The notes under the pieces: model-generated
Told to the model about the DNA's origin: nothing
Seen by the model: only the letters and a program-made list of their open reading frames with translations
Databases searched by the model: none
Translations under genes and position numbers: made by a program
NCBI GenBank assembly: GCA_021791795.1
Contig: JAJYVX010000003.1
Location: 1 to 55,752 of the forward strand
Origin: Actinomycetes bacterium
Lineage (GTDB): Bacteria; Actinomycetota; Acidimicrobiia; Acidimicrobiales; Bog-793
Length of the DNA stretch: 55,752 bases
Direction: 5' to 3'
In this document: positions 1 through 55,752 of the stretch, piece by piece
Position numbering within the stretch: the first letter of the stretch is position 1
Layout of the letters: the number at the start of each line of letters is the position of its first letter

Positions 1-1
1 C

Positions 2-1060
2 TCTGCCACCGAGAGCACCCTTCACCGGCTTCTCCTGGTCGAGGCCGCAGTCACGGGAGCCGCCCTCGTCGTCGCCGCCCTTCTCGGCTGGTGGCTCGTC
101 GGACTGTCCATGCGACCGCTCGTCGAGGTGGAAGAGACAGCCGAGGCGATCAAGGAGGGAGACCTCGGCGCGCGGGTGCCCGAACCGAGGAGCGCGTCGA
201 CCGAGATCGGCCGTCTCACCCGGGTGCTCAACTCCATGCTCGGGCGGATCGAGGCGGCTTTCGCCGAGCGGGACAGGACGGAGGGCGAACTGGTGCGCTC
301 GGAGGAGCGCATGCGCAAATTCCTCTCCGACGCGTCGCACGAGCTGCGCACGCCGCTCGCCGCGGTGTCCGCCTACGCCGAGCTCTTTGAGCGCTCCCAG
401 GCCCAGCATCCCGAGGATCTTCCCCGCATGCTCGAGGGCATCCGCGTCGAGGCCGACCGGATGGGCAGGCTCGTGTCCGACCTGCTGCTCCTCGCCAGCC
501 TCGACGAGGGACGCCCGGTCGAGCACGAGGTGGTGGAGCTCGTCGGCCTCGCCTCCGAGGCGATCGTGACCCACAGGGCGCTCGGACCGGACTGGCCGGT
601 GTCGCTCCGCGCGGAGGACGCCGTCGAAGCGATCGGCGACGAAGGGCGTCTTCGGCAGGTGCTCGACAACCTCCTCGCGAACGTCCGCGCCTATACGCCT
701 GCAGGCACCGCGACCGAGGTGACGGTGCGATACGTCGAGGACGGCACGAAAGGCGCCGACCAGCCGTTCCGGCTGCACCAACCCGAACGGCTCGCGGAGC
801 TCGCCGTTTCGGACCACGGCCCTGGTCTCGGTCCTGACGGCGCGCAGAGGGTCTTCGAGCGGTTCTTCCGCTCCGACGAGTCGCGCTCGCGCTCGAGAGG
901 CGGCTCGGGGCTCGGGCTCGCGATCGTTCGGGCGATCGTCGAGGCGCACGGGGGGACTGTCACCGCATCGCCCACAGACGGGGGCGGCGCGACGTTCACG
1001 GTCCGGCTGCCGGCCGCGGCGAGGGACACGGACGACTCTCCCGACTCGGCGGCTGACTAG
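2..1060 (+). CDS. Sensor histidine kinase (HAMP-HisKA-HATPase), 5' end outside the window
   Basis: The frame is open from the window edge (hydrophobic TM segment LLVEAAVTGAALVVAALLGWWLV, then HAMP-like RPLVEVEETAEAIKEGDLGARV). H-box SHELRTPL and G-box GGSGLGLAIV are present. The ATG at 110 in the ORF track is internal. Confidence 0.9.
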   Translation, partial: SATESTLHRLLLVEAAVTGAALVVAALLGWWLVGLSMRPLVEVEETAEAIKEGDLGARVPEPRSASTEIGRLTRVLNSMLGRIEAAFAERDRTEGELVRSEERMRKFLSDASHELRTPLAAVSAYAELFERSQAQHPEDLPRMLEGIRVEADRMGRLVSDLLLLASLDEGRPVEHEVVELVGLASEAIVTHRALGPDWPVSLRAEDAVEAIGDEGRLRQVLDNLLANVRAYTPAGTATEVTVRYVEDGTKGADQPFRLHQPERLAELAVSDHGPGLGPDGAQRVFERFFRSDESRSRSRGGSGLGLAIVRAIVEAHGGTVTASPTDGGGATFTVRLPAAARDTDDSPDSAAD

Positions 1061-1085
1061 CGTCTTTGTTAGAGGGAGGCCTGGC

Positions 1086-3014
<1,929 letters not shown>

Positions 3015-3043
3015 TGTAGCCACCGGGGAAAAGGGGGGAATAC

Positions 3044-4159
3044 ATGAGTGGCGTGCGACTCCTGGTCGGGACCCGAAAGGGCGCGTTCGTGCTCACCGCC
3101 GACGGCACACGGAAGGACTGGACGATCGACGGTCCGTTCTTCGGCGGCTGGGAGATCTACCACCTGAAGGGCTCCCCCGCCGAACCCGACAGGATCTGGG
3201 CCTCCCAGTCGACCGGCTGGTTCGGCCAGCTCGTGCAGCGCTCGGACGACGGGGGAAGGACGTGGAGCCCGGTCGGGAACGAGTTCGCCTACGACGGGGT
3301 GCCTGGCACGCACCAGTGGTATGACGGCACGCCACACCCGTGGGAGTTCGCCCGGGTATGGCACTTCGAGCCCTCCTCCTCCGACCCCGACACCGTCTTC
3401 GCCGGGGTCGAGGACGCGGCGCTTTTCAAGTCCGTCGACGGGGGGAAGAGCTGGCAGGAGCTCTCGGGACTGCGCGAGCACGGCTCGGGCCCCCACTGGC
3501 AACCGGGTGCCGGCGGCATGTGCACCCACACCGTCCTGCTCGACCCGGACGGCGGGCCCCGCATGTTCGTCGCCATCTCCGCCGCCGGGGTCTTCCGGAG
3601 CGACGACGACGGGACGACGTGGCGGCCGGCCAACAAGGGCCTGCGCTCGGCGCAGCTGCCCGACGAGGACCGCGAGGTCGGCCACTGCGTCCACCATCTG
3701 GCGCGTCATCCCTCCGCGCCGGACACGATCTTCATGCAGAAACACTGGGACGTCATGCGCAGCGACGACGGAGGCGACTCCTGGACCGAGGTGAGCGGTG
3801 ATCTGCCGACCGACTTCGGCTTCGCCATCGACGTTCACTCCCACGAGCCCGAGACCGTCTATGTCGTCCCGATCAAGAGCGACTCGGAGCACTACCCACC
3901 GGAAGGGAAGCTGCGCGTTTACCGCAGTCGGACGGGCGGCAACGAGTGGGAAGCCTTGACCAACGGTTTGCCGCAGAGCGATTGCTACGTGAACGTGCTG
4001 CGCGATGCGATGGCCATCGATTCGCTCGACTCGTGTGGGGTGTACTTCGGAACCACCGGTGGCCAGGTGTACGCCTCGTCCGACGCGGGCGACACATGGA
4101 CAGCCCTGGCCCGCGACCTTCCGGCCGTCTGCTCGGTCGAGGTGCAGACCTTGCCATGA
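3044..4159 (+). CDS. BNR/Asp-box repeat beta-propeller protein (sialidase-like fold, function unknown)
   Basis: Five Asp-box-like motifs ([39 protein letters not shown]). G-rich RBS before the ATG at 3044. Confidence 0.8.
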
Positions 4160-4452
4160 TCCGGGTGGTCCTCCCCGCCCACCTGAAGGTCCTGGCGGGC
4201 GTGAGCGGCGAGGTGGAGCTCGAGGTGGCACCGCCGGTGACCACCCGGGCGGTGCTCGACGAGCTCGAAGCGCGCTACCCGGTCCTGCGCGGGACGATCA
4301 GAGACCACGCCTCCTCGAAGCGCAGGGCATTCGTGCGGTTCTTCGCCTGCAAGCAAGACCTGTCGCAGGACTCGCCGGACGACCCTCTCCCCGAGGCCGT
4401 GCGCAGCGGATCTGAACCCTTCATCGTGCTCGGGGCGATGGCCGGAGGCTGA
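4156..4452 (+). CDS. MoaD/ThiS-family ubiquitin-like beta-grasp protein with C-terminal Gly-Gly
   Basis: Internal ATG at 4156 overlaps the upstream stop as ATGA (4156-4159). The 98-aa product [15 protein letters not shown]...[10 protein letters not shown] has the size, N-terminal beta-strand pattern and terminal GG typical of the family. Confidence 0.75.
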
Positions 4453-5103
4453 GACCGGGACCGTGCCCTCCGGAGTACCCTGCGGGATTGACCTGTACGA
4501 GCGGCTGCATCGGCGCGCTGCCGTGTGTCGCCCTGCCTGCGGAGAAGCGCTGCTTCATGCGCAGCGCCGGCGATTCGACGAAGCGCCAGGAGAGCTCCGC
4601 CGCAGCGCAGCTCGCCGCGAAGGCCACGGCGACCCCGACGTCGCCGAGGTCGTTGAACCAGGTGAGGAAGAGGTAATGCCAGAGGTAGAGGGCATACGAG
4701 CGCTTGCCGACGTAGATCGCGACACGATGGGTGAGCACCCTGTGGGCGAGACCGCCGGTCTGCTGCACCATCGTCACGACGAGGAGCGGGCCCGCGACCG
4801 TCGCAACCACCCATGCGACGGCGAACTGCCTGATCGAGTGGGGGTACACGAGAGACCTCGAGACCACGACAAGGGCGACCATGCAACCTGCGGCGAGGCC
4901 GTACCGAGCGAGCGGTGCCTGAGGAAGCCGAGCGCTCCTCTCTTCCACGAGAGGGCGAAGGCCGCTCCGACGAGGAAGGCACCCGCCCTGCAATCGGTGC
5001 CCATGTAGTTCCAGTTGATCTCTCCGACCTGCTGTAGGTAGACGGTGCCTCCGACCGATGCCGCAGCGAGCGCGACCATGACGGGTACGGCGATGCGCCG
5101 CAC
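4421..5103 (-). pseudogene. Acyltransferase family 3 remnant, frameshifted and N-terminally truncated
   Basis: Two overlapping minus-strand ORFs in different frames each carry part of the family. 4774-5103 gives AVPVMVALAAASVGG...YMGTDCRAGAFLVGAAFALSWKRG. 4421-about 4925 gives LARYGLAAGCMVALVVV...VAIYVGKRSYALYLWHYLFL...ELSWRFVESPALRMKQRF. The frame switch lies at about 4918-4941. The roughly 100+ aa N-terminal part expected for this family has no room before the aldo/keto reductase gene at 5172. Confidence 0.6.
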
Positions 5104-5171
5104 GGCGTGCGACCGACCGCTCGGGTGGCCCTGCGCACCGATACGGTCGATGGCGGAGAAGGAGGCTAGCC

Positions 5172-6158
5172 ATGCGCTACGTAGAGGCGGCGGGCGCTCG
5201 GATCTCCGTGATCGGCGTCGGAGCTTGGCAATTCGGGGCCCGGGAGTGGGGCTACGGCGAGGAGTACTCGACCGAGGTCGCTCCGGCGATCATCGAGCGG
5301 GCTCTCGATCTCGGCATCAATCTCGTGGACACGGCGGAGATGTACGGGTTCGGCCGCTCCGAGAGGATCGTCGGCGAGGCGATCCGTGGCCGGCGGGACG
5401 ATGTGTTTCTCGCCACCAAACTGCTCCCCCTCCTCCCGCTCACCCCCGTCGTGGAGTGGCGGGCGTTCGAGAGCGTCGCCCGCCTCGGCGTGAGCCACAT
5501 CGACCTCTACCAGATCCACTGGCCCAATCCCGTCTTCAGGGTCGGCACGCCGATGAGGGCGATGGGCAAGCTCCTGCAGGTCGGACTCTGCCGTCACGCC
5601 GGAGTGAGCAACTTCTCGCTCGAGCAGTGGCAGGAAGCAGAGCGTGCGCTCGGAGCGCCGGTTCTCTCCAACCAGGTGCAGTACAGCCTTGCGGTGCGCC
5701 GGCGCGGGGACGATCTCGTCGGTTGGGCTGCCTCTCACGATCGGGTAGTCATCGCCTACAGCCCGCTCGCGCAGGGTCTTCTCGCCGGCCGCTACGACCG
5801 GGACAACCCGCCTCGCAACAACGTCCGGCGCGGGAACGCTCTCTTCCTGCCGGAGAACCTGGACCGGGCGTCCGAACTGCTCGGTGCCGTCCGTGCGGTG
5901 GCGGCCGAGCACGACGCGACGCCGGCGCAGGTGGCCCTCGCCTGGCTGATCCGGCGACCCAACGTCGTCGTCATCCCGGGCGCGAGCAGCGTGGCACAGC
6001 TCGAGGCGAACGCCGCCGCCGCCGACCTCGAGTTGTCCGACGAGGAGGACCGCCGGCTGAGCGAGGCGAGCTCGCGCTTCGAGCCGGTGACGGGGCCGAA
6101 GGCCATGGCCGGCATGGCAAGACGGATCCCCACCGGTCGGCCGGGCGGCCGGCACTGA
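5172..6158 (+). CDS. Aldo/keto reductase
   Basis: GVGAWQFG, DTAEMYG and IDLYQIHWPNP motifs, length 328 aa. GGAGAAGGAGG RBS upstream. Confidence 0.9.
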   Translation: MRYVEAAGARISVIGVGAWQFGAREWGYGEEYSTEVAPAIIERALDLGINLVDTAEMYGFGRSERIVGEAIRGRRDDVFLATKLLPLLPLTPVVEWRAFESVARLGVSHIDLYQIHWPNPVFRVGTPMRAMGKLLQVGLCRHAGVSNFSLEQWQEAERALGAPVLSNQVQYSLAVRRRGDDLVGWAASHDRVVIAYSPLAQGLLAGRYDRDNPPRNNVRRGNALFLPENLDRASELLGAVRAVAAEHDATPAQVALAWLIRRPNVVVIPGASSVAQLEANAAAADLELSDEEDRRLSEASSRFEPVTGPKAMAGMARRIPTGRPGGRH

Positions 6159-6171
6159 CTGGCGGCGTGAC

Positions 6172-7641
6172 CTAGAGCGAGGCTCGAATCGGCCGACCGG
6201 GCCGAACCTCGAGGTCGAGACGGCCGTCCCCCACCACCGCGACGCCGTCGACGAACACGTGGCGGATCCCTCGCGACACCCGCGTCGTGCAGCCGATGTC
6301 TGCCCGGTCCGTCACCTCTACGGGGTCGAAGACGACGAGGTCGGCGTCGCAGCCGATCTGCACACGGCCCTTCTTTGCCATGTCGGGGCAGCATCCTTCG
6401 AGCACCCGTGCGGGGTACAGGCTGCAGCGTGCAAGCGTCTCGGCAAGAGGAAGGCCGTCCTCGCGCGCCAGGCGGAGTGCCCGCGAGTAGCAGCCGGCGG
6501 TCCGGGGATGGACGACGGCGGTCCCGCCGATCGGCCACGCCTCCTCGCTGAAATCGTCGGAGAGCGGCACGAGCGGCATGGCGTCGCTCGCGACGATCGC
6601 ATCTCCGGTCGTGAGAGACCGCCGCAGAGTCGCCCGGTCGGCAGCATCCTGCTCGTCGAGGAAATCCATGAAGACGAGGCCCGCCGGGTCTGAACGTCGC
6701 AGGCGCTCGAGCCTGGCCACGTCAGCCACTCGTTCGCCCGTCGGAAGATAGATGAGAGCGCTCGGCTCGAGGCCGTATGCGGCGAGACCCTCCGGCGAGA
6801 GGAAAGCCGCGCCGATCACGGTCGAGGCATAGCCGTAGGGATACGCCTCGTAGGTGACACGCCCGCCCTCTCTCCTGCACCTGTCCACGAGGCCGAGGAT
6901 CCGGTCCACATACCGGCCGGCGGTACTGTTCACGTGGCAGTAGTGGGCATGCACGCCGGTCTCGGCGGCCGCCCTCACGACCTCTGCCGGACCGTCGACG
7001 AGCGTCGCCGGGTGGGTCTCGATCAGCTCCCTCGAGTGCGTGAACGTCGGCACGCCGCTCGATGCTGCGAGACGGGACACGGCGAGGTACTCGCCCGGGT
7101 CGACTTCCGGCGCATAGCCGAGCAGGAAGCCGACGCCGACGGCGCCGACGGCGAGCTCTCCTTCGAGGAAGGCGAGCATCGCACCGACCTGCGCCGGCGT
7201 GGCGGTGCCCCGCCATCCCGTCTCTCCGAGCATGCGCAGCTCCGTGGACGGCTCCCCGTCCAGTTCGACCGTGCCGAGAGCCGCACCGCGAGCGAGCGCC
7301 CAGGACGCCGAGTAGCCGTAATGGATCGGCGAGCCTTGGGCGGCGTCGCGGTCGTAGGCATGTGCGACGGGCGCGCGGCCGGCCTCGAGGTCGAGCGCGC
7401 TCGTCACCCCGTCGCATGCACGGAGCCGGCGGCCGGCGAGGGACTGGGCGTGGCTGTGAAGATCGACGAAACCCGCGGCCACGACCAATCCAGCCGCCTC
7501 TACCACTCTCGCCCCACTGAGCTCACGCTCGGACACTGCGGCGATCGAGCGACCGGCGATGCCGACGTGGCGGACGGCATCGAGGCCCGTCTCGGGGTCG
7601 ACGACGACTCCGTTGCGAATCACGAGGTCGAACTCGGGCAC
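6172..7641 (-). CDS. D-aminoacylase-type metal-dependent amidohydrolase (N-acyl-D-amino-acid deacylase family)
   Basis: N-terminus DLVIRNGVVVDPETG...GFVDLHSH is typical of the amidohydrolase superfamily. 489 aa. Confidence 0.8.
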   Translation of the reverse strand: MPEFDLVIRNGVVVDPETGLDAVRHVGIAGRSIAAVSERELSGARVVEAAGLVVAAGFVDLHSHAQSLAGRRLRACDGVTSALDLEAGRAPVAHAYDRDAAQGSPIHYGYSASWALARGAALGTVELDGEPSTELRMLGETGWRGTATPAQVGAMLAFLEGELAVGAVGVGFLLGYAPEVDPGEYLAVSRLAASSGVPTFTHSRELIETHPATLVDGPAEVVRAAAETGVHAHYCHVNSTAGRYVDRILGLVDRCRREGGRVTYEAYPYGYASTVIGAAFLSPEGLAAYGLEPSALIYLPTGERVADVARLERLRRSDPAGLVFMDFLDEQDAADRATLRRSLTTGDAIVASDAMPLVPLSDDFSEEAWPIGGTAVVHPRTAGCYSRALRLAREDGLPLAETLARCSLYPARVLEGCCPDMAKKGRVQIGCDADLVVFDPVEVTDRADIGCTTRVSRGIRHVFVDGVAVVGDGRLDLEVRPGRPIRASL

Positions 7642-7712
7642 ACCACGACGCTAGACGCCGCCCGTCGTCGCCTTCCCGGCAGACGAGCCGCGCAAGGCAC
7701 ATCCGGCCTACG

Positions 7713-9137
7713 ATGCGGCGCCGTATGACAGACACCGCTCATCCCGGCGAGACGGGTTCGCCGCTTGCCCCGTTCGCCTCCGCTACGTGCATCGCCGCAG
7801 CCGTGCGCTCCGGCGAGGTGTCCGCCGCCGAGGTCGTGGCGGCGACGCTCGCCCGCATCGATGCCCTCGACGGAGCGCTCAACGCCTTCACGGTCGTGCT
7901 GGCAGAGCAGGCGCTCGAGAGAGCTCGGGGCCTCTCGGCCGAGGAGCTCTCCGCACCACTCGCCGGCGTGCCGGTCGCCGTGAAGGACCACGTCTGGATG
8001 GCCGGTGCCCCGGCCACGAACGGCTCGCGCGTGCTGAGGGACTTCGTGCCGCCGGAGGACAGCGGCGACATCGCCCGCCTGCGGGCGGCGGGAGCCGTCC
8101 TCGTCGGCAAGACGAACAACCCCGAGTTCTGCTACGTCGGGCACACACGCTCACCTGTCTACGGCACGACGAGGAACCCGTTCGACCTCGGGCGCACCCC
8201 CGGCGGTTCGAGCGGCGGCTCGGCGGCCGCGGTCTCTGCAGGGATGGTCCCGCTCGCCGTCGGGACCGACGGAGGGGGCTCGATCCGGGCTCCCTCCGCC
8301 TTCTGTGCGATCGTCGGGCACAAGCCGACGTTCGGGATCGTGCCGACACGGCCGGGCTTCGAGTGTTGGCCGACGTTGTCGGTCCACGGGCCGATGGGCC
8401 GGAGTGTGGAGGACGTCGCTCTCATGCTCGCCGTCATGGCCGGGCCGCACTCGGCGGACCCGGCCACCACGCCTGTCGACACCCGGGCTCTGGCGAGAGC
8501 GGCCGGATCGCGCGCGGATGTCCGGGGCCTCAGGATCTTCGTCAGCGAAGATCTCGGCCTTCTCGCACCCGATCCCGACGTGGGCGATCTCTTTGCAGAG
8601 GCCGTGGCCGTGCTCGAGGGGCTCGGCTGCGTGCTCGTCGACGCCCGGCTGCCGTCCATCGATCCGGTCGATCTCTGGTACCGCATCGCCGACGCCGAGA
8701 GCTACGGGTCTGAGGGCGGTTTCCTCACCGAAGCAGACCTGCTCACGGACTACAGCCTCGAAGTGCTCCGGCGGGGCGAAGCGATGTCCGCCGGCGACTA
8801 CCTCGAGGCGCAAGAGCTCCGCCGCTCGCTCGCCCGGGGCTGGGACGAGCTGTACGAGACGGTCGAGCTCGTGGTCCACCCCTCCGCTTCGGTCCCGCCG
8901 CTCCCACTCGAGGCTGCCGAAAACGGGGAGGACGAACGGACTTGGGGAAGCGACGCCGTCGCCAACCTCACGGGACAGCCGGCGATATCGCTCCCGTGCG
9001 GACTCACACCGCAAGGGCTTCCGGTCGGCATCCAGCTCCTCGGTCGCCGCTACGAGGACGCCAAGGTGCTGGCGGCGGCTCACGTCATCGCACAAGCTCT
9101 CCCGCGCCCGCTCCCTCCGCCTCCCTTCTGCCCATAG
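7713..9137 (+). CDS. Amidase (amidase-signature family)
   Basis: VAVKDH lysine motif and GGSSGGSAAAVSAG signature. 474 aa. An alternative ATG lies at 7725. Confidence 0.9.
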   Translation: MRRRMTDTAHPGETGSPLAPFASATCIAAAVRSGEVSAAEVVAATLARIDALDGALNAFTVVLAEQALERARGLSAEELSAPLAGVPVAVKDHVWMAGAPATNGSRVLRDFVPPEDSGDIARLRAAGAVLVGKTNNPEFCYVGHTRSPVYGTTRNPFDLGRTPGGSSGGSAAAVSAGMVPLAVGTDGGGSIRAPSAFCAIVGHKPTFGIVPTRPGFECWPTLSVHGPMGRSVEDVALMLAVMAGPHSADPATTPVDTRALARAAGSRADVRGLRIFVSEDLGLLAPDPDVGDLFAEAVAVLEGLGCVLVDARLPSIDPVDLWYRIADAESYGSEGGFLTEADLLTDYSLEVLRRGEAMSAGDYLEAQELRRSLARGWDELYETVELVVHPSASVPPLPLEAAENGEDERTWGSDAVANLTGQPAISLPCGLTPQGLPVGIQLLGRRYEDAKVLAAAHVIAQALPRPLPPPPFCP

Positions 9138-9179
9138 TCGGTTCCCTGCGACGCGCACACCCGAGGCGTAGTGTTGCGC

Positions 9180-9632
9180 ATGCTCGCCGAAGGCACGGTT
9201 GCCCCTCCGTTCACGCTTGTCGATCAACACGGAAGAGATGTCAGTCTCGACGACTACAACGGCCGCTCTCTCATCTTCTGGTGGTACCCGAAGGCGTCGA
9301 CTCCCGGCTGAACGACGCAGGGACTGGGCCTGCGTGACAGGTCCGAGAGCTTCGAGGCGGCGGACTGCGCCATCGTCGGCGCCTCCTTCGACACGGTCGA
9401 GGAGAACCGGGAGTTCGCCGAAGCACAGGGATTCGGTTACCCGCTCCTGTCGGATCCAGACAAATCCGTCGGCCGGAGCTACGAGGTCGTCGCCCCGGAG
9501 GATTCCGAGTGGGCCGACTACGCGATGCGCATCGCCTATCTGATCGGTCCCGACGGCAGGATCCAGAGGTCGTACAGGGTGAGCGACGTGGCAGGCTTTG
9601 CTGCGGCCGTGCTTGCCGACCTCGAAGCCTGA
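9180..9632 (+). CDS. bcp: Bcp/PrxQ-type peroxiredoxin with in-frame TGA (9309-9311) at the peroxidatic Cys position; candidate selenoprotein
   Basis: Manual translation gives MLAEGTVAPPFTLVDQHGRDVSLDDYNGRSLIFWWYPKASTPG-TGA-TTQGLGLRDRSESFEAADCAIVGASFDTVEENREFAEAQGFGYPLLSDPDKSVGRSYEVV...RIAYLIGPDGRIQRSY...LEA. The frame stays open for 107 codons after the TGA. The YPKA-TPG-[C]-T motif is the Bcp active site. Not in the ORF track because the TGA splits it. Confidence 0.75.
9312..9344 (+). promoter_or_regulatory. Candidate bacterial SECIS stem-loop directly downstream of the in-frame UGA
   Basis: Perfect 7-bp stem ACGCAGG (9315-9321) / CCTGCGT (9329-9335) with loop GACTGGG. A mutually exclusive alternative pairs GGACUG (9321-9326) with CAGGUCC (9338-9344), with one bulged G and an 11-nt loop beginning GG, 16 nt after the UGA. 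Confidence 0.5.
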
Positions 9633-9687
9633 GCAGGCCGGCGGGGCCTTGGCGTCCGTGAACTGGCGGTCCTCCTAGACTCTGCCG

Positions 9688-10419
9688 ATGACCAAGCGGA
9701 CCCGCATCGCGAACGGCGCCTCAGCCACCAAGGCCGTTGCCGCGAACGGCGGCGCCGCCACCGGCGCAGGTGCACCGCACGGGCGGCTAAGTCCTGGAGA
9801 CGGCTCTTTCGCGAGGGACGGCAACAACCGGACAGACATGATCGACGCCGGCGTCGGATGGGTCATTGCCCGCCGAGTGCGCGAATACCGCGCCCAACTC
9901 GGGCTCACCATCGACCAGCTCTCCGAGCGTGCGGGCATCTCGAAGGGAATGCTCTCGAAGATCGAGAACGCTCGGGCCTCGCCGAGCCTCGGCACCCTCG
10001 TAAGGCTGGCATCGGCCATGTCCGTGCCCCTCACAGCACTGTTCCGGGGTCTCGAGGAGGAGCACGACGCGCTCTTCGTTCGCGCCGGCCAGGGAACCGA
10101 GATCGTCCGGAAGGGCACGAGGGTGGGGCACCGTTACCAGATGCTCGGCGAGATGCGGGGACCCAACAAGGTCGTAGAACCGATGCTCGTGACCCTCAAC
10201 GAGCACAGCGAGGTCTTCCCGCTCTTCCAGCACCCCGGCATCGAGTTCCTCTACATGTTGAAAGGTGTCGTGGAGTACGGGCACGGCGCCGGACGGTACG
10301 TGCTCCGTCCGGGGGACGCCCTCCAGTTCTCCGGCGACGTCGCGCACGGACCGACGAAGCTGGTCAAGCTGCCGATCCAGTTCCTCTCCGTCATCGCCTA
10401 CGGCAGCCCGCGCAGCTGA
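9688..10419 (+). CDS. XRE-family transcriptional regulator with C-terminal cupin domain
   Basis: HTH_3 segment LGLTIDQLSERAGISKGMLSKIENARASPSLGTLVRLASAM, and a C-terminal cupin (GIEFLYMLKGVVEYGHG...GDALQF). The N-terminal 50 aa is low complexity. An alternative ATG lies at 9838. Confidence 0.85.
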   Translation: MTKRTRIANGASATKAVAANGGAATGAGAPHGRLSPGDGSFARDGNNRTDMIDAGVGWVIARRVREYRAQLGLTIDQLSERAGISKGMLSKIENARASPSLGTLVRLASAMSVPLTALFRGLEEEHDALFVRAGQGTEIVRKGTRVGHRYQMLGEMRGPNKVVEPMLVTLNEHSEVFPLFQHPGIEFLYMLKGVVEYGHGAGRYVLRPGDALQFSGDVAHGPTKLVKLPIQFLSVIAYGSPRS

Positions 10420-10470
10420 GGTTGTCCCGGCTCCTCAGAAGTCCAGCCTGCCGGCTGTGTTCACCGTGAG

Positions 10471-10499
10471 TGGACCTTGTTTCCTTGTCATGCTAGTTT
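10471..10499 (+). promoter_or_regulatory. Candidate sigma-70-type promoter for the soxBDAG-like operon
   Basis: TGGACC (10471-10476), 17-nt spacer, TAGTTT (10494-10499, fits TANNNT), in a locally AT-richer patch about 30 nt upstream of the GTG start. Confidence 0.25.
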
Positions 10500-10533
10500 C
10501 GCCGGACAGAGGCGAGCACGAGGGAGGCCAGTG

Positions 10534-11811
10534 GTGAGGCAACGGGGAGCGACGCGGCGCCGTCCGCAGCGATACTCCGCTTTCGGCCTCCTGCGCCACG
10601 GTCTGCGGCACGACGACTGGCCGCGGGTCTGGCGAACGTCCGAGCTCGACCGCCGATACGACGTCGTGATAGTCGGCGCCGGCGTTCACGGGCTTGCAGC
10701 CGCGTACTACCTCGCTTCGAAGCATGGGATCTCGAAAGTGGCGGTCCTCGACAAGGGCTACGTGGGCGGCGGCGGCTCGGGACGCAACACGGCGATCCTT
10801 CGCTCGAACTACCTCACGCCCGAAGGCGTGCGCTTCTACGAGCGCTCGATGGAGCTCTACCGGAACCTCGCCGTCGACCTCAACTTCAACGTCATGTTCG
10901 CACAGCGCGGCCACCTGACCCTCGCACACACGGACGCCTCGCTCCGCACGATGGTCTGGCGCGCCGAGGTGAACAAGCTGCAGGGGGTGAATTCGGAAGT
11001 CGTCTCACCGGAGGAGGTGAAGCGACTCGTCCCCTTCATGGACGTCTCGAACCATGCCCGCTACCCGATCCTCGGAGCGCTCTACCACCCACCCGGCGGC
11101 ATCATCCGCCACGACGCCGTCAACTGGGGCTACGCGCGCGCTGCCAACGCGCTCGGCGTGGAGATCCATCAGAACACCGAGGTGACCGGGATCACCGTCC
11201 GCGACGGACGCGTCCAGGGCGTCACGACGCCGAGAGGCGAGATCGCCGCCCCGATCGTCCTCAACTGCACGGCCGGCTGGGCCTCGCTCGTCGCCGGCAT
11301 GGCAGGCGTGAAGCTGCCGATCATCACCCACCCGCTCCAAGCCGCCGTGACCGAGCCGGTGAAGGTGTTCCTCGGAGCCGTCGTCGTATCGGGGAGCCTG
11401 CACGTCTACGTGAGCCAGACGGACCGCGGGGAGCTCGTCTTCGGCGCTAGCACCGATCCGTACGCCTCGTACTCGATGCGCGGCTCGCTGGAATTCACCG
11501 AGGAGCTGGCATCGCACGTGCTCGAGCTGATGCCGTCCATAGGGAGGATGAGAGTGCTGCGCCAGTGGGCGGGGCTCTGCGACATGACGCCTGACTTCTC
11601 GCCCGTGATGGGGACCACGCCCGTCGAGGGCTTTCTCGTCGACGTCGGCTGGGGCACCTACGGCTTCAAGGCAGGTCCTGCCGCCGGCGAGGCGATGGCG
11701 GAGCTGGTTGCGACGGGAAGGACGCCCGAGCTGATAAGCGCGTTCGGCCTTGCCCGCTTCGAGCAGGGCCGGCTCGTCGGCGAGCGCGGCGCCGCGTCGG
11801 TAGGGCATTGA
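10534..11811 (+). CDS. soxB: Heterotetrameric sarcosine oxidase beta-subunit homologue / N-methylglutamate dehydrogenase subunit
   Basis: PQRYSAFGLLRHGLRHDDW N-terminus, FAD fold DVVIVGAGVHGLAAAYYL. AGGGAGG RBS (10521-10527) precedes in-frame GTGs at 10531 and 10534. The TTG at 10477 in the ORF track is probably too far upstream. Confidence 0.9.
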   Translation: MRQRGATRRRPQRYSAFGLLRHGLRHDDWPRVWRTSELDRRYDVVIVGAGVHGLAAAYYLASKHGISKVAVLDKGYVGGGGSGRNTAILRSNYLTPEGVRFYERSMELYRNLAVDLNFNVMFAQRGHLTLAHTDASLRTMVWRAEVNKLQGVNSEVVSPEEVKRLVPFMDVSNHARYPILGALYHPPGGIIRHDAVNWGYARAANALGVEIHQNTEVTGITVRDGRVQGVTTPRGEIAAPIVLNCTAGWASLVAGMAGVKLPIITHPLQAAVTEPVKVFLGAVVVSGSLHVYVSQTDRGELVFGASTDPYASYSMRGSLEFTEELASHVLELMPSIGRMRVLRQWAGLCDMTPDFSPVMGTTPVEGFLVDVGWGTYGFKAGPAAGEAMAELVATGRTPELISAFGLARFEQGRLVGERGAASVGH

Positions 11812-11818
11812 CCCGGCC

Positions 11819-12103
11819 ATGATCCTCCTCCCCTGCCCCCACTGCGGAAAGAGGAACTCGAACGAGTTCTCCTACCTCGGCGAGAGCGCGCCGCGACCGA
11901 CCGAGACGGGCGATGCGAAGCTGTGGCGTGCGTACCTTTACACCAAGGAGAACCCGGCCGGTTGGACCAGGGAGACCTGGCTCCACTCCGGCGGGTGCGG
12001 TAAGGCCTTCCTGGCCGAGCGCCACAGCGTGACGAACGAGGTGCGCGCGACATGGCTCCCCGGCAGGAAGGAGCCGGACACGACGACGGAGGCCGGCTCA
12101 TGA
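11819..12103 (+). CDS. soxD: Sarcosine oxidase delta-subunit homologue
   Basis: MILLPCPHCGKRNSNEFSYLGE zinc-ribbon N-terminus characteristic of SoxD. 94 aa. Confidence 0.9.
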   Translation: MILLPCPHCGKRNSNEFSYLGESAPRPTETGDAKLWRAYLYTKENPAGWTRETWLHSGGCGKAFLAERHSVTNEVRATWLPGRKEPDTTTEAGS

Positions 12104-14913
12104 CGCGCTCCCCACGACGACTCGATCCACGGCCGGGCGAGGTCATCGACAGGAACCGCAGGCTCGGCTTCAGCTGGAACGGGAAGCGCTACGAGGGCTA
12201 CGAGGGCGACACCATCGCGTCGGCCCTAGCGGCCGCGGGCGAGCGGATCTTCTCGCGCAGCTTCAAGTACCACCGGCCCCGCGGGATCCTCGCGGCGAGC
12301 CTTCACGACCCCAACCTCCTCGTCCAGGTCGGTGACGAGCCGAACGTCCGAGCCGGGTATCGCAAGCTCGAGGACGGCATGGCGGTGTCGGCGCAGAACG
12401 CGTGGCCGTCTCTCAACTACGACGTCGGGTCGCTCAACCAGACCGTCGCGCGCTTCCTCGGGGCGGGTTTCTACTACAAGACCTTCATGAAACCTCAGCG
12501 CCTCTGGCCCGCGTACGAACACGTGCTGCAGCGCTTCGCCGCAGGTGGGAAGGTCGCGCAAGGAGCCGAGAGGCGGGACTGCGACAAGCGCTACGCGCAT
12601 GCCGACGTGCTCGTGGCCGGCGGCGGGCCCGCGGGCATGTCCGCCGCGATCGCCGCGGCAGACGAAGGCGCCCGCGTCATGCTCGTCGAGGAGGAACCCG
12701 GCCTCGGGGGCCACCTCCGCTGGGGGACCCCGGACGACCTCGCCCGTCTCGCCGAGCTCCGCACCGAAGTGGCGGCCAGGCCGTCGATCGAGGTGCTCAC
12801 CTATTCGCTCGTCGCCGGGCGATACGACGACAACTGGATCTCAGTGCTGCAGCGGGGACTGCCGCAGGTGACCGAGAGGCTCGTGAAGGTGCGGGCGAAG
12901 GTGCTCGTTGTGGCCGTGGGGCTCATCGAGCGTCCCTACGTCTTCGAAGGCAACGACCTCCCCGGCGTCATGCTCAGCACCGCCGTGCGGCGACTCGTGA
13001 ACCTCTACGCCGTGAAACCCGGCGACCGCGCAGTCGTCTTCCTCGCGAACGAGGAGGGTGAGGCCGCCGCCGAGGACCTGCGACAGGCGGGCGTCGAAGT
13101 CCTCCGTGTCGTCGACGCCCGCAGAGGAGGCGGCCTGCTCAGAGCGCGCGGGCGCCGTGGTCTCGACTCGGTCGAGCTGCAGGACGGCTCGAGCGTCGCC
13201 TGCGACCTCCTCGTCACCGCCGTCGGTTGGACGGCGCCGATGCTGCTGCTCAACGCCTCGGGCGACCGGCCGACCTACGACGAGGAAGCCGCGCGCTTCG
13301 TGCCCGGTGGCGGCCTGCCCGACAACGTGCTCGCCACCGGGGGAATCCTCGGCGACGGGCCCGTCGGGCTGCTCGTCGACCACGGCCGCGCGACGGGTGC
13401 CCTCGCGGCGCGGCGTGCGCTCGGTGGTGACGCGGCGTCTTCCTCCTCACCCGAGGCGGTGCCGGCGCTGACTGCTGCACCGCATCCGGCGCTCTTTCGC
13501 TCGGGAACGCGCGGTTTCGTCGACTACTCCGAGGACGTGTCGGCTAAGGACCTCATGGCTGCCGCCCGGGAAGGCTACGACTCGGTCGAGCTGTTGAAGC
13601 GCTACACCACCGCAACGATGGGCCCGGCGCAGGGGAAGTTGGAGACGATCAACACCGTCGCAGTGCTGGCGGAGGCGACCGGCCGCTCGATCGGCGAGAC
13701 GGGGACGACCGTCTGGCGCCCGCCGCACTCTCCGATAAGCCTCGGAGCTCTTGCCGGGCGCAACTACGAACCGGTGCGGTACTCGCCGATGCAGCCCTGG
13801 CACGAGGCCAAGGGGGCGGTTCCGATAGTGGCCGGCCAGTGGATCCGGCCCGAGCACTATGGCGATCCGGCGGCCGAGGTGCTGAACGTCCGCAAGAACG
13901 TCGGGATCATCGACGTCACCCCGCTCGGCAAGCTCGACCTGCGCGGGCCGGATGTGTCGCGACTCCTCAACTTCCTCTATGTGAACAAGTGGTCCAAGCT
14001 CGAGGTCGGAGCGGTTCGCTACGGAGTGATGTGCGGCGAGGACGGCGTCGTTGCCGACGACGGCGTGACCGGCCGGCTGGGTCCCGAGCGCTACTTCATG
14101 TCGACAACGTCATCAGGCGCCGCCGCCATCCACGAGTGGATCGAGCGGTGGCTGCAGACCTCCTTTCGCGAGTGGCAGGTCCACGTCACGTCCATGACGA
14201 GCGCCTTCGCGAGCATCAACGTGGCCGGGCCACGCTCGCGCGAGTTGCTCGCCCGCCTGGTCGCGGATGTGGACCTCTCCGCTGCTGCGTTCCCCTACAT
14301 GAACGTGCGCCAAGGGAGCATCGCCGGCGTTCCCGGTTGCCTCATGTGGAGGATCGGCTTCACCGGCGAGCTGAGCTACGAGTTGCACGTACCGTCCGGC
14401 TACGGCCTTTCGGTCTGGGAGGCGCTCCTCGAGAGCGGGCGCGACCTCGGTGCCGCGCCCTTCGGGGTCGAGGCGCAGCGGATCATGCGGCTCGAGAAGG
14501 GGCACTTCATCGTCGGGCAGGACACGGACGGTCTCACCCAGGCGTTCACTGCCGGCCTCGATTGGCTGGTCAAGCTCGACAAGGAAGACTTCGCCGGCAA
14601 GGCGGAGCTCGTCTTCGAGTCCGAGCGTCCTCGGGAGTCGAGGCTCGTCGGGCTGCAGCCAGTGGACCCGACCGTGGTGCCGCCCGAGGCCAGCCAGATC
14701 GTGAGCGGCTCGAGCACGATCGAGGGACGGATCACCTCGAGCAGGTTCTCTCCGACCCTCAACCGCGCCATCTGCCTCGGCATCGTCTCGCAGCGCTGCG
14801 CGAGTCCGGGCACGGTCGTCACCGTCGTCCACCCGGACGGCACACGCACGCCGACCCGGGTGATGGAGCACCATGCCCACTTCGACCCGGAAGGGACCCG
14901 CCTCCGTGCCTGA
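12100..14913 (+). CDS. soxA: Sarcosine oxidase alpha-subunit homologue (NAD/FAD fold plus folate-binding GcvT-like C-terminus)
   Basis: ATG at 12100 overlaps the soxD stop (ATGA). GFSWNGKRYEGYEGDTIASALAA N-terminus, ADVLVAGGGPAGMSAAIAAA, and a GcvT-like C-terminal domain. Confidence 0.9.
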   Translation: MTRSPRRLDPRPGEVIDRNRRLGFSWNGKRYEGYEGDTIASALAAAGERIFSRSFKYHRPRGILAASLHDPNLLVQVGDEPNVRAGYRKLEDGMAVSAQNAWPSLNYDVGSLNQTVARFLGAGFYYKTFMKPQRLWPAYEHVLQRFAAGGKVAQGAERRDCDKRYAHADVLVAGGGPAGMSAAIAAADEGARVMLVEEEPGLGGHLRWGTPDDLARLAELRTEVAARPSIEVLTYSLVAGRYDDNWISVLQRGLPQVTERLVKVRAKVLVVAVGLIERPYVFEGNDLPGVMLSTAVRRLVNLYAVKPGDRAVVFLANEEGEAAAEDLRQAGVEVLRVVDARRGGGLLRARGRRGLDSVELQDGSSVACDLLVTAVGWTAPMLLLNASGDRPTYDEEAARFVPGGGLPDNVLATGGILGDGPVGLLVDHGRATGALAARRALGGDAASSSSPEAVPALTAAPHPALFRSGTRGFVDYSEDVSAKDLMAAAREGYDSVELLKRYTTATMGPAQGKLETINTVAVLAEATGRSIGETGTTVWRPPHSPISLGALAGRNYEPVRYSPMQPWHEAKGAVPIVAGQWIRPEHYGDPAAEVLNVRKNVGIIDVTPLGKLDLRGPDVSRLLNFLYVNKWSKLEVGAVRYGVMCGEDGVVADDGVTGRLGPERYFMSTTSSGAAAIHEWIERWLQTSFREWQVHVTSMTSAFASINVAGPRSRELLARLVADVDLSAAAFPYMNVRQGSIAGVPGCLMWRIGFTGELSYELHVPSGYGLSVWEALLESGRDLGAAPFGVEAQRIMRLEKGHFIVGQDTDGLTQAFTAGLDWLVKLDKEDFAGKAELVFESERPRESRLVGLQPVDPTVVPPEASQIVSGSSTIEGRITSSRFSPTLNRAICLGIVSQRCASPGTVVTVVHPDGTRTPTRVMEHHAHFDPEGTRLRA

Positions 14914-14929
14914 TCCGATCGCCACGGCG

Positions 14930-15538
14930 ATGCTCGCACGCTCACCCGTGCGCCAGTCGAAACCTCTCCGCCAGGAGGCCGGCTGGGAGGTGTCGTCCGC
15001 CGACACGGGGGCTGCTCTGGAGCTGGCGGACCTGACGCCGATCACCAAGGTTCTCGTACGCGCCTCATCTTCCGCAGTCGGCTCGTCGTTCTCGGACTTC
15101 GGTCGCGCGAGGAGGGACGAAGCGGGTCACCTCGTGGTGGGGGCGCGTCCCGACGAGTGGATCGTCTTCGGGAAGGCCGGGAGTGCCGCCGCAACGATCT
15201 CCCAGATAGAGGAACGTCTCGCCGGCGCAGAAGGGCTCGTGACCCTGGTCGACGTCACGCACCGGGACGTCGTGTTCCTCCTCAGCGGGACCGACGCCCG
15301 CGGGGTGCTGGAAAAGATCTGTGCCATCGACCTCTCGGACAGGACGAGCCCGGACGGCACGGCCTTCCGAAGCAGGGTGGCGGGCGTGAGCTGCCTGGTG
15401 GTGCGCGAGGACCGGGACGGCCGGCCCGCTTACCTCATCGACGCCGACCGGTCCTACGGTCAATACCTCTTCGACGTGCTGGTCGACGCCGGAGCGGAGT
15501 TCTCTGTGGAGGTGGCGGGCTACACAGAGGTCTTCTGA
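14930..15538 (+). CDS. soxG: Sarcosine oxidase gamma-subunit homologue
   Basis: Position after soxA, about 200 aa, MLARSPV... N-terminus. The ORF-track start at 14873 would overlap soxA by 41 nt, so the start is uncertain. Confidence 0.75.
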   Translation: MLARSPVRQSKPLRQEAGWEVSSADTGAALELADLTPITKVLVRASSSAVGSSFSDFGRARRDEAGHLVVGARPDEWIVFGKAGSAAATISQIEERLAGAEGLVTLVDVTHRDVVFLLSGTDARGVLEKICAIDLSDRTSPDGTAFRSRVAGVSCLVVREDRDGRPAYLIDADRSYGQYLFDVLVDAGAEFSVEVAGYTEVF

Positions 15539-15556
15539 GACCGTTAGCTCAGAAGA
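15531..15556. terminator. Shared hairpin spanning both stop codons of convergent soxG and the GS-like gene
   Basis: TCTTCTGAG (15531-15539) and CTCAGAAGA (15548-15556) are perfect reverse complements around the 8-nt loop ACCGTTAG. The soxG TGA (15536-15538) and the minus-strand TGA (15549-15551) lie inside the two arms. Confidence 0.4.
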
Positions 15557-16907
15557 GGGTGAGATACCGGTCGACCTCCCAGGGCGTGACATCGGAATGC
15601 CACGCCTGGAATTCCGCTCGCTTCACCTTGGCGTAGTAGTCGATGTAGTCACCCTGGCGCGTCCTGCCGAGACCGTCACGGAGCACGTCGTCCTTCACCA
15701 GTGCGTCCACGGCGTGGAGCAGGGTCGGAGGGAGGGTCTTGATGCCCCGGCCGTTCACTTCTTCGACGGACAGCTCGTACAGGTTGTCCATGTTGGGCTC
15801 ACCCGGGTCGATCTTGCGATCCACCCCGTCGAGGCCTGCGGCCAGTTGCACCGCGAGTGCCAGGTAGGGGTTCGCCGCCCCATCACAGGCCCTGTTCTCC
15901 ACCCTTCCACCGTCTGGCACGCGCAGCATCTGAGTCCGGTTGTTCCCTCCGTAGGTCGCGTACGCCGGAGCCCAGGTGGCGCCCGAGGTGGGCGCGCCTA
16001 CCCCCATGCGCTTGTACGAGTTCACCGTCGGGCATGTCACAGCTGTGAGCGCGCTGGAGTGCTCGATCAATCCTCCGACGAAGTAATACCCCATCTCCGA
16101 GAGGCCGAGGCCGCGCGGGTCGTCCTCGTCGGCGAAGAGCTCGGCGCCGGTCTTCGCGTCCCACAGGCTCGAGTGGAAGTGCAGCCCGTTGCCCGTGAGG
16201 TTCGCGAACGGTTTCGGCATGAAGGTCGCGGCGAGCCCGGCGCGGTGCGCGACCATGTGGACCATGTACCGGAAGAAGATCATCCTGTCCGCGCTCGTGA
16301 GGGCTTCCGCGAACTTGAAGTTCTGCTCGAATTGGCCGTTCGCGTCCTCGTGGTCGTTCGCGTAGTTCTCCCAGCCGAGTTGGTTCAGGTAGCGGGAGAT
16401 CGTCGTGAGATGGTCATACATGCGGCTCAAGCCTTTGGCGTCGTAACACGGAGCTTCGAAGCGGTCCAGCTCGTCCGCAACCGCGATCCCGCCACTCTCG
16501 GTCCGGCGCACGAGGAAGTACTCGGCCTCGCACCCGACGTTGAACACGAGGCCGCGCTCCTCGACCCGTTCGAGCATGCGCTTCAGGATCACTCGCGGCG
16601 AGTAGGGCCAGGGCTCACCCTCGACGTGTATGTCGCACTGGACGACTGCGAGCCCGGGTTGCCAGGGCGCAACCGTGTACGAAGAGGCGTCGGGTACCGC
16701 GATGAGGTCGGGATCGGCCGGCGTCTGGCCCATCGGGCCGGCGGCGAAGCCGGCGAAGCCCGACCCGCCCCCGAAAAGGACGTCGAGCGCCTCGACCGGG
16801 ACGAGCTTGGCGCACGGCTTGCCGTGCATGTCGACGAACATCGCGAAGACGAACTCAACACCGTCCGCCTCGGCCTGAGCCTTCACCTGGTTGCCGGCCT
16901 CGAGCAC
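15549..16907 (-). CDS. gmaS: Glutamine synthetase-family protein, probable gamma-glutamylmethylamide synthetase
   Basis: GS beta-grasp and catalytic domains (VEFVFAMFVDMHGKPCAKLVP..., NGLHFHSSLW, RVPDGGRVENR). The 715-aa ORF is an artefactual upstream extension that runs through the next gene. In-frame GTG starts lie at 16907 (GGGGA RBS) or 16943 (AAGGAAAGG RBS). Confidence 0.85.
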   Translation of the reverse strand: MLEAGNQVKAQAEADGVEFVFAMFVDMHGKPCAKLVPVEALDVLFGGGSGFAGFAAGPMGQTPADPDLIAVPDASSYTVAPWQPGLAVVQCDIHVEGEPWPYSPRVILKRMLERVEERGLVFNVGCEAEYFLVRRTESGGIAVADELDRFEAPCYDAKGLSRMYDHLTTISRYLNQLGWENYANDHEDANGQFEQNFKFAEALTSADRMIFFRYMVHMVAHRAGLAATFMPKPFANLTGNGLHFHSSLWDAKTGAELFADEDDPRGLGLSEMGYYFVGGLIEHSSALTAVTCPTVNSYKRMGVGAPTSGATWAPAYATYGGNNRTQMLRVPDGGRVENRACDGAANPYLALAVQLAAGLDGVDRKIDPGEPNMDNLYELSVEEVNGRGIKTLPPTLLHAVDALVKDDVLRDGLGRTRQGDYIDYYAKVKRAEFQAWHSDVTPWEVDRYLTLF

Positions 16908-17008
16908 GACATCCCCTTTCGATCGAGCTCCGTGACCGGTCACCCGGCGAGCTGCCTTTCCTTGCTTGTTCTCGGTGGACGACCACAAGCCGGCCAGAGG
17001 AGTGCCGC

Positions 17009-18397
17009 CTAGGCCTTCTCCCAGCCGGGGATCCAGTTGGTGCCGGCGAGCGGCACCCTTGCCATGGCCGCCGCCTCCAACGTGAGGCCGACGAGGTCGT
17101 CCGGCTCGAGGTTGTGCACGTCCGACTTCCCGCACGCTCGGGCGAGCGCCGTGAGCTCCATGGTGAGGCCCTTCAGGTAGTTCGTCATCCAGCGCGAACC
17201 GAGCTCCGGATCGAGGCGCGCCTCGAGGTCCGGGTCCTGTGTCGTCACACCGACGGGGCACATCCCCGTGTGGCAGTGATGGCAGTAGCCAGGCTCGGTG
17301 CCGAGCGCGAGGTAGTCGCCGACGGCATCCTGCTCGACACCGTCCTCCACATAGGTCGGCCGGTTGCAGCCGAGGGCCACGAGCGAGGCGACGCCGACAG
17401 AGACTGCGTCTGCGCCGAGCGCGAGCGCTTTGGCGACGTCCGCCCCCGAGCGTATTCCTCCGGACACTATGAGCTGCACCTTGTCCTTCATGCCGATGTC
17501 CCGCAAGGCGTCGGAGGCGATTCGCACGGCGGGCAGGGTCGGTATGCCCGCGTGCTCGATGAACACCGTCTGGGTCGCTCCCGTTCCTCCCTGCATGCCG
17601 TCGATCACGACGACGTCGGCGCCGGCCGCGACCGCGAGCTTGACGTCGTGCTCGACGCGGGTCGCGCCGAACTTTACGTAGATGGGCTTCTCCCAACTGG
17701 TCGCCTCGCGCAGCTCCCCGATCTTGATCCTCAGGTCGTCGGGACCGGTCCAGTCGGGATGCCGTGACGCCGAGCGCTGGTCGATGCCCGCCGGGAGCGT
17801 CCGCATCGCGGCCACGCGCTCGCTCACCTTCTGCCCGAGGAGCATGCCGCCACCGCCTGGCTTCGCACCCTGTCCGATGACCACCTCTATGGCGTCAGCC
17901 GCCTTCAGGTGATCGGGGTTGAAGCCGTAGCGCGACGGCAGGCATTGGTACACGAGCAGGCGCGACGCTCGGCGCTCCTCGTCGGTCATTCCGCCGTCAC
18001 CTGTCGTCGTGGACGTGCCGGTGTTCGTGGCAGCTCGGCCCAGGGCCTCCTTCGCGCTTGCTGAGAGCGCGCCGAAGCTCATTCCGGCGATGGTTATGGG
18101 GATGTCGAGCTCAAGCGGGCGCTTGGCGTAGCGCGTACCGAGCACGGTCTTCGTATCGCAGCGCTCCCTGTATCCCTCGAGCGGGTAGCGAGTCAGCGAG
18201 GCCGTCAGGAACACGAGGTCGTCGAAGCTCGGCAACACCCGCTTCGCACCCCAACCCCGGATCTCGTAGCGGCCGACGTCGGCCATCTCGTGTATCTGGC
18301 CGATCACCTCACGCGAGAACGTGTGGCTTGGCACGGCACCGGTCCACCGCACGCGGTTGGTGCCCGGGCCCCCGGGCGTATCTGCGTCGTTGCTCAT
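17009..18397 (-). CDS. mgsC: FMN-binding glutamate synthase-family protein (GlxD-like; N-methylglutamate synthase subunit C candidate)
   Basis: GltS FMN-domain motifs (GQGAKPGGGGML, LIVSGGIRSGADVAKALALGADAV). 462 aa. Confidence 0.85.
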   Translation of the reverse strand: MSNDADTPGGPGTNRVRWTGAVPSHTFSREVIGQIHEMADVGRYEIRGWGAKRVLPSFDDLVFLTASLTRYPLEGYRERCDTKTVLGTRYAKRPLELDIPITIAGMSFGALSASAKEALGRAATNTGTSTTTGDGGMTDEERRASRLLVYQCLPSRYGFNPDHLKAADAIEVVIGQGAKPGGGGMLLGQKVSERVAAMRTLPAGIDQRSASRHPDWTGPDDLRIKIGELREATSWEKPIYVKFGATRVEHDVKLAVAAGADVVVIDGMQGGTGATQTVFIEHAGIPTLPAVRIASDALRDIGMKDKVQLIVSGGIRSGADVAKALALGADAVSVGVASLVALGCNRPTYVEDGVEQDAVGDYLALGTEPGYCHHCHTGMCPVGVTTQDPDLEARLDPELGSRWMTNYLKGLTMELTALARACGKSDVHNLEPDDLVGLTLEAAAMARVPLAGTNWIPGWEKA

Positions 18398-18398
18398 G

Positions 18399-19091
18399 TC
18401 AGTACTTCTGGTCCTTCAGGGCATCGAAGTTGTAGAGCTGCTTGGCGGAGGCCACCCTCTTCACGTCCTCCGCCGACACGTGGTCGAAGCGAGCAGCCTG
18501 CAGGATGCGTCGCACCTCCTCCACGTCGTCTGAGGAGATTTCCTCGAGTCTCGCGTCGGAACCGAGCGAGGCGATCTTCCCGGCCACGTAGATCACGGCC
18601 TCGTAGAGGCTGTCGCCGAGAGCCGACCCGGCATCGCCGCCGATCAGGATCGTTCCGGCCTGTGCCATGAAACCGCTCATGTGGCCGACGTCGCCCGCGA
18701 CGGCGAGCGTGGAGCCCTTGAGCGAGATGCCGGCACGCGACGACGCGTCTCCCTCGACGACGACGATCCCGCCGTGAGCTGAGGCCGCGGCGCACTCCGA
18801 AGCGTTGCCACGGACCCGCCCCGACCCGCTCATCAGGTTCTCCCCCACTGACCAACCGACGAACCCGTCCACGACGACGTCCGGGCCGTCACAGAGACCC
18901 CCGATGAAGTAGCCGGCGTTGCCCTCGATCGAGATGGAGAGCTTGTTCGAGAGGCCCACCGAGAGGTTGTGGCGTCCGCGGGGCTCCGTTATGCGAACCT
19001 GCGCGCCGTCCGGCAAACCCCGCAGCGCAGCGTTGACCTCGCTCACAGAGAGCTCGCCGCAGCTCAGCTCGACCACGGTGGCCGTCACCAT
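18399..19091 (-). CDS. mgsB: GXGXG-motif glutamate synthase domain protein (GlxC-like; N-methylglutamate synthase subunit B candidate)
   Basis: Repeated GXGXG beta-helix motifs (GNAGYFIGG, GDVGHMSGF). 230 aa. Its stop lies 1 nt upstream of the next gene's start. Confidence 0.85.
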   Translation of the reverse strand: MVTATVVELSCGELSVSEVNAALRGLPDGAQVRITEPRGRHNLSVGLSNKLSISIEGNAGYFIGGLCDGPDVVVDGFVGWSVGENLMSGSGRVRGNASECAAASAHGGIVVVEGDASSRAGISLKGSTLAVAGDVGHMSGFMAQAGTILIGGDAGSALGDSLYEAVIYVAGKIASLGSDARLEEISSDDVEEVRRILQAARFDHVSAEDVKRVASAKQLYNFDALKDQKY

Positions 19092-19972
19092 GTGAAGATC
19101 TCCTCGGGCTGCGGCTCGAACACGCGTGCCTCCTCTATCCCGGGGAGATCGGTGAGAGCGACGTACTCAGAGGCCACCGCGACGTACTCAGGAGTCTCGG
19201 CCACGACGAGTGGCTTGCAGGCCGAGGCGTCGCGGACGACGGCGATCGAGTCCTCTGCGGCGACGAGGAGGGTGAAGAAGCCGTCGAACGTCCGCATGAC
19301 CCCGTAGAGAGCGTCTTTCAGGTCGCCACCGCCAGCCATCTCGCGCGCTATGTAGCGCGCGGCCACCTCGGAGTCGTTGTCCGTGTCGCACTCGACGCCC
19401 TCCGCGGCGAGGTCCCGCCGGATGCTCGCGTAGTTGGAGAAGCTTCCGTTGTGCACGAGCGAGATGTCGCAGCCGCCCGCGAACGGGTGCGAATGCTCGG
19501 TGGTCACAGCCGACTCGGTCGCCATCCGCGTGTGGCCTATCGCCGCGTATCCGGACCTGTTCGCGATTCCGTAGGCGCCGCAGACCTCGAGAGGCGACCC
19601 GACGTCCTTGTAGAGCTCGAGTGCCCGCCCGTAGCCGAAGAGCCGGACGCCTGGCGCGACGTTGCCGAGGGCGTGCTTCATCTCGTCGTTGCTCGCCGTG
19701 GTGACGCAGACCGCCTGGCGGCCCCTCCGCTCGAGGCGCACCTCTGTCCCGAGCTCCTCGGCGAGGGGCGGCTCCAGTGAGTCCCAGTCGAGCTCCGCCG
19801 GTGCGCTGAGCGAGTACTTGAGCTCTCCCGGCTCGAGGTCACGGTCGTAGATGGCGATACCGGCCGAGTCCGGTCCTCTCGAGGTGAGGTGGTCGAGCAT
19901 CGGCACCATGAGCTTGCCCAGCAGCGGTTGCAGGTCCTCGTTCTTCAGCAGAAGGCCAGCGATTCCGCACAT
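19085..19972 (-). CDS. mgsA: Class II (Ntn) glutamine amidotransferase (GlxB-like; N-methylglutamate synthase subunit A candidate)
   Basis: N-terminal MCGIAG with catalytic Cys2. AGGAGG RBS upstream. Overlaps the downstream gene by 7 nt. Confidence 0.85.
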   Translation of the reverse strand: MCGIAGLLLKNEDLQPLLGKLMVPMLDHLTSRGPDSAGIAIYDRDLEPGELKYSLSAPAELDWDSLEPPLAEELGTEVRLERRGRQAVCVTTASNDEMKHALGNVAPGVRLFGYGRALELYKDVGSPLEVCGAYGIANRSGYAAIGHTRMATESAVTTEHSHPFAGGCDISLVHNGSFSNYASIRRDLAAEGVECDTDNDSEVAARYIAREMAGGGDLKDALYGVMRTFDGFFTLLVAAEDSIAVVRDASACKPLVVAETPEYVAVASEYVALTDLPGIEEARVFEPQPEEIFTW

Positions 19973-20242
19973 GTCTTGCTCCCACCTCCTATCACTGAAT
20001 CGTCGCGCCCTCGGCGAATCGATGTCACCGTATCACTCTCGGAAACTCTGTGTACTGGGAGTGAACAGCGGCGAGTCGACGTGCCCATCCCGCAGCCGGC
20101 CCCGGGACTGCGTGATTCCGCCGCCACCTCGGAGTTTGCCGGCTCAGCGGACTTCTTGCGCTCTGCCTCTTGACTACTGAAATCAGATATAGCAGATTTG
20201 ATCTCTGAAATCTTCGCTCAAGTGCCAGAGGGGGGGACCACG

Positions 20243-21583
20243 GTGACTGACAGCACGACGGTGGAGCGACCGCTCGGCTGGCACCTCGAGGGGCCGCTCG
20301 ACTACGGCGCCCTCGTGACAGACGACTTCCGGGTGCACCGGTCGGTCTTCACCGACCCGAAGATCTTCGAGGACGAGATGGTGCGCATCTTCGGGGGGAC
20401 GTGGGTCTACCTGTTGCACGAGAGCGAGATCCCAGAGCCCTTCGACTTCCAGACCCGCCGCGTGGGCCGCCGTCCTGTCATCGTGACGAGAGCCGAGGAC
20501 GGCGAGATCCACGTCCTGTTGAACCGCTGCACGCATCGCGGGACGCTCTTGTGCCCGCTCGAGACGGGCAACCAGAAGCGCTTCCAGTGCGCCTACCACG
20601 GCTGGACCTTCTCCAATTCGGGTGACCTGACGGCGATCACCTATCCGGACGGCTACCGGGAGGACTTCGCCAAGGAGGCCTACAACCTCGGCAGGGCGCC
20701 GAGAGTGCAGTCCTACCGCGGGTTCGTCTTCTGCAGCTTCAACCCGGACGTGGAGAGCGTCGAGGCCTGGATGGGACCGGCCCGGACGATCTTCGACTGG
20801 GCGGTCGACCGGGCTGGTGGCGACGACCACGTCAAGATGGTGAAGGCCTCGACGATGGAGTACCGGGGCAACTGGAAGCTGCAGAACGACAACAACGGCG
20901 ACATGTACCACGTGCCGTTCACCCACCGCTCGACGCTCACGATGACCCGACAGCGCCACGGTGCCGGCAAGTCGCTCGACCACTTCAAGGGCGACAGCAG
21001 CCCCATGACGGTACGGGACCTCGGGAACGGCCACAAGATGATCGACCAGCGCCCCTCGATCGACTCCGTCTGGGAGAGGGCACGCCCCATTCCAGGTCGC
21101 GAGACACAGGCCGAGCAGTTGATCGCCCGCATCGGCGAGCAGCGTGCCCGCCAGTACCTCGAGTACGTAGGGAGAGCAGGGATCAACTTGATCCTCTACC
21201 CGAACCTCTACGTGGGCGGCAACGCGAGCCTCCTCGTGTACGAGCCCGTGGCGGTGAACCGCACGTTCGTCCACAGCTACATCGCGCTGTTGCCTGGAGC
21301 TCCACCTGAGATAAACGCGCTTCGGATGCGATTCGAGGAGGACTTCATCAACATCGGCAACCGCGACGACAACGAGGTGTTCGAGCGGCTTGCGGCCGCT
21401 CTGGGCGACATACCGGAGATGCCGTGGATCGACGTGAGCCGAGGTTGGCGAACGGCCGGCGAGACGGTCGAGGCGGATGAGTCTCTCAGTGGACGCGTCA
21501 CCTACGAGACCGGGATCAGGGCCAGCTACGTCCGGTGGCGCGAGCTGATGACAAAAGCACCCGCGATGGCTGTCGGCGTCTAG
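20243..21583 (+). CDS. Rieske [2Fe-2S] ring-hydroxylating oxygenase alpha subunit
   Basis: Rieske motif CTHRGTLLC...CAYHGWTF and mononuclear-iron motif NNGDMYHVPFTH. GAGGGGGGG RBS precedes the in-frame GTG at 20243. The ORF-track TTG at 20198 lies in an AT-rich promoter-like tract. Confidence 0.9.
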   Translation: MTDSTTVERPLGWHLEGPLDYGALVTDDFRVHRSVFTDPKIFEDEMVRIFGGTWVYLLHESEIPEPFDFQTRRVGRRPVIVTRAEDGEIHVLLNRCTHRGTLLCPLETGNQKRFQCAYHGWTFSNSGDLTAITYPDGYREDFAKEAYNLGRAPRVQSYRGFVFCSFNPDVESVEAWMGPARTIFDWAVDRAGGDDHVKMVKASTMEYRGNWKLQNDNNGDMYHVPFTHRSTLTMTRQRHGAGKSLDHFKGDSSPMTVRDLGNGHKMIDQRPSIDSVWERARPIPGRETQAEQLIARIGEQRARQYLEYVGRAGINLILYPNLYVGGNASLLVYEPVAVNRTFVHSYIALLPGAPPEINALRMRFEEDFINIGNRDDNEVFERLAAALGDIPEMPWIDVSRGWRTAGETVEADESLSGRVTYETGIRASYVRWRELMTKAPAMAVGV

Positions 21584-21599
21584 GAAAGGACAGCGAGTC

Positions 21600-22184
21600 G
21601 TGCAAGTCGAGCCAGAGATGCTTCTCGCCGAGGAAGACGTCCGTTACGTGAACGACGAGCTATACGAGGACGTCTTTCGCTTCTACCGGGAGAGCTCGGA
21701 GTGGACCGGACCGGGATCCCACGAACCGGAGCCTGAGGCGGTCGTCGTACGGGAGGCTCGTCTTCTCGACCAGCGCAACTACGAGAGCTGGCTCGACCTC
21801 TTCCTGCCCCGGTGCGTCTACTGGGTGCCGGGTCGCGAGGTCGTCGGCGACCCACGGGAAGAGCCGGCGCTTCACTTCGACGACCACCGCCGGCTGGTCG
21901 ACCGGGTGGCGCTCATAAGGACGGGGTTTCTCCACGCCCAGACCCCCCCGTCCGTCACCTGTCGCATGGTTGGCTCGCTCGAATCTGGGCGCCACGCTGC
22001 GGGCACCTGCGACGTCTTCTCGAGCGTGCTGATCGACGCCTACCGGGGGGGGGCCCACGTCCAGTACGCCGGCCGCCAGTTCCACCGGATCGCGGAGACA
22101 CAAGACGGCTGGGCGATCCAGTACCGGGTCCTGCTCCTCAACGACCGCGCCGGGAGCCAGGGCAACATCACCTTCATCCTTTGA
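21600..22184 (+). CDS. Ring-hydroxylating oxygenase beta subunit (NTF2/SnoaL-like)
   Basis: EARLLDQRNYESWLDLFLPRCVYWVP and HFDDHRRLVDRVALIRTG are typical of RHO beta subunits. GTG start with AGGAAAGGA RBS. Confidence 0.85.
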   Translation: MQVEPEMLLAEEDVRYVNDELYEDVFRFYRESSEWTGPGSHEPEPEAVVVREARLLDQRNYESWLDLFLPRCVYWVPGREVVGDPREEPALHFDDHRRLVDRVALIRTGFLHAQTPPSVTCRMVGSLESGRHAAGTCDVFSSVLIDAYRGGAHVQYAGRQFHRIAETQDGWAIQYRVLLLNDRAGSQGNITFIL

Positions 22185-22236
22185 CCGGAGACAGCCTCGA
22201 TGGGACACGAGACATGCTGACAAGGAAGCGAACTCG

Positions 22237-22896
22237 GTGAAGCTCTCCCGCGTAGTGAGCCTTCGGGCGAACGGTGAAGCGGTGTGGCAGTCGATAAGCG
22301 ACGTCAAGGCGCTGGCCGAGTGCATCCCGGGTGTCGAGCTGTTCGGCCAAGACCAGAGCGGCGACTACCGGGGCGCCATCACGTTCAAGACCGGCCCGAA
22401 GTCCGTGCGCTTCGAGGGCAGCGTGAAGTTCAAGCTGGACGAGGTGGCTCGCTCAGGGGAGCTCGAGGCCGTCGGCTCCGATAGGCGCCAGGCGTCGAGA
22501 GCCAAGGCCCAGCTTGCCTTCGCCGTGGTGGAACGGGATGGCGCGAGCGAGCTCACCCTCGACGGCGACGTGACGTTCGTCGGCGCGCTGGCCGAGTTCG
22601 CCGAGTCCGGCGGCGTCTACGTCGGTGAGCAGCTGATGGACGCCTTCGCTGCCGAGCTGGAGCAGCGGATGGCCGGAACAGAGGCGTCGTCTCGAGCCGG
22701 TGCCGCTCTGCCGTCCGAGGGTTCTGATCCGGGGGTCGTTGGTGCGCCGGCAGTCGTCGGCCCGCAAGCAGCCGCTCCGATTCGGATCAAGTTGTTCGCT
22801 CTCATCCGCACAGCCATCCGTGGGCTCTGGCAACGGCGCCGAGTCACTTCGACCGCATTGAGCAGAGGAGACAAGACCGCTGATGAAGGTATCTGA
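22237..22896 (+). CDS. CoxG/SRPBCC-family protein with extended C-terminal tail
   Basis: N-terminus VWQSISDVKALAECIPGVE...GAITFKTGPKSVRFEGSVKF matches the CoxG fold. The C-terminus has an Ala/Pro-rich linker and an amphipathic helix IRIKLFALIRTAIRGLW. Confidence 0.75.
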   Translation: MKLSRVVSLRANGEAVWQSISDVKALAECIPGVELFGQDQSGDYRGAITFKTGPKSVRFEGSVKFKLDEVARSGELEAVGSDRRQASRAKAQLAFAVVERDGASELTLDGDVTFVGALAEFAESGGVYVGEQLMDAFAAELEQRMAGTEASSRAGAALPSEGSDPGVVGAPAVVGPQAAAPIRIKLFALIRTAIRGLWQRRRVTSTALSRGDKTADEGI

Positions 22897-24556
22897 GGCC
22901 GTCGCCGAGACCGTCTACGCAGAGGGCGTCCGCAAGGTTTTCGTGGTGCTCGGCCACGGCAACATGGAGGCCTGCATCAAGCTCGGGCAGCTCGGCGCCG
23001 AGCTGCGCTCCGCCCGCCACGAGGCCGCCGCCGTCGCCATGGCCGAAGGCTACGCGCTCGCGACAGGGACCGTCGGCTTCGCTTCGGTGACGCGCGGTCC
23101 CGGGCTCACCCAGCTCGGTACAGCCCTCATGATGGCGTCACGCAACTCCGTGCCGATCGTGGTGTTGACCGGTGACATCTCAGCCGAGTCACCCAGCCAC
23201 GTCCAAGCGATGGACCAACGGCGTTTCGTCGAAGCCTGCGAGAGCATCTACAGAAGGGTCCGCACGGCGGGAACCGTGCACGACGACGTACGGGAGGCGT
23301 TCTACCGAGCCGCTGTCGAACGCCGTCCGGTCATCTTGAGCGTGGACGCGTCCCTCAAGGACCAGCAGTACGACTGGGGCGGTGACTACCGACCCTCCGC
23401 CAGCTACCTGCCCGTCAACAGCGGGATCCTTCCCGACGACGAGGCCATCGCGACACTACTGCAACGTCTCGAGCAGGCAGAGCGGCCGCTCATCCTCGTC
23501 GGCAGGGGCGCTCTCGCCGCGGAGGAAGAGATCGACCAGCTGGCGTCCATGCTCGGTGCCGCCGTCCTCACATCGCTGCCGGCGAAGGGCTTCATGTCGG
23601 GCAATCCATTCACCCTCGGGGTGGCCGGCGTCTTCGTGACAGAGGCCGGCGAAGCAGCCTCGGGCGACGCCGATGTCGTGCTCGCACTAGGCGCGAGCCT
23701 GAACCGCTACACGCTCGAAGGCGGTCTCCAGTTCCCCAACGCCGAGATAGTGACTGTCAACAACCGCCCTTTCACGAACTACGGCGACACGTTCGCCGAC
23801 ACCTACATCTGGGGCGACGCCAAGTCGACCTTGCGCGAGGTCAACGAACGGCTGAGACAGCGCGGCCACTCCAACACCGGCTTCCGGACGCCCGAGTTCG
23901 CCTCGTACCTGGACGCCGAGCGTCGCAGGGCTGCGGAGGACTGCTCTGCCAGCATGGGGAGCGACGGGCTCCTCGACCCGAGAGCAGTCGTCGCCTCCCT
24001 CGACAGCCGCCTGCCGGCAGACGCCTGGGTGGTGATCGGCCAGGGCCACTACTGGGCCTTCCCCATCGCGAACATGCGCGGCCCGGGAGGAGCACGCTTC
24101 GTGGTCGCCGGAGAATCCGGGGCGGTGGGCAACGCACTCGGAACCGCCATCGGCTTCGCAGAGGGCGCAGGCGACGCCCCCGTCGTGCTCGTAGAGGGCG
24201 ACGGCAGCCTCATGATGCACCTGCAGGAGCTCGACACCGTACGGCGGTATGGCACCCGCTTGCTGATCCTGCTGATGAACGACGAGGCCTTCGGTTCGGA
24301 GCTCCACTCTCTGCGGGCGCACGGCGTCGATGCGTCCGAGTCGGTGATCCCATCTCCCGACTTCGGCGATGTGGCGGGCGCCCTCGGATGGGTCGGCGTG
24401 CGAGCCGACTCTCTCGAGCAGTGCGAGAAGGCGATCGAGGCCTTCTTCTCCGACACGAGGCCCTATGTGATCGACGCCCGGATCTCCCGTGAGGTCGTCT
24501 CGCCACCTGCTCGGCGACTCGAGTACGGCGAGAACGTCTTCTGTCCGTTGCTCTAG
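22883..24556 (+). CDS. Thiamine-diphosphate-dependent enzyme (acetolactate synthase / benzoylformate decarboxylase superfamily)
   Basis: Three-domain TPP architecture: N-terminal HEAAAVAMAEGYA...TRGPG and a C-terminal GDGS...MNDEAFG TPP-Mg motif. 557 aa. Confidence 0.85.
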   Translation: MKVSEAVAETVYAEGVRKVFVVLGHGNMEACIKLGQLGAELRSARHEAAAVAMAEGYALATGTVGFASVTRGPGLTQLGTALMMASRNSVPIVVLTGDISAESPSHVQAMDQRRFVEACESIYRRVRTAGTVHDDVREAFYRAAVERRPVILSVDASLKDQQYDWGGDYRPSASYLPVNSGILPDDEAIATLLQRLEQAERPLILVGRGALAAEEEIDQLASMLGAAVLTSLPAKGFMSGNPFTLGVAGVFVTEAGEAASGDADVVLALGASLNRYTLEGGLQFPNAEIVTVNNRPFTNYGDTFADTYIWGDAKSTLREVNERLRQRGHSNTGFRTPEFASYLDAERRRAAEDCSASMGSDGLLDPRAVVASLDSRLPADAWVVIGQGHYWAFPIANMRGPGGARFVVAGESGAVGNALGTAIGFAEGAGDAPVVLVEGDGSLMMHLQELDTVRRYGTRLLILLMNDEAFGSELHSLRAHGVDASESVIPSPDFGDVAGALGWVGVRADSLEQCEKAIEAFFSDTRPYVIDARISREVVSPPARRLEYGENVFCPLL

Positions 24557-24586
24557 CGGATCCTGGCACTGGAGGGAAGGAACGAG

Positions 24587-25756
24587 TTGGGAGTGGACAT
24601 GTCGCCGAACACACGTCCGAACGTTGCAAGTCTCGAGGTGTACGAGGGTGGTAGGTCACCGGAACTGGTACGTGCGGAGCTCGGTCTCTCGGGGCCGCTC
24701 GTGGAGCTTGGCGCGAACGAGAGGCCCTTCCCGCCGGACGACTTCGTCCTCGCGGCCGTCTACGAGGCCGCGAGGCAGGGCCACCGCTATCCGGACTACA
24801 CAGCGAAGGAGCTACGGCGCGCCCTCGTCGGCCACCTTGCGGAAGAGGAGGCACGATGGAATCGTCGCTGCGAGGTAGCCGAGGAGCAGATCGTCGTGGG
24901 CTGCGGGTCGAGCAGCCTCATCCAGCAGCTCTTCCTCTGCTACGTGAGCGAGGGCGACGAGATCGTCGTGCCGTGGCCGAGCTACCGGCCGTTGCTGCAC
25001 AACGCGCAACTCTGTGGTGCAGAGGTCGTCCGCGTCGGGCTCGTGGACGAAACGGCGGACCTTCCGGCGATGCTTCGTGCGATCACGCCTCGCACCAAGG
25101 TGATCTGCCTCACGAACCCCAACAATCCCACCAGCACAGCCGTCGAACGTGCCAGCGTGACGGCCTTCCTCGAACAGGTGCCCTCGGACATCGTCGTCCT
25201 CGTCGACGAGGCCTACGTCGAGTACTCCGCTGGCGAGCTCTACGGCTCGGCCGTTCACGACCTCGTCCACTTCGGGAATCTCGTGGTCGCACGCACGTTC
25301 TCGAAGACGTTCGGGCTCGCAGGCTTCCGAGTCGGCTTCGCCGTCTCGAACCCGGCCATCGTGAATGACCTTCGGCGAGTGGGCTTCGCCTTCCCTGTGG
25401 GGAACTGTGCCCAGGCCGCTGCGCTTGCCACCGTGCGCAGTCCTCAAGTCCTCGAGGCGCACTTGCAGCGTGTCCTCGAGGAACGCGAGCGAGTCACGAG
25501 GGAGCTGCGCCAACTCGGTTGGCGCGTTGCTGATTCGCGGACAAATTTTATCTGGCTGCCCCTGGGTGCACCTGGCGCCAGCAGCGATCTCGCCAGACGG
25601 CTCGAAGCTGTCGGGGTCGTGACAAGGGCTTTTGCCGAAGGCCTCCGCGTGACCATAGGCACGCGGGAAGAGAACGACGTCCTTCTCGCACGGTTGTCCG
25701 AGCTCGGACCTTCCCTGTCCTCGGCGAGTCGAGTCGAGAGCACCTTGCGGTCATGA
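24587..25756 (+). CDS. Class I/II pyridoxal-phosphate aminotransferase (HisC-like)
   Basis: YPDYTAKELRRAL, NPNNPT and ARTFSKTFGLAGFRVG (PLP lysine) motifs. GGAGGGAAGG RBS. Start is TTG 24587, GTG 24593 or ATG 24599. Confidence 0.85.
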   Translation: MGVDMSPNTRPNVASLEVYEGGRSPELVRAELGLSGPLVELGANERPFPPDDFVLAAVYEAARQGHRYPDYTAKELRRALVGHLAEEEARWNRRCEVAEEQIVVGCGSSSLIQQLFLCYVSEGDEIVVPWPSYRPLLHNAQLCGAEVVRVGLVDETADLPAMLRAITPRTKVICLTNPNNPTSTAVERASVTAFLEQVPSDIVVLVDEAYVEYSAGELYGSAVHDLVHFGNLVVARTFSKTFGLAGFRVGFAVSNPAIVNDLRRVGFAFPVGNCAQAAALATVRSPQVLEAHLQRVLEERERVTRELRQLGWRVADSRTNFIWLPLGAPGASSDLARRLEAVGVVTRAFAEGLRVTIGTREENDVLLARLSELGPSLSSASRVESTLRS

Positions 25757-26376
25757 GCGCACCCCTGCTCCGGCCGGACTTCCACTTCATGTCTGCCCCG
25801 TCACTGGAGTCGATCACGCCGGACGAGTGGCGCCTGATCCAAGGGCAGCGCGTGACGTTCCACCGCGAGCTCGCTGCAGAGCAGTTGCTCGCCATGCTGA
25901 AGGCCGGAGCAGAGCTCCCCACCTACGGCTACCGCCTGAACAACTTCCAGCACTGCTTGCAGACCGCGACCATGATGGCGAGGGCGGGCTACGACGAGGA
26001 GGACGTGGTCGTCGGCCTCCTCCACGACGTCGCCTTCGTCGTCGCTCCCGATCAGCACGGTGCGGCGGCAGCCCAGCTCCTGAAGCAGGTGACTTCTGAG
26101 CGCAACCACTGGATGCTCGAAAACCACGCGCTCGTCGGCGAGCGCTTCCTACCTGGGGACAGGGGCGCCTGGCGAGAGCTGCGTCACCACGAGCACTTCG
26201 CCTGGACGGAGGAATTCGTCGAGCGCTTCGACCTGCGTGCCATCGATCCGCTCGAACCGATCGCGCCGCTAGAGGAATTCGAACCCACCGTCGACAAAGT
26301 CTTCGCATCCCGGCTCGGTGAAGGGCTTGCCCAGCCGAGCGGACTGCTCGATCCTGACAAGGAGGCGACTGGATGA
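25753..26376 (+). CDS. HD-domain protein resembling PhnZ/TmpB-type diiron oxygenases
   Basis: NNFQHCLQTATMMARAGYDEEDVVVGLLHDVAF plus downstream His residues (DQHG, NHWMLENH). 207 aa. ATGA overlap with the aminotransferase gene. Confidence 0.6.
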   Translation: MSAPLLRPDFHFMSAPSLESITPDEWRLIQGQRVTFHRELAAEQLLAMLKAGAELPTYGYRLNNFQHCLQTATMMARAGYDEEDVVVGLLHDVAFVVAPDQHGAAAAQLLKQVTSERNHWMLENHALVGERFLPGDRGAWRELRHHEHFAWTEEFVERFDLRAIDPLEPIAPLEEFEPTVDKVFASRLGEGLAQPSGLLDPDKEATG

Positions 26377-27332
26377 GCCTCTCCATAGCTCGTGACACCG
26401 CCGAGACAGAGCTGCGACAGGAGCAGGCGGTCTCCCGCACAAAGCTCGCACACAAACGCCACTGGGGCGAGATCGTCGCCAGCGTCCTCGTCGTGGTCGT
26501 CGCTGCGTTCATCATCCACGCGATCGTGGTCAACAAGAACATGCAGTGGCATGTCGTCTGGTCATACTTCGGCTCGCACGTGATCATCACCGCTCTTCTC
26601 GTGACTCTCGAGCTCAGCCTCGTGAGCCAGGCGATTGCGATCGTGCTCGGCATCCTCCTTGCCGCCATGGGCCAGGCGCGCAATCCGGTGATGCGGACTG
26701 CTCAACAGGGCTACATCTGGCTATTCAGAGGTACGCCTCTTCTCGTACAACTGCTGTTCTGGTACAACCTGGCGCTCCTCTTCCCGAACATCAGTCTCGG
26801 CATACCTTTCACCCACCTGTATCTCTTCCAGGAGAGCACCAACAGCGTCATCACCGGCTTCGTTGCGAGCATCCTCGGCCTCGCCCTGAACGAGGGCGCC
26901 TATATGGCGGAGATAGTCCGCAGCGGCATCCTTGCGGTGCCGAAGGGGCAACTGGACGCCGGCTCGAGCCTAGGCATGAGACGCCGACGGGTGTTCCGCA
27001 AGATCGTCCTGCCCCAAGCCGTCCGGGTCATGATCCCGCCCACGGGTAACCAGTTCATCGGTCTGCTCAAAGCCAGCTCGCTCGTGTCCGTGATCGGCGG
27101 TGGAGACCTCCTCACGCGGGTGGAGTACATCTACGGGCAGAACTTCCTCGTCATCCCTCTCCTACTCGTTGCAAGCATCTGGTACCTCGTCCTGACCTCG
27201 CTCGCAACGATCGGTCAGCACTTCCTCGAGCGTGCCCTCGACGTCGAGAAACGAGGTCCCCGATCGGAGCGGCTCGGCCCCCGGTGGTTGAGGAACCTCC
27301 GCCCAGGAAAGGAGGGTGTCTCGTATGGCTGA
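26373..27332 (+). CDS. Polar amino-acid ABC transporter permease
   Basis: Multiple TM segments and the EAA-type loop [35 protein letters not shown] overlap with the upstream gene. Confidence 0.9.
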
Positions 27333-28140
27333 TCCGACTGTTCAGGCGACGGGGGTTCACAAGTGGTTCGGCCAGACGCACGTGCTCCGCGGCATCGACT
27401 TGACCGTTGCTCCGGGCCAGATCGTCGGAATCATCGGCCCCTCGGGCTCGGGGAAGAGCACGTTCCTGCGCTGCATCAACCATCTCGAGACGATCGACGC
27501 AGGCGACATCCTCTTTCAGGGCAAGTCCGTGGCGCGCCGCTTGCTGAAGGACCGTCCCTTCGAGATCGACGAGAAGAGCGTGTGCGACCTTCGCTCTCGC
27601 ATGGGAATGGTGTTCCAGCAGTTCCACCTGTTTCCTCACCTGACGGCTCTGCAGAACGTGATGCTCGGTCCAGTGAACGTCCTCAAGCAGAAGAAAGGGG
27701 AGGCCGAGCAGATCGCGACCGACCTCCTGAAGCGGGTCGGCCTCGCGGATCGCGGCCATCATTTCCCCGCCCAGCTCTCGGGTGGTCAGCAGCAACGGGT
27801 GGCGATCGCCCGAGCGCTCGCGATGAACCCGGCTCTCATGCTCTTCGACGAGCCGACGAGCGCTCTCGACCCGGAGTTGGTGGGTGAGGTGCTAGCAGTC
27901 ATCCGGCAGCTCGCCGAGACGGGGATGACCATGATCATCGTCACGCACGAGATGCAGTTCGTGCAGGAGATAGCCGATCAAGTCCTCTTCATGGACAACG
28001 GCGTGGTCGTAGAGCGCGGAACGTGCAGGCAGGTCTTCAAGGATCCACGAGAGGCTCGCACGCGGGACTTCCTCGCGAGGGTGGCTCACTATCCGAAGCA
28101 GGAAAGAGAGGGGGAAGCCGGCAGGACGCTCAAGGTCTAG
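27325..28140 (+). CDS. Polar amino-acid ABC transporter ATP-binding protein
   Basis: Walker [10 protein letters not shown], signature [15 protein letters not shown], Walker [16 protein letters not shown] at 27325 with AAAGGAGGG RBS. Confidence 0.92.
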
Positions 28141-28213
28141 CGGAGGTAACTGTGCAGTACATCGCATTTGTGAGGTTTCGGATCACTCATTATCGAATTG
28201 GGAGGGGAGTGAC

Positions 28214-29164
28214 GTGAAGAAAGGAAAGCCGCGTGCTTTCAGGATGCCGAAAGCGCTACTGGTGGGAGCAGCAGCACTTGCCATGGGGGTCGGGCTCGCG
28301 GCGTGCAGCAATGGCCCCAGCTCTTCAGGCACCGGATCGACTGGCAACACCACGAGCAGCTCAGGGAGCCATCCGGCCCTGTGGAAGCTCCTACCGGCGA
28401 ACATACGAGCCGCCGGCCAGATAACGATCGCGACCGACCCGGAGTTTCCGCCGTACGAGTACTACCTGAACGGCAAGTTGACCGGCTTCGAGCCTGCGCT
28501 GCTCAAGGCGATCGTCGGGCAGTTCGGAATAAAGCTGAACATCGTCTCGGCAGGCTTCGACGAGCTCATCCCTGGAGTTGACTCCGGCCGCTACGTGGCG
28601 GCCATGTCAGGCATAAGTGACCTACCCTCTCGTGAGAAGCAGGTCACCTTCGTCGACTATGGGGACTACGCGACTGCCTTCGTCACCGACGCAGCGAACC
28701 CGGGCCACGTCAGCTCGAACGCGCTCAGCGTCTGCGGTCTCTCCGTGAGCGGACAGAAGGGGACGATAACGGTGCCGGACGCGACGCAGCTGAGCCAGAA
28801 CTGCGTCAAGCACGGCAAGCCCGCCGTCAAGTTCGTGCAGTTCTCCTCCTCGGCCGACTCAACGCTCGCGGCCGAGTCGGGACGGGTCAATGCCCAGCTC
28901 CAGGACTACATCGAGGCTGTCTACGAGGCCCAGGAGACCCATGGGAAGATGAAGGTGTATGCCGTTCCCTTCCTCCCGAAGGGACCGATGGGGATCATCA
29001 CGAAGATCGGCGCTACCCAACTGGACAACGCCTTTCTCCAGGCCGTGAAGGCGATCCAGACGGACGGCGCGTACATGAAGATCATCAACCAGTGGAAGAT
29101 CCCGTCCGCTGCCCTCATGACGCCGGGAATCAACCTGAACAAGTCGGGCAAGTACGGCAACTGA
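28214..29164 (+). CDS. ABC transporter substrate-binding lipoprotein (family 3, amino acid/opine type)
   Basis: Signal peptide with lipobox GLAACS and a Ser/Gly/Thr linker, then the SBP_bac_3-like core (ITIATDPEFPPYEY). GGGAGGGGA RBS. Confidence 0.85.
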   Translation: MKKGKPRAFRMPKALLVGAAALAMGVGLAACSNGPSSSGTGSTGNTTSSSGSHPALWKLLPANIRAAGQITIATDPEFPPYEYYLNGKLTGFEPALLKAIVGQFGIKLNIVSAGFDELIPGVDSGRYVAAMSGISDLPSREKQVTFVDYGDYATAFVTDAANPGHVSSNALSVCGLSVSGQKGTITVPDATQLSQNCVKHGKPAVKFVQFSSSADSTLAAESGRVNAQLQDYIEAVYEAQETHGKMKVYAVPFLPKGPMGIITKIGATQLDNAFLQAVKAIQTDGAYMKIINQWKIPSAALMTPGINLNKSGKYGN

Positions 29165-29173
29165 CGACACCCG

Positions 29174-29216
29174 GCGGCGAACGGCGGGGGGCTGCAGGCT
29201 CTCAGCCGTTCGCCGC
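29174..29216 (+). terminator. GC-rich hairpin, candidate intrinsic terminator after the ABC transporter genes
   Basis: Perfect 12-bp stem GCGGCGAACGGC (29174-29185) / GCCGTTCGCCGC (29205-29216) with a 19-nt loop. It starts 10 nt after the stop at 29164 and is followed by TTGCC, so there is no strong U-tract. Confidence 0.4.
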
Positions 29217-29275
29217 TTGCCGGACGACAAGCCGACGGCCGCGTCGCCGGCGGTCGTCGGACATGACGCAAGGAG

Positions 29276-30325
29276 GTGAGGCAGACGACCGCGGCTGACG
29301 GGCTGAGCGAGACGGGCGATGAGCCCGCCGCACAAGAGGTGTCCGATACCGATCTGGTCGAAGAGAACTGGCAGATCCAGTTCTCGAATGACACATACGC
29401 GTACGGGTGCATCCCTGTGCCGGTCGTCGCGGTTGGGCCCACGGGCGGGCTTCATGCCCTCGTCGTCGGGGGCAACCACGGGGACGAGTTCGAGGGGCAG
29501 ATCATCGCCCGTCGGCTTCTCTTCGAGCTCCGCAGCCGTCGTCTGCGGGGCAGGGTGACGCTGCTGCCTTCCCTCAATTTCCCAGCGGTCCTGGCGCAGA
29601 GCCGCACGTCCCCGGTAGACGGACAGAACCTCAACCGTTCGTTCCCGGGCGCTGCCGGCGCAGGGCCCACCTCAGCCATTGCATGGACTGTCAGCGAGAA
29701 GCTCCTCCCCCAGTGTGACTTCGCCATTGATCTCCATTCGGGCGGACTGGCTTCGCGCTGGCTGCCGAGCGGCTTCGTCCGGCTGACGTCAGCGGACTCG
29801 GTTCAGCAGCGGGAGGACAAGCTGACCGCGGCACGCCTGCTCGGCCTGTCGGACGTGCTCGTCGTGGGGGAAGGCAGCGACGACCGCTCGTTGTCGGCGC
29901 AGTGCGACCGCGCCGGCGTCCTCTCCGTCGCGGCAGAGCTGGGTGGGGGCGCCACCGTCGAGAGCGCCCTCGTCGAGCAGGTGCTCTGGGGCGTGCTTCG
30001 CCTCCTCGGGCACTGGGGCCTCCTCGAGGATGACGGGACGGCTCACGAGGACGTGCAGGCTCCACCCCGCCTGCTCGCACTGCGTGGCGGCGACCAGGTG
30101 GTGATGTCGCACTGGCACGGGATGCTCGAACCGATCTGCGAGGTTGGCGAGGAGGTAGACGCGGGTCAAGCCCTCGGGCGCCTCTACTCGCTCGAGCGGC
30201 CCGCCGCCGAGCCGACGGTGGTCCGAAGCACGTCACCCGGTGTAGTGGCCATCCGCCGGCTGCCGCCCGTCGTCGCCCCCGGGGACTACCTCTTCACAGT
30301 CGCTCCGGCCTGGAGGCCAGAGTGA
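29276..30325 (+). CDS. Succinylglutamate desuccinylase/aspartoacylase-family zinc deacylase (DoeB-like)
   Basis: ALVVGGNHGDEFEGQIIARRL zinc-binding motif, DLHSGG. About 340 aa. The start is uncertain because the AGGAGG at 29271-29276 abuts the GTG. Confidence 0.75.
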   Translation: MRQTTAADGLSETGDEPAAQEVSDTDLVEENWQIQFSNDTYAYGCIPVPVVAVGPTGGLHALVVGGNHGDEFEGQIIARRLLFELRSRRLRGRVTLLPSLNFPAVLAQSRTSPVDGQNLNRSFPGAAGAGPTSAIAWTVSEKLLPQCDFAIDLHSGGLASRWLPSGFVRLTSADSVQQREDKLTAARLLGLSDVLVVGEGSDDRSLSAQCDRAGVLSVAAELGGGATVESALVEQVLWGVLRLLGHWGLLEDDGTAHEDVQAPPRLLALRGGDQVVMSHWHGMLEPICEVGEEVDAGQALGRLYSLERPAAEPTVVRSTSPGVVAIRRLPPVVAPGDYLFTVAPAWRPE

Positions 30326-30347
30326 GAGTCGCGAGGGGTCCGGTGAG

Positions 30348-31535
30348 ATGCAGATGACACCGAGAGTTCTCATAGTCGGTGGTGGCATCATGGGTGCGTC
30401 GACTGCGTTCTTCCTGGCGGAGGCCGGACTCGGCGACTCCACTGTCGTGCTCGAGCGGGGAACGGTCGGCAACGGCTTCAGCTCGATGTCGACCGGGATA
30501 GTCCGTTGCCACTACGGCCATCCCGCCCTCGTCTCCATGGCACTGCGCAGCAGGCGCTTCTTCGAACAGTCATGCGATCTCCTCGGGGCGGACATCGGCT
30601 TCAGGCCCATCGGCTACGCCTTCGGCGCGGGAGCCGTCGACGAGGACGCTCTGCGGCGGAACGTGGAGTTGCAGCAGTCGCTCGGCGCCGAGGTGGACAT
30701 CGTCCCAGTCGAGGAGATCGCCGCATTCTGGCCGGGAATCGAGTCCTCGGGCATCAGTCTCTTCGCCTTCGAGGCGGGTGGCGGATACGGCGACGGGTAC
30801 CTCACAACCCAGGGCATGGCCGCCGCGGCGCGCTCGAGAGGTGTCGACATCCGCCAGCGCCAAGCCGTCCGGCGGCTCGTCGTCAGCTCCGACGGCGGGG
30901 AGGTGCAGGGCGTGCAGCTCGCATCGGGAGAGACGCTGTGGGCAGACATCGTCGTGGTGGCAGCCGGGCCGTGGTCGGTCTCGCTGTGCGACGAGATCGG
31001 TGTCGAGGTGCCGATCTCGTGCCATCGGGAGCCCAAGCTCGTGCTGCACTGGCCGGCGGCGGTCGATTCGAGGCCGGTACTGGCGGACAGGCTCCGCGCC
31101 CAGTACTTCAGGCCCGACTCACGGGACACGGTCATCTACGGCAGCACGCAGACCGACCATGTCGACCTCGTCGACCCCGATCGTTTCGACAGCTTCGCGG
31201 ACGACGACTTCGTCGACAACGCGATCACGGCCATCGATCAGCTAGTGCACAGAGACGACATCGAAATAGTGCGCAGCTACGCCGGCTGCTACGACATCAC
31301 CCCGGACCTCTACCCGATCATCGGCCGCTGCGATGTCGAGAGGCTCATCCTCTGCATGGGGTTCAGCGGACACGGCTTCAAGCTCTCGCCGGCCGTGGGG
31401 CGCCTGGTCGCCGACCTGATCGTGAACGGCGAGAGCTCCGATCCTCACGTTCCGACGGACTTCTTCGCGCTGCGGCGATTCGGCGAGGGCCGCTCCATCC
31501 GCAGCCTGAACCCCTACTCGGGGTCGAGGTACTAG
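30348..31535 (+). CDS. FAD-dependent oxidoreductase (DAO family, monomeric sarcosine oxidase-like)
   Basis: VLIVGGGIMGASTAFFLA dinucleotide fold and a GFSGHGFKLSP C-terminal motif. 395 aa. Confidence 0.85.
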   Translation: MQMTPRVLIVGGGIMGASTAFFLAEAGLGDSTVVLERGTVGNGFSSMSTGIVRCHYGHPALVSMALRSRRFFEQSCDLLGADIGFRPIGYAFGAGAVDEDALRRNVELQQSLGAEVDIVPVEEIAAFWPGIESSGISLFAFEAGGGYGDGYLTTQGMAAAARSRGVDIRQRQAVRRLVVSSDGGEVQGVQLASGETLWADIVVVAAGPWSVSLCDEIGVEVPISCHREPKLVLHWPAAVDSRPVLADRLRAQYFRPDSRDTVIYGSTQTDHVDLVDPDRFDSFADDDFVDNAITAIDQLVHRDDIEIVRSYAGCYDITPDLYPIIGRCDVERLILCMGFSGHGFKLSPAVGRLVADLIVNGESSDPHVPTDFFALRRFGEGRSIRSLNPYSGSRY

Positions 31536-31614
31536 CCGTGGCCAGGCCCGCAACCACCCCCGACCTTCGCAATCGCTCGATCGAGACCAGGGAGGGCGCC
31601 GCGAAGCGTTCCGG

Positions 31615-32817
31615 GTGTCGGCGGTCGTGACCCTCGGTGAAGCAGCCGCGCACCCGGTCGGACGGCGCCTCCTCGCCGAGGTGAGCGTCAGTACCGTGCT
31701 CGGCGCACTGCCCGGATTTCTCTTTGCTGCCTGCTACGTCTCCGAACGCCAGAGCCTCGGGTCGAACGGCGGGCTCCCCCTCGCACTCACGATCTCGGGC
31801 ACAGCTCTCGGCGGAATCATCGGCGGCATCCTCGGCGGCAACCTCGTGAACCGCCGTGCAGGCTCGAAGGCTCTCCGCTTTGCCGTCTGCGCGATCGGGA
31901 CCGCTCTTCTCGCGGCCGGAGCCAGCAGAGACTGGGCCGAGCTGGGGCTGCTCGTCGCTGTCACGGGTGTGGCTAGCGGTGTCGCTCGGGCGGTCGGTAC
32001 CGCGGTGCTCGCCACAGCGGCAGGGGGCAGGTCACTCCCGACCTACATGAGCGTGCGACAGGCGTTCGTACCTGCCTCCCTCGTGATCGCCGGCCTTGGT
32101 GCCGCGGCGAGCGCCGAGCTCATCGGATGGCGCTGGACCTACGTCGGGGTCGGATTCGTCGCTTTCGCCGCCGGATCATGCATCCGGACCAGCCTGCGCA
32201 CGATGCCGGTGAGCGAGAAGAGCGGGCCGCACTCACGGCTTCCGATGGCCGTACTTGCGACGGCCGCTCTCGGACTCGCTCTCGGCCTGCTGGCCGAAGA
32301 GGTGCTCAGCACCTACTGGGTCGTCTCCGCCGTCCACGACGGCGTGAGCGTGGCGAAGGCCGGTGTGCTCATCTCTCTCGGCGGCCTGCTCGCGGCCACC
32401 GCGAGAGTGTTCTCGGGGGTAGGCGCCTCTCGCGCCGGATCGCGCGAGTTCACCATCTCTGGTGCTTCGCTCGTGCTCGGGAGCACGGGCCTGCTCTTCA
32501 TGGCCGTCGGTACGCCGGCGGCGGCAGTCGTCGCCCTCGTCGTCGGCTTCGGCATCGGATGGTCGTGGAACGGAGTCGCGGCGGCAGGCCTCGTTCGCCT
32601 GTGCCGCGAGCGGCTCGGGCTCGCCGCTTCGGTGGAGCAGGTCAGCCGTCAAGCCGGCAACCTGGTGGCGCCGCTCTTCTTCATCTGGCTGCGGAACGGC
32701 TTCGGGCAGCGGTCGGCCTGGCTCTTCAGCGCGGTCGGCTGCGCCGTAGCAGGAGGGCTGCTCATCCTAGCTGGGCGCACCGGCCGATTGCGGCCGGTGC
32801 TAGCGGTCGGGGACTAG
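31615..32817 (+). CDS. MFS-type transporter
   Basis: About 12 hydrophobic segments across 400 aa with short basic loops. The call rests on composition only. Confidence 0.65.
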   Translation: MSAVVTLGEAAAHPVGRRLLAEVSVSTVLGALPGFLFAACYVSERQSLGSNGGLPLALTISGTALGGIIGGILGGNLVNRRAGSKALRFAVCAIGTALLAAGASRDWAELGLLVAVTGVASGVARAVGTAVLATAAGGRSLPTYMSVRQAFVPASLVIAGLGAAASAELIGWRWTYVGVGFVAFAAGSCIRTSLRTMPVSEKSGPHSRLPMAVLATAALGLALGLLAEEVLSTYWVVSAVHDGVSVAKAGVLISLGGLLAATARVFSGVGASRAGSREFTISGASLVLGSTGLLFMAVGTPAAAVVALVVGFGIGWSWNGVAAAGLVRLCRERLGLAASVEQVSRQAGNLVAPLFFIWLRNGFGQRSAWLFSAVGCAVAGGLLILAGRTGRLRPVLAVGD

Positions 32818-32824
32818 AGGTCGC

Positions 32825-34033
32825 ATGAACGAGAACCGGCCCGAATCGGCTGTACGTACCCGACTGGAATCGGCACGCCCCGTGTTCGTCCGGACACAGC
32901 TGCTGGGTGACGTCATCGGGCGGCAGCGCCGGATTCTCCATGCCGGCCCGCCGTTCACCGAGTCGCAGGAGATCCCTCCACCAGTCATGAACTCGGCCGT
33001 GCTGGGCTGCCTCTTCGAAGGATGGGCCCCCGATCGAGAGGCGGCAGCGAACGCCATCCGGACGGGAGAGATCCCCCTCGAGTCAGCTCAGGACAATGAC
33101 GTCCTCGTGCCTCTCGCCGGAGTCGCGACGCCGTCCATGGCCGCACACGAGGTGGTCGACGCAGCAGCAGGAAGCCGTTCCGCCCATGTCGTCGTGAACG
33201 AGGGCAACGAACGTGCCCTCCGGCTCGGCCGCTTCGACCCCGCCCTCGTGGCGCATTGGCGATGGCTGTCGAGCGAGCTGGCCGGATGGCTCGACGAGAC
33301 GGTTCGGCAGGAGCCCGTCGACCTGTTGCCCCTTGCCGATGAGTCCCTCTTCAGAGGCGACGACTGTCACAGCGTCACGACTGCAGGGTCGCTGCTTCTG
33401 GTGGCACACCTGACGAAGCGCAGACCGCCGCCGGCGCGGGTACGAGACTTCCTCGCCGGAGCGAGCGCCTTTGCGCTCAACCTCTGGATGGGTGCTGCGT
33501 ACTGCGTACTCGGATCCGTGCTCGGGAGCGAGACACCGGACGTGGTCGTAGCCGGCGGGGGCAATGGGCTGCAATTCGGGATCCAGGTCGCCTCGCAGCG
33601 AGGCACATGGGTGACGGAGGAGGCGCAGCCGCCTGGCGGTCCAGCCCTGCCCGAGGGGACGAAGGTGCTCGGCGCCATCGGTGACAGCGCGGTAGTCGAC
33701 CTCTTCGGCCTGGGAGGGATGTCGATCCGTCCTCAGTCGACGGTCCCGGCCGCCTCCCTTTTCGAAGAGCGGTGGCACGACATGGCGGAAAGAGTTCTGA
33801 CCATCCACCATCCCGCCTTTGGCAGAAGTGGTCAGGCATGTGGATTGTCGGTCAACCGCGTGGTGGACACGGGCGTGCTGCCGCGTATCGTGCTCGGCCA
33901 GATCGACGCGCGGGGCGAGGCCGGCCGCGTGGGCGGAGGCGTGTTCGTGCCGACGATGTCTCTGTTCGAGCGTGCGCAGCGGTCCGTCCTTCTGATGCAG
34001 AGGGGAGGAGACGATGGCGAGACTCGAGGTTGA
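32825..34033 (+). CDS. DUF1116-family protein (YlbE/AllG-like)
   Basis: ILHAGPPF...VLGCLFEGWAPDREAAANAIRTGEIPLESAQDNDVLVPLAGVATPSMAAHEVV...NEGNERALRLG resembles the conserved DUF1116 core as I recall it. 402 aa. Confidence 0.6.
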   Translation: MNENRPESAVRTRLESARPVFVRTQLLGDVIGRQRRILHAGPPFTESQEIPPPVMNSAVLGCLFEGWAPDREAAANAIRTGEIPLESAQDNDVLVPLAGVATPSMAAHEVVDAAAGSRSAHVVVNEGNERALRLGRFDPALVAHWRWLSSELAGWLDETVRQEPVDLLPLADESLFRGDDCHSVTTAGSLLLVAHLTKRRPPPARVRDFLAGASAFALNLWMGAAYCVLGSVLGSETPDVVVAGGGNGLQFGIQVASQRGTWVTEEAQPPGGPALPEGTKVLGAIGDSAVVDLFGLGGMSIRPQSTVPAASLFEERWHDMAERVLTIHHPAFGRSGQACGLSVNRVVDTGVLPRIVLGQIDARGEAGRVGGGVFVPTMSLFERAQRSVLLMQRGGDDGETRG

Positions 34034-34271
34034 CCGTGGCCAATGCCAGGGACACGGCCAATGCGTGATAGCTGCGCCGGAGCTCTTCGAGCTGGACGAC
34101 GACGGCTTGTCACGGGCGCTGCGGAACGAGGTGACCGGCGAAGACATCGGGGCGGCAAGGTCTGCAGAGCTCGTCTGCCCCGTCTCTGCCATCCGGTTCA
34201 CCCCTGAACCGCCCCGGACGAGCGGAGTGCCGAACGAAGGACCTCTCACAGGACGAGGAGGAGAGCGATGA
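34014..34271 (+). CDS. Small [3Fe-4S]-type ferredoxin
   Basis: CQGHGQC...CP (CxxHxxC...CP) cluster motif. 85 aa. AGGGGAGGAG RBS. Overlaps the upstream gene by 20 nt. Confidence 0.8.
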   Translation: MARLEVDRGQCQGHGQCVIAAPELFELDDDGLSRALRNEVTGEDIGAARSAELVCPVSAIRFTPEPPRTSGVPNEGPLTGRGGER

Positions 34272-34876
34272 CAAAGAGCGTCATTGGCGGGACGGTGGAG
34301 TGGACGGGAGACAATCCCTTCATCTATCTCGCTCCCGAGGACGGGGGAGGCTGGGCGAGCCTCTCGCTCATGTTCCGCATCGCCTGGTCGCCACTCGGCT
34401 CCGGCAACGCGATCCTCGTACTCGAGGCACCAGGGCAGATGACAAACCGCGACGCGGCACCTGCTTTCTGCGCGAGCGACAATGAGCCGCTGGCGAGAGA
34501 TCTGGTCGAGAGGTTCGTCCCTCGTTTCGGCGTCTTCCGGGAGGCGGGCGCTCTCGGGCTGTTGCAGTTCGTAGCGGCCCATGACTTCCACTGCGGCGAT
34601 GACTTCGACGCTTCGTATGTGGCGAAGTGCAACACGGACGAGTACGGCGTCGTCGCCCTCACCTGGCGGCGGCTTCGTCCCCCCTTTGCCGTCGACGCGC
34701 CTCCGGCGGAGACCGCCACCGGGCAACACGTCATGTTGAGCGTGTTCAGGCCGGCCGACGATGCCTCCGTCGTCGTGGACGGCCGCGAACAGCCCGGTCA
34801 GCTGAAAGAGCGGGACTTCTTCGGCGGCCGGAGCATGTCCGCCGGATTGGCCTTCTCCGAGACCTGGATCAGCTGA
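34268..34876 (+). CDS. Hypothetical protein, no recognisable domain
   Basis: ATGA overlap with the ferredoxin gene, GGAGGAG RBS, GC3-biased codon usage, non-repetitive 202-aa product. The stop directly abuts the next GTG start. Confidence 0.6.
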   Translation: MTKSVIGGTVEWTGDNPFIYLAPEDGGGWASLSLMFRIAWSPLGSGNAILVLEAPGQMTNRDAAPAFCASDNEPLARDLVERFVPRFGVFREAGALGLLQFVAAHDFHCGDDFDASYVAKCNTDEYGVVALTWRRLRPPFAVDAPPAETATGQHVMLSVFRPADDASVVVDGREQPGQLKERDFFGGRSMSAGLAFSETWIS

Positions 34877-35377
34877 GTGACAAGCCGCGACCTGAACGAC
34901 GCTGCCGAGGACGGCTTTCACGGCCGTCTACGCCAGGTGACACGAATTCAGCTCTCGCCGGAGACCATGCGGACCGCTGGCATGTTGCGACTGGAGGCAC
35001 TCTCCGCCGGCACCGTCGGATCGCGCAACCTGTGGATGGGTGAGACTCACGTTGCGCCGCTGACGGGGTCCGGCGTACATCATCACGGTGAATCCGAGAC
35101 CGGTATCTACGTGCTGTCGGGCAGACCGGCGTTCGTCTTCTTCGACGGTGACGCGCTGCTTCGGCTGGAGGCTTCTCCGGGCGACTACATCTACGTGCCT
35201 CCCTGGGTCGCTCATCAGGAGCTGAATCCTCATGGGTCCGAGGAGGCGGTCGTCGTCATCGCCCGCAACACGCAGCAGGCGATAGTCGTGAACCTAGACA
35301 ACGTCGCCTGGAAGGACTCCCTCACAGTCCCATGGGCGAGAACAACTGAAGTTCCCGCTGAAGGGACTGCGTCGTGA
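34877..35377 (+). CDS. Cupin-domain protein
   Basis: GVHHHGESETGIYVLSG...GDYIYVPPWVAHQELN, a two-motif cupin metal site. GTG immediately follows the upstream TGA. Confidence 0.8.
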   Translation: MTSRDLNDAAEDGFHGRLRQVTRIQLSPETMRTAGMLRLEALSAGTVGSRNLWMGETHVAPLTGSGVHHHGESETGIYVLSGRPAFVFFDGDALLRLEASPGDYIYVPPWVAHQELNPHGSEEAVVVIARNTQQAIVVNLDNVAWKDSLTVPWARTTEVPAEGTAS

Positions 35378-36669
35378 CGACGGTCATCTCGTCGGAGAGC
35401 GCGCGTTCAGCCGTCGAGGAGATAGCCGCCGTCGCATCGCGACGGAGCACGGTCGTCGATCTTGCGCGTGCCGCTCTGTCGCGGGCGGGCGAGGTCGAGG
35501 ACCGCATCCACGCCTTCTGCTGTCTCGACGAGCAGGTGGTGCTCGAGAGCGCGGAGGCCATCGATCGACATGGCGACAAGCCACTGAAGGGCCTCGTGGT
35601 CGGGGTGAAGGACGTCATCGACACTGCCGCCATGCCGACGTGCTACGGCTCTCCCCTGTTCGCCGGCCATCAACCGGCTCATGACGCCGACATTGTCGCG
35701 ACCATCCGCCGGCTCGGTGGGCTTGTCCTCGGCAAGACGTCCTCGACCGAATTCGCCATGTTCGAGCCAACCGACACCCGCAATCCAGTCGACCTCACCA
35801 GGACTCCCGGCGGGTCGTCAAGCGGCTCGGCTGCTGCCGTCGCGGCCGGAGTGCTCCCGGTCGCCCTCGGTACGCAGACCGCCGGCTCCGTCGTGCGCCC
35901 TGCCGCCTACTGCGGGATCTACGGGTTCAAGCCGTCGAGAGGGTGGACGTCGACACAGGGGGTCTTCCCGCTCGCGAGCTCGCTCGACACGCTCGGAATC
36001 CTGGCGAGGAACATCGGCGACTTGCGCCTCGTCTACGAGGCGACTCGCTCGTCTCCACCGCCCATGAGGCGGGACCGGAGGGAGTTGCGCACGGTGGCTG
36101 TCCTCCCGGCGACCGAGTGGGGAGAGGTCGAACCCGAGGTCCTCGACGCTCTACATGCCGCGTCGAGGCGCCTTCAGGCGCACGGCTTGGCAGTGATGGA
36201 TCTGGACATGCCTCCCGACTGGGTCGCTCTGCCTTCCCGACACGAGACGGTGATGGCATTCGAGACGGCGAGATGCCTCCGGCAGCTGTTGGGTGACCGA
36301 GTGACGGAGATCTCCCCGAGCTCACGCAATGTTGTCGCGAAGGGCGAGACCACCCCAAGAGAAGAGTACGAGGCATGCCTCGAGGCTGCTCGACGAGCAA
36401 CCGAAGTCCTCGGACATCTTTGCCAGACGGTCGACCTGTTCCTCACTCCGAGCGCGCTCGGAGTCGCGCCGAGCGGGCTCGACTTCACGGGCGACCCTGT
36501 GATGTGCCGGCCCTGGACCTTGATGGGGCTGCCGAGTGCGAACCTCCCGTCCTTCCGGACTGACGCCGGTCTTCCGATCGGCATCCAGGCGGTGAGCCCG
36601 GTCTGTGACGACCTCGGCTTCCTCGACGATCTCGAGCTGTTGGAGGATCTGCTCTCGGCCGAGGCCTGA
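35374..36669 (+). CDS. Amidase (amidase-signature family), second copy in the window
   Basis: VVGVKDVID and GGSSSGSAAAVAAG motifs. GTGA overlap with the cupin gene. Confidence 0.9.
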   Translation: MTTVISSESARSAVEEIAAVASRRSTVVDLARAALSRAGEVEDRIHAFCCLDEQVVLESAEAIDRHGDKPLKGLVVGVKDVIDTAAMPTCYGSPLFAGHQPAHDADIVATIRRLGGLVLGKTSSTEFAMFEPTDTRNPVDLTRTPGGSSSGSAAAVAAGVLPVALGTQTAGSVVRPAAYCGIYGFKPSRGWTSTQGVFPLASSLDTLGILARNIGDLRLVYEATRSSPPPMRRDRRELRTVAVLPATEWGEVEPEVLDALHAASRRLQAHGLAVMDLDMPPDWVALPSRHETVMAFETARCLRQLLGDRVTEISPSSRNVVAKGETTPREEYEACLEAARRATEVLGHLCQTVDLFLTPSALGVAPSGLDFTGDPVMCRPWTLMGLPSANLPSFRTDAGLPIGIQAVSPVCDDLGFLDDLELLEDLLSAEA

Positions 36670-36849
36670 CGACGTGCACGGGGCGAGGCGGGGAGCAGTC
36701 ACCAGAGCCGGGGCACCGACCGGTCGTCTTATCCCGCTGACGGCGTCATCCGGGCTGGATAGGACTGGATCGACGACCCGTGGGTGTTCGTCACGCCTGC
36801 AGCCTCACGTCACGTTTGCAGCTCCACGGTCTACGGACCATCCTCGAGC

Positions 36850-37644
36850 TCATCCGCGCTCGGCATACGAACCGTGAATGTCGGTCACGGCCTCGACGAG
36901 CGCGTCGACCACCACCCGAAGGAAGCGCTCCCCCGCCTCCTTGGAGGCCACTGAAGGATCTCCGAAGATGGACGGATGCCCGTCCTCTGGGTGAGGATGG
37001 GCCCCGTAGCTGCGCACCGGAGTTCCTGGTGCCACGAGGTCCCAGCCGACGAGCGGCGGTCTTACGCCCTCGAGACGCTCGAGGTGCACCAGCTCCGGCC
37101 GGAGCGCGAGCTGCACGGAGGTCTCGAATTCACCGCCGTGACCCATCCCGCCGACCGCAGAGCGCCGCAGCTCGTGGATCGCCGATGCCCCTGGTTCCCA
37201 GTAGCTGACCGCAGCGACCAAGAGGTCGCCGTCGTCGGCATGCGCGTCGGAGACCCGTCGGGCGGCTACATCGTTCGCAGTGCCGTTCGGCCGATTGCCG
37301 TTCAGGAGCAGGATGCGTTTGAAGCCTGCCCCGACGAGGGACTCGCACACTTCGACCACCACTTGCTGGTACGTCTCGGCAGAGAGGGAGATCGTGCCGG
37401 CGAAGCTGGCGAACGTCGCTGAATAGCCGTAGACGACTGGTGGCGCCACGAGGGCGCCGATCCTTTCGGCGAGCAGCAGGGCGATCGTCTCCGCCTGGTG
37501 AGTGTCGGCGTCGAGGGGCAGATGTGGCCCGTGTGCCTCCACGGCGCCGGTCGGGACGATCACGAGACGGCGCTCTTCCATCGCCCGTATGGCGTCGGTC
37601 CAGGTCAGGTTCCCCAGGCGATGCTCGAAGTGCGTCGCTTCCAC
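36850..37644 (-). CDS. Creatininase-family amidohydrolase
   Basis: LVIVPTGAVEAHGPHLPLDADT motif. GTG at 37644 with GAAAGGAA RBS. The ORF-track TTG at 37674 is the alternative start. Confidence 0.85.
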   Translation of the reverse strand: MEATHFEHRLGNLTWTDAIRAMEERRLVIVPTGAVEAHGPHLPLDADTHQAETIALLLAERIGALVAPPVVYGYSATFASFAGTISLSAETYQQVVVEVCESLVGAGFKRILLLNGNRPNGTANDVAARRVSDAHADDGDLLVAAVSYWEPGASAIHELRRSAVGGMGHGGEFETSVQLALRPELVHLERLEGVRPPLVGWDLVAPGTPVRSYGAHPHPEDGHPSIFGDPSVASKEAGERFLRVVVDALVEAVTDIHGSYAERG

Positions 37645-37694
37645 TTGTGTTCCTTTCGGGGTCGGGGGTGTCAAGGATCGAGGCGGAGTCCCGG

Positions 37695-38618
37695 TCAGTC
37701 TCCGCCTCTTCGATCCGGATCAAGAAGCGGATGAGGAAACGGTGCGACCGCCGCCGCAAACAGCGACTCGCCGTACCCGGCGTACATGCGCAGGTTGCGA
37801 TCGGCGAGGTGGTCGAACAGTTGCGGGTGACTCGAACCGGGGGCGACGGAGGTGAACTGCTCGCCGTCGAGCGTGGCGGTGACCCAGCCCTCCTGGCTGG
37901 TCCCCCTCGCGAGCACCGCAGCAGTAGGGCCGACGACGAGTGAGTTGCCGAAGTAGATCACACCGGCCGGATCGCGTCCCACGGCGTTCGCCGCCACGAC
38001 GAAGACGTGGTTGTCGTAGGCGCGCGCCCGAGTCGTCAGCTCGAAGATGTCGGCGGGTCGCAAGAAGGCCGACGGTCGCACGAGGACCTCGGCCCCGAGC
38101 ACGGCGGAGACCCGGGCGAGCTCAGGGAAGTCGCCGTCGTAGCAGATCATCGTCCCGACTCGACCGAGCTCCGTCTCGAGCACGCTTGCCCTGTCACCGC
38201 TCGTCACCCAGCCGCCTCCATCGATCCGCTCGCCGGCGAAGAGGTGCGTCTTGCGATATGCGCCGAGCATGCCTCCCGGGCCGAAGAGCGCGGCGGTGTT
38301 GTAGACGATCCCTTCGCTCGGGCCGCGCTCGTAGGTTCCGGCGACGACGTGCACCCGGAAGCGCTCGCAAGCCTCGGCGATGGGGTCGGTGACAGCTCCG
38401 GGGACGTTGCTCAGGAGGCGCCACAGCCGGCTCGGGGTGACACCGGGGGTGAACCCGGTCGACACGGCCTCCGGCAGCACGAGCAGCTCGGCTCCGGTCT
38501 GCTCCACACAACGGACGACCCATTCCGTCGCCCGCTCGACATTCCTTGCGATGGCGCGGGCGTTGAGCGCATTCGACTCGGGGGCGACCTGCAGCGCGGC
38601 CGCTACGCAACGCCTCAC
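37695..38618 (-). CDS. Carbon-nitrogen hydrolase (nitrilase superfamily; carbamoylase/amidase-like)
   Basis: LLVLPEA (Glu) and GTMICYDGDFPE (Cys) motifs. The GTG at 38618 overlaps the upstream stop as GTGA. The 428-aa ORF in the track is an Arg-rich artefactual extension. Confidence 0.85.
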   Translation of the reverse strand: MRRCVAAALQVAPESNALNARAIARNVERATEWVVRCVEQTGAELLVLPEAVSTGFTPGVTPSRLWRLLSNVPGAVTDPIAEACERFRVHVVAGTYERGPSEGIVYNTAALFGPGGMLGAYRKTHLFAGERIDGGGWVTSGDRASVLETELGRVGTMICYDGDFPELARVSAVLGAEVLVRPSAFLRPADIFELTTRARAYDNHVFVVAANAVGRDPAGVIYFGNSLVVGPTAAVLARGTSQEGWVTATLDGEQFTSVAPGSSHPQLFDHLADRNLRMYAGYGESLFAAAVAPFPHPLLDPDRRGGD

Positions 38619-40276
38619 AACGCTGCCCGACGGCGGGGCACGGCGGTGCCGGCCGCGGAAGGGAAGCCCCGGCATGGATCGTCGCTCATGGTCCTGCCGA
38701 GCGCCTCGAGACGCTCGCTCCGGCGGAGACGGCGTCGTACCTCGGGCATCGCGGCGAGCGAGGCGAGCGCGCAGGTCGTCTCGAGCGCCATGCGGACGAC
38801 GAAGGATTCGTCGCAGCCGTCGCCCTCGGTGACCACCTCGTCGACGATCCCGGACCCGAGCAGCGCCGGTGCATCGATCCGCTGTGCGGCCGCGACCTGG
38901 CCCGCTCTCTTCGGCGTCGAGTAGAGCACGACCGACGAACCTTCGGGCGCGAGCGGCGCCAGCCAGGCGGACTCGGCACACAGCACTCTGTCGGCGGGAA
39001 GCAGCGCGAGCGCCGTTCCGCCTGCTCCCTCGCCGAGCAGCACCGAGAGCGTAGGTGTCTCGAGCGCGACAAGGTCTGCGAGGCAGCGGCCGAGCTCGAA
39101 CACGAAGCCGTCGAGCTCGGCGCTCTCGTCGAGCTCGGGACCGGGCGTGTCGATGACTGTCACCACGGCGAGTCCGAGCTCAGCCGCAAGGGCGAAACCC
39201 CTGCGCATCTTCCTCACTCCCGCAACCGTCTGCCGGCATCGCGCCGAACGGTCGTGGCCGATCACCACTGCGGGCTCCGAACCGACCCGCCCGATTGCGA
39301 GCAGGACCGAGCGGTCGTCCCCCTCGGCCGTGCCGTTGCCGTGCAGCTCTGTCACAGCGGTCGCCGCCTGGGCGAGGAACTCGCGCGCTCCCGGACGTGC
39401 GCTGCGCCGAGTCTCGAGCACAGCGTTCCAGGCAGCCGGTTGTCGCCGCTTGGTGCTCGATCCTGGCATGTCGCCCGGCAGCGCCGGATCGGCTTCCGTG
39501 CCGAGCCGGCACGGCTCGCGCCTCCGGCGATCTGCCACCACGGCGAGGAGCCGGGACACGCGTTCCCGCAATTCTGCCGGCGATACCACCTCGTCGACGA
39601 GGCCGGCGGCTGCGAGCCGTTCGGCTCCTTGCACGCCGGCGGGGAGCGGCCGACCACCGACCGCCTCGTAGACCTTCGGACCGACGAAGCCGATGCGGGC
39701 AGCCGGCGCGGCGAAGGTGACGTGCCCGAGCGCGCCGAGAGCGACGAGCGCGCCCCCGAACGTCGGGTTCGTCAGGTAGACGAGATAAGGGAGACCACGG
39801 CTCCGCAGGCGGAGCAGCGCTTCGGCGATCTTCGCCAGCTGGACGAATGCCATCGTGCCTTCGTCCAGCCGGGCACCCCCGGACGAAAGGACCGCCAGCA
39901 TGGGCAGACCCTCCGAGGTACTCCTCGTGAAAGCGGCACGCAGTTGACCGCCCTCGGCGACGCCGATGGTTCCGCCGTGTCGTTCGAAGCGCGTGGCGAC
40001 GATCGCGAGCGGCGTACCGCCGACCGACGCCCGGCCGGCGAGCACCACCGCATCGCGCTCAGACGTTCCGCTGTCTCTGCTGCCTACCGGTCCTTCTTCT
40101 CCGAAGTGCCAGGCCTCGAAGCTGCCGTGGTCCAGCACTTCTTCCAGGACGGCTTCGACGGTTGGAAGCGATCCAGGCTTGCAACCGCCTGGGTCGGGGC
40201 TCACCTCAAGAGTTCGTGCGCCATCGCAGCTCGAACCACACCTCCCGCTTGGCCAGGTGCCGACGTTCGAGACCAC
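38615..40276 (-). CDS. Fused carboxyltransferase (AccD-like beta domain plus AccA-like alpha domain)
   Basis: The N-terminal half (GGTIGVAEGGQL...MLAVLSSGGARLDEG...NPTFGGA) is AccD-like. The C-terminal half (VIDTPGPELD...LLGEGAGGTALAL) is AccA-like. No N-terminal Cys4 zinc ribbon. The start is uncertain; a GTG at 40276 abuts the upstream TGA. Confidence 0.8.
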   Translation of the reverse strand: MVSNVGTWPSGRCGSSCDGARTLEVSPDPGGCKPGSLPTVEAVLEEVLDHGSFEAWHFGEEGPVGSRDSGTSERDAVVLAGRASVGGTPLAIVATRFERHGGTIGVAEGGQLRAAFTRSTSEGLPMLAVLSSGGARLDEGTMAFVQLAKIAEALLRLRSRGLPYLVYLTNPTFGGALVALGALGHVTFAAPAARIGFVGPKVYEAVGGRPLPAGVQGAERLAAAGLVDEVVSPAELRERVSRLLAVVADRRRREPCRLGTEADPALPGDMPGSSTKRRQPAAWNAVLETRRSARPGAREFLAQAATAVTELHGNGTAEGDDRSVLLAIGRVGSEPAVVIGHDRSARCRQTVAGVRKMRRGFALAAELGLAVVTVIDTPGPELDESAELDGFVFELGRCLADLVALETPTLSVLLGEGAGGTALALLPADRVLCAESAWLAPLAPEGSSVVLYSTPKRAGQVAAAQRIDAPALLGSGIVDEVVTEGDGCDESFVVRMALETTCALASLAAMPEVRRRLRRSERLEALGRTMSDDPCRGFPSAAGTAVPRRRAAL

Positions 40277-41362
40277 TCACAGCGAGGCCACTTGAGAGAG
40301 GTACTGCTGGTAGACGAGCGGGTGCGCCGCCTCGAAGCTGCCGATGTTGGCCCTCGTGGCGATCCCCTGGAAGCAATCCCGGACGAACGGGCTCGTCGAT
40401 CCGGTCTCCAGCTTCTGGCGGAGACCCATGGCGGCGACAAGTCCCGTCTGCGCAGCCGAGTAGTAGCGGTCTGCTGCGAGATAGGGAGTTCCGAGCCACT
40501 TGTGCACCATCTCGAGGTCTCCGTCACTCGTGACATGTGTGATGTGGGTGATTCCCTTGGACTGCAGATAGCTGGCGATGCCGTCGCCCATGGCGGCCGC
40601 GTAGTCGACGATGGTGGTCACGTCCGGGTGGGCCGCGAGCGCCGACTGGACGACACTTATGGCAGTGGTCCGTGAGAAGAACCCCTGCTGCCGCACCACG
40701 ATGTCGAAGCCCGATCCTGCTAGCGAGGCGTTGAGACCCTGGTCAATCACCTCGGAGAAGCCCTGGCCGACGATGCCCTGCACGACGACCGTCGGACCCG
40801 GCTTGGCGTGCGCTTTCAGGTAGTCGCCGATCAGTTGACCCCCTTTGAAGGAATCGACGTACGCGACCGTGCAGTAGTCCTTGTCAGCTGCCGACTGGCC
40901 GGGGTAGTTGGCGCCCGGCCAGAGTGTGTTCGCCACAGGAATGCCCTGAGCGGCCGCCTTAGCTGCGCCTTGGTTCGCAGCCGCGTCGGAGACGGCCAAG
41001 ATGACGAGGCCGGCGATGCCGGTCGACAACATGGACTCGATGTTGTTGAGCTGCGTCTCGACGTTGAAGTCCGCCTGGGTGATGGTGAGCTGGTATTGCG
41101 TTCCCTTGAGTGCCTCCTTCACGCCGGTGGCCACGTACTGGGTGTACGGAACGTTGCCGTTGACTGCGAGGCCGATCGTCTTCCCCTTCCCGACGCTCGA
41201 GCTCGAGCCTTTGCTGCTGCCGGTCGATCCGGTCGTGTTGCTGGCGCTCGGCCCGCTCGAGCATGCTTCGAGCAGCCCTCCAGTGAGGAGAACGCCGCCG
41301 GCAAGTGCCGAGGAGCGCAAGAACTGGCGTCGATTGAGCTGGTGGTCTTCGTGGCGTGGCAT
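40277..41362 (-). CDS. Sugar-type ABC transporter substrate-binding protein (periplasmic binding protein type I fold)
   Basis: Tat-like/lipoprotein N-terminus RRQFLRSSALAGGVLLTGGLLEACSS and a Ser/Gly linker, then a ribose-binding-like core. AAAGGGGGAGAAG RBS. Confidence 0.85.
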   Translation of the reverse strand: MPRHEDHQLNRRQFLRSSALAGGVLLTGGLLEACSSGPSASNTTGSTGSSKGSSSSVGKGKTIGLAVNGNVPYTQYVATGVKEALKGTQYQLTITQADFNVETQLNNIESMLSTGIAGLVILAVSDAAANQGAAKAAAQGIPVANTLWPGANYPGQSAADKDYCTVAYVDSFKGGQLIGDYLKAHAKPGPTVVVQGIVGQGFSEVIDQGLNASLAGSGFDIVVRQQGFFSRTTAISVVQSALAAHPDVTTIVDYAAAMGDGIASYLQSKGITHITHVTSDGDLEMVHKWLGTPYLAADRYYSAAQTGLVAAMGLRQKLETGSTSPFVRDCFQGIATRANIGSFEAAHPLVYQQYLSQVASL

Positions 41363-41511
41363 GGAGTCTTCTCCCCCTTTGGTTCTTCCCGGCTAGCTGC
41401 CGGATGCTCTGTTATGTGCCCGACGCTGTGCAATCGGATCTCTCGGCGAGGAGCGCTGCCGGTCTCGCGTCTCCTGCCCCGGCGCTGCTCGCCGGTCGCG
41501 GTGCCCGCCGT

Positions 41512-42768
41512 TCACGCCGTTCCGCCACCTCTTCCACTGTCGCCGCCAGGCGACGAGGAGTCGCCAGCCGACGAGGAGTCGCCAGCCGACGAGGAGTCGC
41601 CAGCCGACGAGGAGTCGCCAGCCGACGAGGAACCGCCCCGATGGAACGCCGTCCCTGCGCCCGACAGATTCGCCGGACGGTGCAGCAGCGACGCAAGGCC
41701 GCGCCGCAAGCTCTGCCACAAGCGCTCACTGCCCTGCCGGTCGCTCAGCGCCGACAACGTCACCGCTATGACAAGTACGGCTCCGTATACAGCGCCCTGC
41801 CAAGTCCCGGAGATGTTGAGGAAGATCAGCGCTGAGCTGATCACCCCGAGAAGCACCACGGCGAGCACCGTGCCCACGATCGAACCCTTCCCTCCGAGAA
41901 GAGTGGCACCTCCGAGCACGGCGGCGGCGACCGCCTGCAGCTCGAGCCCGCTCCCCATCTGGGGGTCGCCGGCTCCGAGGCGCGCCATGAGTATGAGCGC
42001 GGCCGGAGCGACGAGAGCTCCGTTCAGCACGAAGACCGCCAGCTTCACCGAACGGGTCGGCACCCCGCTCAGATACGCCGCCTGCTCGTTCGCACCGACG
42101 GCGAACACGTGGCGCCCGTAACGCGTGTAGCGGAGGCCGAGCCAGCACAGCAGGGCAAGTAGGGCGAAAATGACCGTCGGGGTTCGGACCCCGAACCACG
42201 AGTCGACCGCGAGCACGTTGAACGACGAGTTGATCGGGATCGGTGTCGAGTTGGCGATGACGAGCGCCGCCGAAGACAGCAGGCTGAGGCCGCCGAGTGT
42301 GAGGATGAAGGCGGGGACTCTCACGTAGGTGACGAGCAGTCCCCAGAAGAGTCCGACTGCAGCTCCGATCGCGATGACAGCGAGGACGATCGCCCAGGTC
42401 GGGACCGAGGGCGGGAGCAGCAGCTTCGCCGCGAGGACGCCGGAGAGCGACACGGCGCTTCCGACCGAGAGGTCGAGCTCGCCTGCGATGAGGAGCAGCG
42501 TCTGCCCGAGTGCCAGGATGCCGAGCGTCGACGACTCGCTGAGGATGCCTTGGATGTTTGATCCCGAGACGAAAGAGGAGTCCCGGCTCGAGGTGTAGGC
42601 ACCGATGGCGACGATCGCGAGAACGAGAGGAAGGAAGATCCTCACGACCTCCTTCGGCAGACGTCTGGAGCGCGTCACTGCACCAGCAGGAGCCTGTGAT
42701 GTCACGTCCATGGCGCCGGCATCCCTTTCAGCAGTGCTCATTGCTCCTCCCCCTGCGGCCACGCTCAT
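41512..42768 (-). CDS. Sugar-type ABC transporter permease (BPD_transp_2) with repetitive Ser/Gly/Asp C-terminal tail
   Basis: About 10 TM segments, then a roughly 70-aa hydrophilic tail containing (GDSSSA)x4. ATGA overlap with the ATPase gene. Confidence 0.85.
   Translation of the reverse strand: MSVAAGGGAMSTAERDAGAMDVTSQAPAGAVTRSRRLPKEVVRIFLPLVLAIVAIGAYTSSRDSSFVSGSNIQGILSESSTLGILALGQTLLLIAGELDLSVGSAVSLSGVLAAKLLLPPSVPTWAIVLAVIAIGAAVGLFWGLLVTYVRVPAFILTLGGLSLLSSAALVIANSTPIPINSSFNVLAVDSWFGVRTPTVIFALLALLCWLGLRYTRYGRHVFAVGANEQAAYLSGVPTRSVKLAVFVLNGALVAPAALILMARLGAGDPQMGSGLELQAVAAAVLGGATLLGGKGSIVGTVLAVVLLGVISSALIFLNISGTWQGAVYGAVLVIAVTLSALSDRQGSERLWQSLRRGLASLLHRPANLSGAGTAFHRGGSSSAGDSSSAGDSSSAGDSSSAGDSSSPGGDSGRGGGTA
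41551..41632. repeat. Perfect 18-bp tandem repeat, 4.5 copies (CGACGAGGAGTCGCCAGC)
   Basis: Identical copies at 41551-41568, 41569-41586, 41587-41604 and 41605-41622, plus a partial copy at 41623-41632. On the minus strand it encodes (GDSSSA)n in the permease tail. Confidence 0.95.
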
Positions 42769-44282
42769 GCGCCCGCCAGCGTCAGCTCTCGCACATGGGC
42801 CGGCTCGGCCTCGTCCGCGCCGAGCTCCGCCGCGATCCGTCCGCGGCGCATCACGAGCACCCGATCGCCGATGAGTGAGATCTCCTCGTAGTCCTCCGAT
42901 ACGACAGCGATCGCCACGCCGCGCTCGGCCAGCTCAGAGATCTGCTGGTAGAGCTCGAAGCGTGAAGCCAGATCAATCCCGACGGTCGGCTCGTCGAAGA
43001 TGAGAACAGAGCTCCCGACTCCGAGCCAGCGACCGAGCATCACCTTCTGCTGGTTTCCACCGCTCAGGGTCTCTATGCCGTCGGAGTCGGCGCCCATCTT
43101 CACGCTCGTGGAGCGGACCACCTCGGCCGCTCGGTTCCGCAGCCGGCGGTTGCTCACGATCACGCCCTTACCGATCGCGACCTGCGCCAGCATCAGGTTC
43201 TCGAGCACCGAGCGCCCCGCAAGGAGCCCGTCGTGCCTGCGGTCGCCGGGCAGGAAGCCGACCCCGCGACGCGCGGCATCCCGCCGCGATCGGATGGGTC
43301 GTCGGCCCGGTCCGAGGAGCACTCGGCCTGCGCCGGGACGCATCGCGCCGGCGAGCACACGGGCCAGCGCGTGAGTACCCGATCCGACACCGCCGACGAG
43401 AGCGAGCACTTCGCCGCGCCGCAACTCGAGCGAAACGTCGTCCAGCACCCGCTCGACCGAGACGTGCTCGGCGACGAGTTCGACATCTCGGCGGGCGACA
43501 GATGAGTCGACACGCTGGCGCCTCAAGTCGACGCTCTCGCCGAACATCATCGACAGCAGGGTGCTCGGAACGACCTCGTCCAGCTGGACCGTGCCGACGA
43601 CCCGGCCGTCGCGCAGCACGGTGGCCCGCTCGGCGAGCTCGAAGGCCTCTTGCAGGTGGTGCGAGATCCATACGACCGCCATGCCTTGGGCGGCGAGTCT
43701 CCGCACGACGAGCATGAGGCGCTCCACCTCGTGCGCGTGCAAGGACGCCGTCGGCTCGTCCAGCAGAAGCAGGCGGGCTTCCTCCGACATGGCGCGCGCC
43801 AGCTCAACGAGCTGCATCTCGGCGACGGTGAGCTCACCTGCAGGTCGGTGAAGGTCGAGCTCGACGCCGAGCAGCGAGAGGCGCCGCTGCGCCTCCTCGT
43901 GCACTTGCCGGCGGCTCACGCGGCCGAGCGCACTGCTCGGCAGCTGGCCGAGGAGGACGTTCTCGGCCACCGTGAGCGGCATGGCGATCTGGCGCTCCTG
44001 GTACACGATGCGGACTCCGCACGCTCGCGCCGAACGCGGGTTCGGCTCCACGGCCTGCCCGCACACGAGCACCTGCCCGGAGTCCGCCCGCGTGGCGCCA
44101 GAAGCGATGCGCATCATGGTCGACTTGCCTGCGCCGTTCTCGCCGACGAGCGCGTGCACCGTTCCGGCGTCGACCCGCATGGAGACGCCGGACAGCGCTG
44201 ACTGGGCGCCGAAGCGTTTCGTGACGTCGACGAACTCCAGCACTGCTGCGTCCGGCACGCCGGTCGGCTCTTGCACGGTCAC
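42765..44282 (-). CDS. Sugar-type ABC transporter ATP-binding protein (duplicated ABC domains)
   Basis: Walker A GENGAGKST, a second domain with LSGGNQQKVMLGRWL. 505 aa. GTGA overlap with the upstream gene. Confidence 0.92.
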   Translation of the reverse strand: MTVQEPTGVPDAAVLEFVDVTKRFGAQSALSGVSMRVDAGTVHALVGENGAGKSTMMRIASGATRADSGQVLVCGQAVEPNPRSARACGVRIVYQERQIAMPLTVAENVLLGQLPSSALGRVSRRQVHEEAQRRLSLLGVELDLHRPAGELTVAEMQLVELARAMSEEARLLLLDEPTASLHAHEVERLMLVVRRLAAQGMAVVWISHHLQEAFELAERATVLRDGRVVGTVQLDEVVPSTLLSMMFGESVDLRRQRVDSSVARRDVELVAEHVSVERVLDDVSLELRRGEVLALVGGVGSGTHALARVLAGAMRPGAGRVLLGPGRRPIRSRRDAARRGVGFLPGDRRHDGLLAGRSVLENLMLAQVAIGKGVIVSNRRLRNRAAEVVRSTSVKMGADSDGIETLSGGNQQKVMLGRWLGVGSSVLIFDEPTVGIDLASRFELYQQISELAERGVAIAVVSEDYEEISLIGDRVLVMRRGRIAAELGADEAEPAHVRELTLAGA

Positions 44283-46672
44283 CCAGCCCGGGTCGCCGCG
44301 TGGAGGCTGGTGGGGCTGAGCGGGACATCGAGCAGGTGTCCGTGAAGGAGCGGGGCGAGCGCGTCCTCGACAGCCGAGGCGAAGGCAGCGGCGACGGGAA
44401 TCGTGCCCGCTTCGCCGACTCCTTTCACTCCGAGTGGATTGCGCGGGCTCGGGGTCTCGAGATGGCTGATCTCGACGCGAGGCACCTCGGTCGCGTACGG
44501 CATGAGGAACTCCATGAGGCTCGCATTGCGCAGGTTGCCTTCGGCGTCATAGTCGAGGAGCTCGTAGAAGGCTCCTCCCATGCCTTGAGCGACTCCGCCG
44601 ATGACCTGCCCCTCGACGATCATCGGGTTGATCATCCGACCGCAGTCGTGAACGCAGACGTACCGCTTCACCTTGACCTCGAAGGTCGCCGGATCGACCT
44701 CCACGATCGCGCCGTGCACGCCGTAAGCCCACGTCGTGCTCGCCGGGCTGAAGTAGTCGGTCGCTTCAAGGCCGGGATGCGCCCCCTCCGCGAGGGCCGC
44801 GCCGTCGCGGCGAGCCGCTGGCGTGAACTGCGTCGCCGACTGGGCGGCCTTGTTGAAGGCGTAGCGAAGCGGGTTGGACATCGTCGCCACCTCGGCCAGG
44901 GTCAGGGCTCTCGACTCGACTCCTTGGACGAACACCTTGCCCTCTTCGATCACGATGTCCTCGGGTGCAGCCTCGAACATCTGCGACGCCTGGTGAACGA
45001 TCTGCTCGCGAACGATCAGGGCGGCTTTGCGTATGGCGTTCCCGCTCACCACGGCTGCGCGGCTCGCGAACGTGGCGACTCCCCAGTCGAACTCCCCGGT
45101 GTCGCCTTCCACGACGACGACGTCGGACGGGGACACGCCCACCTCGTCGGCGGCGATCTGGGCGAAGGACGTGGCGTGCCCTTGACCCTGGCTCGAAAGC
45201 CCGGTGTTGACGTACACCTTGCCCGTGATCGGGTGGACCTTCACGTGGCCGCCCTCGTAAGGCCCGAGCCCCGTGCCCTCCACGTAGCAGGCGAGCCCCA
45301 GGCCGAGGTAGCGGCCCTCGCTCCGCGCCGCCTCCTGCTCGGCACGGAAGGCGGGCGGGTCGAGCGCCTCCTCGAGAAGCGACAGCGCCCGAGCGTAGTC
45401 GCCCCCGTCGTAGCTCACGGGCTGCCCGTCGGCGAAGATCAGGCCCGGCCGGTCGTAGGGGAACTCTTCGGTGCCGATGAAGTTGCGCCGCCGGATCTCG
45501 AACCGATCGATGCCGAGGTCGTCGGCGAGCACGTCCATCGCTCGCTCGATGGCGAAGCAGGCATGCGGCCTGCCGCATCCCCGGTAGGGAGTGACAGGAA
45601 CGGTGTTGGTGTAGACAGCCTTGAAGTCGACGGAGATGTTCGGGATCCGGTAGGAACCCGCTATCTGGCCGGCTGCGACCTGGGCGACTGCCAGCCCGTA
45701 AGGGATGAACGCACCGGTGTCGTGGAGGAAGGAGTCGCGAAGCCCGGTCACCAGTCCGTCCCGCGTGGCCGCCAACTCGATGTGGTGCACCTGGAGGCGC
45801 TCGTGGGTCGACCCGAGGAAATTCTCCTGCCGATCCTCGATGTACTTCACCGGCCGGTTGAGCTTCACGGCCGCCCACGGCACCAGCACCTCGTCGGGGT
45901 AGAAGAGGAGGACCTTCTGACCGAAGCCACCGCCGACGTCCGGCGCGACAACCCGTACCCGGTGCTCGTCGAGACCGAACAGGCTGGCGAGACCGCCCCG
46001 CACCGAGATGGGTGCCTGTGTACCGTCCCAGACGGTGAGTTCCCCGAGCACCGAGTCCCAGCGGGCCGCGACAGCTCGGGGCTCCATCGGCGCAGCCGAG
46101 CTCCGCTCGACCCGAACGGTGACGCTGGTCACATGCTCGGCCGAGGCGAAGGCCGCATCTGGCTCGCCGGAGCGCTGCCGGCTGTGCGCGGCGACGTTGC
46201 CCGCGACTCCTTCGTGCACGCTGCGTGCTCCCGACGCGACGGCCCGATCGACGCCGACGACGGCCTCGAGCGGTTCGTAGACCACCTCGACGAGATCTGC
46301 CGCGTCCTCGGCGACGTAACGATCGTCCGCGACCACCATCGCCACCGTCTGGCCGACGTAGAAGACCTCGCCTCTCGCGAGCGGTCGCTGAGTGCGAGGG
46401 GACGTGAGCGAGGGATCAGGTATCAACAGCGGCATCTCGGTGTCGAGATGCTCGATGTCGTCGCAGGTCACGACGAGGTGGACACCTTCGAGCGCCATCG
46501 CCTGGCTCGTGTCGACCGAGATGATTCGGGCGCTGGCCATCGGACTGCGGACGAACGCGACGGCGAGCGCGCCCTCGAGTGTGATGTCGTCGATGTAACG
46601 CCCGCGGCCAGTGAGGAGGCGCTCGTCCTCGTTGCGCCTGACACGGGTGCCGAAGCTCGGGGCGCTCGTCAC
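44279..46672 (-). CDS. Molybdopterin-binding large subunit of a xanthine dehydrogenase/CoxL-family hydroxylase
   Basis: RVRRNEDERLLTGRGRYIDDI N-terminus and a TPYRGCGRP active-site-loop region. About 797 aa. The GTG at 46672 overlaps the small-subunit stop as GTGA. Confidence 0.9.
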   Translation of the reverse strand: MTSAPSFGTRVRRNEDERLLTGRGRYIDDITLEGALAVAFVRSPMASARIISVDTSQAMALEGVHLVVTCDDIEHLDTEMPLLIPDPSLTSPRTQRPLARGEVFYVGQTVAMVVADDRYVAEDAADLVEVVYEPLEAVVGVDRAVASGARSVHEGVAGNVAAHSRQRSGEPDAAFASAEHVTSVTVRVERSSAAPMEPRAVAARWDSVLGELTVWDGTQAPISVRGGLASLFGLDEHRVRVVAPDVGGGFGQKVLLFYPDEVLVPWAAVKLNRPVKYIEDRQENFLGSTHERLQVHHIELAATRDGLVTGLRDSFLHDTGAFIPYGLAVAQVAAGQIAGSYRIPNISVDFKAVYTNTVPVTPYRGCGRPHACFAIERAMDVLADDLGIDRFEIRRRNFIGTEEFPYDRPGLIFADGQPVSYDGGDYARALSLLEEALDPPAFRAEQEAARSEGRYLGLGLACYVEGTGLGPYEGGHVKVHPITGKVYVNTGLSSQGQGHATSFAQIAADEVGVSPSDVVVVEGDTGEFDWGVATFASRAAVVSGNAIRKAALIVREQIVHQASQMFEAAPEDIVIEEGKVFVQGVESRALTLAEVATMSNPLRYAFNKAAQSATQFTPAARRDGAALAEGAHPGLEATDYFSPASTTWAYGVHGAIVEVDPATFEVKVKRYVCVHDCGRMINPMIVEGQVIGGVAQGMGGAFYELLDYDAEGNLRNASLMEFLMPYATEVPRVEISHLETPSPRNPLGVKGVGEAGTIPVAAAFASAVEDALAPLLHGHLLDVPLSPTSLHAATRAG

Positions 46673-47217
46673 GCCGGTGCTCCCTTGCCGGCGTCTCCGT
46701 CCCGGCCCATCGCCACCGCAGCCTGCCGTACTGCGTCGACGATTCCCTGGTAGCCCGTGCAACGACAGAGGTTGCCCGAGATCATCTCCCTCACGCCTTC
46801 CTCGCTCAGGTCGAGCTCGTCGGGTGAGTTCAGCACCTCAAGGATGGAAATCACGAAACCGGGCGTGCAGTACCCGCACTGCAGGCCGTGGCAGTCGCTC
46901 AGCGCCTGCTGCACGGGATGAAGGCCACCGTCGGCGCTCTTCACGCCCTCGATCGTCGTCAGGCTCAAGCCGTCGACCTGGCAGGCGAGCGTGAGGCACG
47001 AGCGCGTCGCACGACCGTCGACAAGCACCGTGCAGCAACCGCACACCCCGTGCTCGCACCCGACGTGCGTTCCGGTAAGCCCGAGGTCGTGGCGGAGAAA
47101 GTCGCTCAAGAGGCGCCGCACCGGCACGACGCGCTCGTAGGCGGTGCCGTTCACGACAACCCGGAGACTCGTCTTCTGCTCGGCCTCCACCGCCTCGCTC
47201 GTCTCCACTCCTGTCAC
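46669..47217 (-). CDS. [2Fe-2S]-binding small subunit (CoxS-like)
   Basis: CEHGVCGCCTV and CGYCTPG cluster motifs. GTGA overlap with the upstream gene. Confidence 0.92.
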   Translation of the reverse strand: MTGVETSEAVEAEQKTSLRVVVNGTAYERVVPVRRLLSDFLRHDLGLTGTHVGCEHGVCGCCTVLVDGRATRSCLTLACQVDGLSLTTIEGVKSADGGLHPVQQALSDCHGLQCGYCTPGFVISILEVLNSPDELDLSEEGVREMISGNLCRCTGYQGIVDAVRQAAVAMGRDGDAGKGAPA

Positions 47218-48089
47218 GACGTCCTCCTCTCCAGGCGCGCGGCAGCTCGGAGGAGCGAGCGGCGCACGAGCGCTTCCACGAGCTGGCGACGGTAAGCCGT
47301 GCTCGCCTGCGTCTCATCGCCCGCCGTCACATACCCCGCGGCTGCCCGGCCCGCCTCTCGCAAGGCTTTCTCGGTGAGGGGTCGGGAGAGCAACGCCTCC
47401 TCGGCCGTGGAAAGGCGGACCGGCGTGGTGCCGATCCCGCAGGCCGCGAGGCGCACCTGCCCGACGCACCGGTCACCGTCGAGCTTCAGCGCGGCGCAGA
47501 CCCCTGCGAGGGCGAAGTCGCCGTGGCGACGAGTGACCTCTAGGAACGACCAGCCCCAAGACGGCTCCAGCGCCGGGAACGAGACCGAGGTGATCACCTC
47601 GTTCGGCTCAAGGCTGGTCGTCAAGTGGAAGACGAAGAGCTCCCCGGCACTGATCCGGCGCCTGCCTCGTACGCCCGCCACCTCGACGCTGCCGTCGAGG
47701 CAGCTGAGCAGTGCCGGCAGCTCGGCTGCCGGATCCGCATGGGCGATGCTCCCCCCGACCGTACCTCGGTTGCGGATGACGGCATGGGCGACCAGCCGAA
47801 GAGACTCCGCGATGAGCGGGTTGGCCCGCGCCGCGCCCTCGTCACGCTCAAGATCCCGCTGCCGGGTCATCGCCCCGACCTCGACCACATCGTTCTGCAC
47901 CCGCACGAAGGCGAGCTCGCTCGCTTTGCGCAGATCGATCACCTGCTCGGGTCGCCCCAGGCGGAAGTTCATGATCGGCAACAGGCTCTGACCGCCGGCG
48001 AGCACGGCCGCGCCCGGGTGCGCGTCGCGCAGCGCGACCGCTTCCGCCAGGCTTTCCGGTGCGAAGTACTCGAAGCGCGACGGTTTCAC
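47214..48089 (-). CDS. FAD-binding medium subunit (CoxM-like)
   Basis: VKPSRFEYFAPESLAEAVAL...LAGGQSLLPIMNFR. The GTG at 48089 overlaps the hyuB-like stop as GTGA. The 421-aa ORF is an artefactual extension. Confidence 0.88.
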   Translation of the reverse strand: MKPSRFEYFAPESLAEAVALRDAHPGAAVLAGGQSLLPIMNFRLGRPEQVIDLRKASELAFVRVQNDVVEVGAMTRQRDLERDEGAARANPLIAESLRLVAHAVIRNRGTVGGSIAHADPAAELPALLSCLDGSVEVAGVRGRRRISAGELFVFHLTTSLEPNEVITSVSFPALEPSWGWSFLEVTRRHGDFALAGVCAALKLDGDRCVGQVRLAACGIGTTPVRLSTAEEALLSRPLTEKALREAGRAAAGYVTAGDETQASTAYRRQLVEALVRRSLLRAAARLERRTS

Positions 48090-50005
48090 GGGCGTGTCGC
48101 CAGCTCCGAGACCACCGGTTCCGTCGGTCCTGCTTGCCACCCTTCGTCCGGATCCTTCCACCACTCCGGTGCTCGGTAACGGCCCTCGGAACGGGCGAGC
48201 GCGACGTAGGGCCCTCGGTCGAACATCGGCACGTCCGTGCGCTCGGCGGAGAGGCGGGCTCTGAGCTCGAGCGTCGCGGCCTGGTCGACCTCGACCGAAC
48301 CGCTGCTCTCCTCGAGCACCACCCCGTAGTCCCGCCTGGCTCCCTCTGGGCTCACGAGCCCGCACGTGACGTCGTAGGCGACGAGCTCGGGTTCGCGCAT
48401 CAACGGATCGCCCCAGCCACCGCCACCCGTGGTCACGACATGGATCTCCTCGCCGGCGGAGACAGCGACGTCGTCGCACATTCCCGGCAGCTCCTCGATG
48501 GACCCGTCGGGCCGGCGGCGGCTCACGCGGTACGTGCCCCCGCAGCGACCCCCGTTCGTCCCGTAGGTGTTGACGAGGGACCGGTCGGCGTTCGAGAGGA
48601 GCTGCGTGTCGACGAGGGGGCGGATCGTCTTGTCGTAGCCGAGCCCGCCTCGCCGATAGCCCGCGCCGCCGGAGTCCGTCTTCAGCGCGAGCCGTTCGAT
48701 GCGGACGGGGTAGTTCGTCTCGGAGAACTCGACCGGCAGGTTGCGCGAGTTGGGCACGACGTGAACGACGTCGCTGCCGTCCGCCCAGGGCCGTCCGGGA
48801 CCACCACCGCCGAGCACCTCGCGAAAGAGGAAGAAGTCGTCCTTATCGTTCCGCCCGTACAGGCCCCAGATACGGATCGTCTCGTGATCGGCCGGCATCC
48901 TTCCGCCGGTCGCCTTTGCCAAGAGTGCCGCGAACACGCCGAGAGATCTGAGCAGGATGAAGAACCTGAGTCCGGTCGGCTTGCCGAAGTTGGGCGTCAC
49001 GAGCGTGCCTGTCTCGGGGAACTTCACCTCGATCACGTCGAGGACGCCCTCGTTCATGTCGATCTCGGCAGCCCTCTCCGGTGTGTCCGCGAGCGAGCGC
49101 AGCACCGGCGCCATCCACTTGCGCACGAAACGGCCGTCGGAGTAGTTGATCGCCCAGTTGATGGGGCCGTCGGCCTCGGGATCGGTGCCCGAGAAGTCGA
49201 GGACGATCTTGTCGGGCGTCTTCGTCATCGTCATGCGCAGTGCGTGCAGACGTGGGGCCGTCACACCGTCGCACTCGATGAAGTCCTCCCAGTGGTAGAC
49301 GCCGTCTGCGATCTTCGGGAGAAGCTCGCTTCGGATCACCCTGGCGCACTTGGAGATGACCTCGTCGAACGCCTCCTCGAGCAGGTCGACGCCGTAACGG
49401 TCCGCCAGCTCGACGATCCGCCGGACACCTATCAGCGCGGCCCCTCTCTCGGCGTCGAGGTCGCCCTTCAAGTGGTCCGAGAGCCGCGAGTTGCGGGCGA
49501 TGACGTCGAAGGTCGAGTTTCGCCGGCCACGCTCGTAGAGCTTGATGGGCGGCACGACCAGGCCCTCCTGCCACATGTCGACGGCGTGTACAGGGAGGCT
49601 GCCGGGAACCATGCCGCCGACGTCGTCGTGGTGACCGAAGACCTGACTGAAGCCGATCAGTCGGTCTTCCTTGAAAATGGGGATCGTCGTGCAGAGGTCG
49701 GGAATGTGGCCGATCCCCCCGGAGCTGTTGTAGGGGTCGTTCCAGAAGAACACGTCTCCGGGGAAGACGTTGTCGAGACCGAACACCTCGAAGATCGGGT
49801 CCACCACGGCCGAGTACGAGCGCCCAGTCAGCTTGCGCCCGCGTGCGTCGAACAGCGCCACGCGGTAGTCGTGCTGGTCCCGGATCATCGGCGAGCGGGC
49901 CGTGCGTTCCACGGCGGACTCGATCTCGACCTCGGTCGACCGGACGGTCCCCTCGATGACCTCGTAGTCGATCGGGTTGAGTGAGGCAGGAACGTCGATG
50001 CTCAC
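48086..50005 (-). CDS. hyuB: Hydantoinase B/oxoprolinase-family protein
   Basis: NPIDYEVIEGTV...ARSPMIRDQHDY N-terminus typical of HyuB. 639 aa. GTGA overlap with the hyuA-like gene. Confidence 0.9.
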   Translation of the reverse strand: MSIDVPASLNPIDYEVIEGTVRSTEVEIESAVERTARSPMIRDQHDYRVALFDARGRKLTGRSYSAVVDPIFEVFGLDNVFPGDVFFWNDPYNSSGGIGHIPDLCTTIPIFKEDRLIGFSQVFGHHDDVGGMVPGSLPVHAVDMWQEGLVVPPIKLYERGRRNSTFDVIARNSRLSDHLKGDLDAERGAALIGVRRIVELADRYGVDLLEEAFDEVISKCARVIRSELLPKIADGVYHWEDFIECDGVTAPRLHALRMTMTKTPDKIVLDFSGTDPEADGPINWAINYSDGRFVRKWMAPVLRSLADTPERAAEIDMNEGVLDVIEVKFPETGTLVTPNFGKPTGLRFFILLRSLGVFAALLAKATGGRMPADHETIRIWGLYGRNDKDDFFLFREVLGGGGPGRPWADGSDVVHVVPNSRNLPVEFSETNYPVRIERLALKTDSGGAGYRRGGLGYDKTIRPLVDTQLLSNADRSLVNTYGTNGGRCGGTYRVSRRRPDGSIEELPGMCDDVAVSAGEEIHVVTTGGGGWGDPLMREPELVAYDVTCGLVSPEGARRDYGVVLEESSGSVEVDQAATLELRARLSAERTDVPMFDRGPYVALARSEGRYRAPEWWKDPDEGWQAGPTEPVVSELATRP

Positions 50006-52062
50006 GTCGGTTCCCTTTCAAGCAGCAGGTTGTAGGCGGCGTCGCAGCGTGCATGCCAGCCTCTCGGCAGTACCACGGTGGAGCCGTACTCCTCGACGAT
50101 CGTCGGCCCCTCGAGCTCGCTGCCGGGCCGAAGACTCGCCCGGGCCACGACCGCGCAATCGGTCCAGCCGTCCTTACGCCAGTAAACCTGACGGCTCGGG
50201 CGCCTTCCGTCGCTCCCGCCCGGCATGGCCGGGTCGACGACGTCGATGTTCGGACGGGCAATCCGCCCGACCGCCTGCACGCGAAGGTTCACGAGCTCGA
50301 CCTCCTGCTCGCCTCGGTAGGAGTAGCCGAACTCCCGATCGTGCGCGGCATGGAAGAGATCCCACATCGCCTCGGTGCTCTCGGTGACGGAGAACTCCTC
50401 GGGCACGAGCACCCGGACCTCGTAGCTCTGACCGCGGTAGCGAAGATCAGCCGCGAGAGCGGCGGTCATGTCACCCTCCCGCACGCCTTCAGCCCGCAGC
50501 TCCTCGTACCCGGTTGCCCCGAGCTCGGACCACGCGGCGATGATCTCCTTCGGGTCGGCCGTCGACTCCCTGCGCACGAACGTTCGCACGAGGTCGCGCC
50601 GCATGTCCGAGACCTGGAGACCGAGCGCCGACAAGTTGCCGGGGTTGGGTGGGGACAGGATCCTGCGCGAGCCGAGGAACTCGGCGACATCCGCGGCGAG
50701 CATCCCTCCGGCACCACCGAACGACACGAGCCAGTAGGTGGAAGGGTCGATGCCCTTGTGCACGGTGACACGACGGATCCCGTGGACCTGGTTGGCGGCG
50801 GCGATCTCGAGCACCCCGGCGGCAGCCTCTTCGGGAGCGAGGCCGACTCGCTCGCCGAGCTCCTCGAGCGCCGCGTAGGCAAGGTCGTGGCGCAGAGCAA
50901 GCTCGCCGCCGATGAGCGCTTCGGGAAGGCGGCCAAGGACGAGGGCCGCGTCCGTGACCGTCGGCTCCGTCCCGCCTCTGCCGTAGCTGATCGGGCCGGG
51001 ATCGGCACCGGCGCTGCGCGGGCCGACCTTGAGCGAGCCCTGCGGGTCCACCCAGGCGATCGAGCCACCCCCGGTTCCGACCGTCGCAAGGTCGATTATC
51101 GGCACCTTCACGGGGTAACCCTCGATCACCGTCTCGCTCGAAAGCACCGGCAGACCGTTGCGCACCACACACACGTCTGTCGAAGTGCCACCGACGTCGA
51201 ACGTGAGGATGTCGCCGATACCGCTCAGGCCAGCCATGTGGATGGCGCCGAGCACGCCGGCCGCCGGCCCCGAGAAGAGCATGGTCACCGGGCGCTCGGC
51301 TGCGCGCCTTGCGGTCACGACGCCGCCGTTCGACTGCATGATCAAGAACGCGCAGTCACCCTGGTCCGTCTGGATCCGCCGCTCTGCCTCTCTCAGGTAC
51401 CTCGCGCAGTAGGGCTTCACCATCACGTCGAGCAAGGTCGTCATCGCCCGCTCGTACTCGCGATACTCAGGCAACACCGTCGAGGACAACGAGACGGCTA
51501 GACCTGGGAAGTGCTCGGCTGCGATCTCCCCGACTCGCCGCTCGTGCTCGCTCGACGCATAGGAGTGCAACAGGCAGACAGCGACACGGTCGACCCCGCG
51601 AGCCTGGAGCCGCGAGAGCGCCTCGTGCACGCTGCGCTCGTCGACAGCCTCGAGCTCGGCACCGGAGAAGTCGAGCCGTCCACCGACCTCCTCGACGAGA
51701 TGAAGCGGCACCAGGCGGGGCGGCTTGACCCAGAAGAAGGAGTTGCCGTAGCCGTCGGGCACTGACTGGCGGGCGATCTCGATGATGTGCCGGAAGCCAC
51801 GCGTGACTAGCAGCCCTATTCCTTCGAACTCGTGCTCGACGACGGCGTTCGTCGCGCTCGTGGTCCCGTGCACGACCATCTCCACTTCGTCCGCTGAGCG
51901 GCCGGCGCTGCGGAGGATCTTCTCGATGCCGGCCTGCAGGGCGACACTTGGGTCCTGCGGCGTCGAAGGCGTCTTCGTCGCATAGGTACGGCCCCCCGCT
52001 TCGTCTATGGCGACGACATCGGTGAACGTTCCACCGGTGTCGACGGACACTCGCAGGGTCAC
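50002..52062 (-). CDS. hyuA: Hydantoinase A/oxoprolinase-family protein (ATP-dependent)
   Basis: VSVDTGGTFTDVV N-terminal ASKHA-fold motif and FDVGGTSTDV. 686 aa. GGAGGAGG RBS. Confidence 0.9.
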   Translation of the reverse strand: MTLRVSVDTGGTFTDVVAIDEAGGRTYATKTPSTPQDPSVALQAGIEKILRSAGRSADEVEMVVHGTTSATNAVVEHEFEGIGLLVTRGFRHIIEIARQSVPDGYGNSFFWVKPPRLVPLHLVEEVGGRLDFSGAELEAVDERSVHEALSRLQARGVDRVAVCLLHSYASSEHERRVGEIAAEHFPGLAVSLSSTVLPEYREYERAMTTLLDVMVKPYCARYLREAERRIQTDQGDCAFLIMQSNGGVVTARRAAERPVTMLFSGPAAGVLGAIHMAGLSGIGDILTFDVGGTSTDVCVVRNGLPVLSSETVIEGYPVKVPIIDLATVGTGGGSIAWVDPQGSLKVGPRSAGADPGPISYGRGGTEPTVTDAALVLGRLPEALIGGELALRHDLAYAALEELGERVGLAPEEAAAGVLEIAAANQVHGIRRVTVHKGIDPSTYWLVSFGGAGGMLAADVAEFLGSRRILSPPNPGNLSALGLQVSDMRRDLVRTFVRRESTADPKEIIAAWSELGATGYEELRAEGVREGDMTAALAADLRYRGQSYEVRVLVPEEFSVTESTEAMWDLFHAAHDREFGYSYRGEQEVELVNLRVQAVGRIARPNIDVVDPAMPGGSDGRRPSRQVYWRKDGWTDCAVVARASLRPGSELEGPTIVEEYGSTVVLPRGWHARCDAAYNLLLEREPT

Positions 52063-52081
52063 CTAGTCCCTCCTCCTTGTT

Positions 52082-52106
52082 TATCCGCTGATCGGATACA
52101 CTATCC
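52082..52106. promoter_or_regulatory. Overlapping palindromes, candidate IclR operator between the divergent hyuA-like and iclR genes
   Basis: TATCCG-ctgat-CGGATA (52082-52098) and GGATA-cac-TATCC (52094-52106), 20-45 nt upstream of the hyuA-like start. Confidence 0.4.
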
Positions 52107-52172
52107 TGTGTGTGGTAACGTAACATCGCCAGGCGGAGACGTCAACGCGGGTAGCGAACCGGAGGTGGAAGC

Positions 52173-53051
52173 ATGCCGGGAACTGTGCGGGACAAGGATC
52201 TCCCGCCGAGGGGCAAGTTCTTGACCGGCAACACCAGAGATGGCGGGGCTTCGCCGACGCTGCGAGGACTGCACCGCGCCGTCGACGTCCTCGAAGCATT
52301 GGCATCCGAGCCGATGCGGCCGAGCGAGCTGTGCAGGCACCTCGGCCTCCCTTGGACCTCGGTGCATCGTCTCGTCTCCCAGTTGGTCGCGCAGCGCTTC
52401 GTCGAGAAGGAGCCGGACTCGGGCCGATACCGGGTGGGGCAGGCGTGCTGGCTCGTCGGGAGCGCTTACACGGTCCACCACCCAGTACTCGACGTCGGCC
52501 GACCGAGCGTCGAGTTGCTCGCCGCGAACGTCGATGCCGTGGCGCAGCTCTGCGAGCGGGCCGACCGCCTCGCCCTCACCCTGCTCTCCGTGCACCGCTC
52601 CGACTCGGAAAGCATCCTCAAGACGACTTACGGCTATCACTTCCCCCTGCACTGCGGCTCAAAGGGCCAGGTCTTGCTCGCGTACTCAGACGCGCAGTTC
52701 ATCGAGGACTACGTGAGAGAACCGCTCGAGCAGCTCACCCCCGAGACCATCACGGATCCCGGGCATCTGCTCGAAGTGCTGGCCCGGATACGCGAGCTCG
52801 GATTCGCCCGTACGGAGGCCGACGTCCAGACGTTCACGGGGTCGCTTGCCGCACCAGTCTTCGGCCGAGACGGACAAGTCCTCGCATCAGTCTGCTTGAT
52901 AGCGCGGCGCTCGAAGCTCGCCGACAACGACACGGTCGACTTAATGACCGAGCGATTGCTCGGAGTCACCCGCAGCATCTCGGCAGCGCTCGGCTGGCGA
53001 CCGGGTGCGGACCAATCGCCGCGACAACCTGACCGGCAGTCTCATCGGTAG
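52173..53051 (+). CDS. IclR-family transcriptional regulator
   Basis: Winged-helix segment LRGLHRAVDVLEALASEPMRPSELCRHLGLPWTSVHRLVSQLV and a C-terminal IclR effector domain. Confidence 0.88.
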   Translation: MPGTVRDKDLPPRGKFLTGNTRDGGASPTLRGLHRAVDVLEALASEPMRPSELCRHLGLPWTSVHRLVSQLVAQRFVEKEPDSGRYRVGQACWLVGSAYTVHHPVLDVGRPSVELLAANVDAVAQLCERADRLALTLLSVHRSDSESILKTTYGYHFPLHCGSKGQVLLAYSDAQFIEDYVREPLEQLTPETITDPGHLLEVLARIRELGFARTEADVQTFTGSLAAPVFGRDGQVLASVCLIARRSKLADNDTVDLMTERLLGVTRSISAALGWRPGADQSPRQPDRQSHR

Positions 53052-53067
53052 GGAAAGGGGAGAGCAA

Positions 53068-54333
53068 GTGACGGACAGAAGTGCCCGTGTCGCCGACCTG
53101 TCTGCAAAGTCGGGTACCTCCAGCAGACCTGGTCCGCTCGAGGGCGTGATTGTGCTCGACCTCAGCCGGGCACTCGCAGGACCGTACGCGACACTCATGC
53201 TCGCCGACGCGGGTGCATCCGTCATCAAGGTCGAGCGGCCGGGGTCGGGAGACGACACGCGCAGATGGGGCCCGCCGTTCGTGGGGCCAGAGGGGGCGCG
53301 GGAGTCCACCTACTTCCTGTCAGTGAACCGCAACAAGCTCTCTGTCGAGCTCGACCTTCGTTCCGAACAAGACCGCCCGCGCCTCGATGCGCTCATCCGC
53401 CGCGCCGATGTGCTCGTCGAGAACTTCCGCCCTGGTGCGAGAGAGCGCCTCGGACTCTCCGACGGGGCGCTCGCCACGCTCAACCGGTCGCTCGTCACGC
53501 TGTCGATCACGGGCTTCGGGCATGGTGGCCCGGACGGGCACCGCTCGGGCTACGACCAGATCCTCCAAGGCGAGGCAGGCCTCATGGGGCTGACCGGTCT
53601 ACCCGGCGGTCCGGCTGTCAAGGTCGGGGTGCCGATCTGCGACATTCTCGCGGGCATGTTCGGCGCCTTCGGAGTTGTCGCGGCCTTGAAGGAGCGGGAA
53701 CGCTCCGGCCGCGGGCAGGTGATACGAACCTCACTGCTCGAGGCAGCGCTCGCCGTACACACCTATCAGGGCACCCGGTGGCTAATCGGTGGGGAGGTGC
53801 CGAGCTCGGAGGGCAACCGTCATCCGACGATCGCGCCATACGGCTCCTATGACTGCGCCGATGGATCGATCAACATCGCAGTCGGTTCGGAGAAGCTATG
53901 GCAAAGCTTCGCACCGCTTGTCGATGTGGATCCTGACGATGCACGCTTCTCCTCCAACGAGCTCCGCCGCGCCAACCGCGAAGAGCTCGACGCCGCCATC
54001 ACGAGGGCATTCGGAAACGAGGAGGTCGATCGCTGCATAGCGCGTCTCGACGAGGCAGGCGTCCCGGCAGGAAGGGTGAGGCGCCTCGACGAGGTCTACG
54101 AGTGGGAGCAGGTGCAGGCACTCGAGCTGATCGACCACACACGCCACCGGGTACTTGGCGAGATCCGCCTACCGGCGAGCCCGCTCTCCTACTCGCGCTC
54201 GGCGCCTGGTGCGTCGAACGCGCCACCCGTCCTCGGCGAGCACACCGATGCGGTCGCCAGCTGGCTGGAGGATCTGGACACTCCTCAAAGCCATGAAGCG
54301 ACCGCCACAAGGGACGGGCTTGACCAGTTGTAG
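53068..54333 (+). CDS. Family III CoA-transferase (CaiB/BaiF/Frc type)
   Basis: GVIVLDLSRALAGPYATLMLADAGASVIKVERP...DDTRRWGPPF. GTG at 53068 with GGGAAAGGGGAG RBS. Confidence 0.9.
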   Translation: MTDRSARVADLSAKSGTSSRPGPLEGVIVLDLSRALAGPYATLMLADAGASVIKVERPGSGDDTRRWGPPFVGPEGARESTYFLSVNRNKLSVELDLRSEQDRPRLDALIRRADVLVENFRPGARERLGLSDGALATLNRSLVTLSITGFGHGGPDGHRSGYDQILQGEAGLMGLTGLPGGPAVKVGVPICDILAGMFGAFGVVAALKERERSGRGQVIRTSLLEAALAVHTYQGTRWLIGGEVPSSEGNRHPTIAPYGSYDCADGSINIAVGSEKLWQSFAPLVDVDPDDARFSSNELRRANREELDAAITRAFGNEEVDRCIARLDEAGVPAGRVRRLDEVYEWEQVQALELIDHTRHRVLGEIRLPASPLSYSRSAPGASNAPPVLGEHTDAVASWLEDLDTPQSHEATATRDGLDQL

Positions 54334-54345
54334 CACGCCTGATAA

Positions 54346-54364
54346 GAATCATGAATCATGATTC
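54346..54364. promoter_or_regulatory. AT-rich palindrome, candidate TetR operator
   Basis: Perfect 12-bp palindrome GAATCATGATTC (54353-54364), overlapping a tandem AATCATG-AATCATG, about 75 nt upstream of the tetR start. Confidence 0.35.
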
Positions 54365-54438
54365 ACTAAGAGTGTCGCCGCGCTCCACGTCGATCAACGG
54401 AGAACCAACATGCGAAGCTGCGGGGTCCTGGGCCGTCG

Positions 54439-55161
54439 ATGACACGGCAGGCCTACGAGGACGTCGAGTCACGGTCGCCAGTAAAAGGGGCCGTGCCGCC
54501 CGCGTGGATCCATACGCCCGTAGGTGCGCCGACAGCACGTGGCGAGCAGACGCGTCAACGGGTCGTGCAGGCAGCAGAGGACCTGTTCCGAAACGCCTCT
54601 AGCTACGAGAACATCGGAGTTGCGGACATCGCCCGGGCCAGCAAGACGTCGGTCGGCACCATCTATCGCTACTTCGCGAGCAAAGATGACCTCTTGCATC
54701 TTGTCCTCAGCAACTCGTTCTGGAGGATGTACACCGCCTCGCGCGGAACCTGGAGACTGGACGACTCCGCTGCAGTCAACTTGGAACGGACTACGCGCGC
54801 CTACCTCGAGGCCTACTGGAGGGAGCGCTCCTTCCTGAGGTTGGCCAGGCGGCTCGCCTCGACGTCGGACAGCGTCCGCGCAACCTGGTGGTCGATGAAC
54901 AAGGAACTGCGCGAACGGATGCGGTCGCGCCTCGTGCAGGATCAGCTGGCGGCGGGAGTCCCTTCTCTCGATTCTGAGCTCATGATCCGCTGCCTTCTTG
55001 GGATGGTCGACGACTATGCAGCGCGGGCTTTCGTCGACGAGGAGTACGGGCCGGCATCCCGAAGAGACATCCCCCGCGTCGCGGCAATGCTCGCGCAGGT
55101 GTGGTTCCGGGCGGTGTGGGCGGCCCCGTCAGACGACCGCAGGGGTGCTCCGTGGGACTGA
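54439..55161 (+). CDS. TetR-family transcriptional regulator
   Basis: HTH segment RQRVVQAAEDLFRNASSYENIGVADIARASKTSVGTIYRYFASKDDLL. Confidence 0.88.
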   Translation: MTRQAYEDVESRSPVKGAVPPAWIHTPVGAPTARGEQTRQRVVQAAEDLFRNASSYENIGVADIARASKTSVGTIYRYFASKDDLLHLVLSNSFWRMYTASRGTWRLDDSAAVNLERTTRAYLEAYWRERSFLRLARRLASTSDSVRATWWSMNKELRERMRSRLVQDQLAAGVPSLDSELMIRCLLGMVDDYAARAFVDEEYGPASRRDIPRVAAMLAQVWFRAVWAAPSDDRRGAPWD

Positions 55162-55752
55162 AGCGCAAGCGGCACGACTTCGTCGAACTACTCATCATCG
55201 ATCGGCCGGAGGCGGCCAACGCCATCGACCTCGACACGGCGCAGCAGATGTCCACCGCTCTCGACGAGCTCGGCCGAGACCGAGAGGTACGGGCGGTCGT
55301 GATCACCGGAGCCGGCGAACGCGTCTTCTCGGCGGGAATGGACCTGAACGCTGTGGCCAGCGGCATGGCACCGGCGATCAACGGTGTTGCCGGCGGCTTC
55401 GCCGGTCTGGTGCGGCGCCAGTTCCCGCATCCTCTCATCGCAGCCGTCAACGGCCCTGCAGTCGGGGGCGGCTTCGAGATCGTGCTCGCCTGTGACCTTG
55501 TCGTCGCCGCTGAGACTGCAAGTTTCGGGCTGCCCGAGGTGAAGCGCGGACTGATGGCGGCTTCGGGAGGTCTGATCCGCCTCGCGCAGTGCCTTCCACC
55601 TGCCCTCGCATTCGAGCTCGCGCTGACCGGCGAGCGGATCGACGCACGACGCGCTCTCGAGCTCGGCCTCGTCAACCGCGTCGTACCGACGGGTCGAGCG
55701 CTCGACGAGGCCATGGTGCTCGCCCGGCAGATCGCTGCAAACGCACCGATCG
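55152..55752 (+). CDS. Enoyl-CoA hydratase/isomerase (crotonase) family protein, 3' end outside the window
   Basis: Manual translation from the GTG at 55152 gives VGLKRKRHDFVELLIIDRPEAANAIDL...VITGAGERVFSAGMDL...AAVNGPAVGGGFEIVLACDL...LTGERIDARRALELGLVNRVV. It is open to the window end and absent from the ORF track. It overlaps the tetR stop by 10 nt. Confidence 0.85.
   Translation, partial: MGLKRKRHDFVELLIIDRPEAANAIDLDTAQQMSTALDELGRDREVRAVVITGAGERVFSAGMDLNAVASGMAPAINGVAGGFAGLVRRQFPHPLIAAVNGPAVGGGFEIVLACDLVVAAETASFGLPEVKRGLMAASGGLIRLAQCLPPALAFELALTGERIDARRALELGLVNRVVPTGRALDEAMVLARQIAANAPI

Follow-up and report, generated by a model that had tools for sequence, protein, structure and literature searches.

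We found that the 55,752-bp actinobacterial contig analyzed here (hereafter, the window) carries a complete gene for a BCP/PrxQ-type peroxiredoxin, in which an in-frame UGA codon takes the place of the codon for the peroxidatic Cys. The locus very probably encodes a functional thiol peroxidase that is translated by selenocysteine (Sec) decoding, with Sec predicted as the peroxidatic residue. A preliminary description of the same DNA had put the gene forward as a candidate selenoprotein, and this idea is now supported by the Sec/Cys pair that the gene forms with its homologues, by the presence of the UGA codon in almost all of the best-matching relatives, by purifying selection on both sides of this codon, and by a covarying RNA hairpin that fits the published consensus of bacterial Sec insertion (SECIS) elements.

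The reading frame and its product

The list of open reading frames contained a 46-aa ORF that stopped at the TGA codon at 9309-9311 and no ORF in the following 320 bases. Translation of the forward strand from 9180 to 9632 gave MLAEG...WWYPKASTPG*TTQGLGLRD...ADLEA*, in which only one internal stop is present. The coding sequence comprises 150 sense codons including that of Sec44, with 43 before the TGA and 106 after it, and ends with a terminal TGA at 9630-9632. Its ATG agrees with the ML..G start of the homologues. The preliminary description had reported 107 further codons after the internal TGA; the frame is indeed open, but this number counts the terminal stop. The bases 3' of the TGA showed a coding-type composition (GC3 0.83 versus GC2 0.49; the contig is 67% GC), and, together with the translation and the Pfam match described below, this bears out the earlier claim that the apparent gap after the amidase gene is coding. 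The coordinates of the features are given in Table 1.

Table 1. Features of the peroxiredoxin locus, with positions in the window
Feature	Position	Strand	Basis
Complete CDS of the predicted Sec-containing BCP/PrxQ-type peroxiredoxin	9180..9632	+	Translation; Pfam PF00578; start of homologues
UGA codon at the peroxidatic position (predicted Sec44), motif P37-K-A-S-T41-P-G-U44-T	9309..9311	+	Alignment
Predicted bacterial SECIS hairpin, within the CDS over the L-G-L-R-D-R-S codons	9325..9345	+	Folding, covariation, consensus
Codon of active-site Arg117, peroxiredoxin fold	9528..9530	+	Invariant in alignments; aligned with the catalytic Arg of X. campestris PrxQ
Possible Shine-Dalgarno sequence GAGG, 13 nt 5' of the ATG	9163..9166	+	Inferred from reading the sequence

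The amidase gene (7713-9137, stop codon at 9135-9137) is separated from the ATG of the peroxiredoxin gene by a 42-nt gap that holds the GAGG sequence. Since a search of 9000-9800 revealed neither a promoter-like nor a terminator-like site, co-transcription of the two genes is possible. The gene content of the contig (amidases, sarcosine oxidase, creatininase, hydantoinase, a xanthine-dehydrogenase-type enzyme, and transporters) is that of nitrogen-compound catabolism. A scan of the contig for other selenoprotein genes, by searching for in-frame TGA codons flanked by coding signal, returned only neighboring genes in the same frame and antisense shadows.

When the UGA codon was replaced with a Cys codon, the protein matched Pfam AhpC-TSA (PF00578) over residues 5-130 with an E-value of 3.6e-30 and 104.9 bits (gathering cut-off, 26 bits), and the match spanned positions 2-123 of the 124 positions of the profile. 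The residues P37, T41, U44, and R117 correspond to the invariant or nearly invariant catalytic residues of peroxiredoxins in alignments A1, A3, and A4, and they also match the active site of X. campestris PrxQ. In particular, the peroxidatic Cys is invariant in 47 Cys homologues and shares its alignment position with the TGA, in agreement with the earlier claim that the TGA falls exactly on the catalytic Cys. The closest solved structures by sequence were those of Xanthomonas campestris BCP/PrxQ (E-value of approximately 1e-23), and the top PDB matches were all described as "bacterioferritin comigratory protein". The best NCBIfam models were those of Bcp (NF006960, 98.1 bits against an equivalog cut-off of 140) and PrxQ (NF053650, 84.4 bits against 260), both below their cut-offs; the window protein is a relative within the BCP/PrxQ subfamily and not an equivalog of the curated enzymes. 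The fold, predicted to be the thioredoxin-type Prx fold, was read from an AlphaFold model of the Cys homologue P0002 (pLDDT 97.2), which is 59% identical to the window protein; a Foldseek search with this model gave BCP/PrxQ structures as the best matches (TM 0.85-0.91), followed by the 1-Cys enzyme AhpE.

Conservation of the UGA codon among relatives

The first homologue search yielded full-length Cys forms (P0001-P0006, 49-61% identity), short matches of 91-109 aa that covered only the C-terminal two thirds of the protein, and two matches with Trp at the catalytic position. In the contigs that carry the short matches, each match was preceded by an in-frame 43-44-aa AhpC/TSA stub, and a TGA at the catalytic codon lay between the two parts. 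A "Trp" homologue was also checked at the DNA level and proved to have TGA at this codon. Five further metagenome homologues had TGA at the same codon.

We then scanned one genome per species (GTDB representatives), which gave 521 relatives, and examined the catalytic codon in the best 80. The preliminary description had asked which codon the close relatives carry and had considered that its proposal would be refuted if all of them carried Cys while this copy also showed other decay. In the best 80 of the 521 species genomes, TGA was present at the catalytic codon in 78 and TGC in two, and the frame of the window gene is intact. Almost all of these 80 were metagenome-assembled genomes (MAGs) of Acidimicrobiia, including Acidimicrobiaceae, Ilumatobacteraceae, Microthrix, and others, and the protein identity of the TGA-bearing species was 52-66%. 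The frame after the TGA was open for 106-120 codons in virtually all loci. The pN/pS ratios, calculated from 600 random pairs at a near-saturated pS of about 0.6, were 0.39 for the 40 codons upstream of the UGA and 0.47 for the 57 codons downstream of it. With both values below 0.5, purifying selection acts on the gene before and after the UGA. The gene is intact, as had been stated at the outset, without other stops or frameshifts.

These results bear on three alternatives to Sec decoding. The first is that the true codon is TGC or TGT and that the TGA arose from a sequencing or assembly error. The general expectation that MAG contigs contain errors is the sole point in its favor, and the chance that it is correct is negligibly small; the sequence with the TGA was 100% identical in three other assemblies (ENA ERZ27237285, NCBI MAG GCA_027351605.1, and Logan SRR13203224), so that four assemblies including the window agree, and the TGA is found repeatedly, in dozens of independent MAGs as well as on complete chromosomes from long reads such as OY970315.1 and OZ220474.1. 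The complete chromosome OZ241886.1 also carries a TGA-form orthologue.

The second alternative is that the locus is an ordinary Bcp gene that was inactivated by a nonsense mutation. Gene callers do treat the gene as if it were broken: the public annotation of the window gene is only a 43-aa "peroxiredoxin Q/BCP" stub, and in the relatives the gene is either split in two or mistranslated with Trp. This truncation in public annotation follows from the fact that none of the curated NCBIfam selenoprotein models captures the window protein. A pseudogene is nevertheless extremely unlikely, because the TGA stands at the same codon in species whose proteins have diverged as far as described above, no further lesion is present, selection acts on both sides of the codon, and the RNA structure 3' of the UGA covaries. 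The divergence of the genomes also excludes the spread of one contaminating pseudogene sequence across them.

The third alternative is a split enzyme, in which the 43-aa and approximately 100-aa polypeptides are translated separately and then assembled. In P0007, P0030, and P0039, gene callers place a start either a few codons or some 20 codons past the TGA, as this arrangement would predict. However, the positions and codons of these starts differ between species, no conserved ribosome-binding site is apparent, and the assembled product would be devoid of the catalytic residue; we thus consider a split enzyme exceedingly improbable. The predicted Sec decoding of the UGA does not involve a change of the genetic code: TGA is the terminator of 31 of the 43 window genes and of 56 of the 87 peroxiredoxin genes compared here, and it is not reassigned here but is the main stop codon, including for the peroxiredoxin gene itself.

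The hairpin 3' of the UGA codon and the Sec machinery

The preliminary description had noted a SECIS-like structure immediately 3' of the UGA. Such a structure is indeed present, but the perfect 7-bp hairpin that had been named as the element is not the conserved one. The conserved hairpin, GGGCCUG-CGUGA-CAGGUCC (9326-9344), begins 14 nt after the UGA and has a stem of 7-8 bp, composed of a 5' arm (U)GGGCCUG (9325/9326-9332), an apical loop CGUGA (9333-9337) that starts 21 nt after the UGA, and a 3' arm CAGGUCC(G) (9338-9344/9345). Its folding energy over 9325-9345 was -12.1 kcal/mol. The published consensus for bacterial SECIS elements (bSECIS; PMC13188914, legend of Fig. 2) comprises a loop of 3-9 nt, a stem of 4-16 bp, a spacing of 16-37 nt, a minimum free energy of -7.5 kcal/mol or lower, and a G within the first two loop positions, which is here followed by U. 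The window hairpin, with its 5-nt loop, agrees with every one of these constraints.

We aligned the 48 nt from the TGA onward in 77 distinct sequences. The loop CGUGA was invariant or nearly so at columns 25-29 and was flanked by complementary arms whose sequences varied by species, such as GGGCCUG/CAGGUCC, GGCCCUG/CAGGGCC, GGCGCUG/CAGCGCC, GGCGUUG/CAACGCC, and GGGGUUC/GAACCCC. When columns 18-24 were matched with 30-36, which is the register seen in the window, 81% of the cells were paired, compared with 32-55% when the partner arm was displaced by 1-3 columns, and 43 cells had changed on both sides of the stem. Folding of the individual sequences gave a stem of at least 6 bp (usually 7) around the loop in 74 of the 77, in three registers: a perfect stem, one in which a C bulges out of the 3' arm, and one displaced by 2 nt so that the loop has 7 nt. 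Because the stem sits in three registers, RNAalifold on the 77 sequences returned an empty consensus structure. A further sign of selection on the RNA was the Arg codon in the loop, which was CGT in 75 of the 77 sequences, whereas elsewhere in these genes 11% of the Arg codons were CGT; the fixation of this rare codon indicates constraint at a synonymous site.

As a control, Cys-form relatives were examined, and the hairpin was broken in four of five (L054, L083, L094, and L095). In the fifth, L093, which encodes P0001, the hairpin was still present as a "fossil" SECIS, as expected for a recent switch from Sec to Cys. The stability of the window hairpin by itself was only modestly above that of shuffled sequences (z = -1.86, 8/200). 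Rfam scans at the gathering threshold and at a permissive E-value gave no match to a SECIS or to tRNA-Sec, a result that is uninformative, since that database covers bacterial SECIS elements poorly. The 7-bp hairpin formed by 9315-9321 with 9329-9335, which had been named in the preliminary description, had the lowest energy when the 62-nt stretch was folded; it overlaps the conserved stem and competes with it. Although 72.5% of its cells were paired, it was rejected as the functional element, since one pair was broken in 64 of the 77 sequences; its apparent covariation arises because the conserved Gln/Glu-Gly codons pair with the same CCUG arm.

Genes for Sec decoding were then sought in the available sequence. 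ARAGORN detected no tRNA-Sec on the 55.7-kb contig, which has no tRNA of any kind, or in 60 related loci; SelA, SelB, and SelD were absent from the Pfam annotation of 40 ORFs of the contig; and no match to SelA, SelB, or SelD of E. coli was detected by tblastn in 588 kb of related sequence. These null results are uninformative about the rest of the genome, which lies outside the contig. They could also be read in favor of a fourth alternative, in which the UGA is recoded or read through without Sec and the hairpin stimulates decoding by a near-cognate tRNA for Trp, Cys, or Arg. Hairpins downstream of a stop codon can in general stimulate its read-through. Most of the small probability left over by Sec decoding falls to read-through of this kind, but we consider it improbable for several reasons. 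The codon concerned is precisely that of the redox-active Cys, as is characteristic of a Sec/Cys pair; insertion of Trp or Arg would abolish catalysis, and yet selection still acts on the fold as a whole and on the Thr and Arg of the active site; the spacing of the hairpin and the G-U in its loop fit the consensus of SelB-type bSECIS elements; and relatives of the same families possess SelA, SelB, and SelD and 7-15 selenoproteins. In particular, the Sec machinery is documented in cultured Acidimicrobiia: SelD, SelA, and SelB are all present in Ilumatobacter coccineus, I. nonamiensis, and Ca. Microthrix parvicella, which have 15, 10, and 7 selenoproteins, respectively (Peng et al., 2016; PMC5029168, Tables S1 and S2). 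In the same class, selA, selB, selC, and selD were reported in all of 84 complete Actinomarina genomes (2026 preprint, bioRxiv 10.64898/2026.04.03.716425). Acidimicrobium ferrooxidans is without the Sec trait (PMC5029168), and the trait is thus not universal in the class.

Catalytic cycle, relation to known systems, and significance

Both positions at which a resolving Cys is known in the BCP/PrxQ group are empty in the window protein. The +5 position is occupied by Leu49, as had been noted in the preliminary description, while Cys is present there in 24 of 47 wider homologues, and Ala80 takes the place of the helix-alpha3 residue Cys84 of X. campestris PrxQ. We also considered Cys63, the sole Cys of the window protein, as a resolving residue. 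It was rejected, because only 48 of the 86 homologues have Cys at this position, where Ala is the alternative, and because in the P0002 model the position opens a beta-strand that follows helix alpha2. No Cys at all was found in 31 of 81 Sec forms. By these sequence comparisons, no resolving Cys is conserved and the clade appears to be of the 1-Cys type. With both resolving positions empty and many orthologues free of Cys, direct reduction by an external thiol is the most likely route, and the enzyme most likely uses a one-Sec cycle of the 1-Cys type, which accords with the earlier suggestion that any mechanism would be single-Sec.

In the mechanism that we propose, the UGA at 9309-9311 would be decoded by Sec-tRNA(Sec) during translation, and SelB, held in place by the hairpin that lies 14 nt further along the mRNA, would deliver this tRNA. 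In the protein, the Sec44 selenolate, presumably activated by Thr41 and Arg117, would attack the peroxide to give a selenenic acid, and direct reduction of the oxidized Sec would most likely fall to an external thiol partner, which may be a thioredoxin-like protein or a low-molecular-weight thiol.

Sec-containing peroxiredoxins as such are not new. "Prx" (PF00578, with a TxxU motif) is an established family of bacterial selenoproteins, known since 2001, when PrxU of Eubacterium acidaminophilum was described and experimentally verified (Sohling et al., 2001), and 253 members were counted in the GOS metagenome, while 78 sequenced organisms were found to have the family (catalogued in PMC13188914, PMC2398784, and PMC5029168). 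The window gene resembles these proteins in its PF00578 domain, in its T-x-x-U motif (T41-P-G-U44) with predicted Sec in place of the peroxidatic Cys, in a SECIS-type hairpin located directly 3' of the UGA within the coding sequence, and in the abundance of Cys-form homologues. It differs in belonging to the BCP/PrxQ structural subfamily and is not PrxU, as it gave 30 bits with the NCBIfam PrxU model NF040737, for which the cut-off is 270 bits; moreover, its host belongs to the aerobic, high-GC Acidimicrobiia, whereas Sec-Prx was first described in anaerobes. COG1225 is a category that we take to be the Bcp group. A selenoprotein designated "thioredoxin family protein (COG1225)" has been reported in four organisms (Peng et al., PMC5029168) and may belong to the same clade as the window gene.

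Among the Cys enzymes, the BCP/PrxQ proteins (X. campestris PrxQ, 3GKK and 5IIZ, and E. coli Bcp) share the YPKxxTPGCT loop and the catalytic Arg with the window protein, which is distinguished from them by the predicted Sec in place of Cys and by the empty sites at +5 (helix alpha2, E. coli Bcp) and at Cys84 of helix alpha3 (X. campestris). The actinobacterial 1-Cys peroxiredoxins of M. tuberculosis, AhpE (1XXU) and BcpB (5EPF), resemble it in having a single redox-active chalcogen and a small, monomer-sized fold; although they use Cys, they are close structural matches of the P0002 model and a likely model for reduction by an external thiol. With regard to the RNA, the hairpin is similar to the SECIS elements of E. 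coli fdhF and fdnG and to the bSECISearch consensus in its location just 3' of the UGA, the G-U in the loop, and the 21-nt spacing. It departs from canonical bacterial SECIS elements in that its stem is short (7-8 bp), without a conserved lower stem or a detected bulged U, and in that the CGUGA loop is specific to the clade of the window gene.

Sec-Prx is thus already known as a kind, and the window gene leaves the known features of Sec decoding and of peroxiredoxin function unchanged; what is new is a widespread actinobacterial version that has been missed by gene callers. With a profile made for this protein and the SECIS alignment from this analysis, the gene would be recovered in hundreds of genomes of Acidimicrobiia. 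The gene also provides a deeply sampled Sec/Cys pair (78 Sec forms versus two Cys forms in the best 80 of the 521 species genomes), which, with the "fossil" SECIS, is useful for asking why and when aerobic bacteria keep Sec.

The Sec-PrxQ gene was frequently paired with a gene for a VIT1/CCC1-type iron exporter. This pairing suggests a dedicated module for defense against peroxide and iron, that is, against Fenton chemistry. A broader reading, which we offer tentatively and hold to be somewhat less probable than its opposite, is that Sec-PrxQ is a near-universal, lineage-typical selenoprotein of Acidimicrobiia which works by an obligate one-Sec cycle without a resolving thiol, forms a module with the iron exporter, and may help to sustain the Sec trait; its scope may extend over actinobacteria of soil, freshwater, marine, and activated-sludge habitats. 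If this is true, the SECIS with the clade-specific CGUGA loop would define a SelB recognition motif for the class, and Sec-PrxQ could be among the genes that keep the Sec trait alive in these aerobes.

Reading frames and gene calls at the catalytic TGA

In the public annotation, the window peroxiredoxin gene is represented only by a 43-aa N-terminal stub (9171-9311) bearing the JGI/IMG name 'peroxiredoxin Q/BCP', and the C-terminal 106 codons are without a gene call in L009 and L010, relatives of the window contig. The catalytic TGA was rendered as Trp (TPGWT) in two public gene calls, L008:125-586 (P0005) and P0020, the contig apparently having been called under a genetic code with TGA as Trp. 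L008 is a low-GC relative whose hairpin stem (GGAUUC/GAAUCC) is fully compensated in comparison with the window stem.

A few TGA-form orthologues were found in MAGs labelled as Burkholderiales (L062) or Mycobacteriales (L028, L039, and L044) and not as Acidimicrobiia; these sequences could have been binned or labelled wrongly, or the selenoprotein gene could have been transferred horizontally. In an Acidimicrobiales MAG (L086:3130-4275), the frame stays open for 381 codons past the UGA and leads directly into VIT1-like sequence, which represents either a Prx-VIT1 fusion or else a lost stop or an assembly error.

The hairpin in Cys forms

The P0001 gene, a 61% identical homologue with TGC at the catalytic codon, retains a complete SECIS-type hairpin, GAGCCUG-CGUGA-CAGGUUC (L093:868-915), which looks like a fossil from a recent Sec-to-Cys conversion. 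The sole Cys forms in the best 80 genomes are those of Ilumatobacteraceae, L054:3130-3177 and L083:3130-3177, in which the hairpin is lost and an additional Cys was acquired ten residues downstream (TPGCTIEGQGLRDC). This second Cys may be a resolving Cys that was gained along with the change to sulphur chemistry.

Genes around the peroxiredoxin

The window peroxiredoxin gene is flanked by an amidase gene on one side and an HTH-cupin regulator gene on the other, and the window holds many genes for the breakdown of small nitrogen compounds. H2O2 is a product of sarcosine oxidase and of flavoenzymes of the D-amino-acid-oxidase type, and this could be why a gene for a peroxidase lies here.

Neighbourhood genes in the window and beside Sec-PrxQ in relatives
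Feature	Location	Family
HTH-cupin regulator	within window 9688-19972 or 29276-38981	
Four-subunit sarcosine oxidase soxBDAG	same	
Glutamine-synthetase-like, glutamate-synthase-like, GATase genes	same	
Creatininase	same	
Two amidases	same	
Nitrilase-family hydrolase	same	
Hydantoinase A/B	same	
VIT1/CCC1-family gene	L002:10326-11147	PF01988
VIT1/CCC1-family gene	L014:3509-4261	PF01988
VIT1/CCC1-family gene	L073:3531-4280	PF01988

No VIT1/CCC1-family gene is present in the window. Among the best 80 of 521 relatives, a gene for a membrane protein of this iron/manganese transporter family directly adjoins the Sec-PrxQ gene in 31 genomes, which include both Cys-form loci, and this adjacency suggests a conserved defence pair against peroxide and iron.

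Follow-up and report, generated by a model that had tools for sequence, protein, structure and literature searches.

The window, a 55,752-nt stretch of DNA analysed as a whole, carries a long string of plus-strand genes headed by the two subunits of a Rieske oxygenase (RHO) and transcribed away from a set of methylamine genes (Table 1). The initial annotation recognised nine genes, from 20243 to 29164, as a co-directional island. All nine were confirmed by Pfam and NCBIfam, and they are as tightly packed as described, with successive gaps of 16, 52, -14, 30, -4, -4, -17 and 73 nt. The island had been thought to end at 29164. The string instead continues in the same direction to the amidase stop codon at 36669, with gaps of 111, 22, 79, 7, -20, -4, 0 and -4 nt. 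Overlapping stop and start codons join most of its genes.

Table 1. Genes and other features of the locus, with positions in the window.
Feature	Position	Strand	Evidence
HTH_3 + Cupin_2 (PuuR-like) regulator	9688-10419	+	Pfam
mgdABCD-like, four-subunit sarcosine-oxidase-like N-methylglutamate dehydrogenase	10477-15538	+	soxB family 519 bits; SoxA-type, SoxD, SoxG Pfam
gmaS, gamma-glutamylmethylamide synthetase	15549-16910 (start approximate)	-	TIGR03105, 614 bits, above cut-off 470
mgsC, mgsB, mgsA, split glutamate-synthase-like N-methylglutamate synthase	17009-19972	-	Pfam Glu_synthase, GXGXG, GATase_6/7
Divergent intergenic region, mgsA / RHO alpha	19973-20242	.	AT-rich patch with TTGACT
Rieske oxygenase alpha, 446 aa	20243-21583	+	PF00355 + PF00848
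Rieske oxygenase beta	21600-22184	+	PF00866, 78.7 bits
CoxG-like SRPBCC protein	22237-22896	+	PF06240, 42.8 bits vs cut-off 22.2
ALS/POX-family thiamine-diphosphate (TPP) enzyme, 557 aa	22883-24556	+	Three TPP Pfam domains
HisC/Pat-like class I/II aminotransferase	24587-25756	+	PF00155
HD-domain oxygenase-type protein, PhnZ/TmpB/MIOX fold (predicted)	25753-26376	+	Ligands, AF2 model, Foldseek
HEQRo-type polar amino-acid ABC permease	26373-27332	+	Pfam, NCBIfam
GlnQ-type ABC ATPase	27316-28140	+	Pfam, NCBIfam
SBP_bac_3 lipoprotein binding protein, Lys/Arg/His type	28214-29164	+	Pfam, NCBIfam; lipobox LAAC
Hairpin	29173-29216	+	GC-rich, strong, inside longer string
AstE/AspA-family deacylase, DoeB-like	29276-30325	+	PF24827; TIGR02994 172 bits vs 403
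DAO-family FAD amine or N-methyl-amino-acid oxidase-like protein	30348-31535	+	PF01266; SolA 107 bits, soxB 109 bits
MFS transporter	31615-32817	+	PF07690
AllG/DUF1116 protein	32825-34033	+	PF06545; syntenic in L017, L101, L182, L183
[3Fe-4S]-type ferredoxin	34014-34271	+	Fer4_15/Fer4_13; C11-x5-C17...C55-P
Conserved 202-aa orphan protein	34268-34876	+	Homologs in L014, L017, L019, L101, L116, L182, L183
Cupin_2 protein	34877-35377	+	Domain match
Amidase-signature amidase	35374-36669	+	PF01425; syntenic in L014, L017, L182, L183

The strong hairpin reported behind the binding-protein gene is real; a 121-nt stretch of this region folds at -69.6 kcal/mol (z = -4.1 vs shuffles), and no T tract was found at the hairpin. 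It is possibly a partial terminator or an mRNA-stabilising element, and may break the string into two separate mRNAs. G+C content is lower in the nine-gene segment (0.647) than in the remainder (0.675), a difference that may reflect separate histories of the two halves.

The conserved unit in the window is about 20243-36669 (about 16.4 kb), with the nine genes as its proximal half, because the same order from RHO to amidase is found on another organism's contig (L183). There the RHO alpha and beta, CoxG, TPP, aminotransferase, HD, DAO, AllG, ferredoxin, 202-aa orphan and amidase genes follow one another as in the window; ten gene families keep their order at 55-75% identity (74% for the DAO-family ortholog), and the importer has been lost. 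Most of the gene set is also present in L182 and G016/L019. In G016/L019 the window order holds for the RHO alpha, beta, CoxG, TPP and aminotransferase genes; the HD gene lies apart from them in that locus and is encoded on the other strand. In L182 RHO beta, TPP, aminotransferase and HD genes are in order, CoxG is absent, and the alpha gene is elsewhere. Comparison of genome context, proposed initially as a check, thus bore out a set conserved in other organisms and enlarged it beyond nine genes. No known pathway corresponds to the set; the string is conserved and uncharacterised.

Partner genes of the RHO vary greatly and are shuffled between loci, and a transposase adjoins the L182 cluster. 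The RHO clade is rare and very patchy, occurring in 3/61 related genomes and in 0 of 400 further genomes drawn from throughout the class. Along with the lower G+C of the nine-gene segment and the hairpin behind it, these features would suit a recombination hot spot for unrelated nitrogen-compound genes, where the nine genes, the downstream eight and the methylamine genes serve different substrates. Such a mosaic is unlikely. It is at odds with the order and identity retained in L183 even after loss of the importer, with the overlapping codons, and with the recurrence of the same partner families alongside the RHO in different phyla.

The earlier reading left the N-methylglutamate pathway genes unconnected to the island. 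These divergent genes are the strongest functional clue to it. Among 31 loci (those above 6 kb), seven have gmaS and/or mgs no more than 10 kb from the RHO. Besides the window they are L016 (Acidimicrobiales), with which L017 and L101 are grouped although they carry no taxon label, and L023 and L025 (Betaproteobacteria), with which L116, also unlabelled, is grouped. No methylamine genes were found within 10 kb of the RHO clade in L015, L018, L100 and L103. In the 61 related genomes, the RHO occurs in three and GmaS in five, and all of the RHO genomes (3/3) fall within the GmaS set (hypergeometric p = 2.8e-4, the three RHO genomes not being phylogenetically independent). The methylamine link rests on this gene neighbourhood and these three non-independent genomes. 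The intergenic region between mgsA and RHO alpha is likely a control region common to both sides; a consensus scan called no promoter in it. The PuuR-like regulator is a candidate for control of the region. In L013 the same regulator type, 29.7% identical to that of the window, adjoins the RHO genes, and in L101 a regulator alike in Pfam domains only is encoded within 5 kb upstream of them.

The RHO alpha subunit has the Rieske motif C96-x-H98-x17-C116-x2-H119 and iron ligands D220/H223/H228. Its top NCBIfam match is BenA (258 bits vs cut-off 781), and its closest solved relative is IadD (168 bits), which oxidises the heteroaryl-acetate indole-3-acetate and has no reductase of its own (PMC12633357). 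As stated in the initial annotation, the RHO genes have neither a reductase nor a Rieske- or plant-type ferredoxin next to them, and the sole ferredoxin in the window is of the 3Fe-4S type, a Fer4_15/Fer4_13 protein with a three-Cys CX5C...CP motif. The absence of an adjacent reductase is, however, no anomaly. [quoted passage not shown] The window oxygenase is alike, with the ferredoxin in the same gene string and the only reductase homolog of the genome, a GR-type protein, unlinked on contig C121. The ferredoxin shares 47% identity with its L015 counterpart and 61% with the one in L183. In L013 a Fer4_15 ferredoxin gene directly follows RHO beta and is itself followed by a GR-type reductase gene; in L015 the ferredoxin gene is two genes past RHO beta, behind a P450 gene, and in L017 the reductase gene is three genes past RHO beta. 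The window ferredoxin is therefore proposed, from such sequence comparisons, as the putative electron donor of the RHO.

Minimal loci beside gmaS-mgs, reduced to RHO alpha/beta with a binding protein of PotD type, one ATPase and two permeases, together with the great differences in RHO partner genes, would suit an oxygenase of small free methylated amines or guanidines (dimethylamine to methylamine, methylguanidine or creatine). Only the RHO would then be tied to methylamine, and the TPP enzyme, aminotransferase, HD protein and importer would form a separate pathway, adjacent by chance. This is distinctly unlikely, since the RHO-CoxG-TPP-aminotransferase-HD order is identical in the window and L183 and partly kept in G016/L019 and L182. 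An alpha3beta3 BenA/IadD-like oxygenase would also be unexpected, as would ABC-type uptake of a volatile amine, and the binding proteins vary by locus, suggesting related but larger ligands.

The CoxG-like protein had been attached to the oxygenase genes. Its gene instead shares 14 nt with the TPP gene, and it occurs with the TPP/aminotransferase genes where there is no RHO, as in L184 (aminotransferase-CoxG-TPP), so it belongs with that pair. CoxG and TPP genes co-occur in L183, L184 and L019; L182 has the TPP and aminotransferase genes but is missing CoxG, and TPP homologs at 37-38% identity have neither CoxG nor aminotransferase adjoining. The protein carries a linker of Ala/Gly/Pro and, at its C terminus, a helix that is amphipathic or hydrophobic, and matches the CoxG-family structure PDB 8uds (53 bits). 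CoxG has been described as a membrane-bound partner that binds menaquinone (PMC12202499) and as a membrane anchor for a non-CODH flavoenzyme (PMC11962113); by analogy, a role as membrane/quinone adaptor for the TPP enzyme is proposed. The TPP enzyme itself is of a rare clade and reaches no NCBIfam equivalog cut-off (Xsc, 151 vs 676). For the aminotransferase, PRK03321 scores 339 bits vs cut-off 374, and the top PDB match (222 bits) is the aromatic Pat-type enzyme 4r2n, a putative phenylalanine aminotransferase. Sister loci from Betaproteobacteria encode an aminotransferase that is not homologous to it, together with a split TPP decarboxylase and an aldehyde dehydrogenase, so the same chemical step recurs via unrelated genes. 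No aldehyde dehydrogenase was found in the window.

Along its length the binding protein can be aligned with two solved proteins, AncCDT-1 and AncQR, binders of Arg and Gln/Arg, respectively, and the D, aromatic, S..R and D positions are kept. These include the Ser/Arg/Asp residues that grip the alpha-amino acid in Lys/Arg/His-type binding proteins. Among the downstream genes, the AstE-like deacylase recurs alongside the RHO clade, and the 202-aa protein has no match in Pfam or NCBIfam. All NCBIfam matches of the amidase are below cut-off, the top one being indoleacetamide hydrolase (203 bits vs 532); it is a candidate methylamine-releasing hydrolase.

The likeness to IadD, the putative phenylalanine aminotransferase and the indoleacetamide hydrolase match could all point to an ordinary aromatic amino acid, Trp or Phe, converted to an arylacetate by aminotransferase and TPP decarboxylase and then attacked by an IadDE-like RHO, with the methylamine genes as unrelated neighbours. 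That is quite improbable. The IadD score is just 168 bits, the iad downstream genes are all absent, a diol dehydrogenase and a ring-cleavage dioxygenase were seen in none of the loci, and the binding protein resembles binders of basic amino acids. Recurrence of gmaS/mgs beside the RHO clade and the phyletic co-occurrence would also be left unexplained.

The HD protein had been called PhnZ-like, a description that holds in that its fold and six invariant ligands (H67, H91, D92, H102, H125, D160) indicate a probable PhnZ/TmpB/MIOX-type oxygenase. In the AF2 model (pLDDT 79.5), the top 12 Foldseek matches are PhnZ, TmpB or MIOX only; the PhnZ equivalog score is 22 vs cut-off 215. In the published rule, a hydroxylase acts first and the HD enzyme second, and HD oxygenases such as SmaX also cleave C-C bonds of ordinary alpha-hydroxy acids (PMC12186529). 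A 2OG oxygenase gene is directly upstream of the HD gene in L015, L100 and L103; no PF03171-type 2OG oxygenase was found in the window's genome.

Clues to other substrate types are scattered over the sister loci: a DszB/SsuA-like protein and SsuD-like monooxygenases (sulfonate/sulfinate), and a 2OG oxygenase whose top PDB match is named ethylene-forming enzyme with an ADP-ribosyl-glycohydrolase (guanidino). The PhnZ-like HD protein and the phosphonopyruvate-decarboxylase-like TPP enzyme of sister loci are a phosphonate clue. An aminophosphonate or amino-sulfonate (e.g., N-methyl-2-aminoethylphosphonate, phosphonoalanine, cysteate or N-methyltaurine), with the HD protein cleaving C-P like PhnZ/TmpB and the TPP enzyme acting on phosphono-/sulfo-pyruvate or sulfoacetaldehyde, would suit the HD fold and ligands, these sulfur-type genes, the sister-locus pairs of 2OG and HD genes with a SolA-type N-methyl amino-acid oxidase (above cut-off) after them, and a split TPP enzyme closest to phosphono- or sulfopyruvate decarboxylase, but it is a poor prospect given the PhnZ score, phn, pal and xsc orthologs all below cut-off, an importer of polar amino-acid type rather than PhnD/PhnS or TauA, the C-C cleavage by SmaX, and a genome without DszB-like and PF03171 2OG genes.

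The preferred reading, tentative and put at somewhat less than an even chance, is that the string degrades an alpha-amino acid, N-methylated and with a basic or heteroaromatic side chain, after its import, and that the methylamine set free enters the N-methylglutamate pathway. We infer its reactions from gene families and gene associations. Against it, top matches are far below family cut-offs (GmaS and CoxG PF06240 are above theirs). Import of an amino-acid-like compound, oxygenation, transamination and a TPP step, as first envisaged, fit the genes; that route had covered too small a unit and missed the methylamine link.

Under this breakdown pathway, the amino acid would be taken up by way of the binding lipoprotein with its ABC permease and ATPase, and the HisC/Pat-type aminotransferase would convert it to a 2-oxo acid. 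The ALS/PoxB-family TPP enzyme would strip C1, perhaps giving an acid directly, which would explain the window's lack of an aldehyde dehydrogenase; the CoxG-like protein may hold it at the membrane or supply menaquinone. The alpha3beta3 Type V RHO, fed by the [3Fe-4S] ferredoxin and the single GR-type reductase, would hydroxylate the resulting acid, or the carbon beside the N-methyl nitrogen, standing in for the usual 2-oxoglutarate hydroxylase ahead of the HD enzyme. The latter would cleave the alpha-hydroxy acid intermediate in the four-electron manner typical of PhnZ, TmpB and SmaX. AstE-like deacylase, DAO oxidase, AllG, orphan, cupin and amidase would then dismantle the nitrogen-rich remainder to methylamine. 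If one substrate had to be named, it would be an N-methylhistidine-type compound, with methylated arginine or lysine as close alternatives.

The window has a G+C content of about 0.68 and comes from a metagenome-assembled genome of the Acidimicrobiales (3.45 Mb in 351 contigs, 92% complete). Nine co-directional genes had been listed by the initial annotation as one island, and all nine are present when checked by ORF listing and by Pfam and NCBIfam profile searches. Their intergenic gaps range from -17 to 73 nt.

Genes of the island, with coordinates in the window and the basis of each assignment
Gene product	Coordinates	Strand	Basis
Rieske oxygenase alpha	20243-21583	+	profile
Rieske oxygenase beta	21600-22184	+	PF00866, 78.7 bits
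CoxG-family SRPBCC protein	22237-22896	+	PF06240, 42.8 bits (cut-off 22.2)
Three-domain TPP enzyme	22883-24556	+	three TPP domains
HisC/Pat-like aminotransferase	24587-25756	+	profile
Small HD protein	25753-26376	+	profile
Polar amino-acid ABC permease	26373-27332	+
ABC ATPase	27316-28140	+
SBP_bac_3 lipoprotein	28214-29164	+

A strong hairpin (z = -4.1, lacking a T tract) does lie 3' of the binding-protein gene, as first noted, but it is not the end of the island: the string of genes runs past it to 36669, and the hairpin is inside the conserved unit. Eight further genes follow on the same strand with gaps of -20 to 111 nt, the last stop codon being at 36669. In order they encode an AstE/AspA-type deacylase, a DAO-family oxidase, an MFS transporter, AllG/DUF1116, a Fer4_15 ferredoxin, a 202-aa protein that matches no family, a cupin and an amidase. 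The genome-context comparison proposed in the initial annotation showed how far this arrangement is kept. In locus L183, a 12.7-kb contig from another organism, the genes for Rieske oxygenase (RHO) alpha and beta, CoxG, the TPP enzyme, the aminotransferase, HD, DAO, AllG, ferredoxin, the 202-aa protein and amidase occur in an order identical to that in the window, with proteins 55-75% identical; the ABC genes are absent from it. Most of the set is also found in locus L182 and in the related genome G016 (loci L011 and L019). The conserved unit is therefore 20243-36669, longer than the island.

Two ORFs of L183, 5642-6910 (422 aa) and 8179-8733 (184 aa), have no Pfam match; they sit where the window has the ABC and AstE genes and the MFS gene, respectively. 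The 202-aa orphan has a predicted model of pLDDT 67, and its best Foldseek match is the acetoacetate decarboxylase fold. This assignment was rejected, as E = 0.04 is not significant and the invariant lysine is absent from the family. The G+C of the island (0.647 over 20243-29164) is below that of the upstream (0.687) and downstream (0.675) flanks, consistent with later acquisition of this half. In L182 a Transposase_mut gene (135-1376) lies just upstream of RHO beta and the alpha gene is 11 kb off, at the contig end, which is evidence that the cluster there is mobile or rearranged. A plasmid search by megablast with 20198-25756 gave no match, and a scan for consensus promoters and terminators gave nothing useful at the control region or the hairpin.

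The RHO gene is divergent from mgsABC-gmaS, with mgdABCD beyond, so that the full eight-gene set of the N-methylglutamate pathway adjoins the island. GmaS scores 614 bits against TIGR03105 (cut-off 470), and is the only one of the enzymes to exceed an equivalog cut-off. The mgsABC genes were recognized by Pfam (GATase_6, GXGXG, Glu_synthase), and the mgd set consists of a soxB family member (519, cut-off 529), SoxD, a SoxA-type protein and SoxG. The RHO clade, taken as alpha subunits at least 52% identical, is rare: 3 of 61 related genomes carry it, and a sample of 400 further genomes from across the class yielded none. Among the 31 clade loci longer than 6 kb, seven have gmaS and/or mgs within 10 kb of the RHO; several gene arrangements and two phyla are represented among these. 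GmaS is encoded in just five of the related genomes, and the three that carry the RHO all belong to these five (p = 2.8e-4, kinship ignored); in G016 the two are on separate contigs. This association with gmaS and mgs is the best clue to function, and by it the pathway very probably produces methylamine. The physical and phyletic coupling of the N-methylglutamate genes to the RHO and to hydrolases further suggests that the methylamine arises inside the cell from a larger compound and not by uptake. An aniline-dioxygenase-type system, with a GS-like ligase and an RHO that acts on a gamma-glutamyl amide, was rejected, since the ligase here is a bona fide GmaS accompanied by mgsABC and mgdABCD.

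In the betaproteobacterial loci L115 and L116 (also L025 and L108), genes for PxpA (LamB_YcsF), PxpC (CT_A_B) and a Gfo/Idh/MocA oxidoreductase adjoin RHO and gmaS. These genes may clear 5-oxoproline from gamma-glutamyl compounds.

The RHO alpha subunit has a complete Rieske centre (C96/H98/C116/H119, motif CxH-x17-CxxH) and a mononuclear iron site (D220, H223, H228; D375/D376). With these two sites in alpha and a separate Ring_hydroxyl_B beta subunit, the protein has the features of an alpha3beta3-type RHO. All of its NCBIfam scores are under the cut-off: BenA 258/781, AntA 206/672, HcaE 159/830 and GbcA 101/670. Assignment as a benzoate, anthranilate, phenylpropionate or glycine-betaine oxygenase was rejected, since no equivalog cut-off was reached. 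The two highest-scoring profiles, BenA and AntA, represent RHOs of the two-component type. Among solved structures IadD is closest to alpha (168 bits), and the metal ligands of the two proteins align. IadCDE, the indole-3-acetate oxygenase of Variovorax paradoxus (PDB 9O71, 7YLS/8H2T), is an alpha3beta3 enzyme with a heteroaryl-acetate substrate and monooxygenase behaviour (PMC12633357), and like the window enzyme it has a linked ABC binding protein. The similarity is distant, however; the window lacks genes of the iadF-J type and the MarR regulator, and its electron supply would be of the ferredoxin type, not the IadC type. Identification as an IadDE indole-3-acetate locus was therefore rejected on the 168 bits and the absence of the partners iadC and iadF-J from the window.

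The initial annotation had found it odd that no reductase or plant-type ferredoxin is next to the oxygenase. The absence stands as observed, but the oddity disappears, because the genes fit the Type V layout, with a Fer4_15 ferredoxin in the string and a reductase on contig C121 of the same genome. [quoted passage not shown] 2008, PMC2358900); examples are PhdABCD of Nocardioides KP7 and the actinobacterial phthalate dioxygenases. Electron-transfer genes for RHOs are often unlinked and shared in actinobacteria (PMC2358900), and IadDE works without a reductase of its own (PMC12633357). In the Paraburkholderia locus L013 the gene directly 3' of RHO beta encodes a Fer4_15 ferredoxin, and the next one a GR-type reductase. 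In L015 the ferredoxin is two genes after RHO beta, with a P450 gene before it, and in L017 the reductase comes after three ABC genes that lie behind RHO beta. The window ferredoxin has three cysteines (CX5C...CP) and shares 47% identity with the L015 protein and 61% with the L183 protein. One GR-type reductase (Pyr_redox_2 plus Reductase_C) is encoded in the genome. It stands alone on C121, away from the island, is 40% identical to the RHO-linked reductase of L017, and is the only homolog there of the relatives' reductases. Since the ferredoxin follows RHO beta in relatives and unlinked electron-transfer genes are common in actinobacteria, the missing reductase is explained by known biology. 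A second Fer4_15 ferredoxin of the genome is on contig C180, about 6 kb from its only PhyH-family 2-oxoglutarate (2OG) oxygenase.

The likeness to Type V covers an alpha/beta pair with complete Rieske centre and 2-His-1-carboxylate site, a CX5C...C ferredoxin in the string as the candidate electron donor, and a GR-type reductase encoded elsewhere, the 'genetic discreteness' described for actinobacteria (PMC2358900). Unlike Type V enzymes, the window alpha subunit has BenA and AntA as best profiles, at about a third of the cut-off; the context lacks ring-cleavage genes, and the partners are amino-acid and methylamine genes. Neither a diol dehydrogenase nor a ring-cleavage dioxygenase was found in any of the RHO-clade loci, and so the RHO is probably a monooxygenase or an enzyme that cleaves C-N or C-C bonds.

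The description of the HD protein as PhnZ-like can be sharpened. Residues H67, H91, D92, H102, H125 and D160 are invariant in five homologs and form the H..HD..H..H..D ligand set. With the AlphaFold model (pLDDT 79.5), Foldseek ranks 1-12 are all PhnZ, TmpB and MIOX (TM up to 0.71), and HD hydrolases appear in the PDB fold search only at E > 0.6. By its ligands and predicted fold, the protein is a real member of the oxygenase type. It is not a PhnZ ortholog (TIGR03276, 22 bits against 214.6; no phn genes nearby). Known HD oxygenases follow a hydroxylase and act on an alpha-hydroxy acid, as in PhnY*/PhnZ, TmpA/TmpB and SmaO/SmaX, and one is a C-C cleaver acting on a carboxylate (PMC12186529; PMC8177086). 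The window protein shares the ligand set and fold of these cascades, and in the sister loci L015, L100 and L103 a 2OG oxygenase gene is immediately 5' of the HD gene. Unlike the cascades, the window, L182 and L183 contain no 2OG oxygenase, and phosphonate genes are absent. The window's genome has no PF03171 members, and its single TauD and single PhyH members are on other contigs. The string encodes no hydroxylase other than the Rieske oxygenase, so a Rieske plus HD cascade is a reasonable supposition and may operate here. A second HD paralog, 32% identical, is found on contig C130 (6421-6810).

In the CoxG-like protein a low-complexity linker connects the CoxG domain to an amphipathic or hydrophobic helix at the C terminus; the protein matches PDB 8uds of the CoxG family with 53 bits. 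CoxG is the membrane-bound, menaquinone-binding partner of Mo-CO dehydrogenase (PMC12202499), and in Sulfolobus a CoxG-like protein anchors a quinone-reducing glycerol-3-phosphate dehydrogenase (PMC11962113). As in both of these, an SRPBCC domain, linker and C-terminal helix adjoin an oxidoreductase-family gene. Unlike CoxG (PMC12202499), its partner here would be an ALS/PoxB-family TPP enzyme. The gene had been noted as attached to the oxygenase genes and separate from CoxMSL. The separation is correct, as the window's CoxMSL genes lie on the opposite strand at a distance of over 20 kb, but the gene goes with the TPP/aminotransferase pair and not with the oxygenase: CoxG overlaps the TPP gene by 14 nt, and L184 has aminotransferase-CoxG-TPP with no Rieske oxygenase. 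The three genes recur in L183 and G016. The triad is nonetheless limited to a small clade, because L182 lacks CoxG and a phylum-wide search for the TPP enzyme gave two homologs only, 37-38% identical, neither with an adjacent CoxG or aminotransferase gene.

In L184 (6403-12553) the triad is followed by genes for an HbpS-like protein, an SDR and a NicX-family protein, and upstream of it, on the opposite strand, are aconitase-like subunits and a PEP-mutase/ICL-family gene. With no Rieske oxygenase and such other genes around it, the triad is reused there in a different pathway. The TPP gene of G016 (L011 12736-14408) aligns with the window protein in three pieces that lie in different frames (12736-13200, 13202-14179 and 14172-14408); it is a pseudogene, or else long-read assembly introduced frameshifts.

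The ALS/POX family includes the quinone-dependent pyruvate dehydrogenase PoxB, and the window TPP enzyme, with its three domains, scores 145/792 against the PoxB profile of NCBIfam. By analogy, the CoxG-like protein may serve the TPP enzyme, which would carry out an oxidative decarboxylation of a 2-oxo acid directly to the acid. Such a step would account for a window without an aldehyde dehydrogenase. We know of no described pairing of CoxG with an ALS/PoxB-family TPP enzyme. In the arginine transaminase pathway the aminotransferase AruH is followed by the TPP decarboxylase AruI, whose substrate is the 2-oxo acid derived from a basic amino acid. The pathway shares with Ehrlich-type breakdown and with the window the sequence of an aminotransferase and then an ALS-like TPP enzyme. 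AruI is the third-best NCBIfam match of the TPP enzyme (177 bits, cut-off 500). Unlike AruH/AruI, the window aminotransferase is HisC/Pat-like, and an aldehyde dehydrogenase and guanidinobutyrase are absent from the window. In betaproteobacterial sister loci, by contrast, the TPP decarboxylase is split and not homologous to the window enzyme, and genes for an aldehyde dehydrogenase and an aminotransferase accompany it.

Genes were called and clustered in 49 loci with the RHO clade. The most frequent partners are ABC importers of three kinds (PotD-type, polar amino-acid type and Dpp-type), hydrolases (amidase, MetX-like alpha/beta hydrolase, AstE-like deacylase, PxpA/PxpC and ADP-ribosyl-glycohydrolase), a second Rieske protein, the 202-aa orphan with AllG, and an HD protein with a 2OG oxygenase and a DszB/SsuA-like protein. 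A DAO oxidase is also common; the copy in L100 scores above the equivalog cut-off for SolA, N-methyl-L-tryptophan oxidase. L100 (3961-7814) encodes a cytoplasmic 'NMT1' protein, as do L103, L018, L015 and L020; among solved structures the desulfinase DszB is closest to it (55 bits). Beside the 'NMT1' gene are a 2OG oxygenase whose best PDB match is named ethylene-forming enzyme (187 bits), an HD protein and a SolA-type N-methyl-amino-acid oxidase above the cut-off; L018 also has SsuD-like monooxygenases. This set hints at a sulfur-containing N-methyl amino acid in those sister loci.

As to the substrate in the window, the importer is of the polar amino-acid type (SBP_bac_3, HEQRo permease and GlnQ-type ATPase). 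Its binding protein aligns with solved arginine- and glutamine-binding proteins and keeps the residues that in the LAO/HisJ family hold the alpha-amino acid and flank a basic side chain. The aminotransferase scores slightly under the cut-offs (PRK03321 339/374, hisC 265/277); its best PDB match is a putative phenylalanine aminotransferase, and its nearest relative is an aromatic Pat-type enzyme. The RHO is nearest to aromatic-acid enzymes. With a basic-type binding protein and an aromatic-type aminotransferase and RHO, these similarities suggest a side chain of combined basic and aromatic character and hence a histidine derivative. Since methylamine would be the product, an N-methylhistidine-type substrate is the best single guess. 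Sources of N-methylhistidine include anserine and actin. Methylated arginine or lysine would fit nearly as well. Sulfonate, guanidine and phosphonate clues in the sister loci are not explained. Homarine and trigonelline, which yield N-methylglutamate or methylamine, were rejected, as the published routes (hom and tgn) rely on flavin enzymes instead of Rieske oxygenases and have other gene sets.

The most specific form of the N-methylhistidine reading, which we consider improbable as a whole, is that the string would be the first pathway to break down N-methylated amino acids of the histidine type (such as N-methylhistidine or desulfurised ovothiol), with two undescribed enzyme pairings. In one, a CoxG-like quinone/membrane adaptor and a PoxB-like TPP enzyme would convert the 2-oxo acid directly to the heteroaryl-acetate. 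In the other, the Rieske alpha/beta pair would take the place of a 2-oxoglutarate hydroxylase as partner of an HD-domain diiron oxygenase, the two carrying out oxidative C-C or ring cleavage. Methylamine would be freed and then assimilated via GmaS, Mgs and Mgd.

By analogy, the string would work like a Type V RHO together with an Ehrlich or AruH-AruI pair, a PhnY/PhnZ-like cleavage and the N-methylglutamate pathway, the last being coupled here, unlike its usual form, to a Rieske alpha/beta pair of a rare clade and to hydrolases. It belongs to none of these pathways. Literature searches on Rieske enzymes with methylamine or N-methylglutamate, or with methylarginine, methylhistidine or methyllysine, found no described pathway and no Rieske-based conversion of an amino acid to methylamine. 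The set matches no described pathway; clear orthology to one would have told against the initial annotation. The route proposed there for an amino-acid-like or aminoalkyl compound (import, oxygenation or demethylation, transamination, then TPP-dependent cleavage or decarboxylation) is partly supported, with its boundaries mended and the methylamine link added.

Even if the breakdown of an N-methylated amino acid fails as a reading, the region is a conserved, well-delimited and uncharacterised catabolic cluster. If it is true, the cluster would supply the N-methylglutamate pathway of freshwater and soil Acidimicrobiales and Betaproteobacteria with methylamine formed inside the cell, and would connect the turnover of methylated amino acids with C1 and nitrogen cycling. 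It would also provide a context for families with little or no assigned function, namely the 202-aa orphan, AllG/DUF1116 outside oxamate metabolism, and the RHO clade. The two new partnerships, Rieske with HD-domain oxygenase and CoxG with TPP enzyme, would extend recent principles: the HD oxygenase that acts after a hydroxylase, and CoxG as a general quinone/membrane adaptor.

Follow-up and report, generated by a model that had tools for sequence, protein, structure and literature searches.

What compound is broken down by an operon that combines a hydantoinase-like enzyme, a molybdenum hydroxylase, a sugar-type importer, a carboxyltransferase and two further hydrolases? This question is raised by the window analysed here, a stretch of 55 752 nucleotides of actinomycete DNA (contig JAJYVX010000003.1), whose minus strand carries eleven same-direction and mostly overlapping ORFs between positions 36850 and 52062. 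The Pfam domains were those given in the original prediction, which had named all gene families correctly, and the operon structure was borne out as well: with refined start codons, six of the junctions were 4-nt start/stop overlaps or direct abutments, including that of coxM, whose GTG start overlaps the stop codon of hyuB in the sequence GTGA. Only two real gaps were present, of 149 nt between the permease and binding protein genes and of ∼50 nt between the CN-hydrolase and creatininase-like genes, and no terminator-like sites were found in either of them. The limits of the unit had, however, been drawn too narrowly. A family III CoA-transferase gene on the plus strand (53068–54333; 421 aa, GTG start at 53068, RBS GGGGAG; Pfam CoA_transf_3, 391 bits) is, as read from the sequence, co-transcribed with the divergent iclR gene, and the unit thus reaches past 36850–52062.

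The IclR-family regulator (52173–53051, plus strand; 292 aa, Pfam HTH_IclR and IclR_C) is separated from hyuA by an intergenic region of 110 bp that holds a perfect palindrome, TATCCGctgatCGGATA, at position 52082–52098, in agreement with the divergent regulator and operator candidate proposed before. The core of the palindrome, ATCCG-N5-CGGAT, occurs a single time in the window, where 0.1 matches would be expected from chance alone. The motif TATCCG-N5-CGGATA was also found in promoter regions of homologous genes in dozens of loci, including other phyla (Alphaproteobacteria, Actinobacteria and marine MAGs, three phyla-level groups), where it precedes hyuA, iclR, the creatininase-like gene, ABC transporter genes, matB, bmp and CT/amidase promoters. 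Because of this recurrence at homologous promoters, the palindrome is far beyond chance. IclR orthologues (40–77% identity) are present in 34 loci, and the regulator would bind this motif. The gene-neighbourhood search that had been suggested was run over a comparative set of ∼95 related loci; over 60 loci, belonging to Actinobacteria, Alphaproteobacteria and marine MAGs, were found to combine the same families. A chance mosaic, in which a sugar importer and unrelated enzymes are merely co-directional, would be in keeping with the CUT2/sugar type of the importer and with a gene order that varies between lineages; it is hardly credible in view of this co-occurrence, the operator motif common to these loci and the 4-nt overlaps at the window junctions.

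The molybdenum hydroxylase is encoded on the minus strand by coxM (47214–48089; FAD subunit of 291 aa, GTG start at 48089; Pfam FAD_binding_5 and CO_deh_flav_C), coxS (46669–47217; 2×[2Fe-2S] subunit of 182 aa; Fer2 and Fer2_2) and coxL (44279–46672; molybdopterin subunit of 797 aa, GTG start at 46672; Ald_Xan_dh_C, MoCoBD_1 and MoCoBD_2). This three-subunit L/M/S architecture is shared with quinoline 2-oxidoreductase (Qor), other CoxMSL-type N-heterocycle hydroxylases and ‘form II’ CoxL. The nearest solved structure to CoxL is that of Qor (1T3Q_B, 531 bits), and the active-site loop TPYRGCG aligns gap-free with AYRGVG of Qor, with the catalytic Glu retained. CoxL also exceeded the cut-off of the NCBI model for the large subunit of aerobic CO dehydrogenase (NF040766, 1023 versus 950 bits), an assignment that was rejected as the Cu-binding AYxCSFR loop was absent from the CoxL alignment. 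The Mo enzyme is therefore best assigned to the N-heterocycle hydroxylase clade; like Qor it would hydroxylate a carbon beside a ring nitrogen, its predicted substrate being a pyrimidine.

The pathway concerned was indicated by the comparative set, where homologues of the Mo hydroxylase, the creatininase-like protein, the CoA-transferase, the carboxyltransferase and the CN-hydrolase adjoin genes with a full barbiturase signature. AtzD/Bar-family genes adjoin CoxMSL homologues in three loci (L065, L069 and L070), in L069 185 nt downstream of coxL, and in a fourth (L094) such a gene overlaps, at its stop, a creatininase-like orthologue of 61% identity. All four carry the complete specificity signature Asn195/His321/Lys325/Val345/Ala346 defined for barbiturase (PMC3758960), and the L070 protein scored 607 bits with PDB 5HWE ‘Barbiturase’ as compared with at most 326 bits with cyanuric acid hydrolases. 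In Thermobispora bispora and Sphaerimonospora, an AtzD/Bar-family gene lies within 9 kb of the genes for HyuB, the CoA-transferase (52% identity to the window protein), the fused carboxyltransferase (45%) and a CN-hydrolase. The CoxL homologues linked to barbiturase share only 52–55% identity with CoxL of the window, which counts against the pathway reading. The documented bacterial source of barbiturate is its formation from uracil (PMC3758960).

Taken together, the operon and the divergent iclR–CoA-transferase pair are probably controlled by IclR as a single regulon, with which a pyrimidine base, most likely uracil and/or thymine, would be degraded oxidatively. The route from uracil/thymine via barbiturate, ureidomalonate and malonate to acetyl-CoA appears well supported, and the comparative evidence directly supports barbiturate and malonate as probable intermediates, whereas the assignment of individual steps to enzymes is inferred. 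CoxMSL would hydroxylate C6, adjacent to N1, to yield barbiturate (or 5-methylbarbiturate) and would thus be the gene-orphan uracil/thymine dehydrogenase, EC 1.17.99.4. The original prediction had the general chemistry right (N-heterocycle hydroxylation, ATP-dependent ring opening, amide hydrolysis and carboxyl transfer or decarboxylation) and had listed pyrimidines/barbiturate among the substrates to be screened.

Ring opening would be the task of HyuA (50002–52062, minus strand; 686 aa), encoded by the first gene of the operon, and HyuB (48086–50005, minus strand; 639 aa), the alpha and beta subunits of an ATP-dependent cyclic-amide hydrolase. HyuA contains Pfam Hydant_A_N, Hydantoinase_A and Hydant_A_C, and its homologues (55–80% identity) adjoin a Mo hydroxylase in 61 loci; HyuB (Hydantoinase_B, 420 bits) shows the strongest conservation within the module, with 64–87% identity. 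HyuAB shares its two-subunit architecture and domain set with N-methylhydantoinase, 5-oxoprolinase and caprolactamase and is predicted to do similar work, hydrolysing a cyclic amide or imide at the expense of ATP; however, its scores are far below the equivalog cut-offs (best NCBIfam models caprolactamase alpha and beta, 501 and 212 bits, each against 1000), and its partners, a Mo hydroxylase and a malonate module, differ from those of any characterised member. Characterised HyuAB enzymes use saturated lactams and imides as substrates. HyuAB of the window would spend ATP on opening the resonance-stabilised trioxo-pyrimidine ring to ureidomalonate, that is, on the barbiturase reaction or a branch parallel to it. 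As both barbiturase and HyuAB are present in L065, L075 (at the locus edge), L095 and L096, HyuAB is no simple substitute for barbiturase, and it may serve a thymine/5-methylbarbiturate branch or a different ring.

The same end-products could arise in a different order by a hydrolytic, Rut-like route, in which HyuAB opens uracil to ureidoacrylate, an amidase leads via aminoacrylate to malonate semialdehyde, and CoxMSL acts as the aldehyde oxidoreductase making malonate. CoxL indeed also scored 617 bits with the Sulfolobus glyceraldehyde dehydrogenase alpha model, and in 22 loci hyuA is immediately preceded by the gene for an isochorismatase-like hydrolase with a weak RutB match. We nevertheless regard this order as improbable: CoxL resembles quinoline 2-oxidoreductase more closely than it does the aldehyde enzymes, an XdhAB-type hydroxylase stands in for CoxMSL, in the corresponding operon position, in two loci (L086 and L093), saturated lactams and imides are what known HyuAB enzymes work on, and the barbiturase-signature genes beside the CoxMSL homologues and the creatininase-like orthologue need barbiturate, not ureidoacrylate.

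In the preferred oxidative route, ureidomalonate would be passed to the amide hydrolases. The creatininase-family protein (36850–37644, minus strand; 264 aa, GTG start at 37644; Pfam Creatininase, 204 bits) shares fold and Pfam family with creatinine amidohydrolase, MftE, ArfB and IolN and keeps the equivalents of Glu34, His36, Asp45 and His178 of creatininase, but it misses all equivalog cut-offs (creatininase, 122 versus 235; MftE, 116 versus 172), it is found in the company of barbiturase or HyuAB, and the motif NGHYEN (His120/Glu122) is replaced by NGNRPN. The change is kept in the orthologues: 120 were examined, and all 112 in which the motif was locatable have NG(N/H)RPN. The CN-hydrolase (37695–∼38675, minus strand; ∼326 aa, start uncertain; Pfam CN_hydrolase, 150 bits) reached no NCBIfam equivalog; its orthologues (52–57% identity) are flanked by CoxMSL/CoxG and HyuAB in Terrabacter-type and Acidimicrobiales loci. 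This third-hydrolase slot is filled by a CN-hydrolase, an AS amidase or an isochorismatase-like hydrolase, almost never together, and all three families include known ureido or amide hydrolases. We propose that the creatininase-family protein is a ureidomalonate hydrolase that would cleave the N-acylurea, and that the CN-hydrolase is an amidase on ureidomalonate or malonamate that would take off the remaining amide or ureido nitrogen, yielding malonate and urea, or malonate, NH3 and CO2.

The family names would also agree with catabolism of creatinine and N-methylhydantoin by creatininase, an ATP-dependent N-methylhydantoinase (HyuAB) and N-carbamoylsarcosine amidase; cytosine-deaminase-like proteins are able to deaminate creatinine, the isochorismatase-like hydrolases are similar to N-carbamoylsarcosine amidase, and a Creatinase_N/M24 gene lies beside L086. 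The creatininase-like protein, however, is below its equivalog cut-off and devoid of the NGHYEN metal-ligand motif, and creatinine accounts neither for the always-present Mo hydroxylase and the malonate modules nor for the nucleobase transporters and the neighbouring barbiturase genes. This route, already judged a poor fit in the original prediction, is thus very improbable. The sox-like genes 20 kb away, which had been counted as creatinine-linked, do not belong to it: they (10477–14913) adjoin a glutamine-synthetase-like gene and GATase/GXGXG/Glu_synthase genes (15549–19972), a set that we take to be the N-methylglutamate (methylamine) pathway rather than creatinine catabolism.

The malonate end of the oxidative route is represented by the CoA-transferase and by a fused AccD–AccA carboxyltransferase (38615–40276, minus strand; at most 553 aa, start uncertain; Pfam Carboxyl_trans and ACCA). 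The nearest NCBIfam models of the former are dicarboxylate CoA-transferases (succinate–glutarate, oxalate), all under cut-off; the latter has weak matches to the malonate decarboxylase beta subunit and MdcD. The carboxyltransferase always adjoins, or shares a regulon with, a family III CoA-transferase (L003, L006, L009, L012, L095 and L096), whose gene immediately precedes it in Streptosporangiaceae and Thermobispora. Carboxyltransferase and malonyl-CoA decarboxylase (MCD) are mutually exclusive: the window and Streptosporangiaceae have CoA-transferase and carboxyltransferase without MCD, whereas the closest relative, L001, has an iclR–CoA-transferase–MCD operon in place of the carboxyltransferase. 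In other lineages, among them Aminobacter, Mesorhizobium, Ferruginivarius and other alphaproteobacterial loci, malonyl-CoA synthase (NCBIfam NF005702, 809 bits versus a cut-off of 558) and malonyl-CoA decarboxylase (Pfam MCD) replace the pair, so that MatB and MCD fill the same regulon slot. We therefore propose a malonate CoA-transferase that would make malonyl-CoA; its most plausible partner is the carboxyltransferase, which would take the place of a malonyl-CoA decarboxylase and produce acetyl-CoA. As in the MatB/MatA and biotin-independent MdcA/MdcD–E systems, an acetyl thioester would be formed by activation of malonate followed by decarboxylation, and as in MdcD/E a carboxyltransferase fold would serve as decarboxylase. 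In contrast to these systems, activation would be by a family III CoA-transferase and decarboxylation by a single fused polypeptide on free CoA esters, with no ACP, MdcA or BCCP; this would amount to a counterpart of the malonate decarboxylase cycle that operates on free CoA. Carboxyltransferases usually require biotin/BCCP, and that no biotin/BCCP gene is encoded at the locus counts against this role.

The importer, encoded on the minus strand, consists of an ATPase with two nucleotide-binding domains (42765–44282; 505 aa, Pfam ABC_tran ×2), a permease (41512–42768; 418 aa, BPD_transp_2) and a periplasmic/lipoprotein substrate-binding protein (40277–41362; 361 aa, Peripla_BP_4). The permease gene contains an 18-bp tandem repeat of 4.9 copies (41544–41631) encoding an (SSSAGD)n tail. 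The ATPase is CUT2-type by NCBIfam, with orthologues (45–47% identity) in Streptosporangiaceae and Pseudonocardia clusters that have the operator motif ahead; the binding protein is a distant relative of ribose-binding proteins (53 bits) with orthologues of 51–54% identity in actinobacterial clusters. Its sugar (CUT2) type, from which the ligand is not readable, counts against the pathway reading. The transporter slot varies: elsewhere it holds Bmp/PnrA-type ABC systems (33 loci) or RutG/uracil-permease-like carriers, such as the NCS2 permease directly upstream of coxM in Terrabacter (NCBIfam scores: RutG, 346 bits; uracil permease, 258; xanthine permease, 153) and an SLC23-family permease at a Rhodococcus plasmid locus. 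By this comparison three types of transporter can replace one another, the sugar-type system and two that are nucleobase-type; the predicted ligand of the sugar-type system is the pyrimidine substrate, and it would bring in the base.

Another nucleobase-like heterocycle funnelling to barbiturate/malonate (a purine analogue, an aminopyrimidine, a methylated pyrimidine or a nucleoside) is an unlikely though conceivable alternative to uracil or thymine. It would suit the sugar-type binding protein, a PucR-type regulator in Rhodococcus, Rieske/VanA-type oxygenases in L030, L040 and L086, and TRZ/ATZ deaminases beside Bar-Creat in L094. The XdhAB-type enzyme at the operon position of CoxMSL in L093 scores above the cut-off of the xanthine_xdhB equivalog and has retained Glu232, Arg310 and Phe344, the residues that bind xanthine, and this variant may use a purine-like substrate. 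Malonate, however, is the C4–C5–C6 fragment of an unsubstituted pyrimidine and does not derive from purines or 5-substituted pyrimidines; the associated genes encode, besides the RutG-like and uracil-permease-like transporters, a uracil phosphoribosyltransferase passing its equivalog cut-off (L086) and cytosine-deaminase-like proteins (L086 and L093); and the documented barbiturate source is uracil.

The uracil/thymine reading resembles the classical oxidative pathway of Rhodococcus erythropolis, Mycobacterium and Corynebacterium (EC 1.17.99.4; barbiturase, EC 3.5.2.1; ureidomalonase, EC 3.5.1.95) in its predicted intermediates barbiturate, ureidomalonate and malonate, in a Mo-type hydroxylation ahead of hydrolytic ring opening, and in the bona fide barbiturase-signature genes of homologous clusters. 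It differs in that the window lacks a barbiturase (AtzD/Toblerone-fold) gene and instead has HyuAB, the creatininase-family hydrolase and the CN-hydrolase, and in that the route would go past malonate to acetyl-CoA. The chemistry is isosteric with that of the cyanuric acid pathway (AtzD, then AtzEG/AtzH/AtzF or BiuH): in both, a trioxo six-membered ring is opened and an N-acylurea chain hydrolysed stepwise, and AS amidase and isochorismatase-like (closest to BiuH) families are common to both. The window route, however, needs a Mo hydroxylase upstream, and since its ring has carbon at C5, the product would be ureidomalonate and therefore malonate.

No link of this gene set to a substrate was found in the literature searched, most subscription-journal papers lying outside it. 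To call the catabolic system undescribed and its substrate unknown was nevertheless too strong, as the comparison of loci connects these genes with barbiturate and malonate and thus with a known kind of pathway; the novelty seems to lie in the enzymes that would carry out the chemistry. The oxidative pyrimidine pathway has been known only biochemically since the 1950s. In the literature reachable, barbiturase alone among its enzymes has a known gene (PMC3758960), and the operon points to the missing genes for the other two.

Pfam analysis of the ORFs between positions 36850 and 52062 on the minus strand recovered every one of the eleven domains that the original prediction had placed there, in the order HyuA, HyuB, CoxM, CoxS, CoxL, two-NBD ABC ATPase, BPD_transp_2 permease, Peripla_BP_4 binding protein, fused AccD-AccA carboxyltransferase, CN_hydrolase and creatininase-family protein. 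Gene starts were refined by homology and ribosome-binding sites, which gave GTG starts at 48089 for CoxM, 46672 for CoxL and 37644 for the creatininase-like gene, the last having been listed with a start 10 codons too early. With these starts the junctions are mostly 4-nt overlaps or abutments, and the sole real gaps, one of 149 nt ahead of the binding-protein gene and one of ∼50 nt ahead of the creatininase-like gene, contain no terminator-like site. The permease has a (SSSAGD)n C-terminal tail, encoded at the 3′ end of its gene (41544-41631) by 4.9 copies of an 18-bp tandem repeat with 98% matches. The G+C content of the window is ∼68%, and the best match of its CoxL was found in an Acidimicrobiales MAG (83% identity), which points to an acidimicrobial actinobacterium as the probable source.

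Divergent from the operon lies the iclR gene (52173-53051), followed after 16 nt by a gene for a family III CoA-transferase (53068-54333), which we assign to the same system as the operon. The hyuA/iclR intergenic region carries a perfect palindrome, TATCCGctgatCGGATA (52082-52098), a candidate operator whose core matches the window at a single site, with 0.1 matches expected by chance. When the related loci were searched with TATCCG-N5-CGGATA, allowing at most two mismatches, the motif was detected 10-40 nt upstream of hyuA in ∼20 loci and also upstream of iclR and of the creatininase-like gene. It further precedes the ABC ATPase gene in Streptosporangiaceae and Pseudonocardia, occurs in the latter also between the genes for carboxyltransferase and amidase, and in marine and alphaproteobacterial loci stands upstream of both matB and bmp. 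The palindrome, already proposed as an operator in the original prediction, is thus backed by its recurrence at homologous promoters, and the IclR protein, the palindrome in the divergent promoter and its conservation in orthologous loci together describe an IclR-type regulon with a predicted operator. As the motif stands upstream of matB, bmp and the ABC ATPase gene, the malonate module and the transporter appear to be co-regulated with the ring-degrading enzymes.

A CoxL scan using one genome per species yielded 80 loci, onto which all window proteins were then mapped, genes being assigned by tblastn mapping and Pfam. This gene-neighbourhood analysis, suggested along with the original prediction, revealed a conserved core of HyuA-HyuB, CoxMSL, the creatininase-like protein and IclR that travels jointly in Alphaproteobacteria (Aminobacter, Mesorhizobium, Xanthobacteraceae, Defluviicoccus), Actinobacteria (Streptosporangium, Pseudonocardia, Pimelobacter) and Thermoleophilia, as well as on abundant marine contigs reached by lookups with creatininase-like homologues. 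Three slots vary among the loci, namely the end module, the transporter and a third hydrolase. The transporter is a Bmp/PnrA-type ABC system in 33 loci, a Peripla_BP_4 system in the window and its actinobacterial relatives, an SLC23-family permease on a Rhodococcus plasmid and, in Terrabacter, an NCS2 permease encoded directly upstream of coxM that scored better with the RutG and uracil permease models than with xanthine permease. The window binding protein gave no ligand clue in a PDB sequence search, which returned solely distant ribose-binding proteins. For the third hydrolase, loci have either a CN_hydrolase, as in the window, or an AS amidase or an isochorismatase-like protein with weak resemblance to BiuH and RutB, and these almost never co-occur. 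A search of a plasmid collection gave four distant HyuB matches, including Rhodococcus pRZP2, whose coxL and hyuA are apparently frameshifted. A gene for an NmrA-family or SDR NAD(P)-binding protein, with no counterpart in the window operon, recurs beside hyuAB or the carboxyltransferase gene in other lineages (L003, 16525-17388; L071, 19690-20529; L090, 16886-17752; L082, 441-1199). Rieske/VanA-type oxygenases, one with a ferredoxin reductase, were observed inside alphaproteobacterial clusters (L030, 12890-15365; L040, 2479-3840; L086, 19353-20489) and may serve the demethylation or oxidation of methylated pyrimidines ahead of the core pathway.

The MoCo-binding, FAD and two [2Fe-2S] domains were all found in CoxMSL, as in the xanthine dehydrogenase family. 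The window CoxL (44279-46672) passed NCBIfam NF040766 (CODH_aero_grp5, type ‘exception’) with 1023 bits against a cut-off of 950. In form I CoxL, the Cys of the VAYxCSFR loop ligates the Cu of the Mo-S-Cu centre. The AY.CSFR motif is absent from the window CoxL, whose loop, TPYRGCG(-R), shows a two-residue deletion relative to VAYACSFR of Mycobacterium smegmatis CoxL (8UEM), a true CO dehydrogenase, and aligns without gaps to AYRGVG of Qor. The catalytic Glu is kept, its GVGEAG motif aligning with the catalytic Glu region of Qor, and the closest solved structure is that of quinoline 2-oxidoreductase. An identity as CO dehydrogenase was rejected because of the absent Cu loop; NF040766 is passed in spite of this, and the automatic CO dehydrogenase annotation of the whole CoxL clade is probably misleading. 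The enzyme belongs to the N-heterocycle hydroxylase clade, its own homologues neighbour barbiturase genes, and it is a candidate for the hydroxylation of uracil or thymine. C6 of uracil is a carbon adjoining a ring nitrogen and as such the usual target of this class of Mo hydroxylase. In L086 (6147-9963) and L093 (3599-8488), XdhA/XdhB(/XdhC) replaces CoxMSL between hyuB and the creatininase-like gene; both loci also carry cytosine-deaminase-like genes, and L086 a uracil phosphoribosyltransferase passing its equivalog cut-off. In L093 the Xdh enzyme scores above the equivalog cut-off for xanthine dehydrogenase and has retained the xanthine-binding Glu, Arg and Phe, a caveat on the substrate of the XdhAB-type loci. 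CoxG, which normally accompanies CoxMSL-type enzymes, is encoded inside the homologous clusters of L082, L088, L071 and L090. The window copy lies 14 kb from the nearest operon end and ∼21 kb from coxL, in a co-directional plus-strand array (20198-31535) with Rieske alpha and beta subunits, a TPP enzyme, an aminotransferase, an HD protein, an amino-acid ABC transporter, an AstE/AspA-family hydrolase and a DAO oxidase.

The link to barbiturate came from the related loci. In L094, the stop codon of an AtzD/Bar-family gene is overlapped by a creatininase-like orthologue with 61% identity to that of the window. Using the L094 protein as a probe, further such genes were located in L069 (185 nt downstream of coxL), in L070 (near CoxMSL) and in L065 (upstream of an AllG-CoxMSL-CN_hydrolase-HyuAB array). 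The L070 protein scored 607 bits to the crystal-structure sequence 5HWE, named barbiturase, whereas its scores to cyanuric acid hydrolases did not exceed 326 bits. Barbiturases are distinguished by Asn195, His321, Lys325, Val345 and Ser/Ala346, where cyanuric acid hydrolases have Arg, Thr, Arg, Gly and Gly (Peat et al., PMC3758960). The full signature was present in L065, L069, L070 and L094, and barbiturase-signature genes were likewise found in L095 and L096, whereas L062 and L063 have Thr321, Arg325 and Gly346 as in cyanuric acid hydrolases, but Ala345, position 195 not being locatable. Within 9 kb of the barbiturase homologues of Thermobispora bispora and Sphaerimonospora there are genes for HyuB, a CoA-transferase (52% identity to the window protein), a fused carboxyltransferase (45%) and a CN_hydrolase. 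In the classical oxidative pyrimidine pathway, uracil/thymine dehydrogenase is followed by barbiturase and then by ureidomalonase, which releases malonate and urea (PMC3758960). A Mo hydroxylase beside a barbiturase matches this pathway, and most of the window enzyme families are, through their homologues, linked to barbiturate; the window itself yielded no AtzD/Bar homologue by tblastn and so lacks the barbiturase of that pathway. In Thermobispora bispora (L096, 9098-11107), a carbamate-kinase-like AA_kinase-family gene (300 aa) abuts the barbiturase-signature gene, an adjacency that hints at the harvest of carbamoyl phosphate from ureidomalonate in some lineages. In L094, which contains no Mo hydroxylase and no HyuAB, the Bar and creatininase-like genes stand beside TRZ/ATZ-family amidohydrolases, a cytosine-deaminase-like gene and a peptide-type ABC transporter (8760-13004 and 18317-19609), a set that may represent a route to barbiturate by aminopyrimidine deamination.

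Both HyuA and HyuB contain the full Pfam domain set of their family, for which ATP dependence is predicted, and score below the equivalog cut-offs (caprolactamase alpha 501/1000, beta 212/1000). They resemble the hydrolase members (caprolactamase) more than the carboxylases, and an acetone/acetophenone-carboxylase-type enzyme was rejected on account of much weaker NCBIfam scores than for the hydrolase type and the absence of a gamma subunit. At neutral pH barbiturate exists as a delocalised anion, and enzymes of the HyuB (5-oxoprolinase) type activate the amide oxygen by phosphorylating it, so that an ATP-coupled opening of this ring would be chemically sensible. Across the examined loci, Bar, HyuAB and the creatininase-like protein tend to be present in pairs: L094 combines Bar with the creatininase-like protein; L065, L075, L095 and L096 combine Bar with HyuAB; and the window, like most other loci, combines HyuAB with the creatininase-like protein. 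HyuAB may therefore serve a parallel branch, for instance for thymine-derived 5-methylbarbiturate, rather than simply replace barbiturase.

The creatininase-like protein keeps the equivalents of Glu34, His36, Asp45 and His178, while NGHYEN of creatininase (His120, Glu122) is changed to NGNRPN. Among 120 orthologues, 87 have NGNRPN, 24 NGHRPN and one NGNRPS, the motif not being found in the remaining eight. The window protein scored 122 bits with the creatininase model TIGR04448 against a cut-off of 235, and thus does not qualify for EC 3.5.2.10; its score is also below the MftE cut-off. Convergent on the operon and ending 180 nt from the creatininase-like gene, a plus-strand group (32825-36669) encodes an AllG-like protein (oxamate carbamoyltransferase subunit family, 32825-34033), two unassigned ORFs, a cupin and an AS amidase. 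AllG/AllH-like genes flank the Terrabacter-type CoxMSL-CN_hydrolase-HyuAB clusters and hardly ever occur together with the creatininase-like gene. Because ureidomalonate is oxalurate lengthened by one carbon, the AllG-like protein could conceivably act with the operon as a phosphorolytic ‘malonamate carbamoyltransferase’, a role that stays speculation given the ∼30% identity between the AllG-like proteins of these clusters and the window copy.

Variants of the end module in turn connected the carboxyltransferase and the CoA-transferase with malonate. Aminobacter, Mesorhizobium, Ferruginivarius and others encode a Pfam MCD malonyl-CoA decarboxylase together with an acyl-CoA synthetase that passes the NCBI malonyl-CoA synthase model (809 bits, cut-off 558), and L001, the closest relative, has an iclR-CoA-transferase-MCD operon. 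In the window, Streptosporangiaceae, Thermobispora and Sphaerimonospora, the CoA-transferase is followed by the fused carboxyltransferase without MCD. In the simplest reading, activation (ligase or CoA-transferase) and decarboxylation (MCD or carboxyltransferase) would each be interchangeable, all acting on malonate, and the presence of malonate enzymes in the same regulon elsewhere points, by comparison, to malonate as the end product, as in the oxidative pyrimidine pathway. The window CoA-transferase is nearest to dicarboxylate CoA-transferases, and the carboxyltransferase, whose constant partner is the family III CoA-transferase, is weakly similar to MdcD, a malonate decarboxylase subunit. 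The 11 operon genes and the scanned flanking ORFs revealed no biotin carboxylase or BCCP domain, and biotin-dependent carboxylation was rejected for that reason.

On evidence that is comparative throughout, we propose a route in which the base is imported, CoxMSL hydroxylates C6 to give (5-methyl)barbiturate, HyuAB, by inference, opens the ring at the expense of ATP, the creatininase-like enzyme and the CN-hydrolase would hydrolyse ureidomalonate, and CoA transfer followed by decarboxylation would give acetyl-CoA. This assignment of individual steps is the weakest part of the route. Creatinine or N-methylhydantoin degradation was rejected; neither an isochorismatase-type N-carbamoylsarcosine amidase nor a creatinase was found in the operon. 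The sox-like genes 20 kb away, taken in the original prediction to fit a creatinine route, encode a DAO protein (10477-11811) and a SoxA-like GCV_T protein (12052-14913) and turned out instead to be embedded with a glutamine-synthetase-like gene (15549-17696) and Glu_synthase/GXGXG/GATase genes (17009-19972) in what we take to be an N-methylglutamate pathway gene set (10477-19972), which serves methylamine use and not creatinine or sarcosine catabolism. A purine substrate was rejected, since malonate would not be its product.

The biochemistry of oxidative pyrimidine degradation has been on record since the 1950s. The statement that no characterised pathway uses this combination accordingly holds for the enzyme set, which differs from the classical one and lacks barbiturase, but not for the predicted chemistry, which matches. 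The pathway has been called rare because barbiturase homologues are rare, occurring in ∼3% of genomes (PMC3758960), and a 2025 preprint summarising pyrimidine pathways cites it in general terms alone. In the searchable literature, largely outside subscription journals, only barbiturase has an assigned gene, no published genes for uracil dehydrogenase or ureidomalonase were found, and full-text searches of the same scope returned no paper tying this gene set to a substrate, such as would have overturned the original prediction of an undescribed system. We tentatively suggest, as a possibility still short of probable, that the cluster supplies both the missing oxidative pyrimidine genes and a second, widespread version of the pathway. 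In this joint reading the CoxMSL-type enzyme would be the orphan uracil/thymine dehydrogenase, the creatininase-family protein with its altered metal site the orphan ureidomalonase, HyuAB a previously unknown ATP-dependent barbiturate-ring hydrolase, and the biotin-independent fused carboxyltransferase with the family III CoA-transferase a new malonate-to-acetyl-CoA module. What is new would thus be candidates for two orphan enzymes and two apparently new roles, of HyuAB on barbiturate and of the carboxyltransferase and CoA-transferase on malonate.

If this is true, the pathway would be common in soil Alphaproteobacteria, Actinobacteria and marine bacterioplankton, and directly testable gene candidates would be at hand for uracil/thymine dehydrogenase and ureidomalonase. 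Enzymes of the ATP-dependent hydantoinase and creatininase types would be able to take part in barbiturate breakdown, and malonate would have a new way to acetyl-CoA. A large clade annotated as ‘CO dehydrogenase’, ‘hydantoinase’ and ‘creatininase’ would be re-annotated as nucleobase-recycling in soil and ocean, including abundant Tara Oceans contigs, with consequences for how CO oxidation potential and dissolved organic nitrogen turnover are estimated.
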